Shown: positions 1 to 64,000 of the stretch, one piece after another | Numbering within the stretch: the stretch's first letter is position 1 | How the letters are laid out: every line of letters starts with the position of its first letter | From: Phycisphaerae bacterium | GTDB lineage: Bacteria > Planctomycetota > Phycisphaerae > SM23-33 | Direction: 5' to 3' | DNA length: 64,000 nucleotides | NCBI GenBank assembly: GCA_041946855.1 | Contig: JBHGBE010000006.1 | Location: 16,999-80,998, forward strand | Made by a program: the position numbers and the translations under genes | Notes under the pieces: generated by a model | What the model was told of the DNA's origin: nothing | What the model saw: only the letters and a program-made list of their open reading frames with translations | Databases searched by the model: none

Positions 1-509
1 GCCGTCACGGGCCGGCGCAACTGGTCCCGCAGGCCGTAGGGCAGCGCGTGGTAGACGGCCATCTGCGTATCGATCGCAGGCCTCGGCGGGTCGGTGGGGA
101 AGTTGGGCATGTTGCGGCAGAACGCGGCCGTCACCATAAGCCGCGATGTGTTGGTGTGGTCCTCCATGTAGTCCAGCGGCGAGGGCAGCAGCAGGACCCG
201 CGGCCGGACCTCGCGGACGATCGCGCAGAGCCTGGCCACCAGGCGCGGCTCGTAGTAGATCTGAATGTCATCGGCTAGCGGCGGGTGGAACGTCGCGCCC
301 AGCATCGCGGCCGCCTCCTGCGCCTCACGCGTCCGCGTGGCGATGGTCCGCTCGCGGTTCATCGTCACCGAGCCGCACGAGCCGTTGGCGATGTTCATGT
401 AGTGCAGCTCATACCCGGCGCGGCCGAGCAGCGCCAGCGTGCCGGCCATCATGAACTCGATGTCATCCGGATGGGCGGCGACGGCGAATGCAATCTTGTC
501 CTTGCTCAT
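1..509 (-). CDS. PIG-L/LmbE family deacetylase (partial, 3' end beyond window edge)
   Basis: Reverse translation from ATG (507-509) gives MSKDKIAFAVAAHPDDIEFMMAGTL..., the HPDD motif of LmbE-like deacetylases. The ORF runs off position 1, so it is absent from the supplied track. Confidence 0.7.
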   Translation of the reverse strand, partial: MSKDKIAFAVAAHPDDIEFMMAGTLALLGRAGYELHYMNIANGSCGSVTMNRERTIATRTREAQEAAAMLGATFHPPLADDIQIYYEPRLVARLCAIVREVRPRVLLLPSPLDYMEDHTNTSRLMVTAAFCRNMPNFPTDPPRPAIDTQMAVYHALPYGLRDQLRRPVT

Positions 510-564
510 AGCGCCCGGTTCCCGATCACCAACTCTCCACGCTCCACTCCCCACTCCCTACTCT

Positions 565-1602
565 CTACTTTTTCGCGCCTGTACCACGCGCAAGCGAAAC
601 CGGCTTGCCGGTCTTCACCGACTTCATCTCCGCCTCCACCGTCGCGACCGCGTCGACGGAGGATTCCGGCGGCACGCGGTCTGGCGCCTTGCCCTCCAGC
701 AGGCAGTCGATGAAGTACTTGATCTCGTTGGCGTAGGCGTCGCCTGCCGGCACCGTCTGCGGCTCGGGCTTCGCGCCGTTGCGGCAGACTACCAGCGTCG
801 GCGACTTGGACGAGTCGTACTCAACCGTCGCCTGCTCGAATTCGATGGTCGCGGCCATCGAGAACGGGTAACCGTCGTGGAACCACGCGCCCTCGGCCGT
901 CACCATGTCGATGTCCGCGAAGTCGTACCGGGCGATCACGTGCGACACGCCGCCGTCGGCCGTTACCGTGCCGGCCGCGCGGACGCGCGAGGGCTTGCCG
1001 AAGAACCACTGCGCCGTGTCCACGTCGTGTATGTGCATGTCCAGGGCGCAGTGCCCGCTCCGCTTGGAGTCGACGAACCAGTTCTCGAATCCCCATCGCG
1101 GCGTGCCGCCGATCCGCCGGAACGTCGCGCCGCGGACACGCCCATAGCGCTTGGAGTCGATCATCTCCTTGACCGCGACGTACTCCGGCCAGAACCGCAG
1201 GCAGTGGCCGATCATCAGGCCCCGGCCGGCCTTCTTCGCGGCCGCCAGCATGGAACTCGCCTCCTTGGCGGTGCGGGCCATGGGTTTCTCGCAGAAGACG
1301 TGCTTGCCGGCCTTCAGCGCCGCGACGGCCATCTCCGCGTGCAGGTACGTCGGCGTGACGATGACGATCAACTCCAGCGCGCTATCCGCGAGCATGTCCT
1401 CGAACCGCGTGTACTTCTTCGCCCCGCCCAGGTCCACGCGGCCCGCGCCCACGTCGATATTGCCGGCCGTCATCATGCCTTCAAGCCGGTGCGGCTGAAC
1501 GTCGCACACGGCCGCAAGCTCCGCATTGGGCAGCGTGCGGATGTTCTTCGCGTGCATCATCCCCAGGAAACCAAGACCGACTACTCCGACCTTCATAGGC
1601 AT
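565..1602 (-). CDS. Gfo/Idh/MocA family oxidoreductase
   Basis: N-terminal Rossmann motif MKVGVVGLGFLGMMHAKN and a conserved EKP motif (HVFCEKPMA); 345 aa. Confidence 0.85.
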   Translation of the reverse strand: MPMKVGVVGLGFLGMMHAKNIRTLPNAELAAVCDVQPHRLEGMMTAGNIDVGAGRVDLGGAKKYTRFEDMLADSALELIVIVTPTYLHAEMAVAALKAGKHVFCEKPMARTAKEASSMLAAAKKAGRGLMIGHCLRFWPEYVAVKEMIDSKRYGRVRGATFRRIGGTPRWGFENWFVDSKRSGHCALDMHIHDVDTAQWFFGKPSRVRAAGTVTADGGVSHVIARYDFADIDMVTAEGAWFHDGYPFSMAATIEFEQATVEYDSSKSPTLVVCRNGAKPEPQTVPAGDAYANEIKYFIDCLLEGKAPDRVPPESSVDAVATVEAEMKSVKTGKPVSLARGTGAKK

Positions 1603-1637
1603 CGCTTTCTCCAGTTCTCTTCAGAATTGTGGGTCAA

Positions 1638-1810
1638 GTGGAATGGCAGATTAGGAATGAGTAAGTGAGGAAGGAATGCCAAATGCTTGAATGTCAAATG
1701 CTCCGCGACCTGCGAGGCATGGCCCTCGCGTCCAGTACAGCCGATCCCATTTTGGCATTTGTGGATTTGCCATTCCGTCGTCATTTAGTCATTCCCAATT
1801 TGTCATTCGC
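1638..1810. repeat. Palindromic AT-enriched element built from GGAATG/CATTCC heptad units (family 1, copy A), with a central GCGAGG/CCTCGC hairpin
   Basis: Left arm GGAATGGCAGATTAGGAATGAG...AATGTCAAATGC is mirrored by right arm GCATTTGTGG...CATTCCCAATTTGTCATTCGC. It shares the ATTAGGAATGAG and AATTTGTCATTCGC motifs with the element at 29629-29768. Confidence 0.5.
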
Positions 1811-1811
1811 T

Positions 1812-2657
1812 TCATGGCATGATCTTCCTGATCCGCTCGGCCACCGTCCGCAGGAAAGTCATCTCATCGTCATCCGGCCCCGGGAACACCTCGGCTGTGA
1901 CCGGACCTTTGTAGCCCTGCCTGGCCAGCAGTGCAAGGCTCTCGGCCAGCGGCACGTCGCCGTCGAGGAGCTGGCAGAACCCGCTGACGTTGCCGACGGC
2001 CCGCTTGAAGTCCTTGACGTGGACCGCCTTGATCCGCCTTCCAAGGACCTTTATCCAGTGCTGCGGGTAGCCGGTCAGCCAGACGTTGCCCACGTCGAAA
2101 TACGAGCCCGCGCCCTTGCCCGCGGCGTCCACGAAGTCGCGGAACTCCAGCGGGCTGAGGAGGAACCGGTTCCAGACGTTCTCAAAGCATGCGAATACGC
2201 CGAGCTTCGCGGCCGCCTTTGCGACCTTGCGGGCGAAGGCCAGTGCGCGCTTGTGGCAATCGTCGTATGGCACGACCTCGCCGCCGGGCTTGAAGAACAC
2301 ATCCACCGCGCCCGGCAGGACGAGAAGAAACTTCGCGCCCAAGTCTCGCGTCACGCGAAGCGATTTGATGGTGATGTCGAGCGCCCGCTTGCGTGTCGCG
2401 GCGTCGGCGGATGCGGGGTTGGCGTCCCAAAGCAGGCCGCTGGCCGTGGAGGCGATCTTCATGCCCATCGACTTGGCGGCCGCGGAGATCTCGCGGCACT
2501 TGTCCGCCGGGGTGTCGGGCGTGATGTCGCCCTCGGCGGATACGCACAGTTCGATGCCCTCGAACCCGGCCGCCTTGGCCAGGCCGATCGCCTCGATCAC
2601 ATTCCGCTTGCCTGTCGCGCCATCACGAAATGCCCAGTAGCTTATCTGCGTGAACAT
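1812..2657 (-). CDS. Sugar phosphate isomerase/epimerase (xylose isomerase-like TIM barrel)
   Basis: 281 aa. The ...GFEGIELC..., ...HVKD... and ...EVFPGP... motifs resemble AP endonuclease 2/xylose isomerase-like TIM barrel proteins. Confidence 0.75.
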   Translation of the reverse strand: MFTQISYWAFRDGATGKRNVIEAIGLAKAAGFEGIELCVSAEGDITPDTPADKCREISAAAKSMGMKIASTASGLLWDANPASADAATRKRALDITIKSLRVTRDLGAKFLLVLPGAVDVFFKPGGEVVPYDDCHKRALAFARKVAKAAAKLGVFACFENVWNRFLLSPLEFRDFVDAAGKGAGSYFDVGNVWLTGYPQHWIKVLGRRIKAVHVKDFKRAVGNVSGFCQLLDGDVPLAESLALLARQGYKGPVTAEVFPGPDDDEMTFLRTVAERIRKIMP

Positions 2658-2672
2658 CGTCCAGCCTTTCTC

Positions 2673-3941
2673 TCATTCCTTTGCCGGAAGACTCAGAGGG
2701 TCCACGTCAAGGAGTTCCTTCGCCGTCTGCACCGCCAGTTCGACCAGCCGCTCTCCCTCTCCCTGTGCCAGCGGCGTCGTTGCCACCTCGTATCCGCCCC
2801 AGAGGAACTGGTTGGCCGTGGCGATGTAGCCCAGGTTGTCCGTAGCCTGGAAGAGGACGTAGGTCTTGAGGAACGGGCTGGACCACTTGAGGATCGCGCC
2901 CAGCTCCGCGACCGGCTCGCCCGGCATACCGACGAGCAGTATCGGCCCGATTCCCAGCAGGCTGACGGCCGTCTGGATTTCCGTCCGGCCCTGCTGGGCC
3001 CACCACGACAGGCCGCGCTGGTCCCTTCGCGGCAAGAGGTCGGCCGAGCGGCGGTCCTTGACCTTGAGCGTGATGGGCTTCCACGCGAAACGCAGGCGCG
3101 TGTCGTAATCGACAAGGACCGAATCGTAAGTCCGCGTGATGGCCAGGTCGCCGAGATTCGTGCCCATCTTCATCGCGCGGCTGAAGCCAGACTCGGGCAT
3201 CAGCGGATGGTTGTCGCCGGCCGCGCCGGTGGTCGTCAGGGCCATGCTGCCGGCGAATGTGTCCTCGATGGTCCGGCGAATCCAGCCCTGGAAATCGGCC
3301 GAGACCAGGTTTGACGAGTTGCCCACGCACAGCGGGTGCGACGTGTAGTTGGTCACCAGCGCCTTGTACTGGTTGCGCGATCCCGCGCGCCGGAAGGCGA
3401 CCACGCCCAACTCGCGGTCAACGTACTGGTCGGACAGCCCGGCGAGCTGCTTGTTGTCGGGGATGTACAGCCAGCGGCGGTCGGGGAAGATGTACCGCCG
3501 ATTCATGTTCTCGGCGGCGTAGCCGTAGTTGTAGTGCAGCGTACACTCCTCCGCGGAGGCCTTGGCGTCCTTGGCTGCCTGTGCGGACCAGACGGCCAGG
3601 CGCTCGTTGTAGTCCGGCCGCCAGATCTTGGTCGGCCCGGAGTTGAAGTGCTTCTTCCGCACCTCCGGCCCGCTGTGGACGTGCGTGGCGGTGATGAACA
3701 CCTGCTCGGCCGTCAGGCCCGTCGCGTCCGCGACCGCCTGGCGGACCTGGAGGTTGAACTCGGCCTCCAGCCCGATCAGGTCGAACGTCAGCAGGAACGC
3801 CTCCTTCCGGCCGTCGGAAAGGTACATGGCCGTCACGACGATGTCGTCGTGTACGCCCGCGTTAGGGTGGTCGGGCCCGTAGCCCGCGAGGTGGTGGCCA
3901 GGTTCCGGGTTGATGACTCGCCTGCCGACGCCGCAAAGCAT
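2673..3941 (-). CDS. Neutral/alkaline ceramidase-like hydrolase
   Basis: Start moved to Met36 (ATG 3939-3941), preceded by a perfect AAGGAG 7 nt upstream. The N-terminal region HHLAGYGPDHPNAGVHDDIVVTAMYL resembles the neutral ceramidase N-terminal domain. Confidence 0.55.
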   Translation of the reverse strand: MLCGVGRRVINPEPGHHLAGYGPDHPNAGVHDDIVVTAMYLSDGRKEAFLLTFDLIGLEAEFNLQVRQAVADATGLTAEQVFITATHVHSGPEVRKKHFNSGPTKIWRPDYNERLAVWSAQAAKDAKASAEECTLHYNYGYAAENMNRRYIFPDRRWLYIPDNKQLAGLSDQYVDRELGVVAFRRAGSRNQYKALVTNYTSHPLCVGNSSNLVSADFQGWIRRTIEDTFAGSMALTTTGAAGDNHPLMPESGFSRAMKMGTNLGDLAITRTYDSVLVDYDTRLRFAWKPITLKVKDRRSADLLPRRDQRGLSWWAQQGRTEIQTAVSLLGIGPILLVGMPGEPVAELGAILKWSSPFLKTYVLFQATDNLGYIATANQFLWGGYEVATTPLAQGEGERLVELAVQTAKELLDVDPLSLPAKE

Positions 3942-4081
3942 AGTCGCTCCTTTACAGACAAGGGAAAACCGCAACACGATAACGCGAGAAGGGGGGACAT
4001 GCCACTCTTTTGCCGCCGGGACCTGATGTCGCGGCAATACGCGCAATCAAGGCCCGGGACGTCGGCCGCCCGGCGGCGCTC

Positions 4082-6847
4082 TCACTTGCTCGGCTCCGCC
4101 GCGTCGACCTTCGCCGCCAGGTCGTACAGCTTCCTGGAGCGTTCCTGCCAGCCGGAAATCATGTACAAGTAGTAGCCGACCCAGCCGCCGTCGCTGTGCC
4201 AGTCGTGGATGCGCCAATAGGCGTCCATTGGCTGGAAGCCCTCCAGCGCGTGCGGCGACAGTCCCATCGCGATCGCGCGGTTGCGCTCGGCTATCATGTC
4301 CTTGCACCGCGCCGCCAGTTCCGGCGGGAGCTTCCCGCTTTCCAGCGCCCGCTCGACGGCGATTCGGGCCTCGCACTCCTCGACGCCCTCGCGGAGCATT
4401 TCGAAGCGGGCCGTGGCGACCGGACCATCGGGCCCCGGCCCCAGCATGGCGATCTTGATATTGAGGTTCCGCCAGTTGGCCTTGGGATATCGCTCGAAGA
4501 TGCGCCCTTCGGGCTCGCCCCTCTTGTTCTTTAGCACCGGCCAGAAGTCCGCGCCCCATCGGCCGAAGCCGCGCTGGTCGCCGCCGACGTTCATCTCGCC
4601 GATGAGCCGCGGGACGGTCAGCCGGCCGGACTCGGTGAAATCGCGCGCGAACTGCGCCATCAGCCGGCCGTTCTTCCAGCCCTGCCGGCTAGTGCCGTCG
4701 TACGAGATGAACCTCGGCGCCCACACCGCGACAGTGTACGCCACGGGCACGTCGTAGAGCTTGTCGCGATAGGGGTGGGCGGCGCTCGCCCACGGGACGC
4801 CCGGCAGCAGTTCCCTCCAGAGGCTGACTACCGCCGGCGTGGGTGCGGCATCGGTCGCGAGGCCCAGCGCCATGACCTTTTCCATCCCGCGCTTCTTCAT
4901 CCGCGCCATCAACTCCTCGGCCGGCAGCCGCCATAGTTCCTTCGCGCCGGCCTCGGAGTACTGCGGGAGCTGGAGCTTGGACGCCTTGTCGCCCTCCAGG
5001 ACAGTGACCTCCGGCCCTTTGCCCTTGTAGCCGAACCGGTCCTCGCGGACCTTTTCGCCCTCCAGCCTCTGCACCTCATCGCCAAACTGCCCGCCCTCCA
5101 GGAAGTTGTCCCACACGACGAAGCAGATCACCTTCGGCGGCCCCTGCTCCTTTGCGACCGTGTCCAGGTACTTCTCCATGACGGTGAAGTCATAGTTGTA
5201 CTTGCCGTCCGGCTGCCTGATCCATCGCACCATGGATTGCTCGTTGCCCAGGTTCGTCTCGGCGATGAGCGGAACGTAGCACGTGCTCGCGCCGATCTGT
5301 CCCGTCAGCCGGAGCGACTTGGCGATGAGTTTCCAATGGTCATCGGACCAGGGCTTCACCCCGTACTCCGAGGCGAGCGTGTCCGGCGACTGGATGAGCT
5401 CGACGAATGTGCGGTAGTCCTTCGGGTCGGGAAGCCTGAAACCTGAAACGCTTAGCTGCACCGGGACCGAAAAGGACTTCTCGTTCGCGGCGATGGTGAG
5501 CGTCCCACCGTACTGGCCGGGCTTCGCATCGGCCGGCACCTTCACCGTCACCCAGACCGGGACGACCGCGCCGGCGACTGGGGCGGGCTGTCCCGGCAGC
5601 GTCCGCACGGCCCCGGGATTGGGCTTTTTCGCGCGCACCGGGACTTCCGCGGGAGGCGACTCCAGCAGCGAATCGAACTTGTTGACATCAGTGGCCTTCC
5701 GGGGCAGGTCGGGAGCGGCGAACCGCAGCGCGACACTGCCGGCCGGGATGGATGCGCCGCCGGGCGCGGCCAGGTCCGTGATGCTTGCCTTGAGATTTCT
5801 CAGCGCGCTGTCGGCGCCGACCAGCACCTTTCCGGAAAACGTGCCATTGCGAGTTCCGGCTATCTGGATCGGCTTGAGCGGCTCATTCGGGTCGCCCCAG
5901 TCCACGTCCGTGTCTGTCGAGAGCAGGCTGGAATTCCAGACCCGTACCCCCGCGGACCTTGTCGCGTTGGGCACGAGGCCGTCCTTCCCCGAGGCCTCCA
6001 GCCGGGCCGAGTGCAGCCCGCACGTGTCCCATAGGAAGTAGGCCAGCCCGGAATCCGCCTTCATCGCCGCGACTTTTTCATATGCATCCTTGGGCATTGG
6101 GGCGCGGTGGAGCGATATCGCCAGGACATTTGTACCCTTTTTCAGCATGTCGGAGGGGACCTCGACCTCCACGCTTCGCAGCCGGAGCTTCAGCCGCTCG
6201 CTCTTGGAACCCTTACGGCCGTAACCTTCCGGCAGGCTCCCATCCTCCAGGAAGTACGCCTCGTGCGGATAGACCTCTGCCGGCGTCTGGGGTCCGAGCT
6301 GGCCATTCTTGGGCAGATGGTCGCGCAGCAGTTCCTTGCCGTTGACGAAGACGGCCACCCCGCCCCTGTAGGTCATCGAGAGCTTCAGTCCCTTGACCTT
6401 CGCGGGGTCATCGACGTGGAACCTCGCTCGCAGACACTCCTGCGCGACCGCCAGCGACCCGGCCTGGCAGTAGATGAACCCTACGTTCGCCCGCGCGCAT
6501 TCCTCCCAGTGGCTCCAGCTCGACAGGGGCGCGCCGACCAGCCGCACCCACTGAGAATCGTCGAACTGGGCCGATGTCCAGTCCTTCGGCGGCGCAGGCG
6601 TATTGCACGGAGCACCGATCTCCTTGAGCGTCTCGCCGTCGCTTACCACCGGCGTGCGCAGCGTCAAAAAGAACCGCCAGAAGCCGCTCGTGTCGAGGAC
6701 AACCGTTTGGCCCTGCTCCTGCGCCGCAGCTTGCGTGGCCGGCTTGCCGGCCGGGCCGCTCGCGGCCGGCGCGGCGATGCCGCATGTCGTTGCCGCAAGC
6801 AGCGCCACTGCCATCGTCAGTGCCCTGAATCCGCATCGCTCAAACAT
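4082..6847 (-). CDS. Large secreted hypothetical protein (~920 aa), possible glycoside-hydrolase-like fold
   Basis: Long ORF. Start placed at MFERCGFRALTMAVALLAATTCGIAAPAAS, giving a positively charged n-region, hydrophobic core and AxA-like cleavage site. No catalytic family recognised with certainty. Confidence 0.55.
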   Translation of the reverse strand: MFERCGFRALTMAVALLAATTCGIAAPAASGPAGKPATQAAAQEQGQTVVLDTSGFWRFFLTLRTPVVSDGETLKEIGAPCNTPAPPKDWTSAQFDDSQWVRLVGAPLSSWSHWEECARANVGFIYCQAGSLAVAQECLRARFHVDDPAKVKGLKLSMTYRGGVAVFVNGKELLRDHLPKNGQLGPQTPAEVYPHEAYFLEDGSLPEGYGRKGSKSERLKLRLRSVEVEVPSDMLKKGTNVLAISLHRAPMPKDAYEKVAAMKADSGLAYFLWDTCGLHSARLEASGKDGLVPNATRSAGVRVWNSSLLSTDTDVDWGDPNEPLKPIQIAGTRNGTFSGKVLVGADSALRNLKASITDLAAPGGASIPAGSVALRFAAPDLPRKATDVNKFDSLLESPPAEVPVRAKKPNPGAVRTLPGQPAPVAGAVVPVWVTVKVPADAKPGQYGGTLTIAANEKSFSVPVQLSVSGFRLPDPKDYRTFVELIQSPDTLASEYGVKPWSDDHWKLIAKSLRLTGQIGASTCYVPLIAETNLGNEQSMVRWIRQPDGKYNYDFTVMEKYLDTVAKEQGPPKVICFVVWDNFLEGGQFGDEVQRLEGEKVREDRFGYKGKGPEVTVLEGDKASKLQLPQYSEAGAKELWRLPAEELMARMKKRGMEKVMALGLATDAAPTPAVVSLWRELLPGVPWASAAHPYRDKLYDVPVAYTVAVWAPRFISYDGTSRQGWKNGRLMAQFARDFTESGRLTVPRLIGEMNVGGDQRGFGRWGADFWPVLKNKRGEPEGRIFERYPKANWRNLNIKIAMLGPGPDGPVATARFEMLREGVEECEARIAVERALESGKLPPELAARCKDMIAERNRAIAMGLSPHALEGFQPMDAYWRIHDWHSDGGWVGYYLYMISGWQERSRKLYDLAAKVDAAEPSK

Positions 6848-6933
6848 AAGGTTCACTTCTCTGCATCCTCCGCTGGTAAGGTCGAACAAGGGCCGGATAC
6901 GGCGGCGAGGCATTACGGGGGGCCGGGGTGCTG

Positions 6934-7785
6934 TCATGGGCCCGTGAATGGATAGACCTGGGACGGGTCCCACCCTATCAGATACTCCCTGGTGAACGAC
7001 GTGACATGGCCGTCCACCATCACGCCGTTGCACGAGCCGATGTGCGGCACCACCTGCGCCAGGTCCACACGCGATTGGAGCGAGCCGAAGAAGTAGAAGT
7101 TCCACCCCTTCACGTTAGGGTCGACGATGATGCACGTCCCGGATGGGTTCTTGAACCGGTTGATCTTGACGGCGTTCTTTGTGAACCTGCACCAGCCGGG
7201 CGGCGGCGCGTCGATCCAGTGGTCCTGGGGAAGAGGGTTGGTCGAGGTCTCGTAGTTGGTCGCGGGGTCCACCCAGTTCTGCATCCAGAACAGCCAGTGG
7301 GCGCCAGTCCCATAGTCGCCGTTGGGATTGACGATGCAGCTCCAGGTGTACTCGGAGATGTTCGCGTTTTTGATGCTGGGGCAGTCCATGCGGCGGCTGT
7401 ACCGATAGCGAGGCCAGTTCCGGTCGTAGTTGCCGTCGGCGGGCTGGCAGCCGATCGACTCGCCCCAGCCGTTGGAGGTAGTCGATCGCTTGGCGTCAGT
7501 GTCGAAATAGGGCTGGATGAAGTCCTCCCACCACCAGCACAGGCTTCCGCTGGCGTTGCTGACCCAGACTTCCAGCGGGGGCACGTATTCGATGTTGTCA
7601 TTGGCATAGACCTGCACGGCCGTGCCCATCTGCCTCTCGTTGTTCATGCAGATCACGCGGCGGGCCATCTCGCGGGCCTTGCTCAGCGACGGAACCAGTA
7701 TTGACAGCAGCAGCGCAATGATGGCGATGACGACGAGCAATTCGATCAGTGTGAAGCCGGCCAGGGCCTTGGCCTTCGTGTTCAT
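6934..7785 (-). CDS. DUF1559 domain protein with prepilin-type N-terminal cleavage/methylation domain (H-X9-DG family)
   Basis: [31 protein letters not shown]-terminus; GAGGTG Shine-Dalgarno 6 nt upstream. This family is highly expanded in Planctomycetota. Confidence 0.85.
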
Positions 7786-7966
7786 GCGCCACCTCGCGGC
7801 ACATCGACCATCATATCATGTGACACGGCCGGAACTGACGCCGCCATCTTCATATTGTCCCGCGGACTGGCGTTTTTGCAAGGACTTCCGCGAATTCGAG
7901 GCCTTGATTGTCCGCACGCGGTGGGGATATACTCCCAATCCGAAAGTTCCCCAGGAAGGAGCGCAG

Positions 7967-8458
7967 ATGCCGAAAGTCGAGTTCACCGTCGAGTCGCTCT
8001 CCCAGGTCGTCAGGGCGCAGGGCCTACAGGCCGCGCAGTCGCTTCTGGCCGAAAGGGCCGAGTCGTTGCGCGCGGAAAGGGCCAGGCACCAGCAGAGCAT
8101 TTCGGCGGCCGAGGAAGCTATCAAGGGGATCAACAGCCAGCTTGGCCAGCTTGAAACGCTGCTCATCGGCGGGGTCAAGAAGGCGTCGCAGGAGATGGGA
8201 ATCGTGCTGTCCGCCCCGCCCCGTATGCGGCCCAAGGCCCGGCACATCAAGCAGGCCGAGATTGCCGAGAAGGTCGTCGGATACTTGAAATCCGCCGGCG
8301 AGGGTGGCCTGCCCAAGAAGGCGATCATGGACCAGTTGGCCAAGGTGGACATGACCCCGGCGGAGGAGACGGTCACCAAGGCGCTGGCCGGTCTGATTGC
8401 GGCCGGGGCGGTCCTCCGGGAAGGCGAATCGCGAAGCACTCGCTACAGGGCCGTATAA
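7967..8458 (+). CDS. Hypothetical protein, coiled-coil with possible C-terminal winged-helix
   Basis: ATG preceded by AGGAAGGAG. The 5' part of the track ORF (7622-) overlaps the DUF1559 gene and was trimmed. Competing antisense ORFs exist. Confidence 0.45.
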   Translation: MPKVEFTVESLSQVVRAQGLQAAQSLLAERAESLRAERARHQQSISAAEEAIKGINSQLGQLETLLIGGVKKASQEMGIVLSAPPRMRPKARHIKQAEIAEKVVGYLKSAGEGGLPKKAIMDQLAKVDMTPAEETVTKALAGLIAAGAVLREGESRSTRYRAV

Positions 8459-8519
8459 GGGGGGACCCCAAACGCGAAGTATCGCATTTGGAGTCCCTTC
8501 GCGAGCATGGGAAGATCTC

Positions 8520-8539
8520 GCGGCGGCTTTGGCCGCCGC
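8520..8539 (+). terminator. GC-rich hairpin (GCGGCGGC-TTTG-GCCGCCGC) ~60 nt downstream of the 7967-8458 stop
   Basis: Perfect 8-bp stem seen in sequence. No U-tract follows, which is common in high-GC taxa. Confidence 0.3.
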
Positions 8540-8608
8540 CAAATGCACCTGCGGGGCGGCTCGCCTCGGATGACGCGGCCGCACCGTCCGGGACACGGAG
8601 ACAACACA

Positions 8609-9337
8609 ATGCGCCACGTCATCGTCTGTCTGCTCGCCGCAGTCCTCCTGATGGTCGTTATCGGGATCGTGCTTCAGTCGCATGCACAGACACCCGCCGC
8701 GCCGCCGGCCCTCGGCAAGGTCGAGGAGACGGTGCTGGGGGCTATGCAGGGCCTCAAGCCCATCTGGTCGTCGCTCTTTGTAAGCGAGGACCATTCGCAC
8801 ATGGCCTGCGCCGCGCAGAAGGGCAACAAGTGGTTGGTGGTTGTCGATGGGAAGGCCGGCCAGGAGTATGACGACATCATGAGGGGCTACCCCGTCCTGA
8901 GTCCCGACGGCAAGCGCGTGGCGTATCCCGCCCTACAAGGCAAGAAGTGGGTGATGGTGGTGGACGACAGGACCGGACCGGAGTGCGACGGCGTCTCAAA
9001 GGGCGCATCCATATTCAGTCCCGACGGCAAACGCGCGGCGTACCTGGTCCAGAAAGGGACCAAGTGGTCCGCCGTCGTGGATGGCAAGGCGGGACCGGAA
9101 TATGACGATGTCGCCTGGGGCTTCCCCGTCTTCAGCCCGGACAGCAAGCGCGTCGCGTATCCGGCCAGGAATGGCGAGAAGTGGCTGGTCGTCGTCGATG
9201 ACAAGCCGGGGCCCGAGTACGACGCCGTTCTGAGGAACACGCCGGCCTTCCGCGCCGACGGGACGCTGGAGTACCTGGCCATGAAGGGCGAATCACTCCT
9301 CCGCGTGAAGAGCCCGCCTGTGGAGGCCCCGAAGTAG
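8609..9337 (+). CDS. PD40/TolB-like beta-propeller repeat protein with N-terminal membrane anchor
   Basis: Start at MRHVIVCLLAAVLLMVV with GGAG 8 nt upstream. Four ~32-aa tandem repeats KW(L/V)VVVDxKxGxEYDxV...SPDGKRVAY contain the SPDGKR signature of PD40 repeats. Confidence 0.6.
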   Translation: MRHVIVCLLAAVLLMVVIGIVLQSHAQTPAAPPALGKVEETVLGAMQGLKPIWSSLFVSEDHSHMACAAQKGNKWLVVVDGKAGQEYDDIMRGYPVLSPDGKRVAYPALQGKKWVMVVDDRTGPECDGVSKGASIFSPDGKRAAYLVQKGTKWSAVVDGKAGPEYDDVAWGFPVFSPDSKRVAYPARNGEKWLVVVDDKPGPEYDAVLRNTPAFRADGTLEYLAMKGESLLRVKSPPVEAPK

Positions 9338-9611
9338 ACGCGAACTCCGCTCCACGCCACGCAAGGTTGGCGTCGAAAAGGGGTGGCCGCCGAATTTCGC
9401 TAACTGTCTCCAAACTGCCGTGTCAGTGACTATAGAGGAAGCTGCGAAGTAGCGGAAATCCGCTACTGGATTTCTCCGGCTTTCTAGCCATCGCCACTGC
9501 CGATGTTATAATTAGATTGATCATCCGATGCTCGCTGTGCCGGGCCTTGAGCGCTCGGCGGCAATTCGTGGGACCGGTTTCTTTGACCGAAAACGTGGGT
9601 GAGGACGGACC

Positions 9612-11033
9612 ATGAAAAAGGCATGGACAGCAGCAGTCTTCGTAACCGCGATGGGAATCCTGGCCTCGGTCGCCGGCGCGCAGACACGCCCGGCGGCCCG
9701 CACCGCCCAGGATGACAACACCGCGGCCATGGTAAAGGCGATCAACTCGGCACAAGACCCCTCCGCGGCCGTGCAGGCTTACGCCGACGCGATGGCGGGC
9801 GGCCGCAAGGACCTCAAGGTCCAGCGCGCCTACATCCGCAAGATGGTCGATCTCGGCTCGCCGGAGATGGCCTACTCGCAGGCGCTGACAATGGTGGCCC
9901 TGGACCCCAACAACGGCCTGGCCTGGGCCGTCATCGCCTACGTCTCGGCGCGAAAAGGCGAGGCGGCGGCCGCACTGTCGAACATCTCCCTGGCGGCACA
10001 GAACTTCCCGGATGATCCGTTCATCCAGCGGACGGCGGCCCAGCTCATCGCCTGGTACGACAGCAAGCCGCACCCCGAGCTTGCCGAGGGCGTCAAGCTC
10101 CTGGTCGCCCGGCTGCGGGCCCGCATGGTCAACATGCCCGTCTACGCGCAGGCGTACAAGGAGACGATGGCTGCGTACAACGAATTGACCAAACAGCAGG
10201 GCCAGCCGCCTGCCGCGTCGCAGCCCGCACAGGTCGCCGGCAACCAGGGGGTCGGCCCCGCCGGCCAGCAGCAGCCCGGTGACATGGGCATCGGCGGCTA
10301 TTACGGCTACCCCCTGTATCCGTTCTGGGGCGGGGGATGGGGCTGGCCGTGGTGGGGCGGAAATGACTTCTTTTTCCGTCACCACGGGCGTGACTGCGGC
10401 GCATGGAGCAGCATCTGGCTGGCCGACGGGAGCGTGATACCGTTCCGTGACGGCCAGACGATCCTCTTCAGCAACGGGCAGCCGTTCGCCGTCGTCGGAC
10501 CCAACGGCCGGTTCTGGGGCTGGGGCGATGGCGGGGGCCGATCGCACCACGGTGAAGGCAATCGCGATGGGCGCTCGCACGGTGGCGAGGGGAGTCACGG
10601 CGGGGCCGGCGCCGACACCAACGCCCTGAGCCCGGAGATGAACGTCGCCTCGGCGCGGTCGCACACGGCCGCGTCAGGCATGAACATACTCATCGGCAAC
10701 CACTCGGAGCCCAGGTCGAAACACAACGGCATCCTGTTCAGCGGCTCTTCCGGGTACCTGGCAATCCAGGTGAGAGACCCCTTCGGCCGCAGCCTGGGCG
10801 CTTCGGCATGGGGCCGCGCCGGGACGAGTCTCGGCCGCTCAAGCCAGGTGTTCAATTTCACCGGCTCGACCTTCGGCGGGCCATCGCGGACGATTAGCGC
10901 CGGCGCTGGCGTCGCGCCGAACATCGTTGCCGGTCGGATCGTCGGAGGCGGCTTTGGCGGCGTGCTGAACGCCACGCCCTCTATGACCGTTGGCGACGGT
11001 GGCTTTGCAGGCGGGCGATTGGGGGTCAGGTGA
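9612..11033 (+). CDS. Secreted protein with TPR-like domain and Gly/Trp-rich disordered C-terminus
   Basis: Signal peptide MKKAWTAAVFVTAMGILASVAGAQT. Its central domain is homologous to that of the convergent gene 11224-12855. C-terminal low-complexity region GGYYGYPLYPFWGGGWGWPWWGG...GRSHHGEGNRDGRSHGGEGSHGG. Confidence 0.6.
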   Translation: MKKAWTAAVFVTAMGILASVAGAQTRPAARTAQDDNTAAMVKAINSAQDPSAAVQAYADAMAGGRKDLKVQRAYIRKMVDLGSPEMAYSQALTMVALDPNNGLAWAVIAYVSARKGEAAAALSNISLAAQNFPDDPFIQRTAAQLIAWYDSKPHPELAEGVKLLVARLRARMVNMPVYAQAYKETMAAYNELTKQQGQPPAASQPAQVAGNQGVGPAGQQQPGDMGIGGYYGYPLYPFWGGGWGWPWWGGNDFFFRHHGRDCGAWSSIWLADGSVIPFRDGQTILFSNGQPFAVVGPNGRFWGWGDGGGRSHHGEGNRDGRSHGGEGSHGGAGADTNALSPEMNVASARSHTAASGMNILIGNHSEPRSKHNGILFSGSSGYLAIQVRDPFGRSLGASAWGRAGTSLGRSSQVFNFTGSTFGGPSRTISAGAGVAPNIVAGRIVGGGFGGVLNATPSMTVGDGGFAGGRLGVR

Positions 11034-11223
11034 TCTCAAGTCCTTGTTTCGCCCACGGCCGTCCTGTCTGACGCACCACCAGCGTCGGACCTACAGGCCT
11101 TCTCCGTCAGGCAACCTCGCCCGATCAGGAAGAAATTCGGGACAGGCACTAGTTTTCAGGTCAACATGGCCATCGGATCGCTCATTGCACTAGCTGCTCG
11201 ACTTAGGTGGCGCCAGGCTCGAA

Positions 11224-12855
11224 TTAGCGCCGGACCTGTTCGCCGATGGTCACTCGCATCTGCCTGGCCTCGGCGGCGGCCTTCGTGCGCGGGAACCGGG
11301 CGATGATGTCGTCCAGGAAGACGACGGCCTTGGCGTTCATGCCGTTGGATATGTACAGCTTGGCCAGCTCCATCTCCTGGCTCGCGTCGAACTCCGGGTC
11401 GACCGACAAGGCGGGGCGAGTCGTCACCGCGGCCAGCGGCTGCCGGGTCTCCAGCGTGATGACCCCGTCCACGGCCGGCGGGTCAAACAGGAACATCTGC
11501 TGGAGGCTGACCTTCGCCGGCTCCTTCATCCTGGCGATCTCGGCCTGCTTGTTCTTGATGGCGGAGGCCGCGGTCTGACCGCCGGCGTAGATGGCCTGCG
11601 CCTGGCCTTTCAGCAGGGCGATGGCCGCCTTCTCCTTGTCCACCATTGCGTTGTAGTCGGCGGCGGAATACAGCCTCGGATCGATGCTGTCGATGTTGTT
11701 CCGGTGGACCTCGATCTCGCCGAGGATCCGCCAGTAGTTTCCGGCCAGGTCGCTGAAGTTCTGCTGAAGGTTGTCCAGTTCCTGTTGAGCGGCGGCGAGC
11801 TTTCGCTGGTATTCCGCCTGGTCCTCGGCCTGCTGGCGGATGGCTGAGGCCATCTTCTCGTATCCCTGCGCGAAGCGCCCGGTCCTGGCCCAATCGCCGC
11901 GGGACTCATCGATGATCCGCCTTGTCTCGTCGGGCAGTGGCACCGGCGGCTTCTGGGCGTCGTACCATGCCAGTAGCTGTCCCACGTCGCTCTGCACGCC
12001 GGGGTCGGAGTGCCCCAGATCCAGGGCCTTCACCAACGCGGCCATGGCGGCGGGATAGTCGCCTCTCTTGGCCCAGCAGTAGCCGCAGACGGCCCAGCCG
12101 ATGGGATTGCCCTCATCCACCTGCGTGAGTGTCCTGGCGGCGTCGAGGGCCATCCGCGGCCGGCCTAGTTCAAGCATCCTCCGGACGAACGCGCGGTTCA
12201 TCGCGACGTTGCGAGGGGCGATTGCGTATGCGCGGTTGTAGGCGGCAAGGACGGTGGCGATGTCGCACTTCTCGATCAGTTCGATCATCTGCCGAAGGAC
12301 CGGATCATCAACGCTGACAGCGGCGGGCATGGAGGCGCGATGGATCGTCCGTTTGACGGCCGGGGCGTCAGGCCGTTGCTCGGGGGCAGGCTGCGGGGGA
12401 CGCACCGCGAGTTCGCCCACGCCGGCGGCGGGGGTCGGAGCGGGCGAAGGGAATAAGGGCACGGCCGGGATGGCAGGGGCGGCGGGCGTCGGCACAGCCA
12501 CGCGGTCAGCAAGCTGCGCCGCGGCGTTCCCATCGGCCACTGGCCTACTGTCTGCGGAGCGCGCACCTGCGGCCGTTGGAGACTGCGGCATGGCAAGTTG
12601 CGGCTGTGCAGCCGGCAGGACATCGTGATTGGGCGTGAGCGCCGCCGCGGGTTGATGCACGTCCCGCGCCGGCAGGATGTGCCAGAAGAGGACGACGGCC
12701 GCGACGGCCATCAACAGCGCCGTCAGGAAAAGCGCCATGATCCTTGGCAGCACCACGCGCTCGAAGCGCGCGAACTTGTAGGCGTCTTCATCGCCCGCGG
12801 TGCTCGCTTCCGCCGTAGCATCCGGATCGTTCATGGCGGGACTTCCGGTCATCAC
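11224..12855 (-). CDS. Membrane-anchored protein: Pro/Ala-rich linker, TPR-like domain (paralogous to 9612-11033), C-terminal coiled coil
   Basis: N-terminal TM helix IMALFLTALLMAVAAVVLFW. The shared domain ...RAFVRRMLELGRPRMA...GWAVCGYCWAKRGD...LLAWYDAQKP aligns with ...RAYIRKMVDLGSPEMA...AWAVIAYVSARKGE...LIAWYDSKP. A 4-nt ATGA overlap with the upstream gene indicates translational coupling. Confidence 0.6.
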   Translation of the reverse strand: MMTGSPAMNDPDATAEASTAGDEDAYKFARFERVVLPRIMALFLTALLMAVAAVVLFWHILPARDVHQPAAALTPNHDVLPAAQPQLAMPQSPTAAGARSADSRPVADGNAAAQLADRVAVPTPAAPAIPAVPLFPSPAPTPAAGVGELAVRPPQPAPEQRPDAPAVKRTIHRASMPAAVSVDDPVLRQMIELIEKCDIATVLAAYNRAYAIAPRNVAMNRAFVRRMLELGRPRMALDAARTLTQVDEGNPIGWAVCGYCWAKRGDYPAAMAALVKALDLGHSDPGVQSDVGQLLAWYDAQKPPVPLPDETRRIIDESRGDWARTGRFAQGYEKMASAIRQQAEDQAEYQRKLAAAQQELDNLQQNFSDLAGNYWRILGEIEVHRNNIDSIDPRLYSAADYNAMVDKEKAAIALLKGQAQAIYAGGQTAASAIKNKQAEIARMKEPAKVSLQQMFLFDPPAVDGVITLETRQPLAAVTTRPALSVDPEFDASQEMELAKLYISNGMNAKAVVFLDDIIARFPRTKAAAEARQMRVTIGEQVRR

Positions 12856-14270
12856 TTGCTCAAGAGCGGCTTGGTTTGCGGCGTGCGCGTCTCGGCCACC
12901 AGTATCGTGATCTCGAATGACTTCGCGCCCGTCTGCCTGAACCCCGGCAGGCCGCGCAGGTCCTCGTAGGCATCGGCCGCGGCGTTGGGGTACGGCCTGA
13001 ACTCGGGAAGGTAGGCGTGCTCCTGGCGGACCTTCTGGTCGGACTTGCGCAGCATCAGGTCCAGGTACGCCGGGCTTCCGCCGACCCTTGCTGACTCCGC
13101 CATCGCCTCGCTGCGGCCGGCCGTGAGGGCCTCACGCAGCGGCTGCCGCTCCGTCAGCGCGAAGTCGCGGGCCATGGCCTTCAGGACGGCGGCCTGCGGC
13201 GTGCCCGGCCCCCACAGCCGGCCGTCGCTGTTGATGGTATAGCTTGTGCCGGCCGGCGTCGTGATGCTGACGTAGCTGGGCTGTGAGTGGTCCACCACGA
13301 CCGGGGTGGGAAGCGGCATGCGCAGCTCGGCGTCTGGCGAAACGACATCAACGAGCCGAAGCGCCTGAAGCTGCCTGTCCGCCTCGGCCAGTTGAGTCGT
13401 CACGGACTCCGCCGTTTTCCGGGCGGCCTCGACGGCCTGCTCATCCACGGGCGAGCGCGTGCGGGCTTGCTCCAGTTCGCCGTCGGCCTTGATCTTCTGG
13501 GCCATAAGGTCAAGCACGCGGGCCTGCGCCTTGCGCATCTCCGGCGACAGCGGGGGCGCTGTCGGCTTCGTCGCCGCGGGCGCGGCGGGCTCCTGGGCGG
13601 CGTACTCCGGCGCAACGACTGTCACTGCGTTGGCCTGGGCACGCTGGACGGCCTTGCGGGCATCGTCGACGACCTGCTGGGCCGCCTTGAGGTCGGCGGC
13701 TGTCGCCTTTCTCGCTTGCACCATCGCGTAGACGTCGTCCAGATGGCTCAAAGCCAGGGACAATGCCAGGCTAGCGTTGGCAAGGCGCTCTACAGATGCC
13801 TCCTTCCTGTCCACGGGCGGGCGCGTCGCGGCCGCCTGCGCCGGCTGTGCTTCGGGAGGAGCGTCAGGCGCGCTGGCCGTTGCCGACGGCCCCCAAAGCC
13901 AGGGCTGGCGGACGACCTGCCCGGCGCGAAGCTCGGCGGTCCTGCCGGTTGCGGCGTCGATCACGAACTGCCGGCCGCCGACCTGCACGAAGGCCGAGCC
14001 GTAGGCCTGTTCGACGACGACCGGCCCGTTCATCGGCGCAAGCGGCGTCCGCCAGACGATGGCCTGGTTCATGTCCTCCGTCCTGCCTTCGGCTACCACC
14101 CAGCCGTTGGCCGTGGACACCGATATCCCGATGTTCGGCCAGGTGCCGCTCAGGCCTCCGGGGACAAACCCGAAGGGCGCGCCGGCAGCGACAGCCGACA
14201 GGCCCATCAACGCCAACAGCGAGACACTCACCGTCAACCAGTTCGTTTTTAGAGCGAGACCAAAGGGCAT
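12852..14270 (-). CDS. Secreted coiled-coil hypothetical protein
   Basis: Signal peptide MPFGLALKTNWLTVSVSLLALMGLSAVAAGA and a long Ala/Gln/Glu-rich coiled-coil region. Its stop overlaps the start of 11224-12855. Confidence 0.55.
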   Translation of the reverse strand: MPFGLALKTNWLTVSVSLLALMGLSAVAAGAPFGFVPGGLSGTWPNIGISVSTANGWVVAEGRTEDMNQAIVWRTPLAPMNGPVVVEQAYGSAFVQVGGRQFVIDAATGRTAELRAGQVVRQPWLWGPSATASAPDAPPEAQPAQAAATRPPVDRKEASVERLANASLALSLALSHLDDVYAMVQARKATAADLKAAQQVVDDARKAVQRAQANAVTVVAPEYAAQEPAAPAATKPTAPPLSPEMRKAQARVLDLMAQKIKADGELEQARTRSPVDEQAVEAARKTAESVTTQLAEADRQLQALRLVDVVSPDAELRMPLPTPVVVDHSQPSYVSITTPAGTSYTINSDGRLWGPGTPQAAVLKAMARDFALTERQPLREALTAGRSEAMAESARVGGSPAYLDLMLRKSDQKVRQEHAYLPEFRPYPNAAADAYEDLRGLPGFRQTGAKSFEITILVAETRTPQTKPLLSK

Positions 14271-14621
14271 GGCAAGTTCTCCTTACTCATGGCGAGTGAA
14301 CGGTCAAACTAATAAGACACGGCGTTCCGATGAACGTAGTGTTGCGCGCGGAAGAGCTGTTCCCAAAGACTGACTGAATTCCGATTCGGCGTTCGCGGAT
14401 GGGAGCACGGCAAGTGGAAGACGAGCGAGTCCGGCGGACAAAATCGCCGCAACGGGCGCCGACCATGCCGCCCCAGGCTCCAGCGATGCCCTTTGCCGGT
14501 CCTGTCATACCCGGTGCGCCTTGTGAACGGTCTTCGACCGGGGTCAATATGAGTCCGCCACGCTTACGTATTCTACGCGGCGGGCAATCGGCTTGTCATC
14601 AGAAAAATGCGTACGGTTCAA

Positions 14622-14708
14622 CTGGGGACTGTCCCGCCGTTTGGGACTGTCCCCAGTTGCCAGGCCACGGCAGCCGGGGACAGTCCCAAACGACGGGACA
14701 GTCCCGGG
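14622..14708. repeat. REP-like long hairpin element (GGGACTGTCCC family, copy 1)
   Basis: 31-bp arms GGGGACTGTCCCGCCGTTTGGGACTGTCCCC and GGGGACAGTCCCAAACGACGGGACAGTCCCGG are reverse complements with one mismatch, separated by a 21-nt loop. A near-identical element lies at 57251-57342. Confidence 0.6.
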
Positions 14709-14803
14709 CGATAAAGATACTTGCGGAACCGCGCCGATCATGGACAATCCGCCAAACGGGTCCCGCCGCACTCGGGGCTCGGCTCATCCGGGAGACATGT
14801 GTA

Positions 14804-15883
14804 ATGGCGTCGGACGATCAACTGGCAATCGACCTCCACGACGTCGCCAAGGTCTACCGCCGGAAGGTGCATGCCCTGCGCGGCATCAGCATGCAGGTAC
14901 ACACCGGCGAGATCTTCGGCCTGCTGGGTGCGAACGGGGCCGGCAAGACCACGCTTGTGAAGATCATGATGACCATCGTCCGCCCGACCCGTGCCCGCGG
15001 GACGCTGCTGGGAAGGCCCATCGGTTCCAAGCCCACGCTGGCGCAGGTCGGCTACCTGCCCGAGCACCACCGTTTCCCGCCGTACTTGAAGGCGAAGGAG
15101 GCGCTGGCATACTACGCGGCCCTGGCACGAGTGCCCCGAGCGCAGAGGAAGGTCCGCATCGCCGATCTCCTGGCCCGCGTGGGCATGGCCGAGTACGCCA
15201 ACGCGAGGATCGGCACGTTCTCCAAGGGCATGATGCAGCGGATCGGCCTGGCGCAGTCGATGCTGAACGATCCCCGGCTGATCCTGCTGGATGAGCCGAC
15301 CGACGGCGTCGACCCCATCGGCAGGCGCGACATCCGCAACTCACTGCTGGAGCTCAAGCTGCTGGGCAAGACCGTCTTCATCAACAGCCACCTGCTGAGC
15401 GAGGTGGAAATGATCTGCGACCGCGTGGCGATCCTCCACCAGGGCCTGGTGGTCCGGCAGGGGCGGATCGCGGACCTGACGCGGGACCGCTCGTACTACG
15501 AGATCGAGCTCCAGATTGACCCGGCGACGGCAAGGGAGGCCGTCACGGCCGCGCTGGGCTGCAACTTGGTCGATGCCGCCGGGCCTGCTGCCGTGCAGGG
15601 CGCGACGGCCGTAGGGGTCGGGCAACTTCCCGACGGGCGCCGGGTGGAGCTTGACGGTGCGTTCATCCGTCTGGCCGCCGGCGATGCAGCCGGAATACAA
15701 GGCATCATCGACGCTCTGCGTCGGGCCTCGCTGACCATAAAGGCGATCCGCCCCGTCCGGCAATCGCTGGAGGACTTCTTTATCCAGACCGTGGAGTCGC
15801 AGCCGACGGAAGCCCCCGGCCGTCCCAACAATGCGCCTCCGCCATACCTGCCGGCGTCGCCCGCGGCGGGAGGCCGGGCATGA
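14804..15883 (+). CDS. ABC transporter ATP-binding protein (ABC-2/exporter type)
   Basis: Walker A GANGAGKTT, signature FSKGMMQRIGLA, Walker B LILLDEPTDGVD. Start chosen at MASDDQ with GGGAGA upstream, because the track ORF extends through the REP element. Confidence 0.85.
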   Translation: MASDDQLAIDLHDVAKVYRRKVHALRGISMQVHTGEIFGLLGANGAGKTTLVKIMMTIVRPTRARGTLLGRPIGSKPTLAQVGYLPEHHRFPPYLKAKEALAYYAALARVPRAQRKVRIADLLARVGMAEYANARIGTFSKGMMQRIGLAQSMLNDPRLILLDEPTDGVDPIGRRDIRNSLLELKLLGKTVFINSHLLSEVEMICDRVAILHQGLVVRQGRIADLTRDRSYYEIELQIDPATAREAVTAALGCNLVDAAGPAAVQGATAVGVGQLPDGRRVELDGAFIRLAAGDAAGIQGIIDALRRASLTIKAIRPVRQSLEDFFIQTVESQPTEAPGRPNNAPPPYLPASPAAGGRA

Positions 15884-17085
15884 GCCAGACCCTCGCCATC
15901 TTCGTCGATCAATACCGCGCCCTGAAGGCGCGCAAGATGTTCTGGATCGTCCTGGCCATCTCCGGGCTGGTGGTCCTCGCGTTCGGCGCGATCGGCATAG
16001 ACGACAAGGGCATGACCATCCTGGGCTGGTCCATCGGGCTGGAGATGCTCAGCACGAGCCACATGACGCGGGCGTTCTTCTACAAGTCGCTGTTCAGCGG
16101 GCTGGGGATCGGGTTCTGGCTGAGCTGGCTGGCGGCGCTGCTGGCGCTGATCTCCACCGGCGGCATCTTCCCGGAGTTCATCTCGAGCGGGGCCATCGAC
16201 CTGACGCTCTCCAAGCCCATCAGCCGCATCCGCCTGTTCCTGACGCAGTACGTCGCGGGCCTGCTCTTCGTGACGCTCCAGGTGGGCATCTTCTGCTGTG
16301 CTAGCTTCCTGGTGCTGGGTCTGCGGGGGGGAGTGTGGGAACCGTGGCTGTTCCTGGCGGTGCCGCTGGTGGTGGCCTTCTTCAGCTTCCTGTTCTCGGT
16401 ATGCGTGCTCTTGGGCGTGTGGACGAGGTCTACCGTCGCCGCCATCCTGCTGACGCTGCTGTTCTGGTTCCTCCTGTACATCCTGAACACGGCCGACGCG
16501 GGCCTGTTGGTGTTCAAGGCGTCCATGGAGCAAGAGGCCGCCAGGTCCGACAAGCAGCTCCGGCGGGTCCAGGAGCAGATCCATCAGGCGGAAGGAGGGG
16601 AAGACGCGAGGACAGGAGGACAGGAAGAGCGGAGGACAGGATCATCGCATCCGGCTAGTCAGGCCTCCCTTCCTCCAGTCGTCCCGTCCTCCCGTCCAGC
16701 GTCGGCAGCCTCCGCCAGGCGCACGTCGGGCCCATCCGAGAGCATGGATTCCCTCAAGGCCAGGGAAGGCCGGCTCCAGCAGGAGCGGGATGAGCGTCTC
16801 GCTACCGCGGCCGCACTGGGCAAATGGAATCGCGTCATCTACTGGATCAAGACCTTCCTGCCCAAGACTTCCGAGACAGTCGCCCTGCTGGAGCGCGCGA
16901 TGGTAACGAAGGCCGACATGCCCGATCTTCCAAGAGCCAGTCCCGACGCGCCGGATCGCGGCGCCGAGGATGTGACCAAGGAGCTACAGGGCCGCTCGGT
17001 GGCCTGGGTGCTGGGGACGAGCCTGGCCTTCGAGGCCGTCATCCTCGCGCTGGCCTGTTTCATCTTCTGTAGACGCGACTACTGA
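15880..17085 (+). CDS. ABC-2 family transporter permease with long low-complexity cytoplasmic insert
   Basis: ATGA overlap with the preceding ATPase gene and multiple hydrophobic TM segments. The insert contains a GGAGGACA octamer tandem array at 16607-16642. Confidence 0.7.
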   Translation: MSQTLAIFVDQYRALKARKMFWIVLAISGLVVLAFGAIGIDDKGMTILGWSIGLEMLSTSHMTRAFFYKSLFSGLGIGFWLSWLAALLALISTGGIFPEFISSGAIDLTLSKPISRIRLFLTQYVAGLLFVTLQVGIFCCASFLVLGLRGGVWEPWLFLAVPLVVAFFSFLFSVCVLLGVWTRSTVAAILLTLLFWFLLYILNTADAGLLVFKASMEQEAARSDKQLRRVQEQIHQAEGGEDARTGGQEERRTGSSHPASQASLPPVVPSSRPASAASARRTSGPSESMDSLKAREGRLQQERDERLATAAALGKWNRVIYWIKTFLPKTSETVALLERAMVTKADMPDLPRASPDAPDRGAEDVTKELQGRSVAWVLGTSLAFEAVILALACFIFCRRDY

Positions 17086-17092
17086 CCCGGCC

Positions 17093-20000
17093 TCATTCGG
17101 AGGCGAACCCCCTGCGCATCGTGTTCTCCGCGATCGTGCGGGCGTCCATGAACTGAAGGAGGTAATCCGGCCCGCCGGCCTTCGCGCCCACGCCGGATAG
17201 CTTCAGCCCCCCGAATGGCTGACGGCCGACGATCGCGCCGACGATTGCGCGGTTGATGTAGAGGTTCCCGACCTGAAACTCCTGCCGGCATTTCTCAATC
17301 CGCGATGGGCTGCGGCTGAACACGCCTCCGGTCAGGGCGAACGGCGTCGAGTTGGCCAGCTCAACGGCCTGGTCAAAGTCCTCCACTCGCATGACGGCCA
17401 GGACCGGGCCGAAGATCTCCTCCTGCGCCAGTCGGCTTTGCGGGCTGATGCCGCCGACGACGGTGATCGGCGCGTAGAACCCATCGGCCGGCACGTAGGC
17501 TGGTGGAGTCTGGTACAGGATCGCCCCCTCCTGGCGGGCCAGCTCGACATATCGCATTACCTTGTCCCGTGCGGCTGCGGAGATGACCGGTCCAAGGAAG
17601 TTCGCCGGATTCTCGGGCGGCCCGACCCGCAGCGACCGCGCGGCCGGGATGAGCCGCTCGACGAATCGCTCATACACGTCGCCCAGCACAATGGCCCGCG
17701 AGCAGGCCGAGCACTTCTGCCCAGCGTAGCCGAACGCCGACTGGATGACGGCCGGCACCGCCTCGTCCAGGTCGGCGTCGTCGTCGATGATGATCGCGTT
17801 CTTGCCGCCCATCTCGGCGATGACTCGCTTGACGGCCGTCTGGCCTTCGCCGGTCCGCGCCGCCCGCTCGACGATCCGCAGGCCGACCTGCATTGAGCCC
17901 GTGAACGCGACCAGCGCGATTCGCGGATGGTCGATCAGGTAATCGCCGATGACCTCCCGCCTGCCGGGGATGAAGTTGAGCACGCCCGGCGGCAGCCCCG
18001 CCTCGCGTAAGATGTCGCACAGCAGCCGCCCGACCACGGGCGAGTGCTCCGACGGCTTGTACACTACGCAGTTGCCCGCCACGATGGCGGCCGCGCACAT
18101 GCCGCAACTGATCGCCAGCGGAAAGTTCCACGGCGCGATGACGGCCGCCACGCCCTTGGGCTGGTAGACGTACTCGTTCAGCTCGCCCGGCGAATCCCCA
18201 AGAAGCCAAGGGCCGCCCAGGCGGATCATCTGGCGGGCGTAGTACTCTAGGAAGTCGATAGCCTCGCACACATCCGCGCAGGCCTGGTTCCATTGCTTGC
18301 CCACCTCGAAGACCTGCCACGCGGCCAGTTCATATATGCGCTTTCGCGCGACTGCGGCCGCGCGGATGAGATGCTCGGCGCGATCGCGCGGCCGCACATC
18401 CCGCCAGGCGCGGAATGCCTCGTGCGCGGCACCGATGGCGGCATCGACCTCCTTGACGCCAGCCTGGCATATCCGGCCAACTATCTCGGCAGGACGGGCC
18501 GGGTTGACCGAGTCCCACAGGTCATCGGTGGCTACATCCTTTCCGCCGATGAAGAGCCTGTGCGTCCGGCCTAGCTGCTTACGCACCGCGGCCAGCGCGG
18601 CCGTGAATGCCTCGCGCACGACCGCGTGAGTGAAGTCCGCGGTCGGTTCGTTGCGGAAGGGCGGCAGATCATCGGTGTCCCGCGGCCGCTGTGCATCGGC
18701 CGGTTGTGGCGTGGGCCTCTGGCCCGCGCGTCTCGCGGCCGTCCCGGCCGCGATTTCCGCAGGCGAGACGCCTTCGGAACGCGCGGGCGAGACGCCCATG
18801 CCACTATTCTCCGATGCGTCCTTTGGCCGACTGACCTCGATCTCTTCCCGGCTCTCCTGCGCCTCCTCGACTGCCGTCCGCGGATCGGCCAATAGCCGCC
18901 GACGGAGGCCCTCATCCGCCTTCTGCGTGAATGTCTGCCGCAGGAACGATTCGTTGGACGTGTTCTCCAGCAGGCGGCGGATCAGGTACGCCATGCCCGG
19001 CAGCATCGCTCCGTGCGGACAATAGAGCCGCACCCTTCCGGCGAGCTTCAGGAGCGCCTTGCGGAACGGCTCGGCCATGCCGTGCAGCACCTGGAACTCG
19101 TACCGGTCCTCAGGCACGCCAAACTCGCGGGCCATCTCCATCACCGCGCTGGCCGTGCGGACGTTGTGCGTCCCGCAGGCCAAATGGCAGATGTCGCTGT
19201 GCCGCAGCAGCTTCTCGGCGTTGCGCTCGAACGATGCATCGGTCTGGGCCTTGACCGTGTAGACCGGCACGGGCCAGTTGTTCTGCCGCGCGATCACCAC
19301 CTCCTGGTCCCAGTACGCGCCCTTGACGAGGCGGATGGATATCCTCAGCCGCCGCTGCCGCGCCCAGGCGAGCAGGTCGTCGGTGTCGCGGTCCGTGTCC
19401 CGCAGATACGCCTGCACCGCCACGCCCAGGCGCGGGTAATCGCGAAACTCGCCGTCCTCGCGCAGCCGTCGATAGACCTCCAGCGTCAGGTCCTTGAGCC
19501 TGTACGCCTCCATGTCGATGCACATGAAGCCGCCGATGGCGACGACCTTGCGCCCGATCACCCGCAGCCGCTCCAGAATTCGCCCGGCCGATCCCTCGAA
19601 GTCCATCGCGCTGGCCTGTGAGTAGAGGGCCGACGGCTTGACGGAGACGTTGATCCGCGGCGCGTGGCCCCAGTCCAGGTCGCCCGCGCCGCCGCCCAGT
19701 GCCGGCCAGTCCTTCTGCGCCCCGGCCAGCTCATCCAGCAGCGCCAAGTACGTCGCGACGTACCGCTCGCTCTCATCCTCGCTGACCGTCGCCTCGCCCA
19801 GGACGTCCAGCGTGAACGCGAACCCATCCCGCCTCAGCGCCGTCAGGGCCGCTACCGTTTCGGCCGCATCCGCACCGACGATGAACTGCCGGGCCATGCC
19901 CTCGACCTGCCCGCGAATGGTCCTGCCGAGCACTCTCTCACCAAGTCCGCCCAGCAGGCCGGCCCCCGCCAGGCCGACTTTCAGGAACTCCGGCACGCCC

Positions 20001-20239
20001 TCCCGCCCCGCGAAGTACTCGTCCAGGTGGCGCGACAGCGACTGACTCGTCGCCAGCGCGGGCAGCACGTCGACGAACCGGAAGAGTTGAACCTTGAACG
20101 GCTCGTGCCTCATGCACCATTCGATGAGCTTGCCCGACCAGGTCGAGCGATTGAAGGCGGATGGGCGCTCGTCGCCGATGCAATCGAAGAACTCCATGCC
20201 TCGCGAGATGATCCGCTCATCAAGTCTGTTCCTGTCCAT
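17093..20239 (-). CDS. putA: Bifunctional proline dehydrogenase / L-glutamate gamma-semialdehyde (P5C) dehydrogenase
   Basis: 1048 aa. The N-terminal half is a proline dehydrogenase TIM barrel. The C-terminal aldehyde dehydrogenase has catalytic FGYAGQKCSACSR and EMGGKN motifs. An ~80-aa low-complexity linker joins the two halves. Confidence 0.85.
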   Translation of the reverse strand: MDRNRLDERIISRGMEFFDCIGDERPSAFNRSTWSGKLIEWCMRHEPFKVQLFRFVDVLPALATSQSLSRHLDEYFAGREGVPEFLKVGLAGAGLLGGLGERVLGRTIRGQVEGMARQFIVGADAAETVAALTALRRDGFAFTLDVLGEATVSEDESERYVATYLALLDELAGAQKDWPALGGGAGDLDWGHAPRINVSVKPSALYSQASAMDFEGSAGRILERLRVIGRKVVAIGGFMCIDMEAYRLKDLTLEVYRRLREDGEFRDYPRLGVAVQAYLRDTDRDTDDLLAWARQRRLRISIRLVKGAYWDQEVVIARQNNWPVPVYTVKAQTDASFERNAEKLLRHSDICHLACGTHNVRTASAVMEMAREFGVPEDRYEFQVLHGMAEPFRKALLKLAGRVRLYCPHGAMLPGMAYLIRRLLENTSNESFLRQTFTQKADEGLRRRLLADPRTAVEEAQESREEIEVSRPKDASENSGMGVSPARSEGVSPAEIAAGTAARRAGQRPTPQPADAQRPRDTDDLPPFRNEPTADFTHAVVREAFTAALAAVRKQLGRTHRLFIGGKDVATDDLWDSVNPARPAEIVGRICQAGVKEVDAAIGAAHEAFRAWRDVRPRDRAEHLIRAAAVARKRIYELAAWQVFEVGKQWNQACADVCEAIDFLEYYARQMIRLGGPWLLGDSPGELNEYVYQPKGVAAVIAPWNFPLAISCGMCAAAIVAGNCVVYKPSEHSPVVGRLLCDILREAGLPPGVLNFIPGRREVIGDYLIDHPRIALVAFTGSMQVGLRIVERAARTGEGQTAVKRVIAEMGGKNAIIIDDDADLDEAVPAVIQSAFGYAGQKCSACSRAIVLGDVYERFVERLIPAARSLRVGPPENPANFLGPVISAAARDKVMRYVELARQEGAILYQTPPAYVPADGFYAPITVVGGISPQSRLAQEEIFGPVLAVMRVEDFDQAVELANSTPFALTGGVFSRSPSRIEKCRQEFQVGNLYINRAIVGAIVGRQPFGGLKLSGVGAKAGGPDYLLQFMDARTIAENTMRRGFASE

Positions 20240-20304
20240 GTCGCGTGATCGTCCGGGGCTATCCTCAGCGTTGGCCCCGTAACATTATAAGCAGACGGAA
20301 TTTG

Positions 20305-20332
20305 TTGACGGCCCGCACCGGCCCGCTATACT
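20305..20332 (+). promoter_or_regulatory. Sigma70-like promoter TTGACG-16-TATACT upstream of the ACT-domain gene
   Basis: Hexamers at 20305-20310 and 20327-20332 with a 16-bp spacer, ~30 nt before ATG 20361, in a locally AT-richer patch. Confidence 0.4.
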
Positions 20333-20360
20333 GATGGCACACATCACAGGGAGACATGTC

Positions 20361-20783
20361 ATGGCACTGAAGATCAGCAAGGCTGACACGTGGGTGGCTG
20401 GTATCAAGGACGAGCCGGGCGGGCTGGCCGGCAAGCTGGAGGTCCTCAAGGCCGGCGGCGCGAACCTGGAGTTCGTGGTCGCCCGGCGCTCGCCCGACAA
20501 ACCCGGGACCGGCGTGGTGTTCGTCACGCCGATCAGGGGCGCCAAGCAGGTCCGCGCCGCGAAGAAGGCCGGCTTCGCCAGGTCGAGCAGCCTCCATACC
20601 GTCCGCATTCAGGGCCCGGACAAGCGCGGCATGGGCGCATGCCTGACCGGCGCACTGGCCGAGGCGGGCATCAACCTCCGCGGCCTGTCAGCCGGCGTCG
20701 TCGGCAAGCAGTTCATCATGCACCTTGCCTTCGACACGGCCGGCGCGGCCGCCAAGGCCGTTCGCGTCCTGAAGGCGCTATAG
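20361..20783 (+). CDS. ACT domain-containing protein (tandem ACT)
   Basis: MALKISKADTWVAGIKDEPGGLAGKLEVL... and ...RIQGPDKRGMGACLTGALAEAGINL, two ACT-like ligand-binding folds. GGGAGA Shine-Dalgarno upstream. Confidence 0.65.
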   Translation: MALKISKADTWVAGIKDEPGGLAGKLEVLKAGGANLEFVVARRSPDKPGTGVVFVTPIRGAKQVRAAKKAGFARSSSLHTVRIQGPDKRGMGACLTGALAEAGINLRGLSAGVVGKQFIMHLAFDTAGAAAKAVRVLKAL

Positions 20784-20793
20784 GCGCTATGAG

Positions 20794-20821
20794 TTGAAAC
20801 CCGTCCCGGTTCGTGTACAAT
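20794..20821 (+). promoter_or_regulatory. Sigma70-like promoter TTGAAA-16-TACAAT upstream of gene 20883-23213
   Basis: Hexamers at 20794-20799 and 20816-20821 with a 16-bp spacer. A GCGCGGC...CCGCGCGC hairpin follows in the leader. Confidence 0.4.
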
Positions 20822-20882
20822 CCGCCCCTTTCCGATAGTTGGCGCGGCCCAAATGCCGCGCGCACGGATAGAGAGGCGGACC

Positions 20883-23213
20883 ATGGCGATCGGATTCTGG
20901 ACTGAAGGCGTCTCAAAGACCTCAATCGGGCGCTTCGGCGGATATCGCGACGACTGTATCCCCTATGATGACGGCTACCTGACCTGCGGGGCGACGGCCG
21001 TCGACGTGTTCCTTGAGCGCCGCGACGACCTCAAGGAGGACCTGGGCCACTACCTGCTGCCGCCCAACTTCCGCCAGAAGACCCGTTCGACCTGGACGCT
21101 CAAGCGGTACGACTTCCGCCTGGCCAGCGGCGTCTCCCATTCGACTGTCTTCCGTTCACTGCTGTTCCCCGGCTTCCTGCACCGCGTCAAGACCGGCCGG
21201 TTCGAGTACTACTGGCGGCTGCGGAACTACGGCGCGACGGACCTGGTCCTTCCCCTGGCGGACGGCCTCAAGCACGTCCGCGGGACGGCCGGCTACGACC
21301 GCCAGCGAGACGGCGACCTGACGCGCCCGTGGGTGCTGTTCTACTTCTCCAGGTCGGCCATGCCGTTCGACTACCCGATGCTCCTGGTCTTCGACAAGCA
21401 GCCGGAGAAGATAGAGGTGTGGACGCACGAGTACCTCAAGGTCCACTTCAAGGACAGGAAGGCGACGGTAGTTCAGGTTCACCCGTTCGGGGCCCAGCGC
21501 CTCGACAAGGAGGCGACCAAGGCGTGGGCGGCCGGCCTGCCGGAGGATGTCGCCGCCAAGATGGATTTCTGGGCGGCCGCCGCGATGAACTACCCCGTGG
21601 CGTGCAAAGAGACCTACCGCGTCGATGAGAAGCAGGGCGTTGTCCGCATCCGCGACGAGTACAGCTACGAGCGGTCGAAGTGCGCATGGCCCGTCAAGCC
21701 TGTCGAGCTTGCGCCTCTGCCGCCGATCCTTGCCAACGCGCGGCACTGCGGCTATCCGGTCAAGATGAGCGGCAAGCTTCTGGAAAAGCTCTGCCCGACG
21801 TTCATGGGCTGGTACGAGGCCGTGCCGGGCTCGACCATCGAGTACGAGCTTCCGCTGTCGCGGTTCCGCAACCACGTGCTGGCGCCGATGATGGTCAAGA
21901 ACGACCCGACGGCCGACGAGGTGACCGCTAAGCTCACCGAATACCTGGAAAGCGGTGATTACCGCACGTTCGGCGGCGACGACCATTACGACCCCAGCAC
22001 CTCGCTCGACTCGCTGCACGACCTGCGAATCATGGCCTGGGCGCTCTGGTCAATCGATCCCGAGAAGCGCGCCAAGGTGCTGGAGTTGCTCACACGCGGC
22101 CTGGGCAACTTCGACTTCAAGGAGTTCCTCCGCTACAGGACGCCCGTCACCGGCACGCCGTGGGCCAGGCACAAGACGATCTTTGATTACCTGGGCGAGA
22201 TCGACTACGACATGGAGTGGTACAACGGCATGAACCTGGCCGGCCTGTGGGCGTGGGCGTATTTCGGCCAGGACCCCAAGGCCGATGAGTTCCTTCGCCG
22301 GCACTGGACGCTGGCCCAGGAGATCAACGCGTACTCGCTGGCCTACACCGACTGGGCGCAGCAGACCGCGTGGACATGCTGCCGCGGCGAGGCGACCTGG
22401 CTGGACGGCATCAACTACGCATACGAGGGGATGCTCGGCTACGCGGCCATGGCCCGCCGGCTGGGCAAGCGAAAGGATGCGCAGCTCGGCGACTATCTGG
22501 CGGCAAAGTGCGAGGCGTTCATCCACAACTGCTGGATGGGCAGCTCGTACGCGCAGGAGTTCTTCGCGTACGAAGGCGCGAAGCCCGGCTGCATGGGCGG
22601 GTTTTACGAGGGCCGCGGGCCGCGTTACGGCGAGGCCTCCGGCTGGCCGTGCGGCACGTACTCGTACTTCGTCCGCGAGGTCTTCATGCTCCTGAGCGAC
22701 CTGGGCTTGCAGGACGCGCTCCGGCAGGAGCTCGACAACTTCACGCGCAACTTCCCCAACTGGCGGACCGACCCGTACAGCTACGGCAAGGCCACGAACT
22801 ATCCGGGCAGCGATTACAGGCGGACCGTGCATCACTACTCGCTGGATCCGCGCCTGGCGGTCTGCGCGTTGGTCCTTGGCGAGGATGCGTCGAGTCTGCT
22901 CAAGCTCCAAGGCGCGCCGCTGACGGGGCCGGTGCTGGAGACGATGCTCGTGGCGATGGCCCCGCGCGTCCTCGTGCCGCGCGATGTGACGTTCCAGGGC
23001 TGCGTCTGGGACGCCGCCGCAAGGAAGCTTACCGTCACGCTGGCCGGCAAGGGCAGAACCACCATCGGGCTGGCCCACAGCGATGCGCCCTGCGCCGTGA
23101 GGGCAGACAAGCTGCTGACGACGGGCCAATCCCCCGGCCGGATGTGGTTCACGATCAAGCTGGCGGGAAGAACGGAGATTGTCTTTGAGTTCGGCTCCGG
23201 GCCTTCAACTTGA
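20883..23213 (+). CDS. Large cytoplasmic hypothetical protein (777 aa), possibly carbohydrate-active
   Basis: Start MAIGFWTEG with GAGAGG upstream and no signal peptide. Trp/Tyr-rich C-terminal half; no confident family assignment. Confidence 0.55.
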   Translation: MAIGFWTEGVSKTSIGRFGGYRDDCIPYDDGYLTCGATAVDVFLERRDDLKEDLGHYLLPPNFRQKTRSTWTLKRYDFRLASGVSHSTVFRSLLFPGFLHRVKTGRFEYYWRLRNYGATDLVLPLADGLKHVRGTAGYDRQRDGDLTRPWVLFYFSRSAMPFDYPMLLVFDKQPEKIEVWTHEYLKVHFKDRKATVVQVHPFGAQRLDKEATKAWAAGLPEDVAAKMDFWAAAAMNYPVACKETYRVDEKQGVVRIRDEYSYERSKCAWPVKPVELAPLPPILANARHCGYPVKMSGKLLEKLCPTFMGWYEAVPGSTIEYELPLSRFRNHVLAPMMVKNDPTADEVTAKLTEYLESGDYRTFGGDDHYDPSTSLDSLHDLRIMAWALWSIDPEKRAKVLELLTRGLGNFDFKEFLRYRTPVTGTPWARHKTIFDYLGEIDYDMEWYNGMNLAGLWAWAYFGQDPKADEFLRRHWTLAQEINAYSLAYTDWAQQTAWTCCRGEATWLDGINYAYEGMLGYAAMARRLGKRKDAQLGDYLAAKCEAFIHNCWMGSSYAQEFFAYEGAKPGCMGGFYEGRGPRYGEASGWPCGTYSYFVREVFMLLSDLGLQDALRQELDNFTRNFPNWRTDPYSYGKATNYPGSDYRRTVHHYSLDPRLAVCALVLGEDASSLLKLQGAPLTGPVLETMLVAMAPRVLVPRDVTFQGCVWDAAARKLTVTLAGKGRTTIGLAHSDAPCAVRADKLLTTGQSPGRMWFTIKLAGRTEIVFEFGSGPST

Positions 23214-23217
23214 GAAT

Positions 23218-23277
23218 CGAACATTGAGTGTTGATTATTGAATATTCAATATTCAATCAGCAATGCTCAATGTTCAA
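23218..23277. repeat. AT-rich heptad/palindromic element (family 2, copy D): TTGAATATTCAATATTCAAT...CAATGCTCAATGTTCAAG
   Basis: Lies between convergent stops at 23213 and 23320. Contains the perfect palindrome TTGAATATTCAA and a CAATGYT tandem heptamer. It is related to the element at 35688-35798. Confidence 0.45.
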
Positions 23278-23319
23278 GTTTCAGATTGCCTATGATGGCC
23301 CGATTGACTGTTCACGCGG

Positions 23320-24480
23320 TCATTTCGCTGAGAACTTGTAGATCGTCGTCGACCAGAATGTCTTCCCCGGCCGTAGCACCGTCGTTGGGAAGTTGGGGCG
23401 GTTTGGCGAGTCGGGGAAGTGCTGCGTCTCCAGGCAGAAGCCGTTTCGCCTGGCGTAGACGTGGCCGGCCTTGCCCTTGACCCCCGCAAGGAAGTTGCCC
23501 GAGTAGAACTGGATTCCCGGCTCCGTGGTGATGACCTCCATGATCCTTCCGGACTTGGGCTCGCACACGCGTGCGGCCAGGGACGGCGTCGGGTCGTCGG
23601 CGGGCCCGGCCGCGCCGCCGGGCTTGTTCAGCACGAAGTTGTGGTCGTAGCCCTTTCCGAAGCCCAACTGCTGGTCCGGCTGGTCGATCCGCTCGCCTAC
23701 CTTGTGCGGCGCGGTGAAGTCCAGCGGCGTGCCCTTGACGGGCTTGATCTCGCCCGTGGGGATCAGGTCGCCGTCGATGGGCGTGAAGTTGTCCGCGTTG
23801 ATCGTCAGCTCGTGGCCCAGGATGTCGCCCGATCCCTCGCCGGCCAGGTTGAAGTAGGCGTGGTTGGTCAGGTTGAGGACGGTGGGCTTGTCGGCCGTGG
23901 CGATGTAGCCGATCACCAGTTCGTTGGCGTCAGTCAGCGTGTAGAGCACCGTGACGGAAAGCGCGCCGGGGAAGCCCTCGTCGCCGTCGGGGCTGGTGTG
24001 CTTGAGCTCCAGCGACGGCCGGCCCCCGGCCTGGATGATGCACGCCGACCACACGGCCTTGTCGAAGCCCACCTTGCCCCCGTGCAAGACGTTCTCGCCC
24101 TTGGAGCCGGCCAAAACGCACTGCTTGCCGTCGAGCGTGAAACGCCCCTTTGCGATGCGGTTGGCGTACCGCCCGCAGATCGCGCCGAAGTAGGGGCTTT
24201 TCGTCGGGTAGTCCTCGAACCTGTCGAACCCCAGCACGATGTCGGCAAGCTTGCCATCGCGGTCAGGGGCCAGCAGCGAGACTATCGTGCCGCCGAAGTT
24301 GGTGATGGTGACCTTCATGCCGCCGGTGTTGGTCAGCGTGTAGAGGTCCACGGCCGTGCCATCCGCCGTCTTCCCGAACGGGGCCTTGGTGATTTCCATG
24401 GTCATTCTCTCCGCGGCGCATCCGGCCGTGAGCATCGCGATAATGCCCGCGACGGTTGATGTCGCCTGATGTGGTGTCAT
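23320..24480 (-). CDS. galM: Aldose 1-epimerase (galactose mutarotase), probable lipoprotein
   Basis: Catalytic-region motifs NHAYFNL and HGG...FDK. N-terminal lipobox-like AMLTAGCAA. Confidence 0.8.
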   Translation of the reverse strand: MTPHQATSTVAGIIAMLTAGCAAERMTMEITKAPFGKTADGTAVDLYTLTNTGGMKVTITNFGGTIVSLLAPDRDGKLADIVLGFDRFEDYPTKSPYFGAICGRYANRIAKGRFTLDGKQCVLAGSKGENVLHGGKVGFDKAVWSACIIQAGGRPSLELKHTSPDGDEGFPGALSVTVLYTLTDANELVIGYIATADKPTVLNLTNHAYFNLAGEGSGDILGHELTINADNFTPIDGDLIPTGEIKPVKGTPLDFTAPHKVGERIDQPDQQLGFGKGYDHNFVLNKPGGAAGPADDPTPSLAARVCEPKSGRIMEVITTEPGIQFYSGNFLAGVKGKAGHVYARRNGFCLETQHFPDSPNRPNFPTTVLRPGKTFWSTTIYKFSAK

Positions 24481-24551
24481 GCGGACACATACGATACAAT
24501 CTCGCGGCCATCGGGCCAAGGGCCTGCGGCAGTTATTGAAAGGAATCGTAT

Positions 24552-25373
24552 ATGGCGAGGACGAAACCGCGGATACTGGTGATCGGCGCCCACCCCGACG
24601 ACTGCGACCTCAGGGCCGGTGGGACGGCCGCCAAATGGGTCAAGGCCGGCTGCGTCGTGCGTTTCGTCGCCGCGACCAACGGGCAGAGCGGCCATCACGC
24701 CGATCCGCTGTCGACCGTCGTGCAGCGGAGGGCGGCCGAGGCGGCGGCGGCCGCGAAGGTCATCGGCGTCGAAAGCCAGGTGCTGCCCATCCCCTGCGGC
24801 CAGATGGAGCCCAACCTGTTCAATCGGTGGATGTTCATCCGCCTCATCCGCCAGTTCGCCCCGGACCTGATCCTGACGCACCGGCCCAACGACTACCACC
24901 CCGACCACCGCTACACGTCTCAGCTCGTGCAGGACTCGTCGTACCTGGTCCGCGTGCCGTATAACGCGCCGGAAGTGCCGGCCCTGCGGTACAGCCCCGT
25001 CATCGCGTATACGAGCGACAACTTCCGCAAGCCCTGCCCGTTCGAGGCCGACGTGGTCATCGACATCGACGACACCATCCGCGCCAAGATGGCGATGTTC
25101 CACCGCCACACCAGCCAGGCCTACGAGTGGGTACCGTGGATCGAGGGGTATCTCGACGAGGTGCCCAAGACGGAAAAGGCCCGGAAACAGTGGCTCTTCG
25201 ACAAGTGGGCGCCGCAGTCGGCGCACGTCGCCGAGCGGTTCCGCGACAAGCTCGTGGCCCGCTACGGCCCCAAGCGCGGCAAGGCCGTCAAGTACGCCGA
25301 GGCGTTCGAGGGCTGCGAGTACGGCGCGAGACTCGACGCCAAGGCAATCGATAGGTTCTTCGGGGGGTTGTGA
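24552..25373 (+). CDS. PIG-L/LmbE family deacetylase
   Basis: ILVIGAHPDDCDLRAGGTAAKW and ...HPDHRYTS motifs; AAGGAA Shine-Dalgarno upstream. Confidence 0.8.
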   Translation: MARTKPRILVIGAHPDDCDLRAGGTAAKWVKAGCVVRFVAATNGQSGHHADPLSTVVQRRAAEAAAAAKVIGVESQVLPIPCGQMEPNLFNRWMFIRLIRQFAPDLILTHRPNDYHPDHRYTSQLVQDSSYLVRVPYNAPEVPALRYSPVIAYTSDNFRKPCPFEADVVIDIDDTIRAKMAMFHRHTSQAYEWVPWIEGYLDEVPKTEKARKQWLFDKWAPQSAHVAERFRDKLVARYGPKRGKAVKYAEAFEGCEYGARLDAKAIDRFFGGL

Positions 25374-25387
25374 GTCACGGTGTCCTG

Positions 25388-25401
25388 AACGGATATCCGT
25401 T
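25388..25401. terminator. 14-bp perfect palindrome AACGGATATCCGTT between convergent stops (possible bidirectional terminator)
   Basis: Seen in sequence 9 nt after the feoA stop and 15 nt after the PIG-L stop. Confidence 0.3.
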
Positions 25402-25409
25402 GTGCGATT

Positions 25410-25715
25410 TCACTTGTGCTGCCAGTGGACGACGATCTTGGCGGCCAACTCCCTGTCAACGGTGAACTGGCTGTAGCCCACCTGGAAGACATAGGATGGG
25501 AACCGCCGAATCAGGCGGATATGTACGCCGGGGAGGATGCCGATGGCCATGAGCTTCTGTATCTCTCGGTGGTCGCTGGTGCTGAGGTAGGCGATGCTGC
25601 CCTCCGCGCCCAAGGGGGCGTCGGAGAGCGGACGGGCCTCCTCTATTGCGTCCTGGCCGGCTCGGCGGCAGCACTCGCCGGGCGGAACCGGCTTGTCAAC
25701 ACGTGGATTTGTCAT
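25410..25715 (-). CDS. feoA: FeoA family ferrous iron transport protein
   Basis: SH3-like FeoA domain ...LSTSDHREIQKLMAIGILPGVHIRLIRRFPSYVFQVGYSQFTVDRELAAKIVV. Confidence 0.65.
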   Translation of the reverse strand: MTNPRVDKPVPPGECCRRAGQDAIEEARPLSDAPLGAEGSIAYLSTSDHREIQKLMAIGILPGVHIRLIRRFPSYVFQVGYSQFTVDRELAAKIVVHWQHK

Positions 25716-25887
25716 GCCGACGCTGTCTCCATCTCCGGATCAGGCGGACAAGGCGCGTCTCACGCGGCGACTCATAGCCGCATCGCGGGCACTTGGCCTT
25801 GCGGCACCCGCCGAACACCGCGCATGCCGAGCACGCCCTGACGGCCGCCTCTTCGTCGAACTCATTTCCGCAGAAAGGGCATCTCAT
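25696..25887 (-). CDS. Small zinc-ribbon protein (63 aa), translationally coupled to feoB
   Basis: MRCPFCGNEF...CSACAVFGGCRKAKCPRCGYES: two CxxC pairs followed by an Arg-rich tail. Its ATG overlaps the feoB TGA (ATGA), and its 3' end overlaps the feoA start by 20 nt. Confidence 0.45.
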   Translation of the reverse strand: MRCPFCGNEFDEEAAVRACSACAVFGGCRKAKCPRCGYESPRETRLVRLIRRWRQRRHDKSTC

Positions 25888-27992
25888 AGGTGTATTCCCA
25901 GATTGCCCAGGGCGTCGAGCGCCAGGTTCAGCACGAACCCGACGCCGAATGCGAACACCGCGATGAACGCGGAGACCAGCAGCGTCATCCTCAGGCCGCG
26001 CTCCTTCCTCATCACCAGGAACTGCGCGATGCACGGTAGGAACAGCGTCAACGTGACGGCCGCCACTACGAGCTGGTTGCCCATCAGGAGGTCCTTCGTG
26101 TGCAGGTCGTACAGGCCGGCGATGCCGTAGTCGCGCCTGAAGAAGCCGAACAGGAACGCCTGTGCGGCCTGGCCGGGCAGGCCCAGCGCCTTGACTATCG
26201 GCGTCAGGCCGTTGATGACGATCTGGAACACGCCGCCCTCCGGCAGCAGGCCCCACCAGTCCAGCCGGCAGACCCAGATGATCGCGCTGGCGATGATGAA
26301 CAGCGGCAGCACCTCCTTGAAATACCAGACCATCCTCGTGTAGGTCTTGACCAGCACGTTTCCCACGCGCGGCAGGCGGAGAGGCGGAAGCTCCATGTAG
26401 AATGCCGGGCGCTCGCCAGGCATGAACTTCGCCGCCAAGAGCCCTGCCGCCAGGAACACGGCGGCTATCACGCCGGCCCAGACCGCCATCGCGGCCGGGT
26501 GGCCCTCCAGCAAGCCCAGTATCACGCCGATCTGCGCCGAGCACGGGACCGCCAGCGCCAGCAGGAACGTCGCGATGACCCGCTCGCGGCGTGTCTCGAG
26601 CGTCCGCGTGACCATCGTGGCCATGGTGTCGCAACCGAAGCCCAGCACCATCGGGATGACCGCACGGCCGTTGAGGCCGATCCGCTTGAACACGCGGTCA
26701 ACGAGCATCGCCAGCCGCGGCAGGTAGCCGCTGTCCTCCAGTATCGAGAACGCCAGGAAGAACGTGCCGACGATTGGGAAGACAATGGCGATGGCGTAGC
26801 GCAGGCCCAGCGTGATGATGCCGTAGTCGCCGCCGAAGAGGTCCCGCAGGATCGGCCAGGGGATGGTCGCGGCGGCCGTGCGGTCGATCCAGCCGCTGAC
26901 GTAGTCCTTGAACAGGCCCTCCAGTCCGTTGACCATCACGCCCGCGCCCAGGCCGCCGACGAACTTGTACAGCCCCAGGTAGAGCACCGCAAACAGTAGC
27001 GGCAGGCCCGTCCACGGGCTCATGCACAGCTCGCTCAGACGGTCGCGGAGCGTGTGCGAGCGGCGTGGGGGCAGCACGGCCGTGTCCTTCAGTATGCGGT
27101 CCACGCGGCCCTTGACGGCCATCGCCGTGTGATAGTGCGGCGTGTGGCGGAGGGCCATCGTCACGTCCCAGACGAGGCCCGACACGGCCGCCGCGTGGTC
27201 GTCGCCCGCCTCCTCGCGGAGCAACTGGCGCATCTCGTGATCGCCGTGGATGAGCAGGATCGCCCGCGTCCGCCGGCCGATCCCGTCGCCGTCGCCGACG
27301 TGCGGCTGGATCGCGGCGATGGCCTTTTCGATTACCGGGCCGTAATCGACCTTGAAGGAATTGCGGAATGCGGAATGCGGATTGCGGATTCCAGGAGGCG
27401 CAGACTGACTCCCAGGCAATCCGCATTCCGCATTCCGCATTCCGCAATCAGACCTGATTCTTCCGGCAAGTTCCGCCAATCCCTTGCCCGACGTGGCCAC
27501 GGTCGGCACGACTGGTATTCCGAGGGCCTTTTCCAGCGCGGCGCAGTCGATGCGGATGCCGGCCTCCTGGGCCTCGTCCCACATGTTCAGGGCCAGCACC
27601 ACTGGCAGGCCGGCCTCGACCAACTGAAGCGTCAAGCCCAGCATCCGCTCGATGCTCTTTGCGTCGATGACGTGTACGACGGCCGCGGGCGTCCGCCGCA
27701 GCAGGATCGACCGCGCCACTCGCTCCTCATCCGTGATCGGCAGCAGCGAGTACATGCCGGGCGTGTCGATGACCTCGGCGTCCAGCAGCCTGGAGCGGCC
27801 GCGTGATACCTCGACGGTCGTGCCGGGGTAATTGGATACCGTGACGTACCGGCCGGTAAGCCGGTTGAATAGCGCGCTCTTGCCGACGTTCGGGTTGCCG
27901 ACGATGAAGATGGCGCCCGCGCCAGCCTCGCTTGGAGGCCGGTGGGAATCGCCCGCGCCTTCCTTTTCAACAACCGCACCGATACGGCCCAT
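25884..27992 (-). CDS. feoB: Ferrous iron transporter FeoB
   Basis: G-domain motifs GNPNVGKSALFN, DTPG, NMWD, then a polytopic membrane domain. Start at MGRIGAVV with GGAG upstream. Confidence 0.85.
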   Translation of the reverse strand: MGRIGAVVEKEGAGDSHRPPSEAGAGAIFIVGNPNVGKSALFNRLTGRYVTVSNYPGTTVEVSRGRSRLLDAEVIDTPGMYSLLPITDEERVARSILLRRTPAAVVHVIDAKSIERMLGLTLQLVEAGLPVVLALNMWDEAQEAGIRIDCAALEKALGIPVVPTVATSGKGLAELAGRIRSDCGMRNAECGLPGSQSAPPGIRNPHSAFRNSFKVDYGPVIEKAIAAIQPHVGDGDGIGRRTRAILLIHGDHEMRQLLREEAGDDHAAAVSGLVWDVTMALRHTPHYHTAMAVKGRVDRILKDTAVLPPRRSHTLRDRLSELCMSPWTGLPLLFAVLYLGLYKFVGGLGAGVMVNGLEGLFKDYVSGWIDRTAAATIPWPILRDLFGGDYGIITLGLRYAIAIVFPIVGTFFLAFSILEDSGYLPRLAMLVDRVFKRIGLNGRAVIPMVLGFGCDTMATMVTRTLETRRERVIATFLLALAVPCSAQIGVILGLLEGHPAAMAVWAGVIAAVFLAAGLLAAKFMPGERPAFYMELPPLRLPRVGNVLVKTYTRMVWYFKEVLPLFIIASAIIWVCRLDWWGLLPEGGVFQIVINGLTPIVKALGLPGQAAQAFLFGFFRRDYGIAGLYDLHTKDLLMGNQLVVAAVTLTLFLPCIAQFLVMRKERGLRMTLLVSAFIAVFAFGVGFVLNLALDALGNLGIHL
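27356..27449. repeat. In-frame palindromic heptamer element inside feoB (GCGGAAT/GCGGATT arrays as 33-bp inverted arms)
   Basis: Left arm AATTGCGGAATGCGGAATGCGGATTGCGGATTCC is separated by a 22-nt spacer from right arm GGCAATCCGCATTCCGCATTCCGCATTCCGCAATC. It falls between the FeoB G-domain and helical domain. The repeat tracts encode DCGMRNAECG and PGIRNPHSAFRNS within the linker ...RSDCGMRNAECGLPGSQSAPPGIRNPHSAFRNS.... Confidence 0.6.
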
Positions 27993-28042
27993 CTTCGCAC
28001 TAACTCCGCAAGGCCCGCTCGTTTCCGCCGCGAGCCCTGAAC

Positions 28043-28579
28043 TCATTGGGTGGATTTGACGTCGGCGGGCCTGCGCATCTCGCGAACAGCGCCGGCGACG
28101 CACTTGCGGCACTCCCGCGGCCCTCGCGCCAGCCCGGACGTGCAATGCCGCCTGAATGCCTCCGTCCAGCTTTCGCCCGCGCGGGGGCAGTCGGCGACGA
28201 ACTCGCCGAAGAGCCTCAGCCGCTCCAGCACGGCCTCATCGACCGCGTGCTCCATCCGGCATGCGTTGGCCTCCGCCTCCTGGGCGTCGAGGCCCAGCAC
28301 GTCGCACAGGAAGCGCCGGATGTCGTAGTGGCGGCGGCTGACCTGCTCGGCCAGCTCCCCGCCGCGGTCGGTCAGCGTGACGAACTGATAGGGGTCGTAG
28401 TTGACCAGGCCGCGGGACGCCAGCGTCTTGAGCGCGGCCGTTACGGCCGGCATGCCAACCTTCAACTCGCGGGCGATGTCGCGGACCCTGGCGACGCGGT
28501 TCCGCCGCACCAGGAACAGGATCGCCTCGAGGTAGTCCTCCATTGAGGCCGTCAGACGCTTGGTCGCTGTTGCGTTCAT
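28043..28579 (-). CDS. DtxR/MntR family metal-dependent transcriptional regulator with Cys-rich C-terminus
   Basis: N-terminal wHTH MEDYLEAILFLVRRNRVARVRDIARELKVGMPAVTAALKTLASRGLV and a metal-binding region. It sits directly upstream of feoB on the same strand. Confidence 0.8.
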   Translation of the reverse strand: MNATATKRLTASMEDYLEAILFLVRRNRVARVRDIARELKVGMPAVTAALKTLASRGLVNYDPYQFVTLTDRGGELAEQVSRRHYDIRRFLCDVLGLDAQEAEANACRMEHAVDEAVLERLRLFGEFVADCPRAGESWTEAFRRHCTSGLARGPRECRKCVAGAVREMRRPADVKSTQ

Positions 28580-28661
28580 GGTCGATCTCGTAACTGTTTG
28601 TCCATGCTACCGTAACACAGGTGAGTTCAAGATCATGAACATTATGGCAGATATGGAATGA

Positions 28662-28671
28662 TATTGCAATA
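28662..28671. promoter_or_regulatory. 10-bp perfect palindrome TATTGCAATA in the AT-rich dtxR-feo upstream region (candidate operator)
   Basis: Located ~85 nt upstream of the dtxR ATG in the only strongly AT-rich patch of this intergenic region. Confidence 0.3.
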
Positions 28672-28698
28672 GAAAAACATCTTGCCGCCCATCATTCA

Positions 28699-29565
28699 CT
28701 ATTGCGGGAAGACCTTGATGGGCCTGAGAGACTTGCCATCCGCCGATGGCCTGGCGATAGCGATGAGTCGGCCGCCGGAATCGACAAGAGCAGCCTCGGA
28801 AGCCGAGGATTGTCCTTTGGGCATGGGGATAGGCTTGCCCAGCATGATAGCCGTGATTTCATCGGGGGAAAACGGGAACTTCGGCATGTCCGGCAGCGCC
28901 ATCAGCGGCGGAATCAGATCTCGCGCGATATCCAGCTTCGCAAGTTCGACGGCCGTGTCAAGGGTGAACAGCCCGATTCGCGTGCGAGTCAATTCGCTAC
29001 AGTATCCGCCGGCGCCCGTGATCCGGCCGATGTCGCGGGCGATGGCGCGGATGTAAGTCCCGCCGCCACACTGGACCTCGATCTCCAGACGCGGGTACTC
29101 GTACTTGAGCAGGTCGATCCGGCGAACCTCCACCGTCCGCGCCGCGGGCTGGACCGGCTTGCCCGCGCGGGCCAGCTTGTAGGCTCGCCGGCCGTCGATG
29201 TGAATGGCGCTGTGCGCAGGCGGGACTTGTTCGATGCTGCCGGTCAGGCGCAACAGTGCCGCGCGTATCTCATCCTCGGCCGGCGGCCGCGCGCCGGACG
29301 TTGGCGCGATCGGACCCTCCGGGTCGTCCGTCGCGCTGGTTGCCCCGAGCACGACGACCGCTCGGTAGCACTTGTGCTGGGCCTGGACGTAGTCCGCCAG
29401 CCGGCACGCCTGGCCCATGCACACCACGAGCACGCCGGTCGCGAACGGATCAAGCGTCCCCGCGTGGCCGACCTTGACGCCGCGCCCCGCGATTCGCCGC
29501 ACCGTCGCGACGACATCGTGGCTGGTCATGCCCGCTGGCTTGTTGACGTTCAAAAAGCCAAACAC
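28699..29565 (-). CDS. truB: tRNA pseudouridine(55) synthase
   Basis: LNVNKPAGMTSHDVV, HAGTLDPFATGVL (catalytic Asp) and a PUA-like C-terminus. Apparent GTG start. Confidence 0.85.
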   Translation of the reverse strand: MFGFLNVNKPAGMTSHDVVATVRRIAGRGVKVGHAGTLDPFATGVLVVCMGQACRLADYVQAQHKCYRAVVVLGATSATDDPEGPIAPTSGARPPAEDEIRAALLRLTGSIEQVPPAHSAIHIDGRRAYKLARAGKPVQPAARTVEVRRIDLLKYEYPRLEIEVQCGGGTYIRAIARDIGRITGAGGYCSELTRTRIGLFTLDTAVELAKLDIARDLIPPLMALPDMPKFPFSPDEITAIMLGKPIPMPKGQSSASEAALVDSGGRLIAIARPSADGKSLRPIKVFPQ

Positions 29566-29628
29566 GAGCTCAAGTTAGCAGGTGCCTGGCGGATTGTCGA
29601 ATTACTTCACGCGCGGGCGCCTTCACCC

Positions 29629-29768
29629 GCCAATGTCAAATTAGGAATGAGGAATGGCGAAAGAATCACAAGTGCACAGTGCCAAAATACCAGAACACGA
29701 CTGGTCCACTTGTCATTCAGGCCTTTGTAATTCCTTCGGCATTCACTCATTCCTAATTTGACATTCGC
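29629..29768. repeat. MITE-like element with ~33-bp terminal inverted repeats (family 1, copy B)
   Basis: Left end CAATGTCAAATTAGGAATGAGGAATGGCGAAAG pairs with right end CTTCGGCATTCACTCATTCCTAATTTGACATTCGC across ~70 bp of internal sequence. It shares motifs with 1638-1810. Confidence 0.55.
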
Positions 29769-29825
29769 TCCGCGCCTGAAACCGGATGGCGCTACGATAT
29801 CGGAGGTGGCTTCCCCTCGATGGCG

Positions 29826-30293
29826 TCATGTCGTCAGCGCGTGCTCCTGCACCTTGATCTTCTTGGGCCGGGCCGCCTCGCTCTTGGGCAGCGTGATGCA
29901 CAGAACGCCGTTCTCAACGGCCGCCTCGATCTTGTCCGAATCGACCGTGGACGGCAGCGTGATGTCCCGGCGGAAGTCGCCGTACCGGCGCTCGCTGTAG
30001 TAGTAGTTCTCGCCCTTCTCTTCCTTCTCCTGGTTCTTGCGGCCGGAGATGGTCAGGATGTTGCCCTCGATGGACAGTTCGATGTCCTCGGCCTTCATCC
30101 CGGGAACGTCAGCCTTCACCAGGTATTCGTCCCCGTGCTCAACGACGTCCAGGAGCGGCCACCAGGTACGACCCTCGAAGGTCGGCATTATGTCCCAGCC
30201 CTCGAAGAATCTGCTGAACAGGTCGCTCATGGCATCCTGGAACCCCGTCAGTGACCTGATGCCCGGCCTCTTGCTCAACGATGTGTCAGCCAT
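29826..30293 (-). CDS. Hsp20/alpha-crystallin family small heat shock protein
   Basis: Alpha-crystallin domain ...LVKADVPGMKAEDIELSIEGNILTISG...; AAGGAAGG Shine-Dalgarno upstream. Confidence 0.85.
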   Translation of the reverse strand: MADTSLSKRPGIRSLTGFQDAMSDLFSRFFEGWDIMPTFEGRTWWPLLDVVEHGDEYLVKADVPGMKAEDIELSIEGNILTISGRKNQEKEEKGENYYYSERRYGDFRRDITLPSTVDSDKIEAAVENGVLCITLPKSEAARPKKIKVQEHALTT

Positions 30294-30592
30294 AGTCTTA
30301 CCTTCCTTTCTTGCTATATGGCCTTTGACACGCCCTTCCCTTCGCTCTACTGTATTCTATGCACACGCCGTGCCACCTATTCGGGCTCGCCGGGCCATTC
30401 GCAAGTTTCGTGAGTTCAGAGAGTTGCGGCGGCGACTTTGCGGGCCGTCCTGCGGCGTGAACTGCCATTTCGACACTGCGGCCGGAAGGGGCTCAACCCC
30501 GAGCCCGCGCCAAGCCGATAACACAGTCTGCCGCCATGCCGCAGGTTGCCACCCGGCGGCGGTGTCTCGTGAACCGACAGCAGGAGCGTCGA

Positions 30593-31051
30593 ATGACCAG
30601 GTTCCGTGGTGACGTTGAGTTGCTGCCGCCCCGCGCGCGGTACTTCACGCCGCAGCAGGCGGGCCGCGCGCTGGTGCTCGTGCGGAGGATCGTCCAGGAC
30701 ATCGTCGGCGGCTACGGCCGGCTGGTGGATCTCCAGGAGACGCTCGAGGCGCTCCAGACCCGCCAGTCGCGGCAGGAGTGCGAGGCCGTCCGGCGCGAGC
30801 TGATCGCCACGATGGAGACGCTCCAGTCATGCCTGGAGGAGCTCGAAGAGGTCGGTGTGGAGCTTGTCGATTGGGCGCTGGGGATCGTCGAGTTCCCATG
30901 CCTCTGGAGCGGGCGCGAGATCCGCCTGACCTGGCAGCACGGCCAGGGCGGCGTCAGCCATTGGCGCGAGATCGGCGAAAGCCCCGCCTCCCGCCAGCCC
31001 ATCAGCACGCTCCTCATGGAGCAGATGGCGGGGGTCGGCGCGAGGAGATGA
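30593..31051 (+). CDS. DUF2203 family protein
   Basis: MTRFRGDVELLPPRARYFT... with the characteristic ...ELVDWALGIVEFPCLW... motif; AGGAG 7 nt upstream. Confidence 0.6.
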   Translation: MTRFRGDVELLPPRARYFTPQQAGRALVLVRRIVQDIVGGYGRLVDLQETLEALQTRQSRQECEAVRRELIATMETLQSCLEELEEVGVELVDWALGIVEFPCLWSGREIRLTWQHGQGGVSHWREIGESPASRQPISTLLMEQMAGVGARR

Positions 31052-31064
31052 GCACACGGAAACG

Positions 31065-31122
31065 GCAGAAGCGCCTGACGGCAAGCCAATCACGATGCTG
31101 GCTTGCCGTTAGGCGCTTCTGC
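31065..31122. terminator. 24-bp-stem hairpin between the convergent DUF2203 and flotillin genes (candidate bidirectional terminator)
   Basis: GCAGAAGCGCCTGACGGCAAGCCA-(10 nt)-TGGCTTGCCGTTAGGCGCTTCTGC, one mismatch, starting 14 nt after the stop at 31051. Confidence 0.5.
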
Positions 31123-31142
31123 CGTCTCCTCAGTTGGTAATT

Positions 31143-31186
31143 CGTCAATCGCAAATCGTCAATCGCAAATCGTCAATCGCCAATCT
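31143..31186. repeat. Tandem 14-nt (2x7) array TCGTCAATCGCAAA x3 abutting the flotillin stop codon
   Basis: Seen directly in sequence; reverse complement GATTGCGATTGACGA, GCGATTG heptamer family. Confidence 0.55.
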
Positions 31187-32815
31187 CTACACTTTCGGCT
31201 CCGCCGGCTTTGGCGGCGTGGGCCTGCCGGCGGATTGGGCGGCGGGAGGGGCGGGGGACCTGGGGCCGGCAGGCGTGCCGCCGCCGGACGGACCGGCGGG
31301 CGTGGCTGCGCCGGGCATATCGGCGGCTTCCGGGCCCTTGGCCACGTGGCCCAGGTAGCTTGGCAGGTCCAGTCCCACCTGCTTGGCCAGCTCGTGCAGC
31401 GGCGGCAGCACGCCCATGAGCTTCTTGCCCAGGCCGCTGAGGCCCGCCTGGCCGTCGGCGCCGCTGCCCGCGTCCCACACGACGATCTTGTCGATAGGCA
31501 GGTCCTGTATCGCCTGCGCCTGGATGTGCGCCACCTCGGGGAGCTTTTCGATGATGAGCAGGGCGGGGGCCAAGTGCGGGTCGCCGGCCGCGCGGACCAG
31601 GGCCATGTAGCCCGTCGCCTTGCCTTCGAGTATGGCCTGCTGGCCCTTGCCCTCGGCCGTCGCCTTGGCGAGTATCGCGGCCGCCTGGCCCTCGGCCACG
31701 CGGATGGCCTGCTCCTTCTGCGCGTCGGCCTCGATGACGATCCGCTTCCGTTGCGCATCGGCCGGCACGACGACCTCGGCGTTCAGCCGCGACGTTTCGC
31801 GGAGCGCGCGGGCGTCCTCGGCCTTCTTTTGCGCGGTCTCCTGCGCGACGCGAATGGCGCCGTCGGCCTCCTTCGCGGCCGACTCGCCCTTGTTGCGGGA
31901 CTCTTCCTCGGCCACCTTCTGGTCGGCGCGATAGCGGGCCTTGTTGGCGTTGGCGTTCGTCTCGGCCTGGACCGCCTCGGCGTCCAGCTTGGCGACCTGC
32001 TGTCGCTTGTTACGGGCGGCCGTCGCCTCGCCGATCTCGGCATCGGCCGTCGCCGCGGCGACCGCGACGCGCTGGTCCCTCTGCCGCTCGGCCACGCCTA
32101 TCTGGCCGCGCCGCTCCTGCTCGGACACGTCGATGTTGGCCTGCTGAACCGCCTCCGCCGCCGCCTTGCGGCCGATGGCCTTGATGTACCCCGACTCGTC
32201 CTCGATGTCCTTGATGTTGACGTTGATGACGGCCAGGCCGATCTTCTCGAGCTCCGTCGTGACGGCCTCGTTCACCTTTGCCATGAACGACTGCCGGTCG
32301 CGGTTGATGTCCTCGATCCGCATCGTCGCGATGACCGCGCGCATCTGCCCGATGATGATGTCCTGCGCCAGCGTCTGTATCTGCTGTGTTGAAAGCCCCA
32401 GGAGGCGGTGGGCGGCGTTCTGCATGATGCCTTCCTGGTTGGAGATGGCGGCCGTCACCGTCGTCGGCACGGTGACGCGGATGTTCTCCTGCGACAGGGC
32501 GTTGGTCAGCTCGATGGGCACGACGAACGGCTCCAGGTCCAGGTAGTCGTAGGCCTGAATGAGCGGCCACACGAACGTGGCGCCGCCGTGGATGCACCTG
32601 GCCGCCGTCCCTCCCCCCGTCTTGCCGTACTTGACGAGGATCTTGTTCGACGGGCATCGCTTGTACCGCTTGGCGATGGTGACGAAGATGACAATGACTA
32701 TAAGGGCGAGGATGATCGTCAGGATGATCCCGGCAGGAAGCCCGGAACCTGGCTCCTCCGGCGTCGGCTTCCTGATCTGCCCCAGCATCATCGCGAAACC
32801 AAGCAGTCCGTTCAT
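31187..32815 (-). CDS. Flotillin / SPFH (band 7) domain protein
   Basis: N-terminal TM segment, SPFH domain, long Ala/Glu-rich coiled coil and a Pro-rich C-terminus; classic partner of the upstream NfeD gene. Confidence 0.85.
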   Translation of the reverse strand: MNGLLGFAMMLGQIRKPTPEEPGSGLPAGIILTIILALIVIVIFVTIAKRYKRCPSNKILVKYGKTGGGTAARCIHGGATFVWPLIQAYDYLDLEPFVVPIELTNALSQENIRVTVPTTVTAAISNQEGIMQNAAHRLLGLSTQQIQTLAQDIIIGQMRAVIATMRIEDINRDRQSFMAKVNEAVTTELEKIGLAVINVNIKDIEDESGYIKAIGRKAAAEAVQQANIDVSEQERRGQIGVAERQRDQRVAVAAATADAEIGEATAARNKRQQVAKLDAEAVQAETNANANKARYRADQKVAEEESRNKGESAAKEADGAIRVAQETAQKKAEDARALRETSRLNAEVVVPADAQRKRIVIEADAQKEQAIRVAEGQAAAILAKATAEGKGQQAILEGKATGYMALVRAAGDPHLAPALLIIEKLPEVAHIQAQAIQDLPIDKIVVWDAGSGADGQAGLSGLGKKLMGVLPPLHELAKQVGLDLPSYLGHVAKGPEAADMPGAATPAGPSGGGTPAGPRSPAPPAAQSAGRPTPPKPAEPKV

Positions 32816-32875
32816 TTGTCTGTCCTTCCTTCAGTTGACAGCGACCGGTTTGTGTCCGGAATCCCAATCGTTACG

Positions 32876-33499
32876 CTACGCCGCCGAGTCATCCTTCTTG
32901 ACCTCGATCGTCACCGGGTCGAGTATGCGCGTCACCCTGATCTTCGTGCCGGCCGGCAGTGGGACGCCGTCCGCGGCCTTGGCCCGGATATGCGTCATCA
33001 CGCCGCTGACGGTGACGCGGACCTCGCCCGTGCCGCCGGCGGGGATGTCAAGGTAGACCGTCCCGCTGGTGTCCAGGCAGGAACCAAGGCGCGGGTTGCC
33101 CGACTCGGTCAGCCTTTGCATGAGGTAGAAGATGCCAGCCACGATCAGCCCGGCCGCCACGCCCCAGAGCGCCGCATACACCAGCGCCGGGGTCAGCGAC
33201 GCTCCGCCCTGGAGGTAGAGCGCACCGGCCCACGAGAACAGCGTGAAAAACGCCAGCACCGACCGGATGCTCAGGAGCTTGAAGGCCGCGACGCTCTCGT
33301 GCGCGTCGATGTTCGCGGTCTGGTCCAGGGCCGAGTGGTCCACGCCGGCATCGACCTGCGAGGTCACGTCGGCGCCGCCGTCGCCGCCCAAACCTATGAG
33401 GGCCGCGATGAGTTGCCATGCCAGAAAGACGCTGAAGAATATGGCCGCAATAAAGAACCACTGGTTCATACCCGTCAGGCTCGCCCACCATTCAACCAT
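32876..33499 (-). CDS. NfeD-like membrane protein (OB-fold C-terminus)
   Basis: Start moved to MVEWWASLTGMNQWFFIAAIFF (ATG 33497-33499). TM helices followed by a C-terminal beta-rich domain ...GTGEVRVTVSGVMTHIRAKA...; lies upstream of flotillin. Confidence 0.7.
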   Translation of the reverse strand: MVEWWASLTGMNQWFFIAAIFFSVFLAWQLIAALIGLGGDGGADVTSQVDAGVDHSALDQTANIDAHESVAAFKLLSIRSVLAFFTLFSWAGALYLQGGASLTPALVYAALWGVAAGLIVAGIFYLMQRLTESGNPRLGSCLDTSGTVYLDIPAGGTGEVRVTVSGVMTHIRAKAADGVPLPAGTKIRVTRILDPVTIEVKKDDSAA

Positions 33500-33804
33500 G
33501 GCTGCGCTCCCTATGTCTTGTCCGGCCCGGAGTTGACCGCCCATCGGGGCCGGCTGAGCAAGAGGATAATCACGCCCGCCGGCGGTTACAAGTCGCAAGA
33601 TGGACGATTTGCGACATGCCCCGAATGAGGGACCAGGGGTGAGCGACTAGCGACCAGGGGGTCTTGCGGGCGGGCTGGCTATTGAAGATTCGTCGGCCCC
33701 ATGGACCTGTATAATGGGTTTAACACAAACAGTGTCGGACGGTCCGTGCCAACTGCCCGCTAGCGCGGTCCGGCGTGGCGAGTTGAGAAAACGAGGGCTA
33801 TGAC

Positions 33805-35664
33805 ATGATCGACGCGCCATTCGTCTCGGCAGTGCTCCTCATGGCGGTCGCGGCAACGCCTACCCCGCCCGCGACTGCCCCCATAAAGGCCCCCGCGACG
33901 ATGCCCACTCGTGCGCCCATGGCGGCGCCCACCAAGTCCCCGACGCCGACTCCCGCAAAGGCATTGACGCCGACACCCGCGAGGACGCCGACACCCACAG
34001 CGGCGCCCACGCCCACGAAGGCGCCAGCGCCCGCGACCGCGTCGGCGCCAGCGACGAAGCTCACGCCGCCGTCAGCCGTCTTCGAGGGCCCGCCCGCCCC
34101 CGTTGCCGGGCAGATCGACCGCATCGTATTCGCCAAGCTCGCGTCGATGAAGATCCAGCCCGTCCTGTGCTCCGACGCGGTGTTCGTACGGCGCGCCTAC
34201 CTGGACATCACGGGGACGTTGCCGACGGCGAAGGAAGCCAGGGACTTCATCCAGGACCCCGACACCAAGGGCAAGCGCCGCGCACTGATCGACCGCCTGC
34301 TGGAGCGGGATGAGTACGCGGACTACTGGGCCATGAAGTGGGGCGACATACTGCGTATCAAGGCCGAGTTTCCCGTCAACCTGTGGCCCAACGCGGCACA
34401 GGCCTATCACCGCTGGGTCCGTTCGTCCATCGCGTCCAACAAGCCCTACGACAAGTTCGTCCGCGAGTTGCTCACCTCCAGCGGGAGCAACTTCCGCGTG
34501 GGCCCCGTCAACTTCTACCGGGCCATCCAGAACAGGACGCCCGACGGTATCACCGCGGCCGTCGCCCTCGCGTTCATGGGCTCGCGAGTGGATTCCTGGC
34601 CCAAGGACCGCCCGGCGGGCACGGCCGTCTTCTTTTCGCAGATAGGCTACAAGGCCACGCGCGAATGGAAGGAAGAAGACGTATTCTGGGACCCGCTCCA
34701 CACCGCCGTGCCGTACGTCAACGCGGCCGAGCAGCCCGCGCCGACGCCGGCCGTCATGCCAGCCACCGCGCCGGCGCTGCTGACGGCGATGTTCCCTGAT
34801 GGCACGACGGTCAAGCTGCCGACCGACCGCGACCCGAGGGAGGTCTTTGCAGACTGGCTCATCACCCCCAGGAATCCCTGGTTCACGCGGGCCATCGTCA
34901 ATCGCGTCTGGGCGTGGCTGATGGGGCGGGGCATCATCCACGAGCCGGATGACATCCGCGAGAACAATCCCCCCAGCAATCCCGAGCTGCTGGCCTATCT
35001 TGAGAAGGAGATGGCCGACGGCGGCTACGACATGAAGCGGCTCTACCGGCTGATCCTGAATTCCAGCACCTACCAGCTATCCTCCATGCCGCACGCGGGC
35101 ACTCCGCAGGCCGCCGCCCAGTTCGCGAGCTATCCGCTTCGCCGCATGGACGCCGAGGTGCTGATCGACGCGATCAACAAGATCACCGGCTCGACCGAAC
35201 TGTACACCAGCCCGATCCCCGAGCCGTTCACGTACATCCCCCAGAGCCAGCCGGCCGTCGCCATCCCCGATGGGAGCATCACCAGTCCCTTCCTGGCACT
35301 ATTCGGGCGGTCGGCGCGGGCCACGGGCATGGAGAACGAGCGGGACAATAAGCCGGTCCCGGCGCAATCACTGTACATGCTCAATTCGCTCCAGATTCAG
35401 CGGAAGCTGGAGACCGGTCCCAGGCTAAAGGCGCTCTTCGAGTCGCCGCGGAAGCCCTCTGACATGATAGAGGAGCTGTACCTCACGGTCCTTTCGCGCT
35501 TCCCGACCGCCGAGGAGGTCCGGATCGCGGAGGCGTACGGCCCGATCATGCAGCCGAACAAGAACGCCAGGCCGCCGACGGCCGTTCCGACCAAGAGACG
35601 AGAGGACTGGGTGGACATCACCTGGTCACTGATAAACAGCACTGAGTTCCTGTACAGGCATTGA
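33805..35664 (+). CDS. DUF1549/DUF1553 (PSCyt2/PSD1) domain protein with Pro/Thr/Ala-rich N-terminal linker
   Basis: DUF1549-like ...DYWAMKWGDILRIK... and DUF1553-like ...WLMGRGIIHEPDDIRENNPPSNPELLAYLE...; -10 element TATAAT at 33710-33715. Confidence 0.8.
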   Translation: MIDAPFVSAVLLMAVAATPTPPATAPIKAPATMPTRAPMAAPTKSPTPTPAKALTPTPARTPTPTAAPTPTKAPAPATASAPATKLTPPSAVFEGPPAPVAGQIDRIVFAKLASMKIQPVLCSDAVFVRRAYLDITGTLPTAKEARDFIQDPDTKGKRRALIDRLLERDEYADYWAMKWGDILRIKAEFPVNLWPNAAQAYHRWVRSSIASNKPYDKFVRELLTSSGSNFRVGPVNFYRAIQNRTPDGITAAVALAFMGSRVDSWPKDRPAGTAVFFSQIGYKATREWKEEDVFWDPLHTAVPYVNAAEQPAPTPAVMPATAPALLTAMFPDGTTVKLPTDRDPREVFADWLITPRNPWFTRAIVNRVWAWLMGRGIIHEPDDIRENNPPSNPELLAYLEKEMADGGYDMKRLYRLILNSSTYQLSSMPHAGTPQAAAQFASYPLRRMDAEVLIDAINKITGSTELYTSPIPEPFTYIPQSQPAVAIPDGSITSPFLALFGRSARATGMENERDNKPVPAQSLYMLNSLQIQRKLETGPRLKALFESPRKPSDMIEELYLTVLSRFPTAEEVRIAEAYGPIMQPNKNARPPTAVPTKRREDWVDITWSLINSTEFLYRH

Positions 35665-35687
35665 TGACGACGTTGGCAGTCAGGATG

Positions 35688-35798
35688 AAATACTCAATAA
35701 CCAATAAGCAATGTTCAATGTTCGGGTGCAAGAACACCTCCATCGTTGCACTTGTTCATTGGTCGTTGCTTGTTGAATATTGAATATTGGGTACTTGG
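35688..35798. repeat. AT-rich heptad/palindromic element (family 2, copy C) in the DUF1553-DUF1501 intergenic region
   Basis: CAATGTTCAATGTTC...(GTGCAA-loop-TTGCAC hairpin)...TTGAATATTGAATATTG, with mirror arms around the central hairpin. Confidence 0.5.
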
Positions 35799-35825
35799 AC
35801 ACGGGCCAGAGAGGAGAACGGTGCG

Positions 35826-37205
35826 ATGAACAGCGGCGAGAATCGCATTAACGGCAAGGGGATAACGCGGCGCGAAGCGATGCGCCTCGGTCTCTACGGC
35901 GCGGCCGGCGTGCTGACGGCGGGGAGCCTGGGCCGAGCATTGGCCGCCGGCCCGGAAACAAGGCCCACGACCGGCCCCGCGACAAAGCCCGCCGGCAAGG
36001 TCAAGGCCAAGTCGGTCATACAGGTCTTTCTGTGGGGCGGCATGTCGCACAACGACACGTGGGACCCCAAGCCCGATTCCGGCTACGAATACATGGGCGA
36101 GTTCGCCAAGGCCATCCCGACGAACGTGCCGGGCGTCGAGATCGGCCAGTTGTTCCCCGAACTGGCCAAGCAGGCCGACAAGTACTCCCTCATCCGCAGC
36201 ATGACCCACCGCAACAACGGCCACGAGACGGCCGCCTACCTGATGCAGACCGGCCACGCGCCCGGCGAGCGGCTGGCCTACCCGAGCATCGGGGCCGTGT
36301 TCGCGCTGTTCAAGGCCAAGGAGTACAAGGGCATCATCCCGCCCTACATCGTGCTGACCAGGCCGCAGGGACGGTTCTCCGAGGAAGGCTTCCTGGGGCC
36401 AAAGTACAAGCCCTTCGCCACCGGCAGCGATCCCAACGCCCAGCGGTTCGAGGTCGAGGGCGTCATCGCCAGGGGCATCAACGACGACCGCCAGAAGGCC
36501 CGGCGCGAACTGCTCGAGAAAATGAATACGATGGGCAGCGCGATGTCCGCCGACCCGCAAGTGGCCGCGGCCGAGGACGCCAAGAAGCAGGCATACGACC
36601 TCATCCTCGGCGCGGGCAGGGACGTCTTCGACCTGAACAAGGAGAAGAAGGAGTTGAGGGACCTCTACGGGCGACACACCTTCGGGCAGGAGTGCCTGGT
36701 GGCGAGGCGGCTGGTCGAGGCGGGCGTGCCCTACATCGTCATCAACTACCCCGGCGGCTGGGACACGCACAGCAACCACTTCGCGACCATGCGGCGGCAG
36801 TGCCCGCAACTGGACCAGGGCCTGGCGGCGCTCCTGGCGGACCTGAAGGACCACGGCCTGCTGGACACCACGATCGTCTGGTGCTCCGGCGAGTTCGGGC
36901 GCAGCCCTAAGATCGACTGGCAGCCGCCCTGGAACGGCGGGCGCAACCATTACGGCAACGTCTTCACCGTCCTGGTCGCGGGCGGCGGATTCAAGGGCGG
37001 GCAGATCGTCGGCTCCTCGGACGCCAAGGCCGAGGAGGTCAAGGACCGGCCCGTCTATCCCGTGGACCTGCTGGGCAGCATCTACACACTGGCCGGCATC
37101 GACACGACCGCCCGCCTCCCGCACCCGATGGGCATCGAGGCCCACGTCCTGCCGGCGGCGTCCGAGGGCGTCAAGTCGGCCGGGCTGCTGACCGAGATCA
37201 TGTAG
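35826..37205 (+). CDS. DUF1501 domain protein (sulfatase-like, Tat-secreted)
   Basis: Twin-arginine motif TRREAMRLGLYGAAGV. Conserved MTHRNNGHETAAYLMQTGH and ...GGWDTHSNHF... motifs; GAGGAG Shine-Dalgarno upstream. Confidence 0.85.
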   Translation: MNSGENRINGKGITRREAMRLGLYGAAGVLTAGSLGRALAAGPETRPTTGPATKPAGKVKAKSVIQVFLWGGMSHNDTWDPKPDSGYEYMGEFAKAIPTNVPGVEIGQLFPELAKQADKYSLIRSMTHRNNGHETAAYLMQTGHAPGERLAYPSIGAVFALFKAKEYKGIIPPYIVLTRPQGRFSEEGFLGPKYKPFATGSDPNAQRFEVEGVIARGINDDRQKARRELLEKMNTMGSAMSADPQVAAAEDAKKQAYDLILGAGRDVFDLNKEKKELRDLYGRHTFGQECLVARRLVEAGVPYIVINYPGGWDTHSNHFATMRRQCPQLDQGLAALLADLKDHGLLDTTIVWCSGEFGRSPKIDWQPPWNGGRNHYGNVFTVLVAGGGFKGGQIVGSSDAKAEEVKDRPVYPVDLLGSIYTLAGIDTTARLPHPMGIEAHVLPAASEGVKSAGLLTEIM

Positions 37206-37212
37206 AACCAAA

Positions 37213-37278
37213 AGGCGGAATGTAGAAGGCAGAAGGATAGAAGAAGGCAGAAGGCACAATGCAGAATTCAGAAGGCAC
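37213..37278. repeat. GCAGAAG/GGCGGAATG heptamer array immediately upstream of, and running into, the next gene's start
   Basis: AGGCGGAATGTAGAAGGCAGAAGGATAGAAGAAGGCAGAAGGCACAATGCAGAATTCAGAAGGCACAATG. Its imperfect reverse complement (CATTCTGCCTCTTGCATTTTGCC) lies in the signal-peptide coding region at 37326-37350. Confidence 0.5.
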
Positions 37279-37279
37279 A

Positions 37280-39562
37280 ATGACCAGGTCAGTAAAGGAC
37301 ATGCGGTATTCCCGCCGCCCACCCTTTGCCTTATGCATTCTGCCTCTTGCATTTTGCCTTTCTTTCCTGCTTCTTGGCCCCTCGACGGCCGGCGCGCAGG
37401 CCAGGCCCTATATCGGCTTCGTCTATCCGGCCGGCGGCCAGCAGGGGACCACTTTCCAGATAAGAATCGGCGGGCAGAACACCGACGGCGCCAGCGCGGT
37501 GATCGTCTCCGGCACAGGCGTCCACGCCAGGATCACGGAGTACTTCGGCAGACTGGGCAACCAGGAAATGTCGCTGATGCGGGAGCAACTTGGCGAGTTG
37601 CAGAAGGCTGCCAAGGCCGCCGCGGCCAAGTCCGGCACGTCCGGCAAGGCCGCTGCCCCGGGCATGATGGACTCCCCGCCGATGATGGCACAGCCCGGCA
37701 TGATGATGGACACGCCCGGCAAGTCCGGCCCATCCGGCGCGATGGAAGGCGAAGAGGGCAGGATCATGGCCAGGATTGAGAAACGCCTGGCCGAGTACGT
37801 CAACACGCCGGCCAGCGCCGCGATGTCCAGCCTGTCGTTCGTCGAGGTGACGATTGCGCCCGACGCCGCCCCCGGCCGGCGTGAGATCAGGCTGGTGACG
37901 CTCCGCGGAATCTCCAACCCGATGGTCTTCCACGTCGGCCAGGTTCCCGAGACCGCCCGCAAGCCGATGCTCTCGGCCAGCCTCCAGGTCCTTGGCAAGG
38001 AGGAATCCGCTCTCCGCAAGAGGCCGCCGGAGGAGGAGGAAGTCCGCATCGCCCTCCCATGCACCGCCAACGGGCAGATCGCCTCGGGCGAGGTGAACCG
38101 CTACCGCTTCGAGGCCCGCAAGGGGCAGCGGCTGCTGCTGTCCGTCGAGGGCCGCTCGCTGAATCCCTACATCGCCGACGCCGTTCCCGGCTGGTTCCAG
38201 CCGATCCTGTCGGTCTGCGACGCCGACGGCAAGGAAATGGCGTTCTGCGACGACTATCGCTTCAAGCCCGACCCAGTCATCTTCTTCGAGGCGCCCAAGG
38301 ACGGCCAGTACGTGGCCAGCATCATCGACGCCATCTATCGCGGCCGTGAGGACTTCGTCTACCGCCTCACCATCGGCGAGTTGCCGTTCGTGACGGGCAT
38401 CTTCCCTTTAGGCGGCAAGGCGGGGGAACTGCCGAAGATCGAGATGACCGGCTGGAACATCGACAAGGCAGTGCTGACCCAGCCTCCAAAGGACGCCGGG
38501 CCGGGAATCCACTACGTCACCGCGAGCAAGGGCGGCCTCGTCTCCAACCGCCTGCCCTTCGCCGTCGACACGCTGCCCGAAATCTTCGAGAGGGAGCCCA
38601 ACAACAGCGTCTCGGCCGCGCAGAAGGTGACGTTGCCCGTCATCGTCAACGGGCGCATCGACCGCCCGGACGACTGGGACGTGTTCCAGTTCACCGGCCA
38701 GGCCGGGGACACGGTGGTCGCGGAGGTCATCGCCCGCCGGCTGGAGTCGCCGCTGGATTCGGTGCTGGAGCTGACCGACGCGACGGGCAAGGTGCTCGCG
38801 ATGAACGACGACCACGAGGACCCCGAAGCGGGCGTCAACACGCACGACGCCGATTCGTACCTGATGTTCAAGCTGCCGGCCGATGGGACCTATTACATCC
38901 GCCTGGGCGACACCGACCGCAACGGCGGCCCGGAGTACGCCTACCGGCTGCGGATCAGCCAGCCGCGGCCGGATTTCTCGCTGTTCGCCGTGCCGACAAG
39001 CGCCGCCATGGCCGCCAAGGGCAGCGCCTACCTCAAGGTAGTGGCCGTTCGCAAGGACGGCTTCATGGGTCCCATCACGCTGAACTTCAAGGACCTGCCC
39101 GGCGGGTTCACGGCGACGGCAGGCTCGGTCCCCAAGGGCGCGACGGCCGGGAACATGAGCCTGAAGACCACGCTGGCGGCCACGACCCAGCCGGTCAACC
39201 TGACTGTGGAAGGCAAGGCGAAGTTCGGCCAGGTTGACCTCTCGCACGAGGCCCTGCCCGCGGAAGACCGCATGCAGGCATTCCTCTGGCGGCACCTGGT
39301 GCCCGCCGAGGACCTGAAGGTGCTGGTCTACGACCCCGCCTATTCGCCCCCGCCTAAGCGGGTCCCCCCACCCAGGCCGGTCCAGACCAGGCCAGCCTCC
39401 ACGCAAACCAGACCGGCGCCCGCCTCAGGCGCGGCCAAGCCAAGATTCTCCAAGCGCGAGGTCGCCGGACTCATCCGCCAGCTCAAGTGGCTCTACGAGG
39501 AGGGACTGATCACGGATGGCTTCTACGGCCGCAAAATGGCCGAGTGCGAAGCCGCGGAATGA
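37280..39562 (+). CDS. Secreted protein with pre-peptidase C-terminal (PPC)-like beta domains
   Basis: Signal peptide ...MRYSRRPPFALCILPLAFCLSFLLLGPSTAGAQA, so the start is ambiguous between 37259, 37280 and 37301. PPC-like segment REPNNSVSAAQKVTLPVIVNGRIDRPDDWDVFQF. Confidence 0.55.
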   Translation: MTRSVKDMRYSRRPPFALCILPLAFCLSFLLLGPSTAGAQARPYIGFVYPAGGQQGTTFQIRIGGQNTDGASAVIVSGTGVHARITEYFGRLGNQEMSLMREQLGELQKAAKAAAAKSGTSGKAAAPGMMDSPPMMAQPGMMMDTPGKSGPSGAMEGEEGRIMARIEKRLAEYVNTPASAAMSSLSFVEVTIAPDAAPGRREIRLVTLRGISNPMVFHVGQVPETARKPMLSASLQVLGKEESALRKRPPEEEEVRIALPCTANGQIASGEVNRYRFEARKGQRLLLSVEGRSLNPYIADAVPGWFQPILSVCDADGKEMAFCDDYRFKPDPVIFFEAPKDGQYVASIIDAIYRGREDFVYRLTIGELPFVTGIFPLGGKAGELPKIEMTGWNIDKAVLTQPPKDAGPGIHYVTASKGGLVSNRLPFAVDTLPEIFEREPNNSVSAAQKVTLPVIVNGRIDRPDDWDVFQFTGQAGDTVVAEVIARRLESPLDSVLELTDATGKVLAMNDDHEDPEAGVNTHDADSYLMFKLPADGTYYIRLGDTDRNGGPEYAYRLRISQPRPDFSLFAVPTSAAMAAKGSAYLKVVAVRKDGFMGPITLNFKDLPGGFTATAGSVPKGATAGNMSLKTTLAATTQPVNLTVEGKAKFGQVDLSHEALPAEDRMQAFLWRHLVPAEDLKVLVYDPAYSPPPKRVPPPRPVQTRPASTQTRPAPASGAAKPRFSKREVAGLIRQLKWLYEEGLITDGFYGRKMAECEAAE

Positions 39563-39841
39563 GACGCCTGCGCGGTCAGTCCGCCCGATACTTCGACGAG
39601 TTCCTGATTCAGGCGCAGACGCACTCGCCCTCAGAAACCACTTTCGCACTCTTGCACCTGTCCTCCCGGGCCCGAAGTGCCGCCTTGCCCGCGCGGGCGT
39701 CGGCGCAAGACACCGTCCCATCGCAGGCCGCACGGCCGTGAAGCTCCAGCACCCTCGACGCGTCGTGCATGAGGACGATCCGCGTGTTTGCCGCGCAGTA
39801 GCCCCCAGGGCGGCGCGTGCGCGGAATTTCTCCTTTTTCCA

Positions 39842-39868
39842 TTGCTTCGTTGTTTGGCGAAGTATAAT
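39842..39868 (+). promoter_or_regulatory. Sigma70-like promoter TTGCTT-15-TATAAT for the metalloid island
   Basis: Located in an AT-rich patch ~30 nt upstream of the DGC gene ATG (39898), whose Shine-Dalgarno is AGGAGA. Confidence 0.4.
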
Positions 39869-39897
39869 AATAGCGGCAATGGACATAGGAGAAAGCC

Positions 39898-40278
39898 ATG
39901 GCGAATTGCTCATGCGGCCCTGACGCCCGGAAGACGGTCCTGATCTACGCCTGTTCCGGCGGGGCCAACGTCGCCGAGATCGCGGACAAGGCCGCCCGCG
40001 AGCTGATGTTCGGCGGCTGCGGGTCGATGTTCTGCCTGGCCGGACTTGGCGCCGGCATACAGGGCATGATCCAGACGGCCAAGGACGCGGACGTGAATCT
40101 GGTGATCGACGGCTGCCCGATGGACTGCGCGAGGAAAGTCTTCGAGAAGGCCGGCATTGCCAACTACCGCTATGTCAAGGTGACCGACTTGGGCATCGAG
40201 AAGGCAAAGGGCGTCCGGGCCACGGATGAACAGGTCGCCAAGGTCGTGGCCAAGGTCAAGGAAGTTCTGGCCGGGTAG
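39898..40278 (+). CDS. DGC domain zinc-binding protein
   Basis: MANCSCGPD...LVIDGCPMDCARK: Cys pattern and the DGC signature. Confidence 0.65.
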   Translation: MANCSCGPDARKTVLIYACSGGANVAEIADKAARELMFGGCGSMFCLAGLGAGIQGMIQTAKDADVNLVIDGCPMDCARKVFEKAGIANYRYVKVTDLGIEKAKGVRATDEQVAKVVAKVKEVLAG

Positions 40279-40290
40279 AGGCATGGCCCG

Positions 40291-41112
40291 ATGAGCATGG
40301 GCGCATTAGTTGGCACGTTCCCGCGGCGCGGCGAGTTCGACAAGGCCAGGGCATGCCTGGACGCGCTGGGTCTGCCGCATGAGGTGATCTCGCCTGATCC
40401 CGCGTACTCCAGCGTCGGCGTGCCATCGCTCGCGCTGGATCAGGAGGCCCACAAGACGCTCTATGCAAGGTATCCGAACGCCTTCACCTGCTCGGGTTGG
40501 GTGGACTACCGGCCGGTCAAGGCCGCTGTTCCCGCCGAAGCCCCAAAGACCTACCTCGACGATGTGTTCGGCACTGCTGCGATCATGGTCCTGGCCCCAT
40601 GCGTGGCGGACACGGCGAAGATCCGCCTGATCGCCCACATATCGGGCGACCTGACCGAGGTCTTCCCCTACATGAACGCCGTGATGCGCGAGGCATCCTA
40701 CAACAAGGCCGGACCGACGTTCACGTTCATGGACGGCTACAGGATGGTCTCCGTATACCCGCGCCGGATCGCCGTCGCCAAGGCCGATGACATCGTGGAC
40801 GGCTGGCGAGTGCTGGAGGCCCTTCGCCGGAGGGCCAACGAGACCTGGCAGGCGCGAGCCGGTATCGAGCCATCCTACGAGATGCGCGAGAAGCCGCCGG
40901 CTCTGGAGATATTCAGACGCCTGCCCCGGACCAACTGCCGCTCGTGCGGCGAGCAGACCTGCCTGGCGTTCGCGGTCCGCGTCTACATGGGCGAGTTGCC
41001 GGCCGTGAGGTGCAGGCCGGTCTTCGTCGGGGAATTCCGACACCTGAAGGATGCACTGGTGGAGATATGCGCCGGCCTGGGCGTCGAGACTTCCGCGGCT
41101 GTAACAGGATGA
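40291..41112 (+). CDS. Putative Fe-S cluster-binding protein (C-terminal CX2CX4CX16C motif)
   Basis: C-terminal NCRSCGEQTCLAFAVRVYMGELPAVRC matches the 4-Cys Fe-S domain spacing exactly. The N-terminal region has no assignable family. Confidence 0.5.
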   Translation: MSMGALVGTFPRRGEFDKARACLDALGLPHEVISPDPAYSSVGVPSLALDQEAHKTLYARYPNAFTCSGWVDYRPVKAAVPAEAPKTYLDDVFGTAAIMVLAPCVADTAKIRLIAHISGDLTEVFPYMNAVMREASYNKAGPTFTFMDGYRMVSVYPRRIAVAKADDIVDGWRVLEALRRRANETWQARAGIEPSYEMREKPPALEIFRRLPRTNCRSCGEQTCLAFAVRVYMGELPAVRCRPVFVGEFRHLKDALVEICAGLGVETSAAVTG

Positions 41113-41143
41113 GCAAGGAAATCGACCATCTACGGAGAAGCTG

Positions 41144-41377
41144 ATGAAGAAGCTACAGATACTGGGAACGGGCTGCCCCAAGTGCAAGAAGCTGGCCGAG
41201 AACGCCGAGGCGGCGGCAAAGGCGATGGGCATCCAGTACACGATCGAGAAGGTCACGGACATCAACGAGATCATGAAGTTCGGCGTGATGATGACGCCCG
41301 CCCTGGCCGTGGACGGGGTGGTGAAGGTCGTGGGCAGGGTCCCCGACTCCGAGGCGATCAAGGCGATGCTCGGATAG
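41144..41377 (+). CDS. Small thioredoxin-family protein (redox-active disulfide protein 2-like, CPKC)
   Basis: 76 aa MKKLQILGTGCPKCKKLAENAE...; GGAGAAG Shine-Dalgarno upstream. Confidence 0.75.
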   Translation: MKKLQILGTGCPKCKKLAENAEAAAKAMGIQYTIEKVTDINEIMKFGVMMTPALAVDGVVKVVGRVPDSEAIKAMLG

Positions 41378-41394
41378 GTCCGTGGCCGCCAGGC

Positions 41395-41847
41395 ATGATG
41401 GCCAACAAGGAAAGGATTTCGGAAATGAGAAGATGGCTGCGAGAGCATGGATGCCTGTTCACGCTGTTTGCCCTGGCGGGCCTGTCCGGGCTGCTGGGGA
41501 CAGGTTGCCAGCAGGCCCAGACATCGAACCTGACATACCAGCCCACTGGCACGCCGCGTCTGGTGGAGCTTGGCACGGCCGCCTGCATCCCCTGCGCGTT
41601 GATGCGGCCGGGCCTGGACGAACTGAAGGCGCAGTACGCCGGGCGGCTTGAGGTGGAGGTCATCGACACGCTGTACGACCCCGGCGCGAAGACGCAGTAC
41701 AAGGCCCCCTTCTGCGCAACGCAGATATACATTGCGGCGTCGGGCAAGGAGCTGTACCGCCACGTCGGCTATGCGTCCAAGGAGGAGATACTTGCGAACT
41801 GGCGGCGACTGGGCGTGGACCTGACTGCTCCGCCGCCGCGGCAATAG
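41395..41847 (+). CDS. Thioredoxin-like lipoprotein (CIPC active site)
   Basis: Lipobox LLGTGC, then ...LVELGTAACIPCALMRPGLDELKAQYAGRLEVEVIDT... thioredoxin fold. Confidence 0.65.
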   Translation: MMANKERISEMRRWLREHGCLFTLFALAGLSGLLGTGCQQAQTSNLTYQPTGTPRLVELGTAACIPCALMRPGLDELKAQYAGRLEVEVIDTLYDPGAKTQYKAPFCATQIYIAASGKELYRHVGYASKEEILANWRRLGVDLTAPPPRQ

Positions 41848-41997
41848 CGGGTGCAGGCAGTGTCACAGACGATGCTCAGCCAGTGTCCTTGCAGCGGCGG
41901 CGGCGCGGGCGGGGCCGCCGCGTGGCTCGCCCTGGCCGTGGGCCTGGGCGCGTGGCTGCTCGTCCGATACGTCTGGAACAAGGAAGGTGCTTCAGTC

Positions 41998-43275
41998 ATG
42001 GGCAAGATCGGAAAGATCGCAATTGTCGTCCTGTTGGCTGTTGTGGTTGTCGCCATCGTCGTGATGAAGAACAGCGGCCCTTCGGCGCCGCCCGCGCAGG
42101 CGCCCGTCCAAGCAGCCGGGCTGCCACGCCTGGTCGACCTTGGCTCCACCACATGCATCCCGTGCAAGATGATGGCCCCGGTCCTGGAGGAATTGGCAAG
42201 AGAATACGCCGGCCGGATGCGGGTTGAGTTCATCAATGTCCAGGAGAACCCCGACGCGGCCAAGCCCTACGGCATCAAGCTGATCCCCACCCAGGTGTTC
42301 TACGACGCCTCCGGCGCGGAGATAGACCGCAACGAGGGCTTCATCTCCAAGGAGGACATCCTGGCGAGGTTCGGGGCGAAGGGAATTCTGTTCGCCGCCC
42401 CGCCTCCGGCCGCCTCCCAGCCGGCCGACGCTCCGGCCTTTGAGCGGCTTGAGCCCGCCCAGGCGGATACACGGGCCAAGGACGCCATCTGCTTCATGTG
42501 CGACCGCGATATCTCCCCCAAGACGCTGGTGGTCGTCAGGAGCGACAAGGGCGACGTCCGCCTGTGCGGCCCGCACTGCTTCTTCATCATGTACTCCTGC
42601 CTGACGGAGGACAAGACGGGCCTTGAGAAGAAGGTCTCCGTCACCGATTGGGCGACGGGCAAGCTGGTTGCGGCGACGGAGGCGACCTACCTCTACGGCC
42701 TGGACGCCGGGACAGGCCGTCCGACGATCAGAGCGTTCGCGGAAAAGGACGCCGCCGGCGCGGAGCTGAAGGCGTCGGGCGGCAGCCTGATCGGCTGGCA
42801 AGTGCTGCGGGACAAGGAACTGGAGAACCGTTGCGGGTTCTGCGATCGCGCCTGCTACCCGGCCGATTCGGCGAAGGTCACGGTCGGCGGCCTGAGCACG
42901 CTCGGATGCTGCTCGCACTGCGCGCTAGGCGTGGCCGCCCGTACGGGCAAGGACATCGAGGTCCACGAGCGGGACCGCCTGACCGGCGAAGAGATCGTCG
43001 TGAAGACCGCCGACGGCGGCGTGGCCTCGATCCAGCCGGCCACGGCCGTCGCGTGGTTCGGCCTGCGCAAAGGCGCGGACGGCAAGTTCGCGTCGGCAGG
43101 CTGCTTCCACCAGGGCTTCTTCGTCAACGCGGACAACCTGAGAAAGTGGGTCGAACAGAATCCATTGGAGACCGGCAGGCTTATCACCATACAGCAGGCA
43201 TTGGCCGACAAGATGAAGCTTACCGCCCAGCAGATTCAGAAGGCGTGCAAGATCGGCCAGTGCGCCCCCAAGTAG
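41998..43275 (+). CDS. Membrane-anchored thioredoxin-domain protein fused to two TRASH/YHS-like metal-binding domains
   Basis: TM anchor, Trx fold with CIPC (LVDLGSTTCIPCKMMAPVLEELAREYAGRMRV). Then CFMC-x21-CGPHC and CGFC-x21-CCSHC, each matching C-x2-C-x19-22-C-x3-C. AAGGAAGG Shine-Dalgarno upstream. Confidence 0.65.
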   Translation: MGKIGKIAIVVLLAVVVVAIVVMKNSGPSAPPAQAPVQAAGLPRLVDLGSTTCIPCKMMAPVLEELAREYAGRMRVEFINVQENPDAAKPYGIKLIPTQVFYDASGAEIDRNEGFISKEDILARFGAKGILFAAPPPAASQPADAPAFERLEPAQADTRAKDAICFMCDRDISPKTLVVVRSDKGDVRLCGPHCFFIMYSCLTEDKTGLEKKVSVTDWATGKLVAATEATYLYGLDAGTGRPTIRAFAEKDAAGAELKASGGSLIGWQVLRDKELENRCGFCDRACYPADSAKVTVGGLSTLGCCSHCALGVAARTGKDIEVHERDRLTGEEIVVKTADGGVASIQPATAVAWFGLRKGADGKFASAGCFHQGFFVNADNLRKWVEQNPLETGRLITIQQALADKMKLTAQQIQKACKIGQCAPK

Positions 43276-43314
43276 GCATCAACGGACCGAAACGCGAAGA
43301 AAGCGAGCAAGACA

Positions 43315-44256
43315 ATGAGAGTATTCAGCATCACGACGGCGTTCCTGGCCCTGGGAGTTCTGTGCGCTCAGGCTGCCGACAAGCCCGCGGCGGCTCCGGC
43401 GCCTGCGGCCGCGTCGCAGCCGGCGTCCGTCAACGACGCCTACCCCGAACTTGCCACAAGCGGCCTGACCTTCTCCCGGCTTGCCGACCTTCCCAAGGGC
43501 ACGCTCCTGAAGGCGGGCGACATGACAATCACGGACAAGCAGATCGCCGACGAGATCGCCAAGGCGCCGAAGGATGTCCAGGACCAGCTCAGGAAGAACG
43601 CCTTCTTCCTCCTGGAGCAGATGGCGACCAAGGCCCTGCTGCTCAAGGAGGCCAAAGCCGATGCGGGCAAGGAACCGGCGGCGGGCGACGACAGCACCCT
43701 CATCCAGGGCTACCTGGGCAAGCTGGCGGACAAGGTGAAGATCAGCGACGGCGAAGTCTCGGAGTTCTACAAGAACAATAAGGACGCCGTGGGCGGCGCC
43801 GAGCTGGACAAGGTCAAGCCCCAGATCGTCCAGTACCTGCGCCAGGAGAAGGCCCAAGTGCTGATCTGGCAGCACGTCAAGGCCCTGGGGCAGCGCACGG
43901 CCATCGAGGTCTCGGCGGCGTGGGCCAAGGAGCAGGCCGTGCTTGCCAAGGACAACCCCGTGGACAAGGCCCGCGCCAGCGGCAGGCCGTCGCTCGTGGA
44001 CTTCGGCTCCAAGGGCTGCAAGCCCTGCGACATGCTCGCCCCGATCCTGGCGACGCTCAAGACAAGGTACGAGGGCAAGGCCAACGTTCTGTTCGTGTCT
44101 GTGGTCGAGGAGCGGATACTGGCCGCGCGCTACGGGATCAGCTCGATTCCCGTCCAGGTCTTCTACGACAAGGACGGTAAGGAAGTATCCCGCCACGTGG
44201 GATTCTACCCGCAGGAGGAAATCGAGAAGGAGATGGCCAAGCTCGGAGTGAAGTAG
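43315..44256 (+). CDS. Periplasmic thioredoxin-like protein (CKPC) with N-terminal chaperone-like domain
   Basis: Signal peptide MRVFSITTAFLALGVLCAQAAD and a C-terminal Trx fold ...LVDFGSKGCKPCDMLAPILATLKTRYEGKANVLFV.... Confidence 0.65.
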   Translation: MRVFSITTAFLALGVLCAQAADKPAAAPAPAAASQPASVNDAYPELATSGLTFSRLADLPKGTLLKAGDMTITDKQIADEIAKAPKDVQDQLRKNAFFLLEQMATKALLLKEAKADAGKEPAAGDDSTLIQGYLGKLADKVKISDGEVSEFYKNNKDAVGGAELDKVKPQIVQYLRQEKAQVLIWQHVKALGQRTAIEVSAAWAKEQAVLAKDNPVDKARASGRPSLVDFGSKGCKPCDMLAPILATLKTRYEGKANVLFVSVVEERILAARYGISSIPVQVFYDKDGKEVSRHVGFYPQEEIEKEMAKLGVK

Positions 44257-44955
44257 ATGGAGCAGCTCTTCACAACCCTGACCCGTGCCGTCGAGGGCGC
44301 GCCGGCGATAGCCCTGGGCGCTTCCTTCATCTGGGGCATACTGAGCATACTTCTCAGTCCGTGCCATCTGTCGAGCATCCCGCTGATTGTCGGGTTCATC
44401 GACCAGCAGGGGCGGGTCTCTCCGCGAAGGGCGTTCGGCATATCCGGCCTGTTCGCCGTTGGGATTCTCATCACGATCGCGGCGATCGGCGCGGTCACGG
44501 CCGCCGCCGGGCGGATGATGGGCGATGTCGGCCGGTACGGCAACTATGTCATCGCGGGGCTCTTCTTCCTCGTCGGCCTGGTCCTGCTGGATGTGATCCC
44601 CATGCCATTTTCCGGCCCCGGCGCGGTGGGCCTGAAGCGCAAGGGGTTTTTGGCCGCCTTCATCCTTGGCCTGGTGTTCGGCGTGGCCCTGGGCCCATGC
44701 ACTTTCGCGTACATGGCGCCGATGCTGGGCGTCACCTTCAAGCTGGCGGCGGCGAATGTGGTGTATGGGGTCGCCCTGCTGGCCGCCTACGGCGTGGGAC
44801 ACTGCTCGGTGATCGTCCTGGCCGGCACATCGACCGGCTGGGTGCAGAAGTACCTGAACTGGAATGAGAAGTCCAGGGGCGCGGTCATCCTCAAGAAGGT
44901 CTGCGGCCTGCTGGTGCTGGCCGGCGGGGTGTACCTGATATACGTGGCCGGATGA
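44257..44955 (+). CDS. ccdA: Cytochrome c-type biogenesis protein CcdA / DsbD-like transmembrane electron transporter
   Basis: Polytopic membrane protein with two conserved Cys (...LLSPCHLSSIPL... and ...ALGPCTFAYMAPML...). Its start abuts the preceding stop. Confidence 0.8.
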   Translation: MEQLFTTLTRAVEGAPAIALGASFIWGILSILLSPCHLSSIPLIVGFIDQQGRVSPRRAFGISGLFAVGILITIAAIGAVTAAAGRMMGDVGRYGNYVIAGLFFLVGLVLLDVIPMPFSGPGAVGLKRKGFLAAFILGLVFGVALGPCTFAYMAPMLGVTFKLAAANVVYGVALLAAYGVGHCSVIVLAGTSTGWVQKYLNWNEKSRGAVILKKVCGLLVLAGGVYLIYVAG

Positions 44956-44982
44956 GCCTGGGTTGAGTCGAGGAATGCAGTA

Positions 44983-46533
44983 ATGATCAGTTGGAAGACG
45001 GAATGGAAGAAGCTGCTGGCCATCGTGGTTGTGTTCCTGGCCTTCCTCTGGCTTCCGCTGGGCTGGAGCCGTTTTGACAACGCGGTCACGGAGGCACTGG
45101 CCCTGGCCAAGTGGTACGCCCAGGAGCACGTTCTGCTGTGCCTGGTGCCTGCCTTCTTCATCGCCGGCGCTATCGGCGTGTTCGTCAGCCAGGCTTCCGT
45201 GATGAAGTACCTTGGGGCCAGGGCCAACAAGGTGATGGCCTACGGCGTGGCGGGCGTATCAGGCACGATCCTGGCCGTCTGCTCCTGCACCGTCCTTCCG
45301 CTGTTCACGGGCATCTATCGCATGGGGGCCGGATTGGGCCCCGCCATCGCGTTCCTCTACTCCGGGCCGGCCATCAGCGTCCTGGCCATTGTGCTCACCG
45401 CCCGGATTCTCGGCCCGGAGCTGGGCATCGCCCGCGCCGTCGGGGCCGTCAGCTTCAGCGTCATCATCGGCCTGGCCATGCACTTCATCTACCGCAAGGA
45501 GGAGATCCAGAAGGCCAACGGGCAGATGGCCATGCCGGAACCGGAGGTCAAGCGCCCGCTGTGGCAGAACGCGGCATTCTTCGCCGCCCTGGTGGGCATC
45601 CTCGTCTTCGCCAACTGGGCCAGGCCCGCTGAAGTTCGCGTAACGGTCATCGACCACCACGGCGACTCGACCACCTACGGGGGGATCATCGAGCGACAGG
45701 ACGAAGGCTCGATCCAGCTACGAGGCTACGTGCAGGCAAGCGCCGGCTTGTCGGCGGCGGCAGTATTCGAGATCCCGCGGGCCGGCGCCGCGGTCGAACC
45801 GGCGGGGGGGGCTTGGTGGGCCCTATTCCACGCCAAGTGGTTCATCACCGGCGCTCTGGCGGCTGCATTAGGGCTTATTCTGGTCTTCTGGTTCGGCCTG
45901 AGATGGTGGAAGGTCGCCGCGGCCGGCCTGCCGGCGGCGGTCCTTGCGGTCATCCTGCCCACTGACGGCCTTATGGTGATGGTCCCCTTCGCCGCGGCGG
46001 TCCTGGGGCTGTCGGCAATCACCAGCACCGACAAGGGCGAGGCAGGCGAGTGGTTCGCCTCCACGTGGGCCTTCGCCAAACAGATAATGCCTTTGCTGCT
46101 CGTGGGTGTGCTGGTCGCGGGGTTCCTGCTGGGGCGGGTTGGCAAGGAAGGCATTATCCCCAGCCAATACGTGCGGATGCTCGTCGGCGACAAGCCGGAC
46201 ACGTTCCTGTCCATGACCGCCCTGGCCGGCGGCTCGTCGGAGGCGTTCATCCGGACGATCTGGCCGGTCTGGACGAACTTCTTCGCCTCGGTCTTCGGGG
46301 CGTTCATGTACTTCGCCACGTTGACCGAGGTGCCGATCGTCCAGGGCCTGATCGGCTCGGGCATGGGCAAGGGGCCGGTCCTGGCGCTGCTGCTGTCGGG
46401 CCCGAGCCTGTCGCTGCCGAGCATGCTGGTGATCGCCAGCGTGCTGGGCGCCAGGAAGACGGCGGTCTATGTGACGCTGGTGATCGTCCTGTCCACGGCG
46501 GCCGGGATGATCTTCGGCGCGGTCTGGGGTTAG
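44983..46533 (+). CDS. ArsP-like permease (DUF318/PF03773) with ~120-aa internal insertion
   Basis: Conserved ...AVCSCTVLPLF... Cys motif in the N-terminal repeat and ...GGSSEAFIRTIWPVW... C-terminal repeat. An extra TM-containing insert separates the two halves. Confidence 0.65.
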   Translation: MISWKTEWKKLLAIVVVFLAFLWLPLGWSRFDNAVTEALALAKWYAQEHVLLCLVPAFFIAGAIGVFVSQASVMKYLGARANKVMAYGVAGVSGTILAVCSCTVLPLFTGIYRMGAGLGPAIAFLYSGPAISVLAIVLTARILGPELGIARAVGAVSFSVIIGLAMHFIYRKEEIQKANGQMAMPEPEVKRPLWQNAAFFAALVGILVFANWARPAEVRVTVIDHHGDSTTYGGIIERQDEGSIQLRGYVQASAGLSAAAVFEIPRAGAAVEPAGGAWWALFHAKWFITGALAAALGLILVFWFGLRWWKVAAAGLPAAVLAVILPTDGLMVMVPFAAAVLGLSAITSTDKGEAGEWFASTWAFAKQIMPLLLVGVLVAGFLLGRVGKEGIIPSQYVRMLVGDKPDTFLSMTALAGGSSEAFIRTIWPVWTNFFASVFGAFMYFATLTEVPIVQGLIGSGMGKGPVLALLLSGPSLSLPSMLVIASVLGARKTAVYVTLVIVLSTAAGMIFGAVWG

Positions 46534-46638
46534 GCCGCGACCTCGTCGCGCAAGGCCCCAGCAGCGGCCGGCGCCGGCGCGGCGGCCTTCGTATAATGGT
46601 CCTGGGTTTGTTCAACGTGATCATGTGAGACTATCGAG

Positions 46639-47805
46639 ATGGCACAGGGCAACGTTCGTCGCATCTTCAGGTTAGCTTGGAAGCTGGCGCTGATAGCGGC
46701 CATCGCCGGCGCAGTTGTGTACTACGTTCGCTTTCGCCCCGTGCCGGTAAAGGCATTCGTCGTCAAGGCGGACACCGTGCAATCGGAGGTCATGGGCACC
46801 GGCGTGCTGGACGCCCGCACGAAGATCACGATCAGCTCCAAGATCACCGGCCGGATCGCGTCACTGGGCGCTGACCAGAACGATCCGGTGTCCAAGGACA
46901 TGCTCCTGGCGACGCTGGACGACAGCGATCTGCGCCAGCAAGTGGAGATGGCCACCGCAAGCCTGGAGGCCACCAAGGCGTCCCTTGTACGAGTCGAAGC
47001 CGACATCGCCCGCGCTCAAGCCGTCCTGACCCAGGCACGGTTGGACCATGACCGTTCATCGGAACTGCTCCAGAAGCATGTCGCCTCAAAGGATGAGGTG
47101 GACAAGGCCAAGGAGGCGCTCGATGTTGCCCAGGCGGGGCTCGACAGCAGCAAGGCCGCCAAGGTTGAAGCGGAGCACCAGGTGGTGACGGCCGAGCGGA
47201 CGCTCAAGTATCAGCAGGCGTGCCTGGCGTACACCAGGATCCTCTGTCCGGTGGACGATGGCTTGGTGACTTTCCGCTACCGCGAGGTCGGGGACATCGT
47301 GGTTCCGGGCACCGCCATCATGGACGTGGTGTGCCTAAAGGAAATGTGGGTATCGGCCTGGGTGGATGAATCCGCGTCGGGCGCTCTGGCCGTCGGCCAG
47401 CCTGTCCGCGTGGTCTTCCGTTCGGAGCCCCAGAAGTCATATTCCGGCCAGGTCGCCCGTCTGGCAAAACAGACCGACCGCGAGACACGCGAGTTCCTGG
47501 TGGATGTCAGCGTGAAGGAATTGCCCAGGAACTGGTCGGTCGGCCAGAGGGCCGAGGTCTATATACAGACTGCCTCGAAGGCTGACGCCCTGGCCATCCC
47601 GCAGCAGGTGCTCCTCTGGCGCGACGGAAAGCCCGGCGTGTTCGTCGATGACGGCGGCAAGGCATTGTATCAGGAAGTCGGCCTGGGCCTCAAGGGGCGG
47701 GAGAGTGTCGAAGTCCTGCGCGGGTTGAACATCGGCCAGGCGGTCGTGACCGCCGCCGACGGGGACAACAGCAAGCTGACGGATGGGCGGGCGATCCAGC
47801 GATGA
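46639..47805 (+). CDS. Efflux transporter periplasmic adaptor subunit (HlyD/MacA family)
   Basis: TM anchor, coiled-coil hairpin and beta-barrel/lipoyl motifs; its stop overlaps the next start. Confidence 0.8.
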   Translation: MAQGNVRRIFRLAWKLALIAAIAGAVVYYVRFRPVPVKAFVVKADTVQSEVMGTGVLDARTKITISSKITGRIASLGADQNDPVSKDMLLATLDDSDLRQQVEMATASLEATKASLVRVEADIARAQAVLTQARLDHDRSSELLQKHVASKDEVDKAKEALDVAQAGLDSSKAAKVEAEHQVVTAERTLKYQQACLAYTRILCPVDDGLVTFRYREVGDIVVPGTAIMDVVCLKEMWVSAWVDESASGALAVGQPVRVVFRSEPQKSYSGQVARLAKQTDRETREFLVDVSVKELPRNWSVGQRAEVYIQTASKADALAIPQQVLLWRDGKPGVFVDDGGKALYQEVGLGLKGRESVEVLRGLNIGQAVVTAADGDNSKLTDGRAIQR

Positions 47806-49013
47806 ACCTGGCCCTCAAGGACATCAAGCACAATTTCGGGCGCTTCGCGCTGACGGCCATCGGCATCGGCCTGCTGCTCATGCTGGTCATGGGCATGGGC
47901 GGCATCTATCGCGGCCTTGTGGACGACGCCACGCTGCTGGTCAACCGCATCGGGGCAGACCTTTGGGTGGTGCAGAAGGAAACTCGCGGCCCGTTCACCG
48001 AGCTGTCCCGCATCCCCGCCAATATGGAAGACCGCGTGAGGGCAGTGCCCGGGGTGTTATTATCCAACGACTTTGTCTCCTACACCATCCAGCGCGAGCA
48101 AGGAGGCCGGACATTGCGGATGACGGTCCAAGGGCTTTCCTGGCCGCAGGACAAGGGAGCGTGGCTTCCTCTGGTCGCCGGGCGCGGACTGGCACAGGCC
48201 CACTACGAGATGATCGCGGATAGGTCGCTGGGCCTGCCCCTCGGAACTCGCATGGTGTTGGGGAAGGACACCTACACGGTCGTGGGTATCACGCGCAACA
48301 TGGCGTCCACCGCCGGCGACTCGATGATCTTCGTCACGTTGGCCGATTCCCAGGCCATCCAATACGACCAGTCCGGGGAGGCCGTGCGCCTGGAGCGGGA
48401 GGCACGGAAGGTCCGTGCCTCTGATTTTGATCCGGGCAGGATCGAACCGGGGATTCTGGACCGAGCGGCCGGGCCATCTTCGGGAATCCCCGCTCTGGGG
48501 CCGCCCCCCGTCAGCGCGGTGGTGGTGAAGGTAGCGCCGGGGGCAAACGCGGCCCAGGTGGCGGCCGCGATCGCCTCCTGGCCCGATGTCTCCGTCTACA
48601 CCGCCGACGCCCAGAAGCAGCTCCTGGTCAGCGGCATGGTGGACAAGTCCAGGCGGCAACTGGCCCTGTTCCGGGGGCTGCTCATCATCGTTTCGGCCAT
48701 CATCATGGCCCTGATCCTCTACACGCTCACCCTGGACAAGATACACGACATCGCGGTGCTCAAGCTCATGGGCGCCCGAAACCTTGTCGTCGTCAACCTG
48801 ATCCTCCAGCAGGCGCTGCTGCTGGGGACCATCGGCTACGGGATCGCCTACGGCATCGGCCAGTGGGTCTTCCCGGTCTTTCCTCGGCGCGTGCTGATCC
48901 TGGATGAGGACCTGTGGCTGCTGGCGGGGATCGTGCTGGGTATCTCCGTGCTGGCCAGCATGCTTGGCATCTGGCGGGCCATGAAGGTCCGGCCCAACGA
49001 GGTGATCGCCTGA
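47802..49013 (+). CDS. ABC transporter permease, FtsX/MacB-like
   Basis: MNLALKDIKHNFGRFALTAIGIGLL..., a large periplasmic domain and a C-terminal 3-TM FtsX fold. ATGA overlaps on both sides. Confidence 0.8.
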   Translation: MNLALKDIKHNFGRFALTAIGIGLLLMLVMGMGGIYRGLVDDATLLVNRIGADLWVVQKETRGPFTELSRIPANMEDRVRAVPGVLLSNDFVSYTIQREQGGRTLRMTVQGLSWPQDKGAWLPLVAGRGLAQAHYEMIADRSLGLPLGTRMVLGKDTYTVVGITRNMASTAGDSMIFVTLADSQAIQYDQSGEAVRLEREARKVRASDFDPGRIEPGILDRAAGPSSGIPALGPPPVSAVVVKVAPGANAAQVAAAIASWPDVSVYTADAQKQLLVSGMVDKSRRQLALFRGLLIIVSAIIMALILYTLTLDKIHDIAVLKLMGARNLVVVNLILQQALLLGTIGYGIAYGIGQWVFPVFPRRVLILDEDLWLLAGIVLGISVLASMLGIWRAMKVRPNEVIA

Positions 49014-49723
49014 TGGTCGAAACAGCCAATTGTCTGGCCGTCGAGGCGTCGGGCCTGACGAAGGTCTACGGCAGCGGGAACACAGAGGTGCAGGCCCTGC
49101 GCGGAGTGGATCTGTGCCTGGCGCGAGGAGAGGTCATCGCCCTGCTGGGTCCCAGCGGCGCGGGCAAGAGCACGCTCCTGACCGTCATCGGCCTGGTCAG
49201 CGAACCGACCGCCGGCCGGATCGCCATGGAAGGCAAGCCGGTGGTCACCGATGGCCGGTTCGTCGTCGACGTGCGGACATTCCGCCGGAGGCACATGGGC
49301 TTCGTGTTCCAGAAGGCCAACCTCATTCCGTTCCTTACGGCCGCCGAGAACGTCCGCGTGGCGATGGAGATCAACGACCAGTCGCCACGGGCGGCACGGC
49401 GCAGGGCGATGGAATTGCTGGAGTACCTGGGCGTGGCGGACCGCGCCGACCATTACCCCAACACGCTCTCCGGCGGGCAGCAGCAGCGAGTGGCCGTGGC
49501 GCGGGCGCTGGCCAACCAGCCCGGCCTTATCCTGGCCGACGAGCCGACGGCCGCCCTGGACAGCGTGCGCGGCCGGCAGGTCATGGAGCTGTTTCGCAAG
49601 GTTGCCCACGAGCGGCAGTCGGCGGTCCTGGTGGTCACGCACGATCACAGGGCCCTGGACGTGTTCGACCGGACGCTGGAGATGGAGGACGGGCTGATTC
49701 ACGGAAAGGCGGCCACAGTTTAG
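49013..49723 (+). CDS. ABC transporter ATP-binding protein (MacB/LolD-like)
   Basis: Walker [10 protein letters not shown], signature [15 protein letters not shown], Walker [12 protein letters not shown]. Confidence 0.85.
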
Positions 49724-49754
49724 TGCAGTCGCCGGGAAGATCTGAGAAAGAACG

Positions 49755-50153
49755 ATGAAAGCCAAGGCGGAGATTGATGCCGGAGTTTGCGGGTTCAAGA
49801 CCATCGCCGTTGCCACCTGCGACGACGAGCAGCACGTGAGGATCGACATTTACAGCGGGTGCGAGAAGGTCCGCGCCATGGCCGCTTCGTTGAAGGACAA
49901 TGGAGCGGTTGACGCGTACCAGGAGATCGGCCCGGCTGGGCGGAGCGTCGTGCTGAGCGCGGCCAAAGAGGCGCTCAAAGGCTGCTGCGCCGCGTGCGCG
50001 GCCCCGGTGGGCGTGTTCAAGGCGATGCAGGTCGCGGCCGGTTTGGCGCTTCCCAAGGACATCAGCATCGGACTCAGCAAAGTCGCGGACGAGTCCGGCG
50101 CGGACGCCTCCCGCGCCTGTTCCGGGGGCGTGCCCGAAGCCGGGAGGCAATGA
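49755..50153 (+). CDS. Small Cys-rich hypothetical protein
   Basis: 132 aa with 11 Cys (GVCGFK, VATCDDE, SGCEK, KGCCAACAAP, RACSGG). Its stop overlaps the arsR start. Confidence 0.45.
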   Translation: MKAKAEIDAGVCGFKTIAVATCDDEQHVRIDIYSGCEKVRAMAASLKDNGAVDAYQEIGPAGRSVVLSAAKEALKGCCAACAAPVGVFKAMQVAAGLALPKDISIGLSKVADESGADASRACSGGVPEAGRQ

Positions 50154-50512
50154 TGCGCGAAGTGATGGCGATAACGAAGGCCCTGGCCGATGAGAGCCGA
50201 TCGCGGATCGTGATGTTTCTCCGCGGCGGCGAGATGTGCGTCTGCCAGATCGTCGAGATGCTGCGCCTGGCCCCCTCCACTGTCTCCAAGCACCTGGACA
50301 TCCTATACCGGTCCGGGCTTGTCGAATCGCGCAAGCAGGGCCTTTGGGTCTACTACGGCCTGAGCGGCAAGCCCACGCCTTGCGTGAAGAAGGCGCTCGC
50401 GTGGCTCACGTCGTGCCTGGCGGACGACCCGCGGACGGCCGAGGATGACCGCCGTAGGAAGGCCGTCATGAAGATCGACAAGGAGAAGCTCTGCTGCCGG
50501 TATCGAGGCTGA
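50150..50512 (+). CDS. arsR: ArsR/SmtB family transcriptional regulator (As(III)-responsive type)
   Basis: ...GEMCVCQIVEMLRLAPSTVSKHLDILYRSGLV...: wHTH with the CVC metalloid-binding site. GGGAGG Shine-Dalgarno. Confidence 0.8.
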   Translation: MMREVMAITKALADESRSRIVMFLRGGEMCVCQIVEMLRLAPSTVSKHLDILYRSGLVESRKQGLWVYYGLSGKPTPCVKKALAWLTSCLADDPRTAEDDRRRKAVMKIDKEKLCCRYRG

Positions 50513-50526
50513 TTGCGAGGAATTGG

Positions 50527-50982
50527 ATGTCCGGCAAACTGAAGATTCTGTTCCTCTGCACCGGCAACTCCTGCCGAAGCCAGATGGCCGAGGGCTGGGC
50601 CCGCGCCTTGAAGGGCGACGTGATCGAGCCATCCTCGGCCGGAATCGAGGCATTCGGCCTCCATCCCCTGGCCGTCAAAGTGATGGCGGAGGCGGGAGTG
50701 GACATCTCGCGCCAGCGATCCAAGAACGTCGCGGAACTGGCCGAGGTCCCTTTCGATTACGTCGTCACCGTCTGCGGCCACGCGAACGAGTCGTGCCCCG
50801 CGTGGCTCGGACGGAAGGCCCGCGTCGTCCACGTCGGCTTCGACGACCCGCCGACGCTGGCGATGCACGCCAAATCCGAGGAAGAGGCCCTCGGCCACTA
50901 TCGCCGCGTGCGCGATGAGATCAAGGCGTTCATCCTCACGCTGCCGGGTGCGTTGAAACCCAACAAGGAGCGCAAGCTATGA
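50527..50982 (+). CDS. arsC: Arsenate reductase, LMW-PTP family (thioredoxin-coupled)
   Basis: P-loop [13 protein letters not shown] and downstream Cys pair [10 protein letters not shown]. Confidence 0.85.
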
Positions 50983-52115
50983 CCGAAGGTATCGCCAGGA
51001 AACTCTCCTTCCTCGACCGCTTCCTGACCCTGTGGATCTTCCTCGCGATGGCCGCCGGCGTGCTGCTTGGCTACGTCGCCCCGGCCGTCGGCGACTGGAT
51101 CGGCTCGCTCAAGCCCGAAGGCTCGCAGACCAGCATCCCCATCGCCGCGGGCCTCATCCTGATGATGTACCCGCCCCTGGCAAAGGTGAAGTACGAGGAG
51201 CTCGGCGACGTCTTCCGCAACGTCAAGGTCCTGGCCCTCTCGCTCCTCCAGAACTGGGTCATCGGCCCGATCCTGATGTTCGCCCTGGCCATCGCCTTTC
51301 TGCACGGCAGGCCGGCGTTCATGATCGGCCTGATCATGATCGGCCTGGCCCGCTGCATCGCCATGGTCATCGTCTGGAACGAGCTGGCCGAAGGCGACAC
51401 CGAGTACGCCGCCGGCCTTGTCGCCTTCAACTCGATCTTCCAGGTCTTCTTCTACAGCGTCTACGCCTGGCTGTTCATCACCGTCCTGCCGCCGATGCTC
51501 GGCTTGGCGGGCGCCGACACCTCCGCCATCACCATCGGCCAGATCGCCAAGAGCGTCTTGACCTACCTGGGCGTGCCGTTCCTGGCCGGCATGCTCACGC
51601 GGCTTGTGCTCGTCAAGGCCAAGGGCAAGGCCTGGTATCACGGCCGGTTCATCCCCAAGATCAGCCCGATCACGCTCGTCGCCCTGCTCTTCACCATCGT
51701 GGTCATGTTCTCGATGCAGGGCCGCAAGATTATCGACCGCCCCGGCGACGTGCTGCTGATCGCACTGCCGCTACTGATCTATTTCGTAGTCATGTTCCTG
51801 TCGAGCTTCTGGATGAGCTGGAAGGCCGGCGCCGGCTACGCGCGGAGCGCGACGCTGTCCTTCACGGCCGCCAGCAACAACTTCGAGCTGGCCATCGCCG
51901 TGGCCGTCGGCGTCTTCGGCATCCACCACGGCGCGGCGTTCGCGGCCGTCATCGGCCCGCTCGTCGAAGTGCCGGTCCTCATCGGCCTGGTGAACGTGAG
52001 CCTGTGGCTCAAGCGCAGGTGGTTCGCCGGCGAGGCCGCCCAGATCCAGGGCGTCGGTGCGTGCGCCACCGGCGGCCGGCCCATCCTCAATAGAGACAAA
52101 GTTCCAGAGCAATGA
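50979..52115 (+). CDS. acr3: Arsenite efflux transporter, ACR3 family
   Basis: 10-TM BART-superfamily sequence with ...[22 protein letters not shown]...; ATGA overlap with arsC. Confidence 0.85.
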
Positions 52116-52140
52116 ACCAGCAAGTTGAAGGAGCCACGAA

Positions 52141-52992
52141 ATGACAGAGCTCAACGCCCACGAAGTCGTCAAGAACGCCTACGCCGAGGTCGCCCGCAGG
52201 CAGTCATCCTGCTGCGGACCGAGCAAGTCCTGTTGCGACGACAGAAAGCCCTACACCGTGCCAGATCATCCCGTGCCGGAGTCGGAGCTGGGCCTGTCGT
52301 GCGGGAACCCGCTGGCCTTCGGGCACATCAAGCCCGGCGACGTGGTGCTGGACCTGGGCAGCGGGGCCGGCAAGGATGTCTTCCTGGCCGCTCAGAAGGT
52401 GGGCGACGCCGGCCGTGCCATCGGCGTGGACATGACGCCCGAGATGCTCGTCCTGGCCCGCAAGAACGCCGTCAAGTTCTTCGCGACCACCGGCCTGGCC
52501 AACGTCGAGTTCCGCCAGGGGCAGATCGAGTCCCTGCCCGTGGACGATGGCTCGGTGGACGTGGTGATCTCCAACTGCGTCATCAACCTCTCGCCCGACA
52601 AGCCGCGGGTCTTCCGCGAGGTGCATCGCGTCCTCAAGTCCGGCGGCCGAATGGTCGTCAGCGACATCGTGCTCAACCGGCCGCTGCCGGAGGCCGCCCG
52701 CGAAGACGCCGACCTGTACTCTTCCTGCATCGGCGGGGCGCTGCTGCGCGATGACTACCTCGCGGCCGTCCGCGCCGCCGGGTTCGTCAGAGTGGAAGTG
52801 CTGTCCGACACGACGTACGGTGCCTCGCGTGCGAACGTGGCGTGCAACGATCCCATCCTCGCCGCCGCGACCGGCGGGAACGACTCGGCCTGTGGCGACA
52901 CGGCCGGCGACACGTCCGCTGGCGACAAGGCCGCCCCGGCCGATGCCTTGGCCGGCGTCGCGGCCAGCATCACCGTACTGGCCGTGAAATGA
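52141..52992 (+). CDS. arsM: Arsenite S-adenosylmethionine methyltransferase
   Basis: N-terminal Cys pairs SSCCGPSKSCCDD, SAM motif VLDLGSGAGKDVF, catalytic Cys in VISNCVINL. Confidence 0.85.
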   Translation: MTELNAHEVVKNAYAEVARRQSSCCGPSKSCCDDRKPYTVPDHPVPESELGLSCGNPLAFGHIKPGDVVLDLGSGAGKDVFLAAQKVGDAGRAIGVDMTPEMLVLARKNAVKFFATTGLANVEFRQGQIESLPVDDGSVDVVISNCVINLSPDKPRVFREVHRVLKSGGRMVVSDIVLNRPLPEAAREDADLYSSCIGGALLRDDYLAAVRAAGFVRVEVLSDTTYGASRANVACNDPILAAATGGNDSACGDTAGDTSAGDKAAPADALAGVAASITVLAVK

Positions 52993-53276
52993 TGGCCGTG
53001 TCGCTCGTAGTGTGCTCATGGATTGCACATACCGGACAACGCAGGCAATGTTAAAAGGCGTGTGTCGGGAAACATGCGCAGAAAAAACAGCATACACAAG
53101 ATGTTAATCTGGAGGATTCAAGCGTTTCCAGCTTGTGATGTAACATCTTGTGATATAATAGGTTAGATGTAATAAGCGAACAGCCGAAAATCGCCCGCGC
53201 CGAAAAAGGGTCGTTTTGCAGGACAAACCCATTTTTTGAAAATCCGTCAATTTGGCAGGTCGTGCGGGCGGCGGGC
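52993..53276. other. Strongly AT-rich (~40% GC) intergenic island with a 12-bp inverted repeat CACAAGATGTTA / TAACATCTTGTG
   Basis: Lies between the convergent arsM and top6B stops, in sharp compositional contrast to the ~67% GC flanks. Confidence 0.5.
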
Positions 53277-54959
53277 CTACATTTTCCGGCTGTGTTCCAG
53301 GACGTGCTTCAGATCGGCACAGACTTTGTTCACCTGGCGGTCCTTCAGTTCCAGGATGTCGCGCAGCGCCTCGCCGATCGCGGGGATGTATTTCTCGATG
53401 TAGGACCGTTTCTTCATCTCATCGTGGATGCGGACGGTCTTACGGATGTGAGTGCCGAGCTTCCGGCCGCACTCCTGGAGCGCCAGCCGGATTTCCTTCA
53501 GGATTTCCGGGTAGGACGCGATGGCCTCCTTCGACTCGCTGGTGAACGGCACCCAGACGCTGGCCATGTGGACGACCACGGTCAGCGGTCCCTCGGGCAG
53601 AGCGCCGCGAGCCTGCGTGATGCCGTACTGCCGCCAGTTGAGCGTGACCACCGACTTGTAGATGGAGCACGCCGACTGCTGATATAGCAGCGGCACGCGG
53701 TTGGCGAAGCGGATGAGCTTGGCGAGTTCGGAAGTCTCCTCTTCGTCATCGGCGGCGACGGCCGGCGCGGCGGCGGGGGCCTCGGCGCCGTTGCCGTTGG
53801 CCTCCCGGTCCTGATCTTCCGGCGAGTTGCCGGCCGTCTTCGCGCCGGCGGACTTCGCGCCGGCCGTTGCGGTCTGGGAATCTTCCGGCTGCTCCGGTTT
53901 GCCGTATGCGATGGCGGCCTCGATGATGAACGGGTTTCCGCGGTAGACGGCCGGGCTGCGGCTGGTGGCCACGTAGAACTCGGCCTCGACCACCTGCTTC
54001 AGTCCGCCGATGAGCTGCTCCTCGCCGATGGGCACGACGCAGTCGGTTGATGGCGCCATGATCCGCGTCTGCTGTATCGCGTTGTAGATCGCGCGGGCCT
54101 CCTCGCCGCCCAGGCGTGATGGCCGCTGGTCGGGGGAGAGATTCGCCTTCTGGCAGACCTCCAGCGCCACGCGCGGCGAGACGCGGGAGAACTCGCTCGA
54201 CAGGAAGTGGCGGAGCGTGCGGCTGCGGCTGTCGGTGAGCATCTTGATGAGCACGCCCAGCTCGATTCCGTGCGGGTGCGGGCGGATGGCCTTTGGCGGC
54301 GGCGGCAGCGATTTGTGGCTGGCCTCGTACCTGTCCGCCCGGCTGTCGGGCGCGTGGTAGACCAGCGTGACGTGCGGGTTGGCGATGGCCGTCTGCTGGA
54401 GGTAGTCATCCACGCTCTGCCGGCCGCGCTGATACTTGGCCTCAAGCTCGATCTCGACGCGCGTGCCGTGGGGCACGTCCCAATCGACCTGGTCTTCCTT
54501 GATGACGTCGGGCGTGTTGCGGCTGGTGTCGATCTGGAGCTCGCAGTAGAGGGCCTTGCCTCGCGGGTTGTGTCGCGAGGTGATGCGGACCGGCCGGCCG
54601 GTGGTCAGCAGGCCGTACATGCCCGCGGCCGAGATGCCGATGCCCTGCTGGCCGCGGCTCATCCGCAGGCGGTGGAACTTCGAGCCGTAGAGCAAGCGGC
54701 CGAAGATGTTGGGGATTTCCTTGCGGACGATGCCGGGGCCGTTGTCCTGGACGATGACCTTGAAGTGCGTCTCGTCGAGCTGCTCGATCCAGATCTCGAC
54801 GGCCGGCAGGATGCCGGCCTCCTCGCAGGCGTCGAGCGAGTTGTCGACGGCCTCCTTCACGGTGGTCAGGAGCGCCTTGCGGGGATTGTCGAAGCCGAGC
54901 AGGTGGCGGTTCTTGGCGAAGAACTCGCTGACGGAGATGTTCCGCTGTGCCTTGGCCAT
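53277..54959 (-). CDS. top6B: DNA topoisomerase VI subunit B (alternative upstream ATG at 55206-55208 would give a 644-aa ORF)
   Basis: GHKL/Bergerat ATPase motifs (EAVDNSLDA, DNGPGI, GQQGIGISAAGMYG), H2TH and transducer domains. Start chosen at MAKAQRNISVSEFF to match the archaeal Top6B N-terminus (…SPAEFF…). The upstream 250 nt are packed with heptamer repeats. Confidence 0.75.
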   Translation of the reverse strand: MAKAQRNISVSEFFAKNRHLLGFDNPRKALLTTVKEAVDNSLDACEEAGILPAVEIWIEQLDETHFKVIVQDNGPGIVRKEIPNIFGRLLYGSKFHRLRMSRGQQGIGISAAGMYGLLTTGRPVRITSRHNPRGKALYCELQIDTSRNTPDVIKEDQVDWDVPHGTRVEIELEAKYQRGRQSVDDYLQQTAIANPHVTLVYHAPDSRADRYEASHKSLPPPPKAIRPHPHGIELGVLIKMLTDSRSRTLRHFLSSEFSRVSPRVALEVCQKANLSPDQRPSRLGGEEARAIYNAIQQTRIMAPSTDCVVPIGEEQLIGGLKQVVEAEFYVATSRSPAVYRGNPFIIEAAIAYGKPEQPEDSQTATAGAKSAGAKTAGNSPEDQDREANGNGAEAPAAAPAVAADDEEETSELAKLIRFANRVPLLYQQSACSIYKSVVTLNWRQYGITQARGALPEGPLTVVVHMASVWVPFTSESKEAIASYPEILKEIRLALQECGRKLGTHIRKTVRIHDEMKKRSYIEKYIPAIGEALRDILELKDRQVNKVCADLKHVLEHSRKM

Positions 54960-54997
54960 CTGCTCGGCCGTGGCGAAGGGGCGCTTGGCCGGCAGGT

Positions 54998-55122
54998 CGG
55001 ATTGTGGATGGCGGATTGCGGATTGCGGATTGATCGCCTGGACGGCCGGCGGAGCTTTCGCGGCGGGCTTGCCCGGCTTGGCCGGAGGCGATTTCGGATT
55101 TCGGATTTCGGATTTCGGATTG
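54998..55122. repeat. Two tandem CGGATT(G/T) heptamer arrays (x5 and x4.5) in the top6B / GT2 divergent region
   Basis: TCGGATTGTGGATGGCGGATTGCGGATTGCGGATTGA (54998-55034) and CGATTTCGGATTTCGGATTTCGGATTTCGGATTG (55089-55122). The unit is identical to the feoB-internal element. Confidence 0.6.
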
Positions 55123-55346
55123 CCCGCCGCAAGCGCTTTGGCGGCCCTCTTGTCGGCCCTTGGTCCCTCGTCGCTAGTCCCTAGTCGCTTACTTGGCTTC
55201 TTGGCCATCCGTGGCGTCCCTGATGTTGAAGGTCTGCACATCAACTTCCAGCGTAATCTATGCGGTTTGCACCCGGCCGTCAAGCGATGGCAATTGCGGT
55301 CCGCCTGGAGGTTTTCACGCCCGCCGGTGCGCGGTATCATGTGCTA

Positions 55347-56078
55347 ATGGCCGAAGGCCCCAGCGCGAAACCTGCCGCGCCATTCGACGTGTCGCTCAGC
55401 GTGTTCTTCCCCTGCTACAACGAGCAGGACAACGTCGAGCGGGTGACGCGCGCGGCCGTCGAGGCGCTCGACCGCCTGGTGAGGGACTGGGAGATCATCA
55501 TCGTCGATGATGGCTCGAAGGACCACACGGGCAAGATCGCCGACCGTCTTGCCGCCGAGGACAAGCGAATCCGCGTCGTCCATCACAGCCCCAACAAAGG
55601 CTACGGCATGGCGCTGCGGAGCGGCTTCGCGGCCGCGACCAAGCCGCACGTCTTCTACACCGACGGCGACGGCCAGTTCGACATGAACGAACTGGAAAAG
55701 CTCCTGGAGAGAATGGGCCAGGCCGACATCATCAGCGGCTACCGGCGCAACCGCCAGGACAACCTGCTCCGCAGGATCAACGCGAAGTGCTGGGGCTGGC
55801 TGGTGCAGCGGATGCTCAAGTTCCGCTGCCGCGACGTCGACAGCGCGTTCAAGCTATACAAGCGGGAGATGTTCGACCGCATGACGCTCAAGTCGACCGG
55901 GGCGCTTATCGACGCGGAGGTGCTGGCGCGGGCCACGCGGCTGGGGTACACGATAGCGACCGTGCCGGTCACGCACCTGCCGCGCAAGGCGGGCAAGCAG
56001 ACCGGGGCCAACATCAGGGTCATCCTCCGGGCGTTCAAGGAACTGCTCAAGCTTCGCAAGGACATCATGCGTTCGTAG
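55347..56078 (+). CDS. Glycosyltransferase family 2 (polyprenol-phosphate sugar transferase-like)
   Basis: VSLSVFFPCYNEQDNV, IIVDDGSKD, DGDGQ (DxD-type) motifs. Confidence 0.8.
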   Translation: MAEGPSAKPAAPFDVSLSVFFPCYNEQDNVERVTRAAVEALDRLVRDWEIIIVDDGSKDHTGKIADRLAAEDKRIRVVHHSPNKGYGMALRSGFAAATKPHVFYTDGDGQFDMNELEKLLERMGQADIISGYRRNRQDNLLRRINAKCWGWLVQRMLKFRCRDVDSAFKLYKREMFDRMTLKSTGALIDAEVLARATRLGYTIATVPVTHLPRKAGKQTGANIRVILRAFKELLKLRKDIMRS

Positions 56079-56159
56079 CGCCGCCGTGAGGCGGCAGGCT
56101 GTGGGCCGCGCAATGCCCTTACGGGCACACTACCAGCAACCACGGGCGATAACATTGGT

Positions 56160-56188
56160 TTGAGAATGGGCGACTTTTCCGCTAGACT
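56160..56188 (+). promoter_or_regulatory. Sigma70-like promoter TTGAGA-17-TAGACT upstream of the PpiC gene
   Basis: Hexamers at 56160-56165 and 56183-56188. Preceded by the CGCCGCC-GTGA-GGCGGC hairpin after the GT2 stop. Confidence 0.35.
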
Positions 56189-56292
56189 AGATAATTCCGC
56201 GAACGTCTGATGCGCTTGTGCGCGTGCGGGAGAAGCGGAGTCCGAGCCCCCGGCCGTGCGGCCGATGGGCGCAATGAACAAGGAGTCTTCTG

Positions 56293-57246
56293 GTGAAGTC
56301 AGCCTCGATTGTCCTATCGGCCATTGTCGCATTGTCGCTGCCGGCCTACCTGGCGGCACAGGATGCCCCCAAGCCGTCGACCGCCCCGACGACGGCCTCG
56401 AAGCCCGCCGGCACGCCCGTCGTCATGGCGACCGTCGGCGAGGCGAAGATCATGTCCGACCGCGTGGACAAGATCTTCACGATGATCAATCCCAACAAGG
56501 ACATCCCGGCCGACAAGGTCCAGACCGTGCGCGACGCCATCCTGGGCAAGATGATCATGCAGGAGCTGGCGCGGGTCTACGTCACCGCGAAGAAGATCGA
56601 GGTCGGCGACGCCGACATGAAGGAGCAGAAGGACGCCATCGCCAAGCAGGCGGCGCAGCTTGGCGTGACGGTCGAGAAGTTCATGGACGACAACGCCATC
56701 ACGCCGGGGATGCTTCACGACGAGGCCTGCCTCAAGAAGATGGTCAGGGAGACGACCACCAAGGAGAAGGTGGACGCCTACATCAAGGCGCACCCCGACT
56801 ACTTCGACGGCACGAAGGTCAAGGCCAGCCACATCCTGGTCAAGGTCGAGCCCTCCGACTCCACCGAGGTCCAGAAGAAGGCCCTGGCGAAGATCAAGGA
56901 CATCGCCGCGAAGCTCAAGTCCGGCGAGATCAAGTTCGAGGACGCGGCCAGGCAGTTCAGCGACTGCCCCTCGAAGGACAAGGGCGGCGACCTCGGCGAG
57001 TTCACGTTCGAGCGGATGGTGCCGCAGTTCTCCATCAAGGCGTTCGCGACGGGCGTCGGCGACACGTCGGACATCGTCCGCACTCAGTTCGGCTTCCACA
57101 TCATCAAGGTCACCGACCGCAAGGCGGGAAAGGACGCTCCGGGCGATGAGGCCGCGGCAGCCGCCAAGAACGCGATGATCTCGGATGCGGAGACGGCAAT
57201 CTTCGAGCTGGGCATGACTACCTGCCCGATAGTCATCAACAAGTAG
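56293..57246 (+). CDS. PpiC-type peptidyl-prolyl cis-trans isomerase (SurA/PrsA-like), secreted
   Basis: GTG start with AAGGAG 7 nt upstream, signal peptide, and the parvulin motif ...ASHILVKV...GGDLGEF...GFHIIKV.... Confidence 0.8.
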   Translation: MKSASIVLSAIVALSLPAYLAAQDAPKPSTAPTTASKPAGTPVVMATVGEAKIMSDRVDKIFTMINPNKDIPADKVQTVRDAILGKMIMQELARVYVTAKKIEVGDADMKEQKDAIAKQAAQLGVTVEKFMDDNAITPGMLHDEACLKKMVRETTTKEKVDAYIKAHPDYFDGTKVKASHILVKVEPSDSTEVQKKALAKIKDIAAKLKSGEIKFEDAARQFSDCPSKDKGGDLGEFTFERMVPQFSIKAFATGVGDTSDIVRTQFGFHIIKVTDRKAGKDAPGDEAAAAAKNAMISDAETAIFELGMTTCPIVINK

Positions 57247-57250
57247 AGTA

Positions 57251-57342
57251 CCGGGGACTGTCCCGTCGTCTGGGACTGTCCCCAGTTGTTATTCCCGAGG
57301 GTAACCGGGAGCAGTCCCACACTGCGGGACGGTCCCCGACGG
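57251..57342. repeat. REP-like long hairpin element (GGGACTGTCCC family, copy 2) between convergent stops
   Basis: CCGGGGACTGTCCCGTCGTCTGGGACTGTCCCC-AGTTG...-CCGGGAGCAGTCCCACACTGCGGGACGGTCCCCGACGG. Same arms and same AGTTG loop start as copy 1 at 14622-14708. Confidence 0.6.
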
Positions 57343-57351
57343 CCAGCGTTT

Positions 57352-58443
57352 CTATTGCGTGAGCAGGACCGCGTCGGCGGCCGATGCCAGGAGCGTGACT
57401 GCCTGGCCCTCCGCAGGCGGGATGCCCGCGCCGGCCAACTGCGACACGCGCCAGATCGCGCCATTTGCCAGCCGACAGGTGAACTGGCGAATTTCGCCAA
57501 GATAGGTCGCCGAGACTATCGTCGCGGGCAGGCGGCACTCCGCGCCTGCCCCGGCGCCGTCGGCCGAGGCCGAGATGCTCAACCGCTCCGGCCTGATACA
57601 GACGGTGACCGGCGCTCCAACCGCTAGAGGCTTCTCTGACGCCGCAGCCAGCCTGCCGACAGGCGTTTCCACGACGGCCCGGCCGCCCGCGGTTTCGCTG
57701 ATTCGCCCGTCGATGAAGTTCGCCTCGCCCAGGAAGTCGGCAACGAACCGCGTGGCGGGACGGTCGTAGAGCTCCTGCGGCGGGCCGGACTGTATGATCC
57801 GCCCGGCGTTCATCACGGCGATGCGGTCGGCCATCGAAAGCGCCTCTTTCTGGTCGTGAGTAACGTACACGGCCGTCATGCCGGCCGCCTTGACAAGCTG
57901 CCGCAGCTCGTGACGCATATGGAGGCGGAGGCGGGCGTCGAGGTTCGACAGCGGCTCATCCAGCAGGAGGCACCGCCCCCTGGCCGCCAGCGCGCGGGCA
58001 AGCGCCACGCGCTGCTGCTGCCCGCCGGAAAGCTGGCTTGGCTTGCGCCGTGCGAAGTCGGCCATCTGCACCAGCGCCAGGTTCTCCGTGGCGACCCTTC
58101 TCCGCTCGTCGCGGCCAAGGCCCTGCATCTTGGGTCCGAATTCCACGTTCTGCCCGACTGTCATGTGCGGCCAAAGGGCGTAGTTCTGGAAGACCATTGC
58201 CGTGCGGCGCCGCTCGACGCTCAGGCCCGTAACGTCGTCGTCGTCGAAGTAGACCCGTCCGCCCGACGGCTCGACCAGCCCTGCGATTATACGCAGGAGC
58301 GTCGTCTTGCCGCAGCCGCTGGGACCAAGCAGGAAGAAGAACTCGCCGGAGACGATGTCAAGGCTGACGCCGTCCACCGCGCGGACCGCCCCGGCGGCCG
58401 AGGGGTAGAGCTTGCTGATGTTGTCCAGCCGTATGTCGGTCAT
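57352..58443 (-). CDS. ABC transporter ATP-binding protein (Fe3+/polyamine importer type with C-terminal TOBE domain)
   Basis: Walker [36 protein letters not shown], and a C-terminal MOP/TOBE-like domain. Start at MTDIRLDN. Confidence 0.85.
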   Translation of the reverse strand: MTDIRLDNISKLYPSAAGAVRAVDGVSLDIVSGEFFFLLGPSGCGKTTLLRIIAGLVEPSGGRVYFDDDDVTGLSVERRRTAMVFQNYALWPHMTVGQNVEFGPKMQGLGRDERRRVATENLALVQMADFARRKPSQLSGGQQQRVALARALAARGRCLLLDEPLSNLDARLRLHMRHELRQLVKAAGMTAVYVTHDQKEALSMADRIAVMNAGRIIQSGPPQELYDRPATRFVADFLGEANFIDGRISETAGGRAVVETPVGRLAAASEKPLAVGAPVTVCIRPERLSISASADGAGAGAECRLPATIVSATYLGEIRQFTCRLANGAIWRVSQLAGAGIPPAEGQAVTLLASAADAVLLTQ

Positions 58444-58448
58444 TATCA

Positions 58449-58493
58449 ATTGCAGATTGTAGATTGCAGATTGCAGATTGGCATACTGCAATC
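58449..58493. repeat. GCAGATT heptamer array (x4) filling the permease-ATPase intergenic gap
   Basis: ATTGCAGATTGTAGATTGCAGATTGCAGATTG plus inverted partner GCATACTGCAATC, within the 53 nt between stop 58497 and ATG 58443. Confidence 0.6.
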
Positions 58494-58496
58494 ACG

Positions 58497-60254
58497 TCAT
58501 GCTCGGAATATGGCCCCAAGCTTCTTGCCGAGAAGCGCCGAGGCCAACGCCATCGTTCCACCCAGCAGCACCATGCCGTACACGCCCAGGGCCGAGGCCA
58601 TGTTGACGGCCTCGCGGTTGCCGCTGGTGGCGAGGATGTATATCTGCTTGGTGATCGGGTAGTCGTCGCTGACTTGGGCCAGGATCAACGAGTCGCTCAC
58701 CTCCAGCACAGCGAACGAGAACGTCAGCACGGCCGCCGCCACGATGTTGGCCAGCACCAGCGGCGCCGTGATCCGAGCCACCGCCATGAACTTCGATGCG
58801 CCGAGATTCCTGGCCGCCTCTTCCAGCGATGTGGGCACTTGCTCAAGCCCGGCCGAGATGCTCCGCACCGCGAACGGCAGCCTGCGGACGGAATACGCGA
58901 TCACGATGATTACCAGAGGGTCGCGCGCCGGCCCGATGGATTGGAGCCACGTCCCCGGCGCGGTCAGTGCGACATAGCCGGCGGCCAGGATCAGCCCCGG
59001 CACGGCCAGCGGCAGCATCGTCAGCCCGTCGAGAGTGTTCCGGCCGGGGATGCGCGAACGGACGATCAGCCACGCCGCCGCCGCGCCCATCAGCAGGTCG
59101 ACGGCCGTCGCCAGGCCGGCGTATCGAAGGCTATTGACGATGGACTGATGCGTCTCGTCGCTGGTCAGCGTGTCCCGAAGGTACTGGAGCGTGTACTTCG
59201 ACGGCAGGATGGTCCCCGACCATTCGCCGGACACCGCGTTGAGGACCACGCCGATGTGCGGCACCAGCGCCAGCAGCGTCACTGTGCCAAACAGGGCCCA
59301 GGCCGCGAGCGTAGCGCCCGCACCAAGCGTGCGACTCTGCGCCGCTACAGTGGCCTTCGACGACTCCGCCGCGGCTGACCGGCCGAAGAGGAACTTGCCG
59401 ACGATGTAAAGGCCCACCGCCGAAGAGAGCATGATGAACACCAGGCTGAACGTACGCGGGCTCATGTCGGCCCCGGCCAGCTCCTTGAACAGGCGTACGG
59501 GCGTCAAGGCCTCGTAACCCATGATGAGCGGCGTGCCCAGGTCCGTGAACGCCCAGATGAAGACGATCGTTCCGCCAGCGAACAGGCCCGGCCGCATCAG
59601 CGGCAGTGTGATGCGGAAGAACGTCCGCAAGGGCGACGCGCCCAGGTTCCTGGCCGCCTGCGAGTATGCCGGGTCTATGTTGGCCAGCGCGGCCGAGGCG
59701 TTGAGGTAGAGAATGGGAAACAGGTGCAGCGACTGGAGGATGACCGTTCCCCAGAAGCCGCTCTCCAGCCAGTCGGGCGGGGGCGATGCGCCGTAAAGCT
59801 GGACCAGGCCCAGCTTGTCGAGGATGCGGTTGAGGACGCCGTACTGGGCCAGCAGGCCCTTCATCGACAGCGCGCCGACGAACGGCGGCAGGATCAGCGG
59901 CACCAGCACAGCCAGCGACAGGAAGCCTTGCCCGCGGAAGCTGCACTTTGCCCGCAGCATCGCCAGCGGAATGGCGATAACCATCGAGAGGATTGTCGTG
60001 CATGAAGCCAGCACCAGGCCGTTGGCGAGCTCCCGTAGCAGAATCCGGTTGGTGACTACCCGGCGCATCCATTCAAGGCTCGGCCGGCCGGCAAAGGTAA
60101 ACGCCTGGGCGATGGCCAGGCCGATGGGGACGATCAGGAACAGCACGAGCAGGACGATCAGGAATGATGAACCGGCCAGCGGCAGCGGTCGGAGCCGCCC
60201 GCGGAGGTCGGCCAGACCTGGTGCGTCTTTTCGAAGAAGGTCGCTCGGCGTCAC
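58497..60254 (-). CDS. ABC transporter permease, two fused domains (iron(III)/thiamine-type)
   Basis: 585 aa, 12 TM segments, two EAA-like loops (...AARNLGASPLRTFFRITLPLMRPGL... and ...AARNLGASKFMAVARITAPL...). GTG start 3 nt after the substrate-binding-protein stop. Confidence 0.85.
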   Translation of the reverse strand: MTPSDLLRKDAPGLADLRGRLRPLPLAGSSFLIVLLVLFLIVPIGLAIAQAFTFAGRPSLEWMRRVVTNRILLRELANGLVLASCTTILSMVIAIPLAMLRAKCSFRGQGFLSLAVLVPLILPPFVGALSMKGLLAQYGVLNRILDKLGLVQLYGASPPPDWLESGFWGTVILQSLHLFPILYLNASAALANIDPAYSQAARNLGASPLRTFFRITLPLMRPGLFAGGTIVFIWAFTDLGTPLIMGYEALTPVRLFKELAGADMSPRTFSLVFIMLSSAVGLYIVGKFLFGRSAAAESSKATVAAQSRTLGAGATLAAWALFGTVTLLALVPHIGVVLNAVSGEWSGTILPSKYTLQYLRDTLTSDETHQSIVNSLRYAGLATAVDLLMGAAAAWLIVRSRIPGRNTLDGLTMLPLAVPGLILAAGYVALTAPGTWLQSIGPARDPLVIIVIAYSVRRLPFAVRSISAGLEQVPTSLEEAARNLGASKFMAVARITAPLVLANIVAAAVLTFSFAVLEVSDSLILAQVSDDYPITKQIYILATSGNREAVNMASALGVYGMVLLGGTMALASALLGKKLGAIFRA

Positions 60255-60257
60255 GGC

Positions 60258-61604
60258 TTACTTGGCGATGGCCTCGTACTTGTCGCGGAAGAACTTCGTC
60301 CAGTCCGTGGCGATGGTGTCAGCCTGGGCCTTATCCGCAAGCTGGGCGACGACCTGGAGGACCTTCTCGCGAGTGTTGACGTTGTCGGGAAGGCGATTGA
60401 ACTCATCGACCAGGGACTTGTCGAAGTTGCTGTCGATGATCTTCTTGCGGGCCTTCTTGATGCCGTCGCGGTTATCGATGGCGGCCGTGCGGACAAGCAG
60501 ATTCAGCACGTCGCCGCGCGACTGCTTCATTTGCGAGTCCAGCTTCATGCCGGCGGAAAGCTCGTATGGGTTCACGATCCAGTTGAGCATCTGGCCCTTG
60601 TGCAGCCAGTAGAAGTCCTTGCGGATGGGCTGACGTCCAAGCTCCTTGTTTGCCGGGCCTCCTGGCGAGCCGGGCTTGAGCGCCCACAGGCACTGGCCCT
60701 GGTCGGACATCACGAAGTCCACAAACCCCTGGGCAAGCTCTGGGTGCGGCGGGTCTCTCAGGATCGCGATAGGGTCGGGCGTGAACGCGGTCTGGTTCTT
60801 CGGACGGACGAACACGAGCTTGTCCGGCAGGGCGGCCACGCGCGTCTCGCCGTAGAAGTCGATGCACGCGGCTATGGCGGCCTCGCCGGTTTCCGGGGCC
60901 TTGGCGGCCTCGGATGCGCTGGGGTAGAACTTCTTGGTGTTGCCCATGATGGCCATGAGGCGCGCCCAGCCGTCGGGCCAGTCCTTGCCAGACTGCACGA
61001 CCATCTCGTACGCCACGGCCGCCGAGCCGCTCAGCGTCGGGTCGGCCAGCGTGATCATGTCGTAGAACTGCGGGCCGCCCAAGTCATCCCAGGTCTGGGG
61101 CGGGGCGATGCCGCGCCTGCTGAGGAGTTCCTTGTTGTAGAGAAAACCGAATGCGCTGAGGCACGTGCCGACCCAGTTGCCTGTCGCGTCGTAGAGCTGC
61201 ACGCCGCCCAGCTCCTGCGGGACGTTGTCAGTCACATCCTTGGGCAGCTTGAGCGGCGCAAGTAGCTTCAGGTCCGCCAGCCGCTGGAAGTTCTGGTCGC
61301 CGCCGCCCCAGATGATATCGACGCCCGGCGAAGAGCCGCCGCTGTAGGCGTTGACGATGTAGGTGAGGATCTGGTTCGAGCCGCCGCCCACGTCGCGCCA
61401 TTCGATGTCCACCTGCCTGCCGGTCTTGTCCTTGTAGAACTTGCCGAAGGCGGCCTCGAACTCCTTCTTGATGTCGTTGTTGTGCGGGCTGATGACCACC
61501 AGCTTGTCGCCCGCGGCCGCGGCCTTGTTCCTGCAACCGGCCGCGAATGCGGCGCACGCCACCAACAAGACCGATGCAGTCAGAAGTGAGATCGCCTGTT
61601 TCAT
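60258..61604 (-). CDS. ABC transporter substrate-binding lipoprotein (family 1 extracellular solute-binding)
   Basis: Lipobox LLVACAAFAAGC and periplasmic binding fold; first gene of the minus-strand SBP-permease-ATPase operon. Confidence 0.8.
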   Translation of the reverse strand: MKQAISLLTASVLLVACAAFAAGCRNKAAAAGDKLVVISPHNNDIKKEFEAAFGKFYKDKTGRQVDIEWRDVGGGSNQILTYIVNAYSGGSSPGVDIIWGGGDQNFQRLADLKLLAPLKLPKDVTDNVPQELGGVQLYDATGNWVGTCLSAFGFLYNKELLSRRGIAPPQTWDDLGGPQFYDMITLADPTLSGSAAVAYEMVVQSGKDWPDGWARLMAIMGNTKKFYPSASEAAKAPETGEAAIAACIDFYGETRVAALPDKLVFVRPKNQTAFTPDPIAILRDPPHPELAQGFVDFVMSDQGQCLWALKPGSPGGPANKELGRQPIRKDFYWLHKGQMLNWIVNPYELSAGMKLDSQMKQSRGDVLNLLVRTAAIDNRDGIKKARKKIIDSNFDKSLVDEFNRLPDNVNTREKVLQVVAQLADKAQADTIATDWTKFFRDKYEAIAK

Positions 61605-61607
61605 GGT

Positions 61608-62123
61608 CTATATCCCCATGTCCGCCTTGGTCAGCAAGGCGCTGAACTCGTAGCCGGCGGCCGTCACGTTCTCCCGCGCGCCTTCCATGCGGTCTATGAC
61701 GAAGACCAGGCGCGTGATGTTCGCGCCGGCCTGTTTGAGCGTCGCGGCGGCCTCCAGGGCTGCGCCGGCCGTCGTGCCGATGTCCTCCACCAGCAGGACT
61801 CGCTTGCCGGCCACGGGCGTGCCCTCGATGAGCTTGCCCGTGGCGTATTCCTTCCTGGCCTTGCGGACCAGGGCAAAGGGCTTGCCGCACGCCATCGATG
61901 CGGCCGCCGCCAAGGCTATCGCGCCAAGCTCGGGTCCGGCGATCACCTCCGCGTCGCAGGCGAATGCCGCCAGGCGCTTGCCAAGCTCCGCCAGTATGTC
62001 CGGCTGAGTCTCGAACAGGTACTTGTCCAGGTAGTACTTGCTCCGCCTGCCGGAACGCAGGACGAAGTCGCCTTCCAGGTACGCCGCCTGCTTGATCCGC
62101 CTGGCGAGTTCCGCAGTTTCCAT
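61608..62123 (-). CDS. pyrE: Orotate phosphoribosyltransferase
   Basis: PRPP-binding motif VLLVEDIGTTAGA. Start at METAELARRI. TAG lies 3 nt before the next ATG. Confidence 0.85.
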   Translation of the reverse strand: METAELARRIKQAAYLEGDFVLRSGRRSKYYLDKYLFETQPDILAELGKRLAAFACDAEVIAGPELGAIALAAAASMACGKPFALVRKARKEYATGKLIEGTPVAGKRVLLVEDIGTTAGAALEAAATLKQAGANITRLVFVIDRMEGARENVTAAGYEFSALLTKADMGI

Positions 62124-62184
62124 GTGGTCGCTCCTGCGGCACATTAGACGCGGCGACCGCAGGGGATGCAAGACCTTGGTGAAG

Positions 62185-62270
62185 GGACTGGGGGCGAGCG
62201 ACTGGCGACTAGGAGGACCGAACGCTTGGCCACTGACCTCGATCGCCTAGTCGCTAGTCCCTCATCCGTC
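62185..62270. repeat. GCGACTR heptamer / GGGACTAGCGACTAGG palindromic element (family 3) in the pyrE / lepB divergent region
   Basis: AGGGACTGGGGGCGAGCGACTGGCGACTAGG...CCTAGTCGCTAGTCCCT. Related copies at 33629-33662 (GAGCGACTAGCGACCAGGGGG) and 55160-55195 (CGTCGCTAGTCCCTAGTCGC). Confidence 0.5.
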
Positions 62271-62329
62271 CCTCTCCTCATGCGAATTTGCTTGGCCCGG
62301 CCGTCGCCGTCCGCTATCCTTCGGGGTTC

Positions 62330-64000
62330 ATGGGTAAGGCCAACGTCAAGACGTCCAGGGACATCCAGACGGACTACAACGCCGTCCGCGACATGGTCGA
62401 AAGCATCTGGATCGCCATTGTCCTGGCGTTCGTCCTGCGGGCGTTCTTCATCGAGGCGTTCATAATCCCGACCGGCTCGATGGCCCCGCGGCTGATGGGC
62501 GAGCACTGGGACCTTCAGTGCCCCTCCTGCGGGTACGAATACGCCTACGGCTGGCCCTCGAACATCCCGCAGCCTCCTCGCAGCCAGAAGCGCATCCCCG
62601 AAGGCGCCCGCTGCCCTAACTGCGGCTTCACGTACACCAACCGCCAGACGGGGAGCAAGGAGCAGTTCGTCAACGCCGGCGACCGCGTCCTGGTGATGAA
62701 GTACCTCTACGACTTCCGAGACCCCCAGCCGTGGGACGTGGTGGTCTTCCGCAACCCACAGAACAACCGCGAGAACTACATCAAGCGCCTTGTCGGCCTG
62801 CCCGGCGAGAGCATCGAGATCGTCCACGGGGACATATTCTACAAGTCCGGCCCTCCGGACAGCAGTGATCCCTGGCGGATCCGGCGCAAGCCCAAGAAGG
62901 CCCAGGACGCCATGTGGCAGGTCGTGTTCGACAACGACTACCGCCCGGCCGACGATCCCTCAGGCAAGGGCTGGGGCAAGCCCACCGGCGAGTGGGACCT
63001 GGCCAAGTTTGACGGGAGGCGGTTCGAGTTCGCGGGCACGCGGGAAGGCACGATTGAGTTCATGGCCGACGAAAGCGCCTTCCTCCCTCGGTACGGCTAC
63101 AACCTCCCAAGGAGCGAGAGGGACTTCATCGACGATGTTCGGGACATCTGCACGGACCTGAAGCTGGCCGTCACTTTCGTCCCCAAGGCTGAGGACGCCA
63201 GGGTCAGCCTGGAACTGTCGAGCTTCGAGGACCGCTTCCGCGCCGAGGTCGGCGCGGACGGCACGATCGCCGTCAAGCACTCGCCCCGGCTCGATGGGGA
63301 TGAATGGGAGACTTGGCCGGCCAAGGGGATCGAGCGGATGGCCGTCGGGCGCGGGCATGAGATCGCCCTGACCAACGTCGATTTCCGCCTCACACTGTGG
63401 GTGGACGACAAGCCGGTCTTCGAGAGCACTGACGATCAATACCCGCACGCCACGAACGCCCACGACTATCTGACGGCCAGGATGGCCGACGCATCCCGTA
63501 CGGCCGTGCCCAGACCGGAGGTGCGAATCGGCGCATCCGGCGGCGCGAGCGAGCTGCTCCATGTCAGGCTCATGCGCGATGTTTACTACACCTCCGGCCG
63601 GACCGACTCGATCAGCGACACCGCGCTGTGTGAGTTCGCGAAGGATCTGGGCGCGAGGCCCGGAGAGCCGGGCTGGGGTTCGATGGGCAACCCGATCTAC
63701 CTGGAGCGCCATCCGGAGGACAAGGATCTCGACCCGTTCTTCGTGCTGGGGGACAACAGCCCGCAGAGCCTGGATGGGCGGTGCTGGACGAAGGCCGCGC
63801 CGACGCTCAGGTTATGGAAGCATCCGGACTGGAATCATGCCGAGATGAAGCCGAGTCAGAATCGGGAGGATGCGCTATACGAGCTTGGGACCGTGCCCCG
63901 GTACAACTTGACCGGCAGGGCGCTGTTCGTCTACTGGCCCAGCGGCTTTCGCATCCCCGGTCTGGAAGGCTTGCCCATCATCCCCAACGTCGGTAGGATG
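62330..64000 (+). CDS. lepB: Signal peptidase I with internal zinc-ribbon insertion (partial, continues beyond window end)
   Basis: TM anchor IWIAIVLAFVLRAFFIEAFIIPTGSMAP (catalytic Ser), ...NYIKRLVGLPGE... (Lys box), ...VLGDNSPQSLDGR.... CPSCGYEY...CPNCGFTY insert after the Ser box. No stop codon before 64000. Confidence 0.8.
   Translation, partial: MGKANVKTSRDIQTDYNAVRDMVESIWIAIVLAFVLRAFFIEAFIIPTGSMAPRLMGEHWDLQCPSCGYEYAYGWPSNIPQPPRSQKRIPEGARCPNCGFTYTNRQTGSKEQFVNAGDRVLVMKYLYDFRDPQPWDVVVFRNPQNNRENYIKRLVGLPGESIEIVHGDIFYKSGPPDSSDPWRIRRKPKKAQDAMWQVVFDNDYRPADDPSGKGWGKPTGEWDLAKFDGRRFEFAGTREGTIEFMADESAFLPRYGYNLPRSERDFIDDVRDICTDLKLAVTFVPKAEDARVSLELSSFEDRFRAEVGADGTIAVKHSPRLDGDEWETWPAKGIERMAVGRGHEIALTNVDFRLTLWVDDKPVFESTDDQYPHATNAHDYLTARMADASRTAVPRPEVRIGASGGASELLHVRLMRDVYYTSGRTDSISDTALCEFAKDLGARPGEPGWGSMGNPIYLERHPEDKDLDPFFVLGDNSPQSLDGRCWTKAAPTLRLWKHPDWNHAEMKPSQNREDALYELGTVPRYNLTGRALFVYWPSGFRIPGLEGLPIIPNVGRM

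Follow-up and report, generated by a model that had tools for sequence, protein, structure and literature searches.

In the 64-kb window (the whole stretch of DNA analysed here, from a planctomycete MAG of the Phycisphaerae), tandem repeats with a 7-nt unit are dispersed over many loci, and they belong to a repeat class that has been described before in cyanobacteria, Xanthomonas, Geobacter and Beggiatoa. We give about an even chance to the reading that they are STRR-type heptanucleotide simple-sequence arrays, together with palindromic modules built from them, and that they form a fast-turnover class at the level of DNA and not a designed switch.

The initial annotation had proposed AT-enriched period-7 arrays at a dozen or more loci, and this is borne out: by eye and with Tandem Repeats Finder, we find 14 repeat loci in 64 kb (the scope for the source genome; genome-wide pervasiveness rests on relatives), which hold 2 to 10 tandem units of 7 nt each, with a single locus built on an 8-nt unit. 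Under one scoring rule for all periods, with expectations from Markov-3 simulations, seven window arrays score 12 or more at period 7, where 0.05 would be expected, and periods 4 to 6 and 8 to 13 yield no such array. For exact repeats of two or more copies, the counts are 16 (period 7), 3 (period 8) and 3 (period 9). Head-to-tail 7-nt units in at least 2-3 copies (Tandem Repeats Finder and our own scan), enrichment both over chance and over adjacent unit lengths, and many dispersed, mostly intergenic loci place the arrays among the heptanucleotide simple-sequence repeats. Their GC content is 0.31 to 0.64, against 0.65 for the window. All of the motifs that had been listed are present: GCGGAAT/GCGGATT (27360-27449, 54998-55032), GCAGATT (58449-58480), GCGATTG and a 14-mer (31142-31185), CAATGTT and TTGAATA (35709-35789, 23219-23257), GGAATGA (1621-1811, 29600-29800), GCAGAAG (37212-37292), GCGACTA (62187-62275, 55163-55189) and the 8-mer (16608-16697). 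That the motif changes from locus to locus holds insofar as at least eight motif classes in 64 kb share one period, but three classes (GCGGATT, TAGTCSC and TTGAATA) recur, each at two loci, and two of the palindromes are one family.

Some loci are direct arrays. About 5.4 units, of GGAGAGT type on the sense strand, fill the spacer from the stop codon of a GFO/IDH/MocA oxidoreductase gene (565) to the ATG of a PIG-L deacetylase gene (506) at 532-569 (minus strand). The array at 31142-31185 (no strand assigned) repeats the 14-mer TCGTCAATCGCAAA 3.1 times; it is composed of two related heptamers, with a 96% match at period 14 versus 75% at period 7, and it adjoins the stop codon of a Band-7 gene, with a GC-rich hairpin alongside. 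The divergent region between a topoisomerase VI B (Topo VI-B) gene and a GT2 gene contains five copies of CGGATTG (54998-55032, minus strand; AATCCGC on the Topo VI-B sense strand), which are predicted to be unstructured (z 0.3), and a perfect array of 4.6 copies of GATTTCG (55090-55121, minus strand). A short array of 3.4 GTCCCTA/GTCGCTA units (55163-55189, no strand assigned) shares its motif class with a hairpin at 62187-62275, and 4.6 copies of ATTGCAG (58449-58480, minus strand; CAATCTG on the sense strand) lie in the 50-nt spacer from an ABC permease stop codon to an ABC ATPase ATG, ending 8 nt short of that ATG. Several arrays abut start codons, at 58449-58480, 37212-37292 and 532-569 in the window and at 9959-9994 in a relative, L164; as in Beggiatoa, this position hints at function.

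Inverted arms, which had been described as common, occur at 8 of the 14 loci, and at five of these the predicted fold is much stronger than that of shuffled sequences (z −4.3 to −9.2). A hairpin at 27360-27449 (minus strand; −68 kcal/mol, z −8.5) has two 31-nt arms of 4.4 GCGGAAT/GCGGATT units each, which are 97% complementary and separated by 27 nt. At 16608-16697 (plus strand, z −4.25), the arms are built from the 8-nt units GAGGACAG and CCTCCCGT, 4.2 copies of each. An AT-rich palindrome of TTGAATA/TTGATTA units (23206-23288, no strand assigned, z −5.7) sits between convergent genes with stop codons at 23213 and 23320, and an imperfect hairpin of AT-rich heptamers, running from CAATGTT to TTGAATA (35700-35790, plus strand, z −5.9), occupies the spacer between a PSD1/DUF1553 gene and a DUF1501 gene. 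Two further elements are copies of one 150-170 nt palindromic family: copy A (1621-1811, minus strand), whose arms (GCGAATGNCAAATTAGGAATGAG...) are degenerate GAATGNN heptamers, lies in the co-directional spacer between an AP_endonuc_2 gene and an oxidoreductase gene, and copy B (29600-29800, minus strand; −70 kcal/mol, z −9.2), a near-perfect 148-nt hairpin, is flanked by HSP20 and TruB genes. The locus at 37212-37375 (plus strand, z −3.0) combines an AAGGCAG-type array of about 10 degenerate units, which covers a spacer and the start-codon region of a PPC-domain gene (37212-37292), with an inverted CTGCCTT-type arm (37320-37375) that codes for the signal peptide of that gene. The hairpin at 62187-62275 (no strand assigned, z −2.8), with GGGACTG/GCGACTG/GCGACTA arms, is located where a phosphoribosyltransferase gene and a signal-peptidase gene diverge.

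Placement is strongly skewed toward non-coding DNA, which holds 12 of the 14 loci although it makes up 7.8% of the window (binomial P 4e-12). The other two are in frame within protein linkers, namely the hairpin at the junction of the G domain and the helical domain of FeoB (27360-27449) and the 8-nt-unit arms in a cytoplasmic linker of an ABC-2 permease (16608-16697, in the ORF at 15880-17085). These inserts lack a codon-position GC signature (GC3 of 0.50 in FeoB, with flanks of 0.82-0.93, and 0.52 in the permease, with flanks of 0.80-0.95) and are missing from most homologues; about 160 homologous loci, like most database homologues, lack the roughly 24 extra residues of FeoB. A FeoB orthologue from another sample (L163, 70% identical) nonetheless carries a heptamer hairpin at the same site, also in frame, and a sulfite-reductase-like protein of Poribacteria likewise contains an in-frame palindromic insertion. 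The inserts have neither an element sequence nor an encoded peptide in common; they differ in motif, and the peptides are a three-frame readout of each heptamer.

The same preference for 7 extends beyond the window. Arrays scoring 12 or more at period 7 number 7 in the window, 7 in L164 and 9 in the unrelated Poribacteria locus L100, against 0-1 at other periods, and in L164 heptamers stand in most of the larger spacers. Period-7 arrays are also found in the relatives L163, L002 and L003, in a second Poribacteria locus (L165) and in Geobacteraceae, with 14-mers in L100 and L163. In 2.26 Mb of unrelated bacterial loci, 7 is the commonest non-triplet period, with 37 arrays versus 0-6 at periods 4, 5, 6, 8, 10 and 11. 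The earlier suggestion of a period-specific process in place of one transposon is upheld by this pattern of many motifs and one period in the window, its relatives, Poribacteria and Geobacteraceae, and by the published excess of heptanucleotides. Strain-level relatives of the window genome are absent from the collections, and orthologous loci of more distant genomes were compared. Both copy number and sequence vary among them: the window and L163 have different FeoB modules; one of two 85%-identical Poribacteria orthologues (L100 and L165) may carry a whole hairpin module that the other lacks, without target-site duplication; and in an orthologous Geomonas spacer, both arms have changed in concert, from CGTTCAA/TTGAACG to CGTTCTA/TAGAACG.

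Heptanucleotide repeats are described as the most abundant class of long repeats in most bacterial genomes, and polymerase slippage has been proposed as their origin (PMC4679880, PMC4692102). In the model we favor, arrays would lengthen and become uniform in 7- or 14-nt steps, through replication slippage or unequal exchange, with the preference for 7 being a property of the replication machinery, as proposed by Mrázek and colleagues. Slippage alone would leave 7 over 5, 6 or 8 unaccounted for, and that step of our model is borrowed from the published hypothesis. Inverted arms may arise, and stay complementary, by intrastrand template switching of the kind known as quasi-palindrome correction. 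Two-armed hairpins within ORFs are difficult to reach in 7-nt steps without frameshifts, so an en-bloc route of insertion is needed, and we posit that whole modules can be gained and lost without target duplication. Selection would be mainly a filter, admitting lengths divisible by three in ORFs and otherwise spacers and linkers only; transcribed hairpins would be incidental structured spacers in polycistronic mRNAs, some of which may have been co-opted. For 20 hairpins, the two strands fold with equal stability, a result that suits symmetry at the DNA level more than selection on a single RNA strand. A scan of 20001-40000 for intrinsic terminators (a short GC-rich stem and then a T run) picked out none of the six heptamer loci in that interval, its total being at the level of shuffles, and the window has no Rfam family match at gathering score. 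Three observations count against the model: several arrays abut start codons, the FeoB insert has persisted across about 30% protein divergence, and identical motifs are found across distant lineages slightly more often than expected (5 vs 1.16).

Could the arrays instead be cis-regulatory platforms? In this reading, which we consider unlikely, a protein with a 7-nt footprint would occupy each unit and tune translation initiation, antitermination or promoter activity, with hairpins in competition; candidate binders would be cold-shock-domain or S1-type proteins on single-stranded RNA or DNA and ribbon-helix-helix proteins on duplex heptads. Such a footprint would directly account for the period. 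Precedent is provided by the omega repressor of pSM19035, which binds 7-bp heptads, both direct and inverted. Further precedents are Bacillus subtilis CspB, described as binding heptamer repeats with one protein per heptamer (PMC4679880), and the Vibrio cholerae ctxAB promoter, where TTTTGAT heptad repeats are described as recruiting regulators (10.1101/2021.05.14.444153). The position of several arrays directly upstream of start codons, the predicted lack of structure in the direct arrays of the Topo VI-B leader and the recurrence of a few motifs in the window and its relatives would also fit. However, so many unrelated motifs would need many specificities, or one with almost none, and our analysis turned up no candidate for the binding protein. 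The motifs have no consistent orientation to transcription (the sense strand reads AATCCGA in the Topo VI-B leader but TTTCGGA at L164 21925-21954), the arrays are not kept in orthologous spacers (the DtxR-FeoB junction of the window is unlike that of L164), motifs are shared within one mismatch no more than by chance (25 vs 21.7 ± 4.4), and the 20 hairpins have no folding bias toward the sense strand.

Alternatively, the hairpins may be non-autonomous mobile elements, moved in trans without target duplication by, for example, an HUH/Y1 transposase of IS200/IS605 or RAYT type, with the direct arrays as decayed half-elements; we think this rather improbable. The possibility of an element family, raised in the initial annotation, stands in part: one palindromic family is dispersed as two copies in the window (the only two elements with the terminal inverted repeats of a MITE), and modules come and go among relatives, as with a clean 90-nt module of L165 that is missing from L100, and the reverse case. 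The hairpins of L100 have arm motifs in common and related A-rich loops, and the in-frame insertions resemble Rickettsia palindromic elements (PMC10969869). Target-site duplications were found neither at the window elements nor at the empty and filled sites of L100 and L165, which would fit single-strand transposition but is unlike a MITE, and the 64-kb window contains no transposase, reverse transcriptase or tRNA gene. The motif and loop are different in most hairpins of the window, which hence are not copies of one master, and no conserved target or cleavage motif was seen where insertions begin and end. At one Poribacteria site, different heptamers in both orthologues suggest local turnover more than insertion. 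The 7-nt substructure would also be left unexplained. With similarly low confidence, we speculate that a dedicated, putative mechanism writes heptamer hairpins, each a short loop flanked by two inverted arrays of 4-5 units, without target duplication in Phycisphaerae, Poribacteria, Geobacteraceae and cyanobacteria, recurrently at permissive sites (the linker between the FeoB domains, for example), thereby making new protein linkers and even splitting genes.

We regard as very improbable the proposal, also made from the sequence at the outset, that the arrays are contingency loci in which reversible changes of one 7-nt unit would switch genes, either by frameshift (FeoB, ABC-2 permease) or through the spacing of promoter or leader to start codon. 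Seven is not divisible by three, two arrays lie in ORFs and several beside start codons, and tandem repeats in 5' leaders are described as causing phase variation in other bacteria (PMC4679880, PMC12721329). Yet both in-ORF cases are in frame, FeoB in two lineages 70% identical; the affected genes are housekeeping and transport genes of a free-living organism and not surface antigens; and the arrays have few units, fewer than rapid switching would favor. Copy-number variants were not observed, and the two assemblies of the sample agree exactly, though both are consensus assemblies from the same reads. That the arrays are assembly or scaffolding artefacts, as mis-assembly of short repeats and palindromes in metagenome bins might suggest, can be dismissed with near certainty, and for the loci covered the evidence already refutes it: over 26712-32504, which spans three loci, Logan contigs from SRR29307520 match at 100% identity, the NCBI protein record P0121 contains the FeoB insert, and like arrays occur in independent samples and assemblers (L163, L164, L100, L165, L002, L003).

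How do simple-sequence arrays and modules of this kind compare with known systems? REP/BIME elements, too, are small palindromes outside genes, found where the neighbouring genes are co-directional or convergent, with a possible role in mRNA structure. REPs are conserved palindromes of 20-40 nt that number in the hundreds and are associated with RAYT transposases, without a tandem heptamer substructure; the window modules differ in having one. Rickettsia palindromic elements and other in-frame MITEs are also palindromic modules of about 90-150 nt that sit in frame at linkers of unrelated housekeeping proteins without destroying them, but they form families with conserved sequence and peptide (PMC10969869), whereas the modules here encode no conserved peptide and are simple-sequence hairpins with a 7-nt substructure, lacking an architecture of terminal inverted repeats and target duplication.

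Closer to the window are the heptamer repeats of other bacteria. Geobacter metallireducens has multi-copy elements of 4-5 heptamers (GGACCGG x4, MTYCTGA x5), intergenic and intragenic and sometimes in inverted pairs, as here, and a like paired or tandem pattern is seen in Geomonas and Geobacteraceae loci; the G. metallireducens elements are annotated as conserved families of putative regulatory sites (PMC2700814), whereas most arrays of the window have a sequence of their own. The TAACTGA direct repeats described in Beggiatoaceae likewise lie a few nucleotides 5' of start codons in spacers, with occasional in-ORF copies at protein peripheries and motifs common to several phyla; the binders put forward there were cold-shock, S1 and CsrA proteins, and a single dominant motif, inverted in 1 of 170 cases, contrasts with the many motifs and frequent hairpins of the window (PMC4679880). 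In Xanthomonas (GGGAATC) and Nostoc (GGGGA(C/T)T), the heptamers described are also intergenic, some are convergent inverted pairs, and the motif shape, a G-rich half plus A/T, is similar to that of GCGGAAT and GCGGATT; the Xanthomonas and Nostoc repeats contain G3-4 runs and are candidates for G-quadruplexes (PMC4692102). The window motifs have no such runs, and a quadruplex reading does not apply to them. A strict assignment to cyanobacterial STRRs, that is, the few fixed heptamers STRR1-3 of heterocystous cyanobacteria, is likewise ruled out by the Phycisphaerae host and the at least eight motif classes. Compared with the three classical STRRs, the window, at 65% GC, has more motif classes per kilobase, inverted pairs at over half of its loci and two loci in frame in proteins. 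With the broader class, as described for the STRRs of Calothrix and Nostoc and the long SSRs of Mrázek 2007 (PMC4679880, PMC4692102), it has in common the 7-nt unit, the many dispersed intergenic loci, the excess of period 7 over neighbouring periods and the variability of copy number and sequence between relatives.

Under a single scoring rule applied to every period, with expectations taken from Markov-3 simulations, the window holds seven strong arrays (score of at least 12) at period 7, against 0.05 in the simulations, and none at periods 4 to 6 or 8 to 13; the few arrays scored at periods 14, 15, 18, and 21 are a double heptamer or coding triplet repeats. Exact repeats of at least two copies number 16 at period 7 and 3 each at periods 8 and 9, arrays of at least three exact copies occur (among periods above 4) at period 7 only, and the autocorrelation of the noncoding sequence has its maxima at lags 7, 8, and 14. 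Tandem Repeats Finder places period-7 arrays at every locus named in the initial annotation, which had ascribed them to a period-specific process rather than to one transposon; that reading is borne out and agrees with the literature. The arrays are AT enriched, as had been proposed, with a GC content of 0.31 to 0.64 against a window mean of 65%. Assembly artifacts had been named as a possible source, and here an independent assembly speaks for real sequence: Logan contigs (SRR29307520) are 100% identical to the window over 26712-32504 and 41269-45155, and the first of these spans takes in three loci, namely, the FeoB hairpin, the 29.6-kb palindrome, and the 31.1-kb array.

Twelve of the 14 loci lie within the noncoding 7.8% of the window (curated gene limits; P = 4e-12). 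Inverted arms, which had been claimed for many loci, are present at eight, five of which fold much better than shuffled sequences: the FeoB hairpin (-68 kcal/mol; z, -8.5), 29625-29772 (-70 kcal/mol; z, -9.2), 23200-23295 (z, -5.7), 35690-35800 (z, -5.9), and 16596-16705 (z, -4.3). The claim does not extend to the topoisomerase VI B leader, where the arrays are direct and are predicted by folding to be unstructured. Likewise, the motif does change among many of the loci, with the exception of three units that each occur at two: GCGGATT (27360-27449 and 54998-55032), TAGTCSC (55163-55189 and 62246-62275), and TTGAATA (23241-23256 and 35773-35788). Two further sites, 1621-1811 and 29600-29800, hold the two copies of a single palindromic family whose arms are conserved.

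The genes around these arrays are ordinary chromosomal ones. The window has a GC content of 65% and a flat skew, and it encodes planctomycete hallmark families (PSCyt2/PSD1, DUF1501, and a DUF1559 type IV pilin-like protein) together with PutA, FeoAB and a DtxR-type repressor, topoisomerase VI B, ABC transporters, and an arsenic/thioredoxin cluster. No transposase or reverse transcriptase was found in the 64 kb, and Rfam and tRNA scans of the window gave zero matches. In short codirectional spacers, three arrays sit near the next start codon (532-569, 37212-37292, and 58449-58480); the last stops 8 nt short of the ATG, and the array at 37.2 kb has an inverted partner that encodes the signal peptide of the following gene. 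Four palindromes take up either a longer spacer or the space where convergent genes meet, and three direct arrays occupy the divergent region between the topoisomerase VI B and glycosyltransferase genes. A dense single-strand cluster at 39898-52992 forms a 13-kb metal or arsenic resistance block, with genes for a DGC-domain protein, an Fe-S protein, a thioredoxin-MerB fusion, a thioredoxin, DsbD, an ArsP-type permease, HlyD/MacB efflux, ArsR, a low-molecular-weight (LMW) phosphatase, an ACR3-type SBF transporter, and a methyltransferase. No heptamer array occurs in this block, which fits arrays needing spacers. Between convergent genes and directly adjoining the 14-mer array there is also a GC-rich, nonheptameric hairpin (31058-31129; 31-nt arms, 94% complementary; -67 kcal/mol; z, -10), probably a transcript-end structure.

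The topoisomerase VI B subunit gene (53277-54958), with HATPase_c and Topo-VIb transducer domains, is here found in a bacterial genome. Its mechanical open reading frame (ORF), 53277-55340, is about 127 codons longer than the gene solely because the upstream heptamer arrays contain no stop codon; the Topo VI-B domains start downstream of the arrays, and the conserved N terminus is at the ATG near 54958. The long stop-free frames across the arrays are thus not coding. Arrays of this kind mislead gene callers by generating long ORFs free of stops and odd insertions of low complexity, and the cases here are the FeoB linker and the topoisomerase VI B and ABC ATPase leaders, which are read as fake N termini.

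The initial annotation had also placed arrays in coding regions, and it is correct that they occur there, albeit in two cases only, both in frame. In FeoB, the ORF runs through a 90-nt hairpin between the G domain and the helical domain; the insert adds about 24 residues in alignment with the six closest loci, is missing by match length from 160 of 160 fetched loci, and has a third-codon-position GC (GC3) of 0.50 against 0.82 to 0.93 in its flanks. In an ABC-2 permease, an 8-mer hairpin (16608-16697) lies in a cytoplasmic linker with a GC3 of 0.52 against 0.80 to 0.95 in the flanks, and the ORF goes on past it to a C-terminal membrane helix. Since both cases are in frame, the suggestion that copy-number change acts as a frameshift switch finds no support. 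Steps of 7 nt within an ORF would produce frameshifts, so each in-ORF module most likely came as one block with a length that is by chance divisible by three.

Relatives carry comparable insertions at the same linker. Within the protein collection, the FeoB closest to that of the window (P0122, encoded at locus L163; 70% identical), which comes from a different sample, has an in-frame heptamer hairpin at the same site, with a left arm of (ATTGCGG/ATTGCGA) x4.7, a right arm of (CAATCTG/AAATCTG) x4.6, and a 14-nt higher-order period. Other FeoB homologues, at 60 to 67% identity, have linkers that are short or that bear other repeats, and the best match in the species-representative collection is 62 to 63% identical. 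A repeat of a 24-nt unit x5.3 with a GGGCGAGACGCC motif lies in frame at the same site in P0129, the FeoB of a second relative (L164; 22 kb, 64% GC), the membrane part of which is 69% identical to that of the window. The GGGCGAGACGCC motif of this linker repeat (10564-10720 of L164) is shared with the PutA linker of the window, where it is held in a 125-nt imperfect palindrome (18693-18817; 60-nt arms, 73% complementary) between the Pro_dh and Aldedh domains of an ORF (17093-20239) that stays open. With the GGGCGAGACGCC repeats, this lineage may have a second type of in-frame repeat element.

By the same rule, L164 has seven strong period-7 arrays, whereas Tandem Repeats Finder gives about 15, and heptamers occur in most of its larger spacers; ACTCCTG x5 ends 6 nt before the FeoB start, and a complementary CAGGAGT array lies 300 nt upstream. 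Two other relatives carry a GCGGATT array (L002) and AGGGACA/AGCGACA (L003), motif classes that are both found in the window too. Palindromes of other kinds are present as well. L164 has at least five copies of a palindromic element of about 130 nt (GGAAAGTAGGGAC...GTCCCTACTTTCC) within its 22 kb (13480-13610, 15072-15215, 16990-17100, 19170-19300, and 19310-19440), and duplicated palindromes flank a 63-amino-acid ORF there (12161-12609). In the window, the 11-nt palindrome GGGACTGTCCC has 15 matches (at most one mismatch, both strands) against 1.8 expected, and it clusters at 14619-14705 and 57247-57351, in one case upstream of an ABC ATPase gene and in the second between convergent genes; copies are 18 nt apart within each arm, and each cluster forms a larger palindrome. 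These clusters are a REP-like family and are distinct from heptamer arrays; GGGACTG, however, is a unit of the hairpin at 62187 too.

In 2.26 Mb of DNA at 160 FeoB-anchored loci of diverse bacteria, there are 37 period-7 arrays, against 1, 0, 6, 5, 3, and 2 at periods 4, 5, 6, 8, 10, and 11 and 14 and 9 at periods 9 and 12, and the dominance of heptamers is therefore general. Their density is 109 per Mb in this lineage and 16 per Mb in the 160 loci, a difference of about 7 times. At orthologous loci, where a comparison of copy numbers had been proposed, the arrays differ. Geobacteraceae loci carry GAACGTT and GAACGTA arrays in inverted pairs, and in an orthologous intercistronic hairpin of Geomonas (L024, L030, and L027; about 20550-20810) both arms have changed, from CGTTCAA/TTGAACG to CGTTCTA/TAGAACG, around a loop that cannot be aligned between species. 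A "Candidatus Poribacteria" locus (L100) has nine strong period-7 arrays in 20.5 kb, and it has five (GATTGNN)n hairpins whose A-rich loops are related. Its FeoB (8373-10571) is encoded as two ORFs, one for the G domain and one for the membrane domain, split exactly at the linker that bears the in-frame hairpin in the window and in L163; the 140-nt spacer holds a heptamer hairpin and a new ribosome-binding site, and the split may be a gene fission at a repeat insertion site. In the same locus, a sulfite reductase-like protein fused to TusA (1510-4053) contains three in-frame repeat insertions that its homologues lack. The orthologue in a second Poribacteria locus (L165, 15-2531), 85% identical, does not have the GATTGTC hairpin and carries, at a different site and in frame, one clean module of 90 nt, (GGAATTC)n-AAAAAAC-(AAATCCG)n; the module sites of both loci are free of visible target-site duplications.

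In total, the data fall into three layers. The first is local array growth and homogenization; higher-order 14-nt periods, identical variant units side by side, and unit-by-unit differences between orthologous arrays form the pattern that slippage or unequal exchange produces. The second is a coupling of the two arms: in the FeoB hairpin of the window, ATT and AAT variant units follow each other in mirrored order in the two arms, with the exception of one unit, and in Geomonas the arms switched motif jointly. Either selection for pairing or a correction of one arm with its partner as the template would have this effect. The third is the gain and loss of whole modules, within ORFs as well as from one close orthologue to another; no target-site duplication was found at any boundary examined. 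None of the three layers accounts for a unit of 7 nt. To our knowledge, a single idea on the length of the unit has been published (Mrázek et al. 2007, as relayed in PMC4679880 and PMC4692102), namely, that 7 nt matches the stretch of DNA that the replicative polymerase holds. The main alternative is a protein whose footprint spans 7 nt: in heptamer repeats, each unit is bound by one cold-shock protein, and heptad operators are known to exist. Among distant lineages, identical motifs are shared 5 times against 1.16 expected (maximum of 6 in 300 shuffles), while sharing within one mismatch is at chance level; a convergence of motifs is suggestive only.

Selection on one RNA strand, through G-U pairs in the sense strand, is without support: in 20 hairpins, sense and antisense folding energies differ in both directions (-11.6 to +15.2 kcal/mol), and this roughly equal folding of the two strands favors a process at the level of DNA. 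A common GATTG/CAATC core across phyla occurs at 4 of 24 array-bearing loci, not above other pentamers. Heptamers chosen to lack stops on both strands are contradicted by TTGAATA, CAATGAT, and CTGACTC, which by eye contain TGA; G-quadruplexes, as proposed for Xanthomonas, do not suit window motifs without G3-4 runs; and a consensus scan for intrinsic terminators over 20001-40000 caught no heptamer hairpin, nor were terminator-like features found at the hairpins.

In bacteria, an excess of 7-base tandem repeats was recorded in cyanobacteria as early as 1990 and in many genomes in 2007. We know of no mechanism for it that has been tested since, and its cause is a 35-year-old loose end. The present lineage offers a GC-rich, noncyanobacterial example with arrays that contrast sharply with the background, as well as several natural experiments: the FeoB hairpin kept in frame across two lineages, the turnover of modules in the parallel Poribacteria cases, and the concerted arms of Geomonas. 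These useful cases could separate models of slippage, templated insertion, and protein binding.

How do the arrays compare with known systems? They have all the defining features of heptanucleotide simple-sequence repeats. They are not short tandemly repeated repetitive (STRR) sequences in the strict sense, which is tied to host and to fixed motifs, nor are they MITEs, given that target duplication is absent, and they depart from the intrinsic-terminator pattern. Among the closest matches, Xanthomonas GGGAATC and Nostoc GGGGAYT repeats include inverted pairs and differ between species (PMC4692102), and the TAACTGA repeats of Beggiatoaceae directly precede start codons and also occur at the peripheries of proteins (PMC4679880). 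The in-frame inserts act like Rickettsia palindromic elements (PMC10969869), but without a conserved element sequence. The closest matches also include the heptanucleotide elements of Geobacter metallireducens (PMC2700814) and heptamer-derived satellites such as (GATAGRA)n of Chloroflexus (PMC6749651). To them belong, too, the STRR heptamers of cyanobacteria and the excess of heptanucleotide repeats in general, and the window is a Phycisphaerae instance of this already known phenomenon.

Follow-up and report, generated by a model that had tools for sequence, protein, structure and literature searches.

Background

RAYT-like "TIRYT" genes flanked by repeats that share the motif GGGGWSAS have been described as "TIRtrons" by Di Nocera et al. 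in 2013 (PMC3733652). Among the published TIRs are self-complementary ones, ones found as dimers or clusters, and ones that make up dispersed families of moderate abundance; the distribution across phyla is patchy (PMC3733652). Quentin et al. in 2018 gave the consensus as GGGG[AT][CG]A[CG] and equated TIRYT with the TnpA_REP-like subclass 2.1, for which a C-terminal HTH-like domain was described and REP-like structures were not found (PMC6006769).

In this study, a 64-kb stretch of bacterial DNA (the window) was analysed, in which an initial annotation, made from the letters alone, had pointed out a long hairpin upstream of an ABC-2 exporter (copy 1) and a degenerate second copy farther along (copy 2). 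We report that the hairpin is built of paired 11-mers, that the same paired module occurs in many other genomes and that in relatives it flanks a transposase gene. With good probability, this repeat is non-autonomous, REPIN-like (MITE-like) and part of a RAYT/TIRYT-type Y1 (HUH) tyrosine-transposase system.

Results and discussion

Structure of copy 1

The minimum-free-energy RNA fold of copy 1 paired its first base with its last, at the positions where the initial annotation had placed the hairpin, with an energy of -78.4 kcal/mol as compared with -40.4 +/- 3.5 kcal/mol for 200 dinucleotide shuffles (z -10.8), none of which was as good. Folded as single-stranded DNA, the same segment gave -42.3 kcal/mol (z -8.5). 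The long inverted repeat reported earlier was thus present, with arms of 37 nt (14625-14661 and 14669-14705) that were 92% complementary and 7 nt apart, so that the previous figure of 31 bp was a slight underestimate.

The arms were found to contain four exact copies of a near-palindromic 11-mer, GGGACWGTCCC, arranged as two T-forms, a loop and two A-forms, with 7 nt between the members of each pair (Table 1). Each half (11-7-11 plus flanks) also folded alone, giving a short imperfect palindrome within the range of about 20-40 nt that characterizes REP sequences; the left half formed an inverted repeat with 17-nt arms (94% complementary) and, as single-stranded DNA, folded with an energy of -19.2 kcal/mol (z -7.0), leaving a 1x1 mismatch inside the stem. 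In both copies the T,T / A,A layout places two such units in inverted orientation to form one long hairpin, which is the arrangement of a REPIN.

Table 1. Coordinates of the repeat elements, their 11-mer units and the neighbouring features in the window
Feature	Position	Strand	Evidence
Copy 1, complete REPIN-like doublet hairpin (T-form pair, loop, A-form pair)	14622..14708	.	RNA and ssDNA folds, 37-nt arms
11-mer unit 1, GGGACTGTCCC, T-form	14625..14635	.	Exact match
11-mer unit 2, GGGACTGTCCC, T-form	14643..14653	.	Exact match
11-mer unit 3, GGGACAGTCCC, A-form; with the preceding G, GGGGACAG, which fits GGGGWSAS (PMC3733652, PMC6006769)	14677..14687	.	Exact match
11-mer unit 4, GGGACAGTCCC, A-form	14695..14705	.	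Exact match
Left REP-like half, CAACTG-GGGACTGTCCC-gccgttt-GGGACTGTCCC-CAGTTG, imperfect palindrome, central T.T mismatch	14619..14659	.	Inverted repeat, fold
Right REP-like half, GGGACAGTCCC-aaacgac-GGGACAGTCCC, central A.A mismatch	14673..14709	.	ssDNA fold -13.6 kcal/mol, z -4.2
Copy 2, degenerate doublet of copy 1's subfamily, between convergent genes	57252..57338	.	RNA fold -63.2 kcal/mol, z -5.9
472-aa orphan ORF, left neighbour of copy 1, divergent from the exporter (context)	12852..14270	-	GC3 0.86
ABC ATPase (14804-15883) and ABC-2-type permease (15880-17085), right neighbour of copy 1 (context)	14804..17085	+	Pfam; gene starts as in the Logan assembly
Sigma-70-like promoter match ATGACA-18-TAGAAT, towards the 472-aa gene, immediately left of copy 1	14570..14599	-	Consensus match only
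PPIC-type PPIase gene (context)	56293..57246	+	Pfam Rotamase 6.5e-27
ABC ATPase with TOBE domain, convergent on copy 2 (context)	57352..58491	-	Pfam ABC_tran 3.1e-35, TOBE_2 4.1e-14

Copy 2 and the subfamily

The second, degenerate copy noticed at the outset was also recovered and had the same CCCCAGTTG junction as copy 1. Its left arm carried exact T-forms at 57254 and 57272, matching those of copy 1, and its right arm was degenerate, with A-forms at 57308 (GGAGCAGTCCC, two mismatches) and 57326 (GGGACGGTCCC, one mismatch). When one mismatch at most was allowed, the 11-mer had 8 matches in the window as compared with 1.9 +/- 1.5 expected, a number reached in none of 100 shuffles, and beyond copies 1 and 2 no further degenerate copies were seen above chance in the 64 kb.

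Metagenome contigs yielded two more copies with the subfamily pattern of the window (GGGACTGTCCC-N7-GGGACTGTCCCCAGTTG), one a doublet and the other a single half, which shared the CAGTTG junction and had similar 7-nt spacers. The flanks of the four subfamily copies (left, caactg, gtaccg, ccgatg and ccgcag; right, gggcga, cgacgg and cgccac) carried no consistent GTAG or CGTC tag, and by inspection none of the four had a target-site duplication, a flanking direct repeat or a DDE-type terminal repeat. A DDE-type MITE was accordingly rejected, no target-site duplication being present at any of these copies. An integron attC site (RYYYAAC / GTTRRRY) was likewise rejected by inspection, as GTTCAAC precedes copy 1 with no GTTRRRY following it and copy 2 has neither motif. 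A tyrosine-recombinase core site, an ECF-sigma promoter and a G-quadruplex were dropped because the defining motifs are absent or the spacing varies from 5 to 9 nt.

Gene neighbourhood of the two copies

Copy 1 lies in a divergent intergenic region that is indeed 533 bp long (14271-14803), as first described; the ATPase ATG is at 14804, the same start having been called independently in the Logan assembly, and the hairpin ends 95-96 nt before it, in agreement with the distance given earlier. The 472-aa ORF to the left belonged to no Pfam family, had itself as the sole match in a database of 5.8 billion proteins, and is named "hypothetical protein ACE15C_02680 [Phycisphaerae bacterium]" at NCBI. 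The exporter genes to the right matched Pfam ABC_tran (8.6e-28) and, weakly, ABC2_membrane_4. No plausible small ORF was present in the 533-bp region among those listed, and an exact look-up of PutA (17093-20239) gave no match. Copy 2 begins 7 nt past the stop codon of the PPIase gene and ends 15 nt short of the stop codon of the ABC/TOBE gene.

It was also noticed that, in the Logan short-read assembly of SRR29307520, the contigs of both neighbouring genes stop inside the hairpin, at about window positions 14648 and 14676; the copy 1 hairpin thus breaks short-read assemblies at its site.

The sigma-70-like match beside copy 1 agreed with the consensus at 10 of 12 positions, with 0.1 matches expected in shuffles. 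A long divergent region with four near-identical palindromic sites, adjoined by this minus-strand match, could be taken for an operator array, at which a dimeric transcription factor would bind the 11-mers and control both the orphan gene and the ABC-2 exporter. However, the same element stands between two convergent, unrelated genes at copy 2, and the survey of other genomes given below speaks against such an array in three further respects, namely the neighbouring genes, the unit spacing and the covariation. We therefore regard it as very improbable.

The paired 11-mer module in other genomes

When one genome per GTDB species was scanned for GGGACWGTCCC-N5-9-GGGACWGTCCC, the paired module was found in at least 119 genome loci, the record titles of which name about 18 phyla and the GC contents of which range from 0.32 to 0.81. 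Several genomes gave multiple loci among the matches listed, in some cases with several on one contig. For comparison, about 10-50 matches to the paired pattern would be expected by chance in the 596 Gb, a rough estimate not computed by a tool. Some of the loci may accordingly be unrelated or chance hairpins, especially 30 perfect "mixed" hairpins and the matches in isolate genomes; a coding repeat in Amycolatopsis and the single isolate-genome matches are probably unrelated to the module family.

Comparison of the pairs among the matches listed revealed that 1) the central base was the same in both 11-mers in 113 of 143 pairs, the other 30 being mixed, a preference by which a central A.A or T.T mismatch is retained in the stem when the units pair, 2) the bases flanking the 11-mers covaried, the outer bases being G-C in 57 cases and A-T in 22 and the inner bases C-G in 74 and T-A in 12, 3) the quadruple A,C,G,T was present in 19 cases, which fits a hairpin between the units and does not fit two independent palindromes, 4) complementarity ended one base outside the 11-mers, 5) the base at -1 was G in 67 of 109 same-letter pairs, and 6) the spacing of the units was 16 to 20 bp, with 5-9 nt between them. 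These limits of covariation define the unit as a hairpin whose arms, N-GGGAC-W-GTCCC-N', are 13 bp long and whose loop is 3-7 nt.

As regards position, 93 of the occurrences listed were clearly intergenic, with 37 between convergent, 47 between tandem and 9 between divergent genes, and the usual site was 0-60 nt past a stop codon, this context resting on crude ORF/GC3 gene calling. An all-against-all BLAST of the ORFs from the 119 listed loci revealed no consistently adjacent protein family, the recurring ones being the large housekeeping families ABC-F, SDR and OmpR. Because only housekeeping families recur beside the module, the idea of a regulon or operator was dropped; the variable unit spacing and a covariation favouring pairing between units over independent palindromes also argue against it. 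Taken together, the same-letter pairs, the covariation, the positional bias and the lack of a common neighbour show that most of the loci represent a single kind of object. Inverted doublets of the T,T / A,A type, like those of the window, were also seen in Oxalobacteraceae, Anaerolineaceae, Gaiellaceae and other Planctomycetota loci.

The idea that the module is a feature of phages was considered and rejected. Viral contigs held 5 loci with the real pattern as compared with 9 for the variant GGGTCWGACCC (on 4 contigs, six of the loci being in one giant-virus MAG) and 1 for each of two scrambled palindromes, a control too small to say much.

The initial annotation had suggested, from the position of copy 1 in the leader, mRNA stabilization or attenuation of the ABC-2 exporter, and the hairpin could, more generally, act primarily at the RNA level as a terminator, an attenuator or an mRNA-stabilizing structure. 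Both copies in the window do form very stable hairpins, and elsewhere the module lies mostly just past stop codons, with enrichment between convergent genes among the matches listed; low-GC Omnitrophota and Planctomycetia have A-runs and T-runs on either side of it, as in a bidirectional intrinsic terminator. However, neither full hairpin in the window is followed by a U-tract, a terminator scan having detected nothing at copy 1 and, at copy 2, just an inner stem of 5 bp, and a terminator is not needed at copy 1, which lies between divergent genes. The A-form and the U-form were about equally frequent in the sense strand of the upstream gene (about 15 versus 20 among the matches listed). At the gathering threshold, Rfam gave no match to the window or to the module at any of 18 loci, with only sub-threshold matches to generic long hairpins (miRNA precursors) at E <= 10. 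Moreover, a role in RNA alone leaves unexplained the identical 11-mer across lineages, the conserved central mismatch and the clustering round a transposase gene described below. A primary function at the RNA level is for these reasons considered unlikely; as a secondary property, the hairpin of a REPIN-like repeat may have been exapted for a terminator or stabilizer effect.

Transposase genes flanked by the 11-mer in relatives

A search elsewhere for a RAYT/IS200-like tyrosine transposase gene, which had been recommended along with the first description of the hairpin, was positive in relatives: RAYT-like Y1_Tnp genes flanked on both sides by arrays of the exact 11-mer were found at three orthologous loci of Planctomycetota. 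A Y1-transposase query of the ORFs from the 119 listed module loci gave three Y1_Tnp genes. At locus L084, from a Planctomycetota MAG, the Y1_Tnp gene is followed, 6 nt from its stop codon, by a pair of T-forms separated by cgcag and is preceded, about 70 nt ahead of its start, by three A-forms; the 8-kb locus has five 11-mers, all of them adjoining the transposase gene. The protein P0004 (loci L140-144; 85% identical) is encoded on 12 contigs, of which five, each from a different sample, are considered here; upstream of its gene are two T-forms followed, after 29 nt, by an A,T pair, and two A-forms lie 3 nt past the stop codon, so that all six 11-mers of the 5.7-kb locus adjoin the gene. Upstream of the gene for P0003 (loci L156-159; 86% identical) there are four units, and downstream of it are A,A pairs in tandem, two or three of them (4-6 units) depending on the sample (L156/L158 versus L159).

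The order DUF202 - transposase - MG2/A2M was kept across the L084, P0004 and P0003 loci, and on the coding strand all three have T-forms upstream and A-forms downstream. A Y1/HUH gene flanked by its own repeats, the arrangement of a cognate transposase, is therefore present at L084, L140-144 and L156-159. As a counter-case, the Actinomycetota module locus L019 contains a Y1_Tnp gene that is unflanked by the module.

The L084-type protein, which contains an HUH motif (NHFH) and a tyrosine motif (YVERNPV), matched Pfam Y1_Tnp at 7.9e-15. Against NCBIfam REP_Tyr_transpos (NF047646, an equivalog model) it scored 67.6 bits (E 1e-18), below the cutoff of 80, which indicates a relative and not an equivalog. 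A PDB search with the single transposase sequence gave no match, a profile being needed; with a profile of 23 homologues the best match was 4ER8, the E. coli TnpA_REP (E 1.6e-7), and the next best were chains of ISDra2 TnpA. The family comprised 3217 proteins at E <= 1e-20, many of them on contigs of 1-2 kb, as is expected for a gene flanked by repeats. Alignment of the transposases revealed a conserved C-terminal extension without a named domain. For the C-terminal HTH-like domain (Bac_DnaA_C, HTH_23, HTH_28), a Pfam search of the 23 homologues at E <= 1 gave Y1_Tnp only, and since no Pfam HTH domain was found, the assignment of the transposase to subclass 2.1 is not established.

No Y1_Tnp gene was found in the window itself, for which the small ORFs were scanned for Y1_Tnp and the whole 64 kb was searched by tblastn. 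This absence, together with the right arm of copy 2, which is degenerate as in decaying relics, would be compatible with a family of the same shape that has no Y1 transposase in the source genome and consists of relics of a lost system, of copies made by recombination or gene conversion, or of a DDE-transposon MITE. Against this stand the four subfamily copies, which lack target-site duplications and DDE-type terminal repeats, the nearly perfect copy 1, which suggests a recent origin, and the association of repeat and transposase, which is reproducible within the same phylum. Little probability is therefore given to a family without such an enzyme in this genome.

GGGGAC-footed repeats of distant homologues

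The repeats flanking more distant homologues of the transposase differ from the 11-mer, all of them starting with GGGGACA. At L145 and L155 (75-77% identity), small hairpins of the GGGGACATCCCCC type flank the gene; at L147 (64% identity), it is flanked by inverted pairs of AAAAGGGGACATTCTGCTTTTTC; and at L149-L154 (57-60% identity), it lies between plain terminal inverted repeats, GGGGACATTCTACTT ... AAGTAGAATGTCCCC, the repeat here containing the stop codon. An Aminicenantes gene (L088) is flanked by GGGGACAYGTACC-N4-GGTACRTGTCCCC hairpins. The common start GGGGACA agrees with the consensus given in the literature for the repeats of TIRYT genes (PMC3733652, PMC6006769).

The published motif of TIRYT genes, GGGGWSAS at the outer end of the repeat, is found in the present family also, as the A-form arm with its preceding G. 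The 11-mer hairpin thus consists of this motif joined to its complement. Same-letter pairing puts two GGGGACAG feet on one strand, which could suit an enzyme that reads single-stranded DNA.

As a tentative suggestion, and one that we hold to be rather doubtful, the TIRYT / subclass-2.1-like Y1 transposases may have in this hairpin their REP equivalent, which would represent a third, "GGGGAC-footed" REP superfamily beside those with GTAG and CGTC. If so, the central A.A / T.T mismatch would be the sole feature by which the strands of a doubly symmetric hairpin are distinguished. The stem sequence is identical in genomes labelled with about 18 phyla, high-GC Actinomycetota and Planctomycetota as well as low-GC Omnitrophota and Patescibacteria among them, and the suggestion would imply either that a REPIN-transposase pair has spread horizontally more than once or that the same minimal hairpin has repeatedly been re-invented from the recognition motif of the enzyme. 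To our knowledge, REPIN-RAYT systems are viewed as passing almost only vertically, and horizontal spread would oppose that view.

Proposed origin and role in the window

Dispersal as a REP/REPIN-like palindromic family, which two copies in the window had first implied, is borne out by the further subfamily copies in metagenomes, the module in other genomes and the transposase link in relatives. The family appears to be undescribed, as there was no Rfam match and, in the library searched, a full-text search with the exact 11-mers returned eukaryotic primers and similar items and no bacterial paper; the kind itself (REP/REPIN, TIRtron-type) is known. Its unusual features are the doubly symmetric stem and the unexpectedly wide distribution.

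The basic unit of the proposed system is a REP-like imperfect hairpin, in which two direct GGGACWGTCCC 11-mers, 5-9 nt apart, pair with a central A.A or T.T mismatch. The element in the window consists of two such units, inverted and back to back, in the layout seen around the transposase gene of relatives minus the gene. Removal of the gene from its flanking repeats is the usual origin of a miniature derivative, and by analogy the doublet of the window may have been derived as a miniature of the transposase-flanking arrangement. The units are predicted to fold on single-stranded DNA, for example at replication forks, where a transposase encoded elsewhere in the genome would recognize the GGGGAC-type foot and the mismatched stem, cut and rejoin; copies could in this way spread to intergenic sites at which they are tolerated.

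At both sites in the window, the most likely role of the element is that of a passenger. Copy 2 occupies the typical niche of the family, between convergent 3' ends, and its hairpin could there also terminate transcripts or protect and stabilize them. Since the module elsewhere lies mainly just downstream of genes, the upstream position of copy 1 is atypical, and a tolerated insertion site is the better reading of it. The 87-nt hairpin before the transporter would accordingly be annotated as a copy of a selfish or commensal repeat, not as a riboswitch-like leader or an operator. More generally, the searchable module GGGACWGTCCC-N5-9-GGGACWGTCCC, which is linked to a RAYT-like clade in Planctomycetota and to GGGGWSAS and marks the 3' ends of genes in many uncultured lineages, offers a handle for annotating intergenic hairpins in metagenome-assembled genomes. 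It likewise offers one on whether TIRYT-type enzymes mobilize hairpins and on how far REPIN-like systems cross phyla.

Comparison with known systems

Intrinsic (Rho-independent) terminators resemble the module in being GC-rich hairpins just past stop codons and in the A/T-tract flanks found in low-GC hosts; unlike them, the copies of the window have no U-tract, and the repeats have an invariant stem sequence with a conserved mismatch and a link to a transposase gene. The BIMEs of E. coli alternate Y and Z types of REP and contain inter-REP motifs such as an IHF site; the two halves of the present element are one type of unit in inverted orientation.

IS200/IS605 elements and their miniature derivatives (PATEs) likewise involve a Y1 HUH enzyme acting on imperfect subterminal hairpins in single-stranded DNA. 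However, their end hairpins have the same orientation on one strand, whereas the halves of our element are inverted, and the protein profile obtained here is nearer to TnpA_REP than to IS200 TnpA.

The TIRtrons share with the present loci a RAYT-like Y1/HUH gene flanked by inverted repeats with GGGGWSAS; unlike in the TIRtrons, the flanking and dispersed repeat is here a true REP-like hairpin, a paired GGGGAC-W-GTCCCC. The REP/REPIN-RAYT systems of E. coli and Pseudomonas (Nunvar 2010; Bertels & Rainey 2011, PMC3116915) agree with it in several respects: 1) a short imperfect palindrome, of which inverted doublets form a long hairpin, 2) an extragenic location, often at the 3' ends of genes, 3) a transposase gene flanked by its own repeats, and 4) 4ER8 as the closest structure. 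They differ in that no GT[AG]G (or CGTC) tag is present at the foot of the hairpin here and in that the arms are themselves palindromic, the two strands differing only in the central mismatch and the loop. Finally, classical REP sequences are lineage-specific, whereas the stem of this module recurs across genomes labelled with about 18 phyla.

Genes and hairpins around copy 1

Copy 1, the REPIN-like hairpin between a 472-aa gene and the ABC-2 exporter gene, is one of several long hairpins in the window. The 472-aa gene belonged to no Pfam family, and its sole match among 5.8 billion proteins was itself; it nevertheless had a GC3 typical of coding sequence (0.86) and a good ribosome-binding site. 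In the short-read assembly Logan SRR29307520, the two contigs bearing the neighbour genes of copy 1 (L120 and L121) ended inside the hairpin, at about 14648 and 14676 in the window, and its 27-nt loop region was missing from them. These ends could be due to a repeat-induced break or to a drop in coverage at a strong palindrome.

Coordinates of genes and hairpins in the window
Feature	Position	Strand	Setting	Arms
472-aa orphan gene	12852-14270	minus	adjoining copy 1	
AT-rich long hairpin	23206-23288		between convergent genes	41 nt
feoB reading frame	25884-28145	minus		
Hairpin within feoB	27360-27448		linker between FeoB_N and FeoB_Cyto domains	31 nt, 97% complementarity
Long hairpin	31058-31129		between convergent DUF2203 and Band_7 genes	31 nt, 94% complementary

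Two genes converged on the AT-rich hairpin: one, of 786 aa, belonged to no Pfam family, and the other codes for an aldose epimerase. Neither this hairpin nor that between the DUF2203 and Band_7 genes was related in sequence to the GGGAC family, whose hairpins are formed by paired 11-mers (GGGACWGTCCC); long hairpins where 3′ ends converge seem to be a habit of the source genome. The hairpin within feoB is composed of GCGGAAT heptamer repeats; it resembles a palindrome inserted into the gene without closing the reading frame.

Settings of the 11-mer and its variant at other loci

Upstream of gene starts, 11-mer pairs were located in low-GC genomes of Omnitrophota (L040, 6631; L077, 5682; L085, 919) and Planctomycetales (L057, 3522 and 4652), with conserved flanks (gccagta...acgacaagataagta; agtactgcagca...GATAAGT); this position, together with the flanks, suggests a promoter-associated subfamily. 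An Elusimicrobiota MAG (L111, 1-225) carried a four-copy, 56-bp tandem array, every copy containing GGGACTGTCCC and a degenerate GGGGACTGTCAC, directly upstream of a glutamate-synthase-like gene. The variant pair GGGTCWGACCC-N5-9-GGGTCWGACCC adjoined GGGACAGTCCC pairs at three Gaiellaceae loci (L022, L035 and L108), and occurred six times in a single 51-kb giant-virus contig (IMGVR MAG GVMAG-S-404869-41; L128-L135).

Hairpins beside transposase genes

Downstream of the transposase gene of Planctomycetota contigs from different samples, three tandem [GGGACAGTCCC]cgaggcg[GGGACAGTCCC] pairs were present in L156 and L158, and two in L159, a difference which indicates that units are still being gained or lost. 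In an Aminicenantes MAG (L088, 4480-5310), four GGGGACAYGTACC-N4-GGTACRTGTCCCC hairpins flanked a gene resembling REP-associated tyrosine transposases (RAYT-like), and a fifth was situated elsewhere at this locus (region 6480-6510), with a GGGACAGTCCC pair some 100 nt away. This RAYT-like gene with its flanking hairpins is a REPtron of the textbook kind.

Follow-up and report, generated by a model that had tools for sequence, protein, structure and literature searches.

A heptamer-armed hairpin inside a planctomycetal feoB gene is probably a tolerated copy of a repeat widespread at bacterial gene ends

The 64-kb stretch of DNA analyzed here (the window) contains a hairpin-forming inverted repeat that is translated as part of the iron transporter FeoB. 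We consider this element to be a tolerated intragenic copy of a widespread, heptamer-armed hairpin repeat of the gene 3′-end type, without a dedicated function, and assign this reading a probability of about 0.6. The hairpin corresponds to residues 182–211 of FeoB in the 702-aa numbering, is in frame on the minus strand and encodes ...RSDCGMRNAECGLPGSQSAPPGIRNPHSAFRNS.... The open frame of feoB extends upstream to position 28145, giving a 753-aa ORF. In the numbering of this ORF, the Pfam domain FeoB_N (residues 79–228) ends before the hairpin and FeoB_Cyto (residues 268–355) starts after it, which agrees with the first-pass annotation in placing the insert between the G and helical domains. 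The order of the repressor gene and feoB in the window (Table 1) is also found at homologous loci. The source record is a metagenome-assembled genome (MAG), and the FeoB protein cluster consists of a single member from one contig.

Table 1. Positions of the feoB hairpin, its host gene, neighboring genes and other heptamer arrays in the window
Feature	Position	Strand	Description
feoA (FeoA domain)	25410..25715	-	downstream of feoB
feoB CDS	25884..27992	-	702 aa from the NCBI-record start; intact; FeoB_N, FeoB_Cyto, two Gate domains, FeoB_C
Hairpin, left arm	27360..27390	plus-strand coordinates	ATT(GCGGAAT)2(GCGGATT)2; 3′ arm in the minus-strand mRNA; encodes ...GIRNPHSAFRN
Hairpin, spacer	27391..27417		27 nt, unique; short stem of its own, CCAGGAG / CTCCCAGG; encodes about LPGSQSAPP
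Hairpin, right arm	27418..27448		AATCCGC(ATTCCGC)3AAT; 5′ arm in the mRNA; encodes DCGMRNAECGL
DtxR/IdeR-type iron-dependent repressor gene	28043..28579	-	upstream of feoB
Second array, same heptamer family (CGGATTG x5)	54998..55032		not inverted; in frame, N-terminal tail of a Top6B-like gene (NPQSAIRHPQS)
Related heptamer array (GATTTCG x4.6)	55090..55121		in frame, same Top6B-like N-terminal tail (NPKSEIRNPKS)

The element had been described as a 94-bp perfect palindrome with arms of about 33 bp and a 22-nt spacer. The measured arms are 31 nt each, are complementary at 30 of 31 positions (97%) and enclose 27 nt, and the stem contains one mismatch plus bulges. The sole mismatch between the arms is one T.T/A.A position, and an alternative register yields 24 nt with 100% complementarity. 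Each arm comprises approximately 4.4 tandem heptamers (ATTGCGG on the left, GCATTCC on the right), so that the description of the arms as GCGGAAT/GCGGATT heptamers is borne out. The insert does keep the reading frame, as had been proposed, but 94 nt is not divisible by three, and the extra peptide amounts to approximately 24–32 aa, depending on the reference homolog. Neither the remainder of the window nor any of the fetched loci contains a match to the spacer sequence. The spacer itself also forms a small stem, and the mRNA-sense strand accordingly folds as one interrupted helix of approximately 40 bp, capped by an apical loop of approximately 11 nt. The predicted folding energy is −70.1 kcal/mol (z = −7.1), a stability reached by none of 200 shuffled sequences, in line with the very stable mRNA hairpin that had been expected; as DNA, the element folds at −46.1 kcal/mol (z = −9.5).

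The linker between the G and helical domains is approximately 7 aa long in most FeoB homologs, and in a comparison of 120 homologs the hairpin insert was not found in any of the 119 others. The nearest relatives are only 67–71% identical. Outside the N-terminal region, the homologs contain 14 lineage-specific insertions of 8 aa or more, and eight of these fall in the linker; the tally left out one 8-aa segment common to 12 homologs. No other site in the FeoB homologs has acquired lineage-specific additions as often as the linker. An AlphaFold2 model of the whole protein (pLDDT 86, pTM 0.79) predicts residues 181–210 as mostly coil with scores of 67/50/53, flanked by helices at residues 172–182 and 219–231. 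The alignment to solved NFeoB G-domain structures stops at residue ~179, just before the insert. The absence from 119 homologs, the low-confidence coil and the abundance of insertions in the linker sustain the earlier idea of a lineage-specific insert tolerated at this site, and FeoB is intact, with the insert most likely forming a harmless extra loop. In the FeoB encoded at locus L001 (67% identical), the corresponding linker holds the decayed remains of a hairpin from this heptamer family, with 26 of 36 positions still paired, and the linker DNA of L002 contains five small GC-rich hairpins. No significant hairpin was detected in the linker DNA of homologs P0003, P0006, and P0011 (z = −1.6, +0.8, and +0.8, respectively). 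Possible heptamer remnants are all that the P0003 linker DNA contains, and the linker insert of P0005 reads ENGDWLLFRRLKKVPVP at the protein level. A simple ancestral insertion was also considered for P0001 and P0002: the two belong to one clade, but another of its members, P0007, has a minimal linker.

We defined the hairpin family as at least two tandem GCGGAWT units followed, within 10–60 nt, by at least two tandem AWTCCGC units. In a scan of species-representative genomes, the arrangement (GCGGAWT)n-loop-(AWTCCGC)n was found at 120 loci or more, and the feoB copy, with four units per arm, falls within this definition. The carriers among the matches listed include Acidobacteriota, Gemmatimonadota, Planctomycetota, Verrucomicrobiota, Chloroflexota, Bacteroidota, Binatia, Latescibacterota, and others, and the labels of its carriers cover at least eight bacterial phyla. 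Records labelled as whole chromosomes and one isolate genome, Fibrella rubiginis (Bacteroidota), are among them. Examples of closed carrier genomes are OY969111.1, OY969475.1, OZ252228.1, and Fibrella rubiginis HMF5335. The W position covaries between the arms, with 88 complementary pairs versus 12 that are not (Fisher p = 2e-13); in the feoB copy it is complementary in three of the four heptamer pairs, the fourth being the single mismatch. The number of heptamers per arm varies between members and is equal in both arms in 72 of 131. Across 127 copies, the outer ends lie in the fixed phase (G/A)AWT/GCGG, some flanks extending the palindrome, and the ends in the window, AATT/GCGG on the left and CCGC/AATC on the right, share this phase. 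The loops differ in almost all copies. The exceptions are two copies 1.5 kb apart in L076, a partial match in L106 from the same MAG, and the identical viral contigs L125 and L126. Loop k-mers shared between copies were examined as a possible MITE core, and nearly all were traced to heptamer remnants.

The family has a polarity, in that arms in mirror order are rare. The mirror arrangement was found 0 times versus 6 for the forward one in viral contigs and 0 versus 125 times in 860 kb of fetched loci, which had been selected for the forward arrangement; the whole metagenome scan contained only 17 mirror loci. Family copies normally follow a stop codon at a distance of a few nucleotides. According to a crude GC3-based gene caller applied to the fetched loci, the distance from the upstream stop to an intergenic copy has a median of 10.5 nt where the flanking genes are in tandem and of 13 nt where they converge, and 6 of 80 copies fall in divergent gaps, where 13–20 would be expected. 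A location just after the stop codon is typical of REP elements and terminators. The feoB copy lies mid-gene, not within ~30 nt downstream of a stop codon.

It is not the only copy to be translated. Approximately 11–14% of family copies lie in frame within a conserved gene (12 of 107 in a strict test), and the Pfam-confirmed hosts are UvrA, PurL, LpxB, the IspD–IspF linker, RecG, the AcrB family, Pkinase, amidohydrolase, and YfhO. GCGGAWT arrays are free of stop codons in all six frames. Identical hairpin junctions are present in UvrA of two Gemmatimonadota and in PurL of two Gemmataceae. In both pairs the four-fold synonymous sites are only ~50% identical, but the arms are still near-perfect heptamers. 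The arms are being maintained in some way, by concerted evolution or by selection, which leaves room for function even inside genes. A hairpin retained from a former intergenic region after gene fusion is plausible for the IspD–IspF and PutA linkers; such an origin is at odds with FeoB, UvrA, PurL, and the kinase loop.

Our best reading is that the feoB hairpin resembles in its behavior the Rickettsia palindromic elements (RPEs; described by Ogata et al. 2000, 2002), to which it appears unrelated in sequence, judging from their descriptions. As summarized in PMC10969869, RPEs are palindromic elements of approximately 150 bp that are confined to Rickettsia and conserve sequence and peptide within each family. 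They interrupt numerous unrelated housekeeping genes without breaking the reading frame, and the protein fold tolerates the added peptide; intergenic copies exist as well. The GCGGAWT hairpins likewise occur between genes and in frame in unrelated conserved genes at tolerant sites, as exemplified by the low pLDDT of the FeoB linker. They differ in the variable number of heptamers in the stem, the unique loop, the distribution over many phyla, and the tendency of most copies to hug stop codons. The heptamer stem with its unique loop and the occurrence in Planctomycetota and other phyla appear to set the feoB hairpin apart from the RPE sequence families.

Among long simple-sequence repeats, those with heptanucleotide units are the commonest kind in many bacteria, and slippage has been suggested as their cause; known 7-nt arrays include the cyanobacterial STRR-type repeats, GGGAATC of Xanthomonas, and TAACTGA of Beggiatoaceae (PMC4692102, PMC4679880). 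At 4.4 copies each, the feoB arms fall within the class, which is delimited by three or more tandem 7-nt copies. The GCGGAWT family shares with these repeats the tandem 7-nt units, the mostly intergenic location, the scattered phylogenetic distribution, and the lack of a known mechanism; inverted pairs, too, have been noted for the Xanthomonas heptamers. The published repeats differ in that they consist of other heptamers, form mainly direct arrays, and often lie upstream of start codons (PMC4692102, PMC4679880). Our literature search found no paper containing the arm sequences, no published description of the hairpin, and none tying heptanucleotide repeats to Planctomycetes; nor did it find the polar inverted GCGGAWT design, its stop-proximal position, or in-frame copies in conserved genes.

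Like REPs and REPINs, the GCGGAWT hairpins are extragenic, hairpin-forming inverted pairs near gene 3′ ends with a spacer less conserved than the arms. Their arms, however, start with (G/A)AWTGCGG rather than with a GTAG or CGTC head, and they are tandem repeats, whereas REP arms are single imperfect palindromes. The associated RAYTs, which contain a Y1 transposase, are single-copy. An all-against-all BLAST of 724 neighboring ORFs from 120 loci found no recurrent linked enzyme gene and only generic families near the hairpins, such as ABC ATPases and response regulators; a RAYT-like recurrent neighbor was not found either, and RAYTs need not be nearby. A tolerated MITE insertion had been suggested for feoB. 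The family resembles MITEs in its short, non-coding units, terminal inverted sequences, and strong secondary structure, and some MITEs have occasional in-frame intragenic copies. In the strict sense this assignment is not supported: visual inspection of 60 listed flanks of the 127 family copies revealed no target-site duplication, the only insertion motif seen at the 127 copies is the fixed phase (G/A)AWT, a conserved core is missing as the internal sequence differs in almost every copy, the arm length changes in 7-nt steps, and no transposase-like gene recurs near the hairpins of the 120 loci. Around the feoB copy, too, a visual check of the window found no direct repeat abutting the arms. 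Intrinsic terminators are similar in forming a stable hairpin a few nucleotides past the stop codon, and the symmetry of the GCGGAWT hairpin would allow it to serve both genes of a convergent pair. The GCGGAWT stems differ in having no following U-tract (neither the window nor the family profile shows a T-run behind the arms), in being unusually long, and in being fairly AT-rich for GC-rich hosts.

The hairpin would have reached feoB through a copying process acting on entire hairpins at the DNA level, or through heptamer slippage combined with fold-back templating. Copying of whole units is supported by the loop common to the two copies in one contig, and the covariation of the arms fits either functional structure or templated copying. 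Once in feoB, the hairpin presumably survived because its arrays are free of stop codons, its length kept the frame, and the ~30 added residues form a harmless surface loop. Assembly of the hairpin in place, in which polymerase slippage would lengthen a short heptamer array and a template switch by fold-back would supply the complementary arm, is an unlikely alternative to a copied unit. It would agree with the many solo and direct heptamer arrays in the window, with the abundance of heptanucleotide repeats and the slippage proposed for them in many bacteria (PMC4692102, PMC4679880), with the often unequal arms, and with the unique loops. An identical heptamer with fixed outer phase and polarity across many phyla is nevertheless hard to obtain from independent local events, and neither the loop present twice in one contig nor the apical part of the feoB hairpin favors it. 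The apical part is also extra relative to the homologs, and therefore the whole feoB hairpin is new sequence.

A broader interpretation, which we advance only tentatively, is that the GCGGAWT hairpins form an undescribed, cross-phylum polar class of DNA or RNA hairpins acting at gene 3′ ends through termination or protection of the mRNA 3′ end. Concerted evolution would keep their arms perfect and complementary, and they would spread as whole units within genomes and possibly between phyla. Time and again they would become lasting coding palindromes where essential proteins have linkers or loops. On this view, the hairpin in feoB would be one such case and could act as a translation-dependent intragenic terminator.

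Ribosomes would have to unwind the long stem in the feoB mRNA, and a translation pause, RNase III cleavage, or termination when translation is uncoupled may arise as side effects rather than as a selected device. That selection has favored the structure, as a pause between domains, a site of RNase III cleavage or decay, or a conditional intragenic terminator tuning FeoB, seems rather improbable. The stability of the mRNA-sense stem, the recurrence of hairpin-forming inserts in the FeoB linkers of L001 and L002, the covariation of the arms across the family, the persistence of the hairpin in the orthologous UvrA and PurL pairs, and the usual position of the family at sites of terminators or mRNA stabilizers all point toward such a role. 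Against it, the same hairpin occurs in unrelated housekeeping genes of other phyla and therefore has no tie to iron transport, and the 119 FeoB homologs lack it. The L001 insert has decayed, with five G.U-compatible changes on the sense strand versus three on the antisense strand, an uninformative difference that gives no RNA-strand signature. The stem lacks a U-tract, and an Rfam scan of positions 25300–28700 yielded only sub-threshold chance matches (best mir-3432, 33.7 bits versus a gathering score of 80). Moreover, the stem starts at the end of the last G-domain helix, and a pause there would probably catch this helix inside the ribosome tunnel. A pause or regulatory structure built into an iron transporter, as the first-pass annotation had envisaged, finds no support in view of the hairpins in UvrA, PurL, LpxB, IspDF, RecG, a kinase, and further genes of other phyla, of the location of most copies past stop codons, and of the decay in L001.

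Phase variation, in which gain or loss of one 7-nt unit would shift the frame and switch the transporter off and on, is very improbable. In its favor, the tandem unit inside the ORF has a length not divisible by three, and the number of copies per arm differs among family members; however, each arm has only ~4 copies, and arrays also reside in genes such as uvrA, purL, lpxB, and ispDF, whose loss of expression would carry a high cost. Errors in amplification or assembly can generate palindromes, but a chimeric or fold-back join in this metagenome-assembled record is scarcely credible, given that the reading frame is kept, both flanks are bona fide FeoB, and the same architecture is present in at least 120 independent assemblies, including the whole chromosomes and the isolate genome.

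For feoB itself, the tolerated hairpin matters little. The broader interest lies in one specific heptamer hairpin common to bacteria of soil and water whose labels span at least eight phyla, with a fixed polarity, complementary arms, and a preference for the first few nucleotides past stop codons. It is a concrete case of identical short repeats arising or spreading across phyla. About one copy in eight is translated within conserved enzymes, which bears on protein evolution. For annotation, GCGGAWT arrays extend ORFs because they lack stop codons in every frame, and they may account for proteins with runs such as IRNPQSA or CGLRIAD. Within the window, GCGGAWTGCGGAWT has eight matches versus 0.14 expected, and the GCGGAWT-type heptamer forms the one hairpin and one extra array (Table 1). 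In-frame repeats are also present in the inter-domain linker of PutA and in an ABC-2 permease of the same window.

The inverted heptamer repeat in the minus-strand feoB gene comprises two arms that are complementary at 30 of 31 positions. The first-pass annotation had described a perfect palindrome with ~33-bp arms and a 22-nt spacer; the arms are imperfect and slightly shorter (31 nt), and the spacer is longer (27 nt). The remainder of that description, with inverted heptamer arms lying inside feoB, was borne out. The spacer has its own short stem, and therefore an interrupted stem of ~40 bp is expected in the mRNA-sense (minus) strand. The high stability anticipated for this structure was confirmed by RNA folding (−70.1 kcal/mol, z = −7.1; 0 of 200 shuffled sequences equally stable), and the DNA fold reached −46.1 kcal/mol (z = −9.5). 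There are 8 copies of the 14-mer GCGGAWTGCGGAWT in the window, compared with 0.14 expected.

Coordinates of feoB, its hairpin, and other in-frame repeats in the window
Feature	Position	Strand	Length	Description
feoB ORF	25884..28145	minus	753 aa	
FeoB_N	aa 79–228 of 753-aa ORF			Pfam
FeoB_Cyto	aa 268–355 of 753-aa ORF			Pfam
feoB hairpin, left arm	27360–27390		31 nt	GCGGAAT or GCGGATT units, ~4.4 tandem heptamers
feoB hairpin, right arm	27418–27448		31 nt	complements of left-arm heptamers, ~4.4 tandem
PutA palindrome	18693–18817, in ORF 17093..20239	minus	60-nt arms	imperfect, 73% complementary, GGGCGAGACGCCC-type units
Top6B-like heptamer array 1	54998–55032, in ORF 53277..55340	minus		CGGATTG ×5, direct
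Top6B-like heptamer array 2	55090–55121, in ORF 53277..55340	minus		GATTTCG ×4.6, direct
ABC-2 permease inverted 8-mer arrays	16608–16641 / 16664–16697, in ORF 15880..17085	plus		GAGGACAG / CCTCCCGT

The host gene looks functional. An identical 702-aa NCBI protein is annotated as ferrous iron transport protein B (Phycisphaerae MAG, 98.6-kb contig), and the neighbouring genes encode FeoA and a DtxR-type repressor, as in homologous loci. The hairpin-encoded repeat occupies the gap between the two Pfam domains, and alignments to solved NFeoB G-domains stop at residue ~179 of the 702-aa protein, directly ahead of the insert (182–211). AlphaFold2, given 64 homologs, yields a model that is confident as a whole (pLDDT 86.2, pTM 0.79); the confidence falls to 67/50/53 across residues 181–210, a mostly coil segment between helices 172–182 and 219–231. 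In this model, the insert looks like a disordered surface loop.

In an alignment of 120 FeoB homologs, the linker usually spans ~7 residues, and this particular insert was found in the window's protein (P0001) only, supporting its lineage specificity. This linker accounts for 8 of the 14 lineage-specific insertions of ≥8 aa outside the N-terminal region, a count that omits one 8-aa segment common to 12 homologs. At the locus of the nearest homolog (P0002, locus L001; 67% identity by BLASTP, 71% over well-aligned columns), the linker likewise carries an inverted repeat in frame, built from heptamers of this family, with arms decayed to 26/36 complementarity. The hairpin in the window's feoB may be a selected RNA structure, but the L001 mismatches, 5 of them G·U-compatible on the sense strand versus 3 on the antisense strand, do not point to selection acting on the mRNA strand. 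A neighbour-joining tree places P0001 and P0002 in one clade, and their inserts may share ancestry, although P0007, with a minimal linker, also falls inside. The same linker in the 59% identical P0009 (locus L002) contains five small tandem GC-rich hairpins, built of GGGCGAGACGCCC-type units, while three further long linkers showed no significant hairpin. Separately, the homolog P0010 (L132 1690–1818) has a 43-aa repeat-made insertion within the G domain, consisting of a direct repeat (CTTGCGGTGCAGGCG ×2) and small hairpins.

At the gene level the feoB finding is ordinary; the hairpin family that it exposes is unexpectedly broad, polar, and associated with stop codons. A scan for GCGGAWTGCGGAWT-N(20-50)-AWTCCGCAWTCCGC, with each species represented by a single genome, returned at least 120 matches. 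Those listed include Acidobacteriota (especially Pyrinomonadaceae), Gemmatimonadota, Planctomycetota, Verrucomicrobiota, Chloroflexota, Bacteroidota (including the isolate Fibrella rubiginis), Binatia, and Latescibacterota. Several come from records labelled complete chromosomes, and an assembly artefact is an unlikely source of the feoB copy. The forward arrangement is (GCGGAWT)n-loop-(AWTCCGC)n, and its mirror form, (AWTCCGC)n-loop-(GCGGAWT)n, is rare: the latter was found at only 17 loci in the whole JGI metagenome collection, in none of the viral contigs (6 forward, looser pattern included), and in none of 860 kb of fetched loci (125 forward), which had been chosen for the forward form. 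The outer ends keep a fixed phase, (G/A)AWT|GCGG, and the W base covaries between arms (88 complementary versus 12 non-complementary combinations, Fisher p = 2e-13). Among 125 hairpins the arm copy numbers vary and the loops all differ, with two true exceptions. One is a pair 1.5 kb apart in opposite orientation on an Acidobacteria contig (L076 3802–3857 and 5356–5425), the clearest evidence found for duplication of whole hairpin units; the loop of a third hairpin, L106 of the same MAG, is partly related. The other is a pair of viral contigs whose loops are identical and which probably represent one virus. No recurrent gene family was found beside the hairpins.

A simple gene caller relying on GC3, which on the window called 49 genes at 90% coverage, placed 100 hairpins in tandem gaps (54), convergent gaps (20), divergent gaps (6), and ORFs (20). 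Divergent gaps are under-represented (6 of 80 intergenic hairpins versus 13–20 expected). The upstream stop codon is a median of 10.5 nt away in tandem gaps and 13 nt away in convergent gaps; for the next start codon the median is 28.5 nt. REP elements and terminators share this stop-proximal position; both were rejected, as the arms lack a GTAG or CGTC head (REP/REPIN) and no U-tract follows the stems in the family flank profile. Under a strict test (open frame, ≥150 nt on each side, coding-type GC3 on both flanks), 12 of 107 hairpins lie inside genes; Pfam-confirmed hosts are UvrA, PurL, LpxB, an IspD|IspF linker, RecG, an AcrB-family pump, a Ser/Thr kinase domain, an amidohydrolase, and YfhO. 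The hairpin at L092 1128–1185 sits exactly within the linker of the bifunctional IspD–IspF protein and could be a relic of a formerly intergenic hairpin, read through after gene fusion.

We favour, with a probability of about 60%, the view of the feoB hairpin as a tolerated copy, inside a gene, of a hairpin repeat that normally sits just past stop codons. It would have persisted because GCGGAWT arrays are free of stop codons in all six frames, as their sequence itself shows, because the inserted length preserved the reading frame, and because the extra residues make up a disordered loop where FeoB is most permissive. Alternatively, slippage and fold-back templating may have built the hairpin in place. 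Phase variation at feoB is unlikely. The MITE insertion that the first-pass annotation offered as one option is not supported: a MITE is expected to show target duplication and a conserved core, whereas neither was seen in this family (duplications inspected by eye at the window copy and in the 60 flanks listed of 127 family copies).

The main observation left unexplained by a purely neutral account is arm persistence in two intragenic pairs. The UvrA genes of two Gemmatimonadota MAGs (L010 1696–1752, L019 4432–4511; 76.6% protein identity) carry the hairpin at identical nucleotide junctions, with the AAT heptamer variant in one and ATT in the other. Identical junctions also occur in PurL of two Gemmataceae MAGs, one labelled Urbifossiella sp. 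(L034 3791–3871, L039 3027–3097; 79% identical). The arms have remained near-perfect heptamer arrays even though identity at four-fold synonymous sites is only ~50% in both pairs. The same site may have been hit repeatedly, or the arms may be held homogeneous by slippage, hairpin-templated repair, or selection.

We see in the feoB finding both a coding palindrome and a heptamer repeat, two kinds already on record. In behaviour it resembles the Rickettsia palindromic elements (PMC10969869), and in its building blocks the heptanucleotide repeats described in Xanthomonas, Nostoc, Beggiatoaceae, and Geobacter, which are poorly understood (PMC4692102, PMC4679880, PMC2700814). Open-access full texts yielded neither the arm sequences nor papers on heptamer hairpins of this kind; an earlier description elsewhere is possible.

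In-frame repeats occur in linkers and tails across the 64-kb window, as a general feature of the source genome. The PutA palindrome is in frame in the linker between Pro_dh (aa 131–435) and Aldedh (aa 575–1036), the N-terminal tail of the topoisomerase VI B-like protein includes the translations of the two direct arrays, NPQSAIRHPQS and NPKSEIRNPKS, and the 8-mer arrays of the ABC-2 family permease are in frame at aa 243–273. Further heptamer arrays adjoin the stop codons of neighbouring genes. A hairpin of GGGACTGTCCC units (14625–14705; 37-nt arms, 92% complementary) precedes the ABC ATPase domain of ORF 14399..15883 and is probably part of the 5′ untranslated region rather than of coding sequence. 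Another (31058–31129; 31-nt arms, 94% complementary) begins a few nucleotides past the end of ORF 30536..31051 and is followed at 31142–31185 by a 14-nt-period array (TCGTCAATCGCAAA ×3) that touches the stop codon of the convergent gene 31187..32815.
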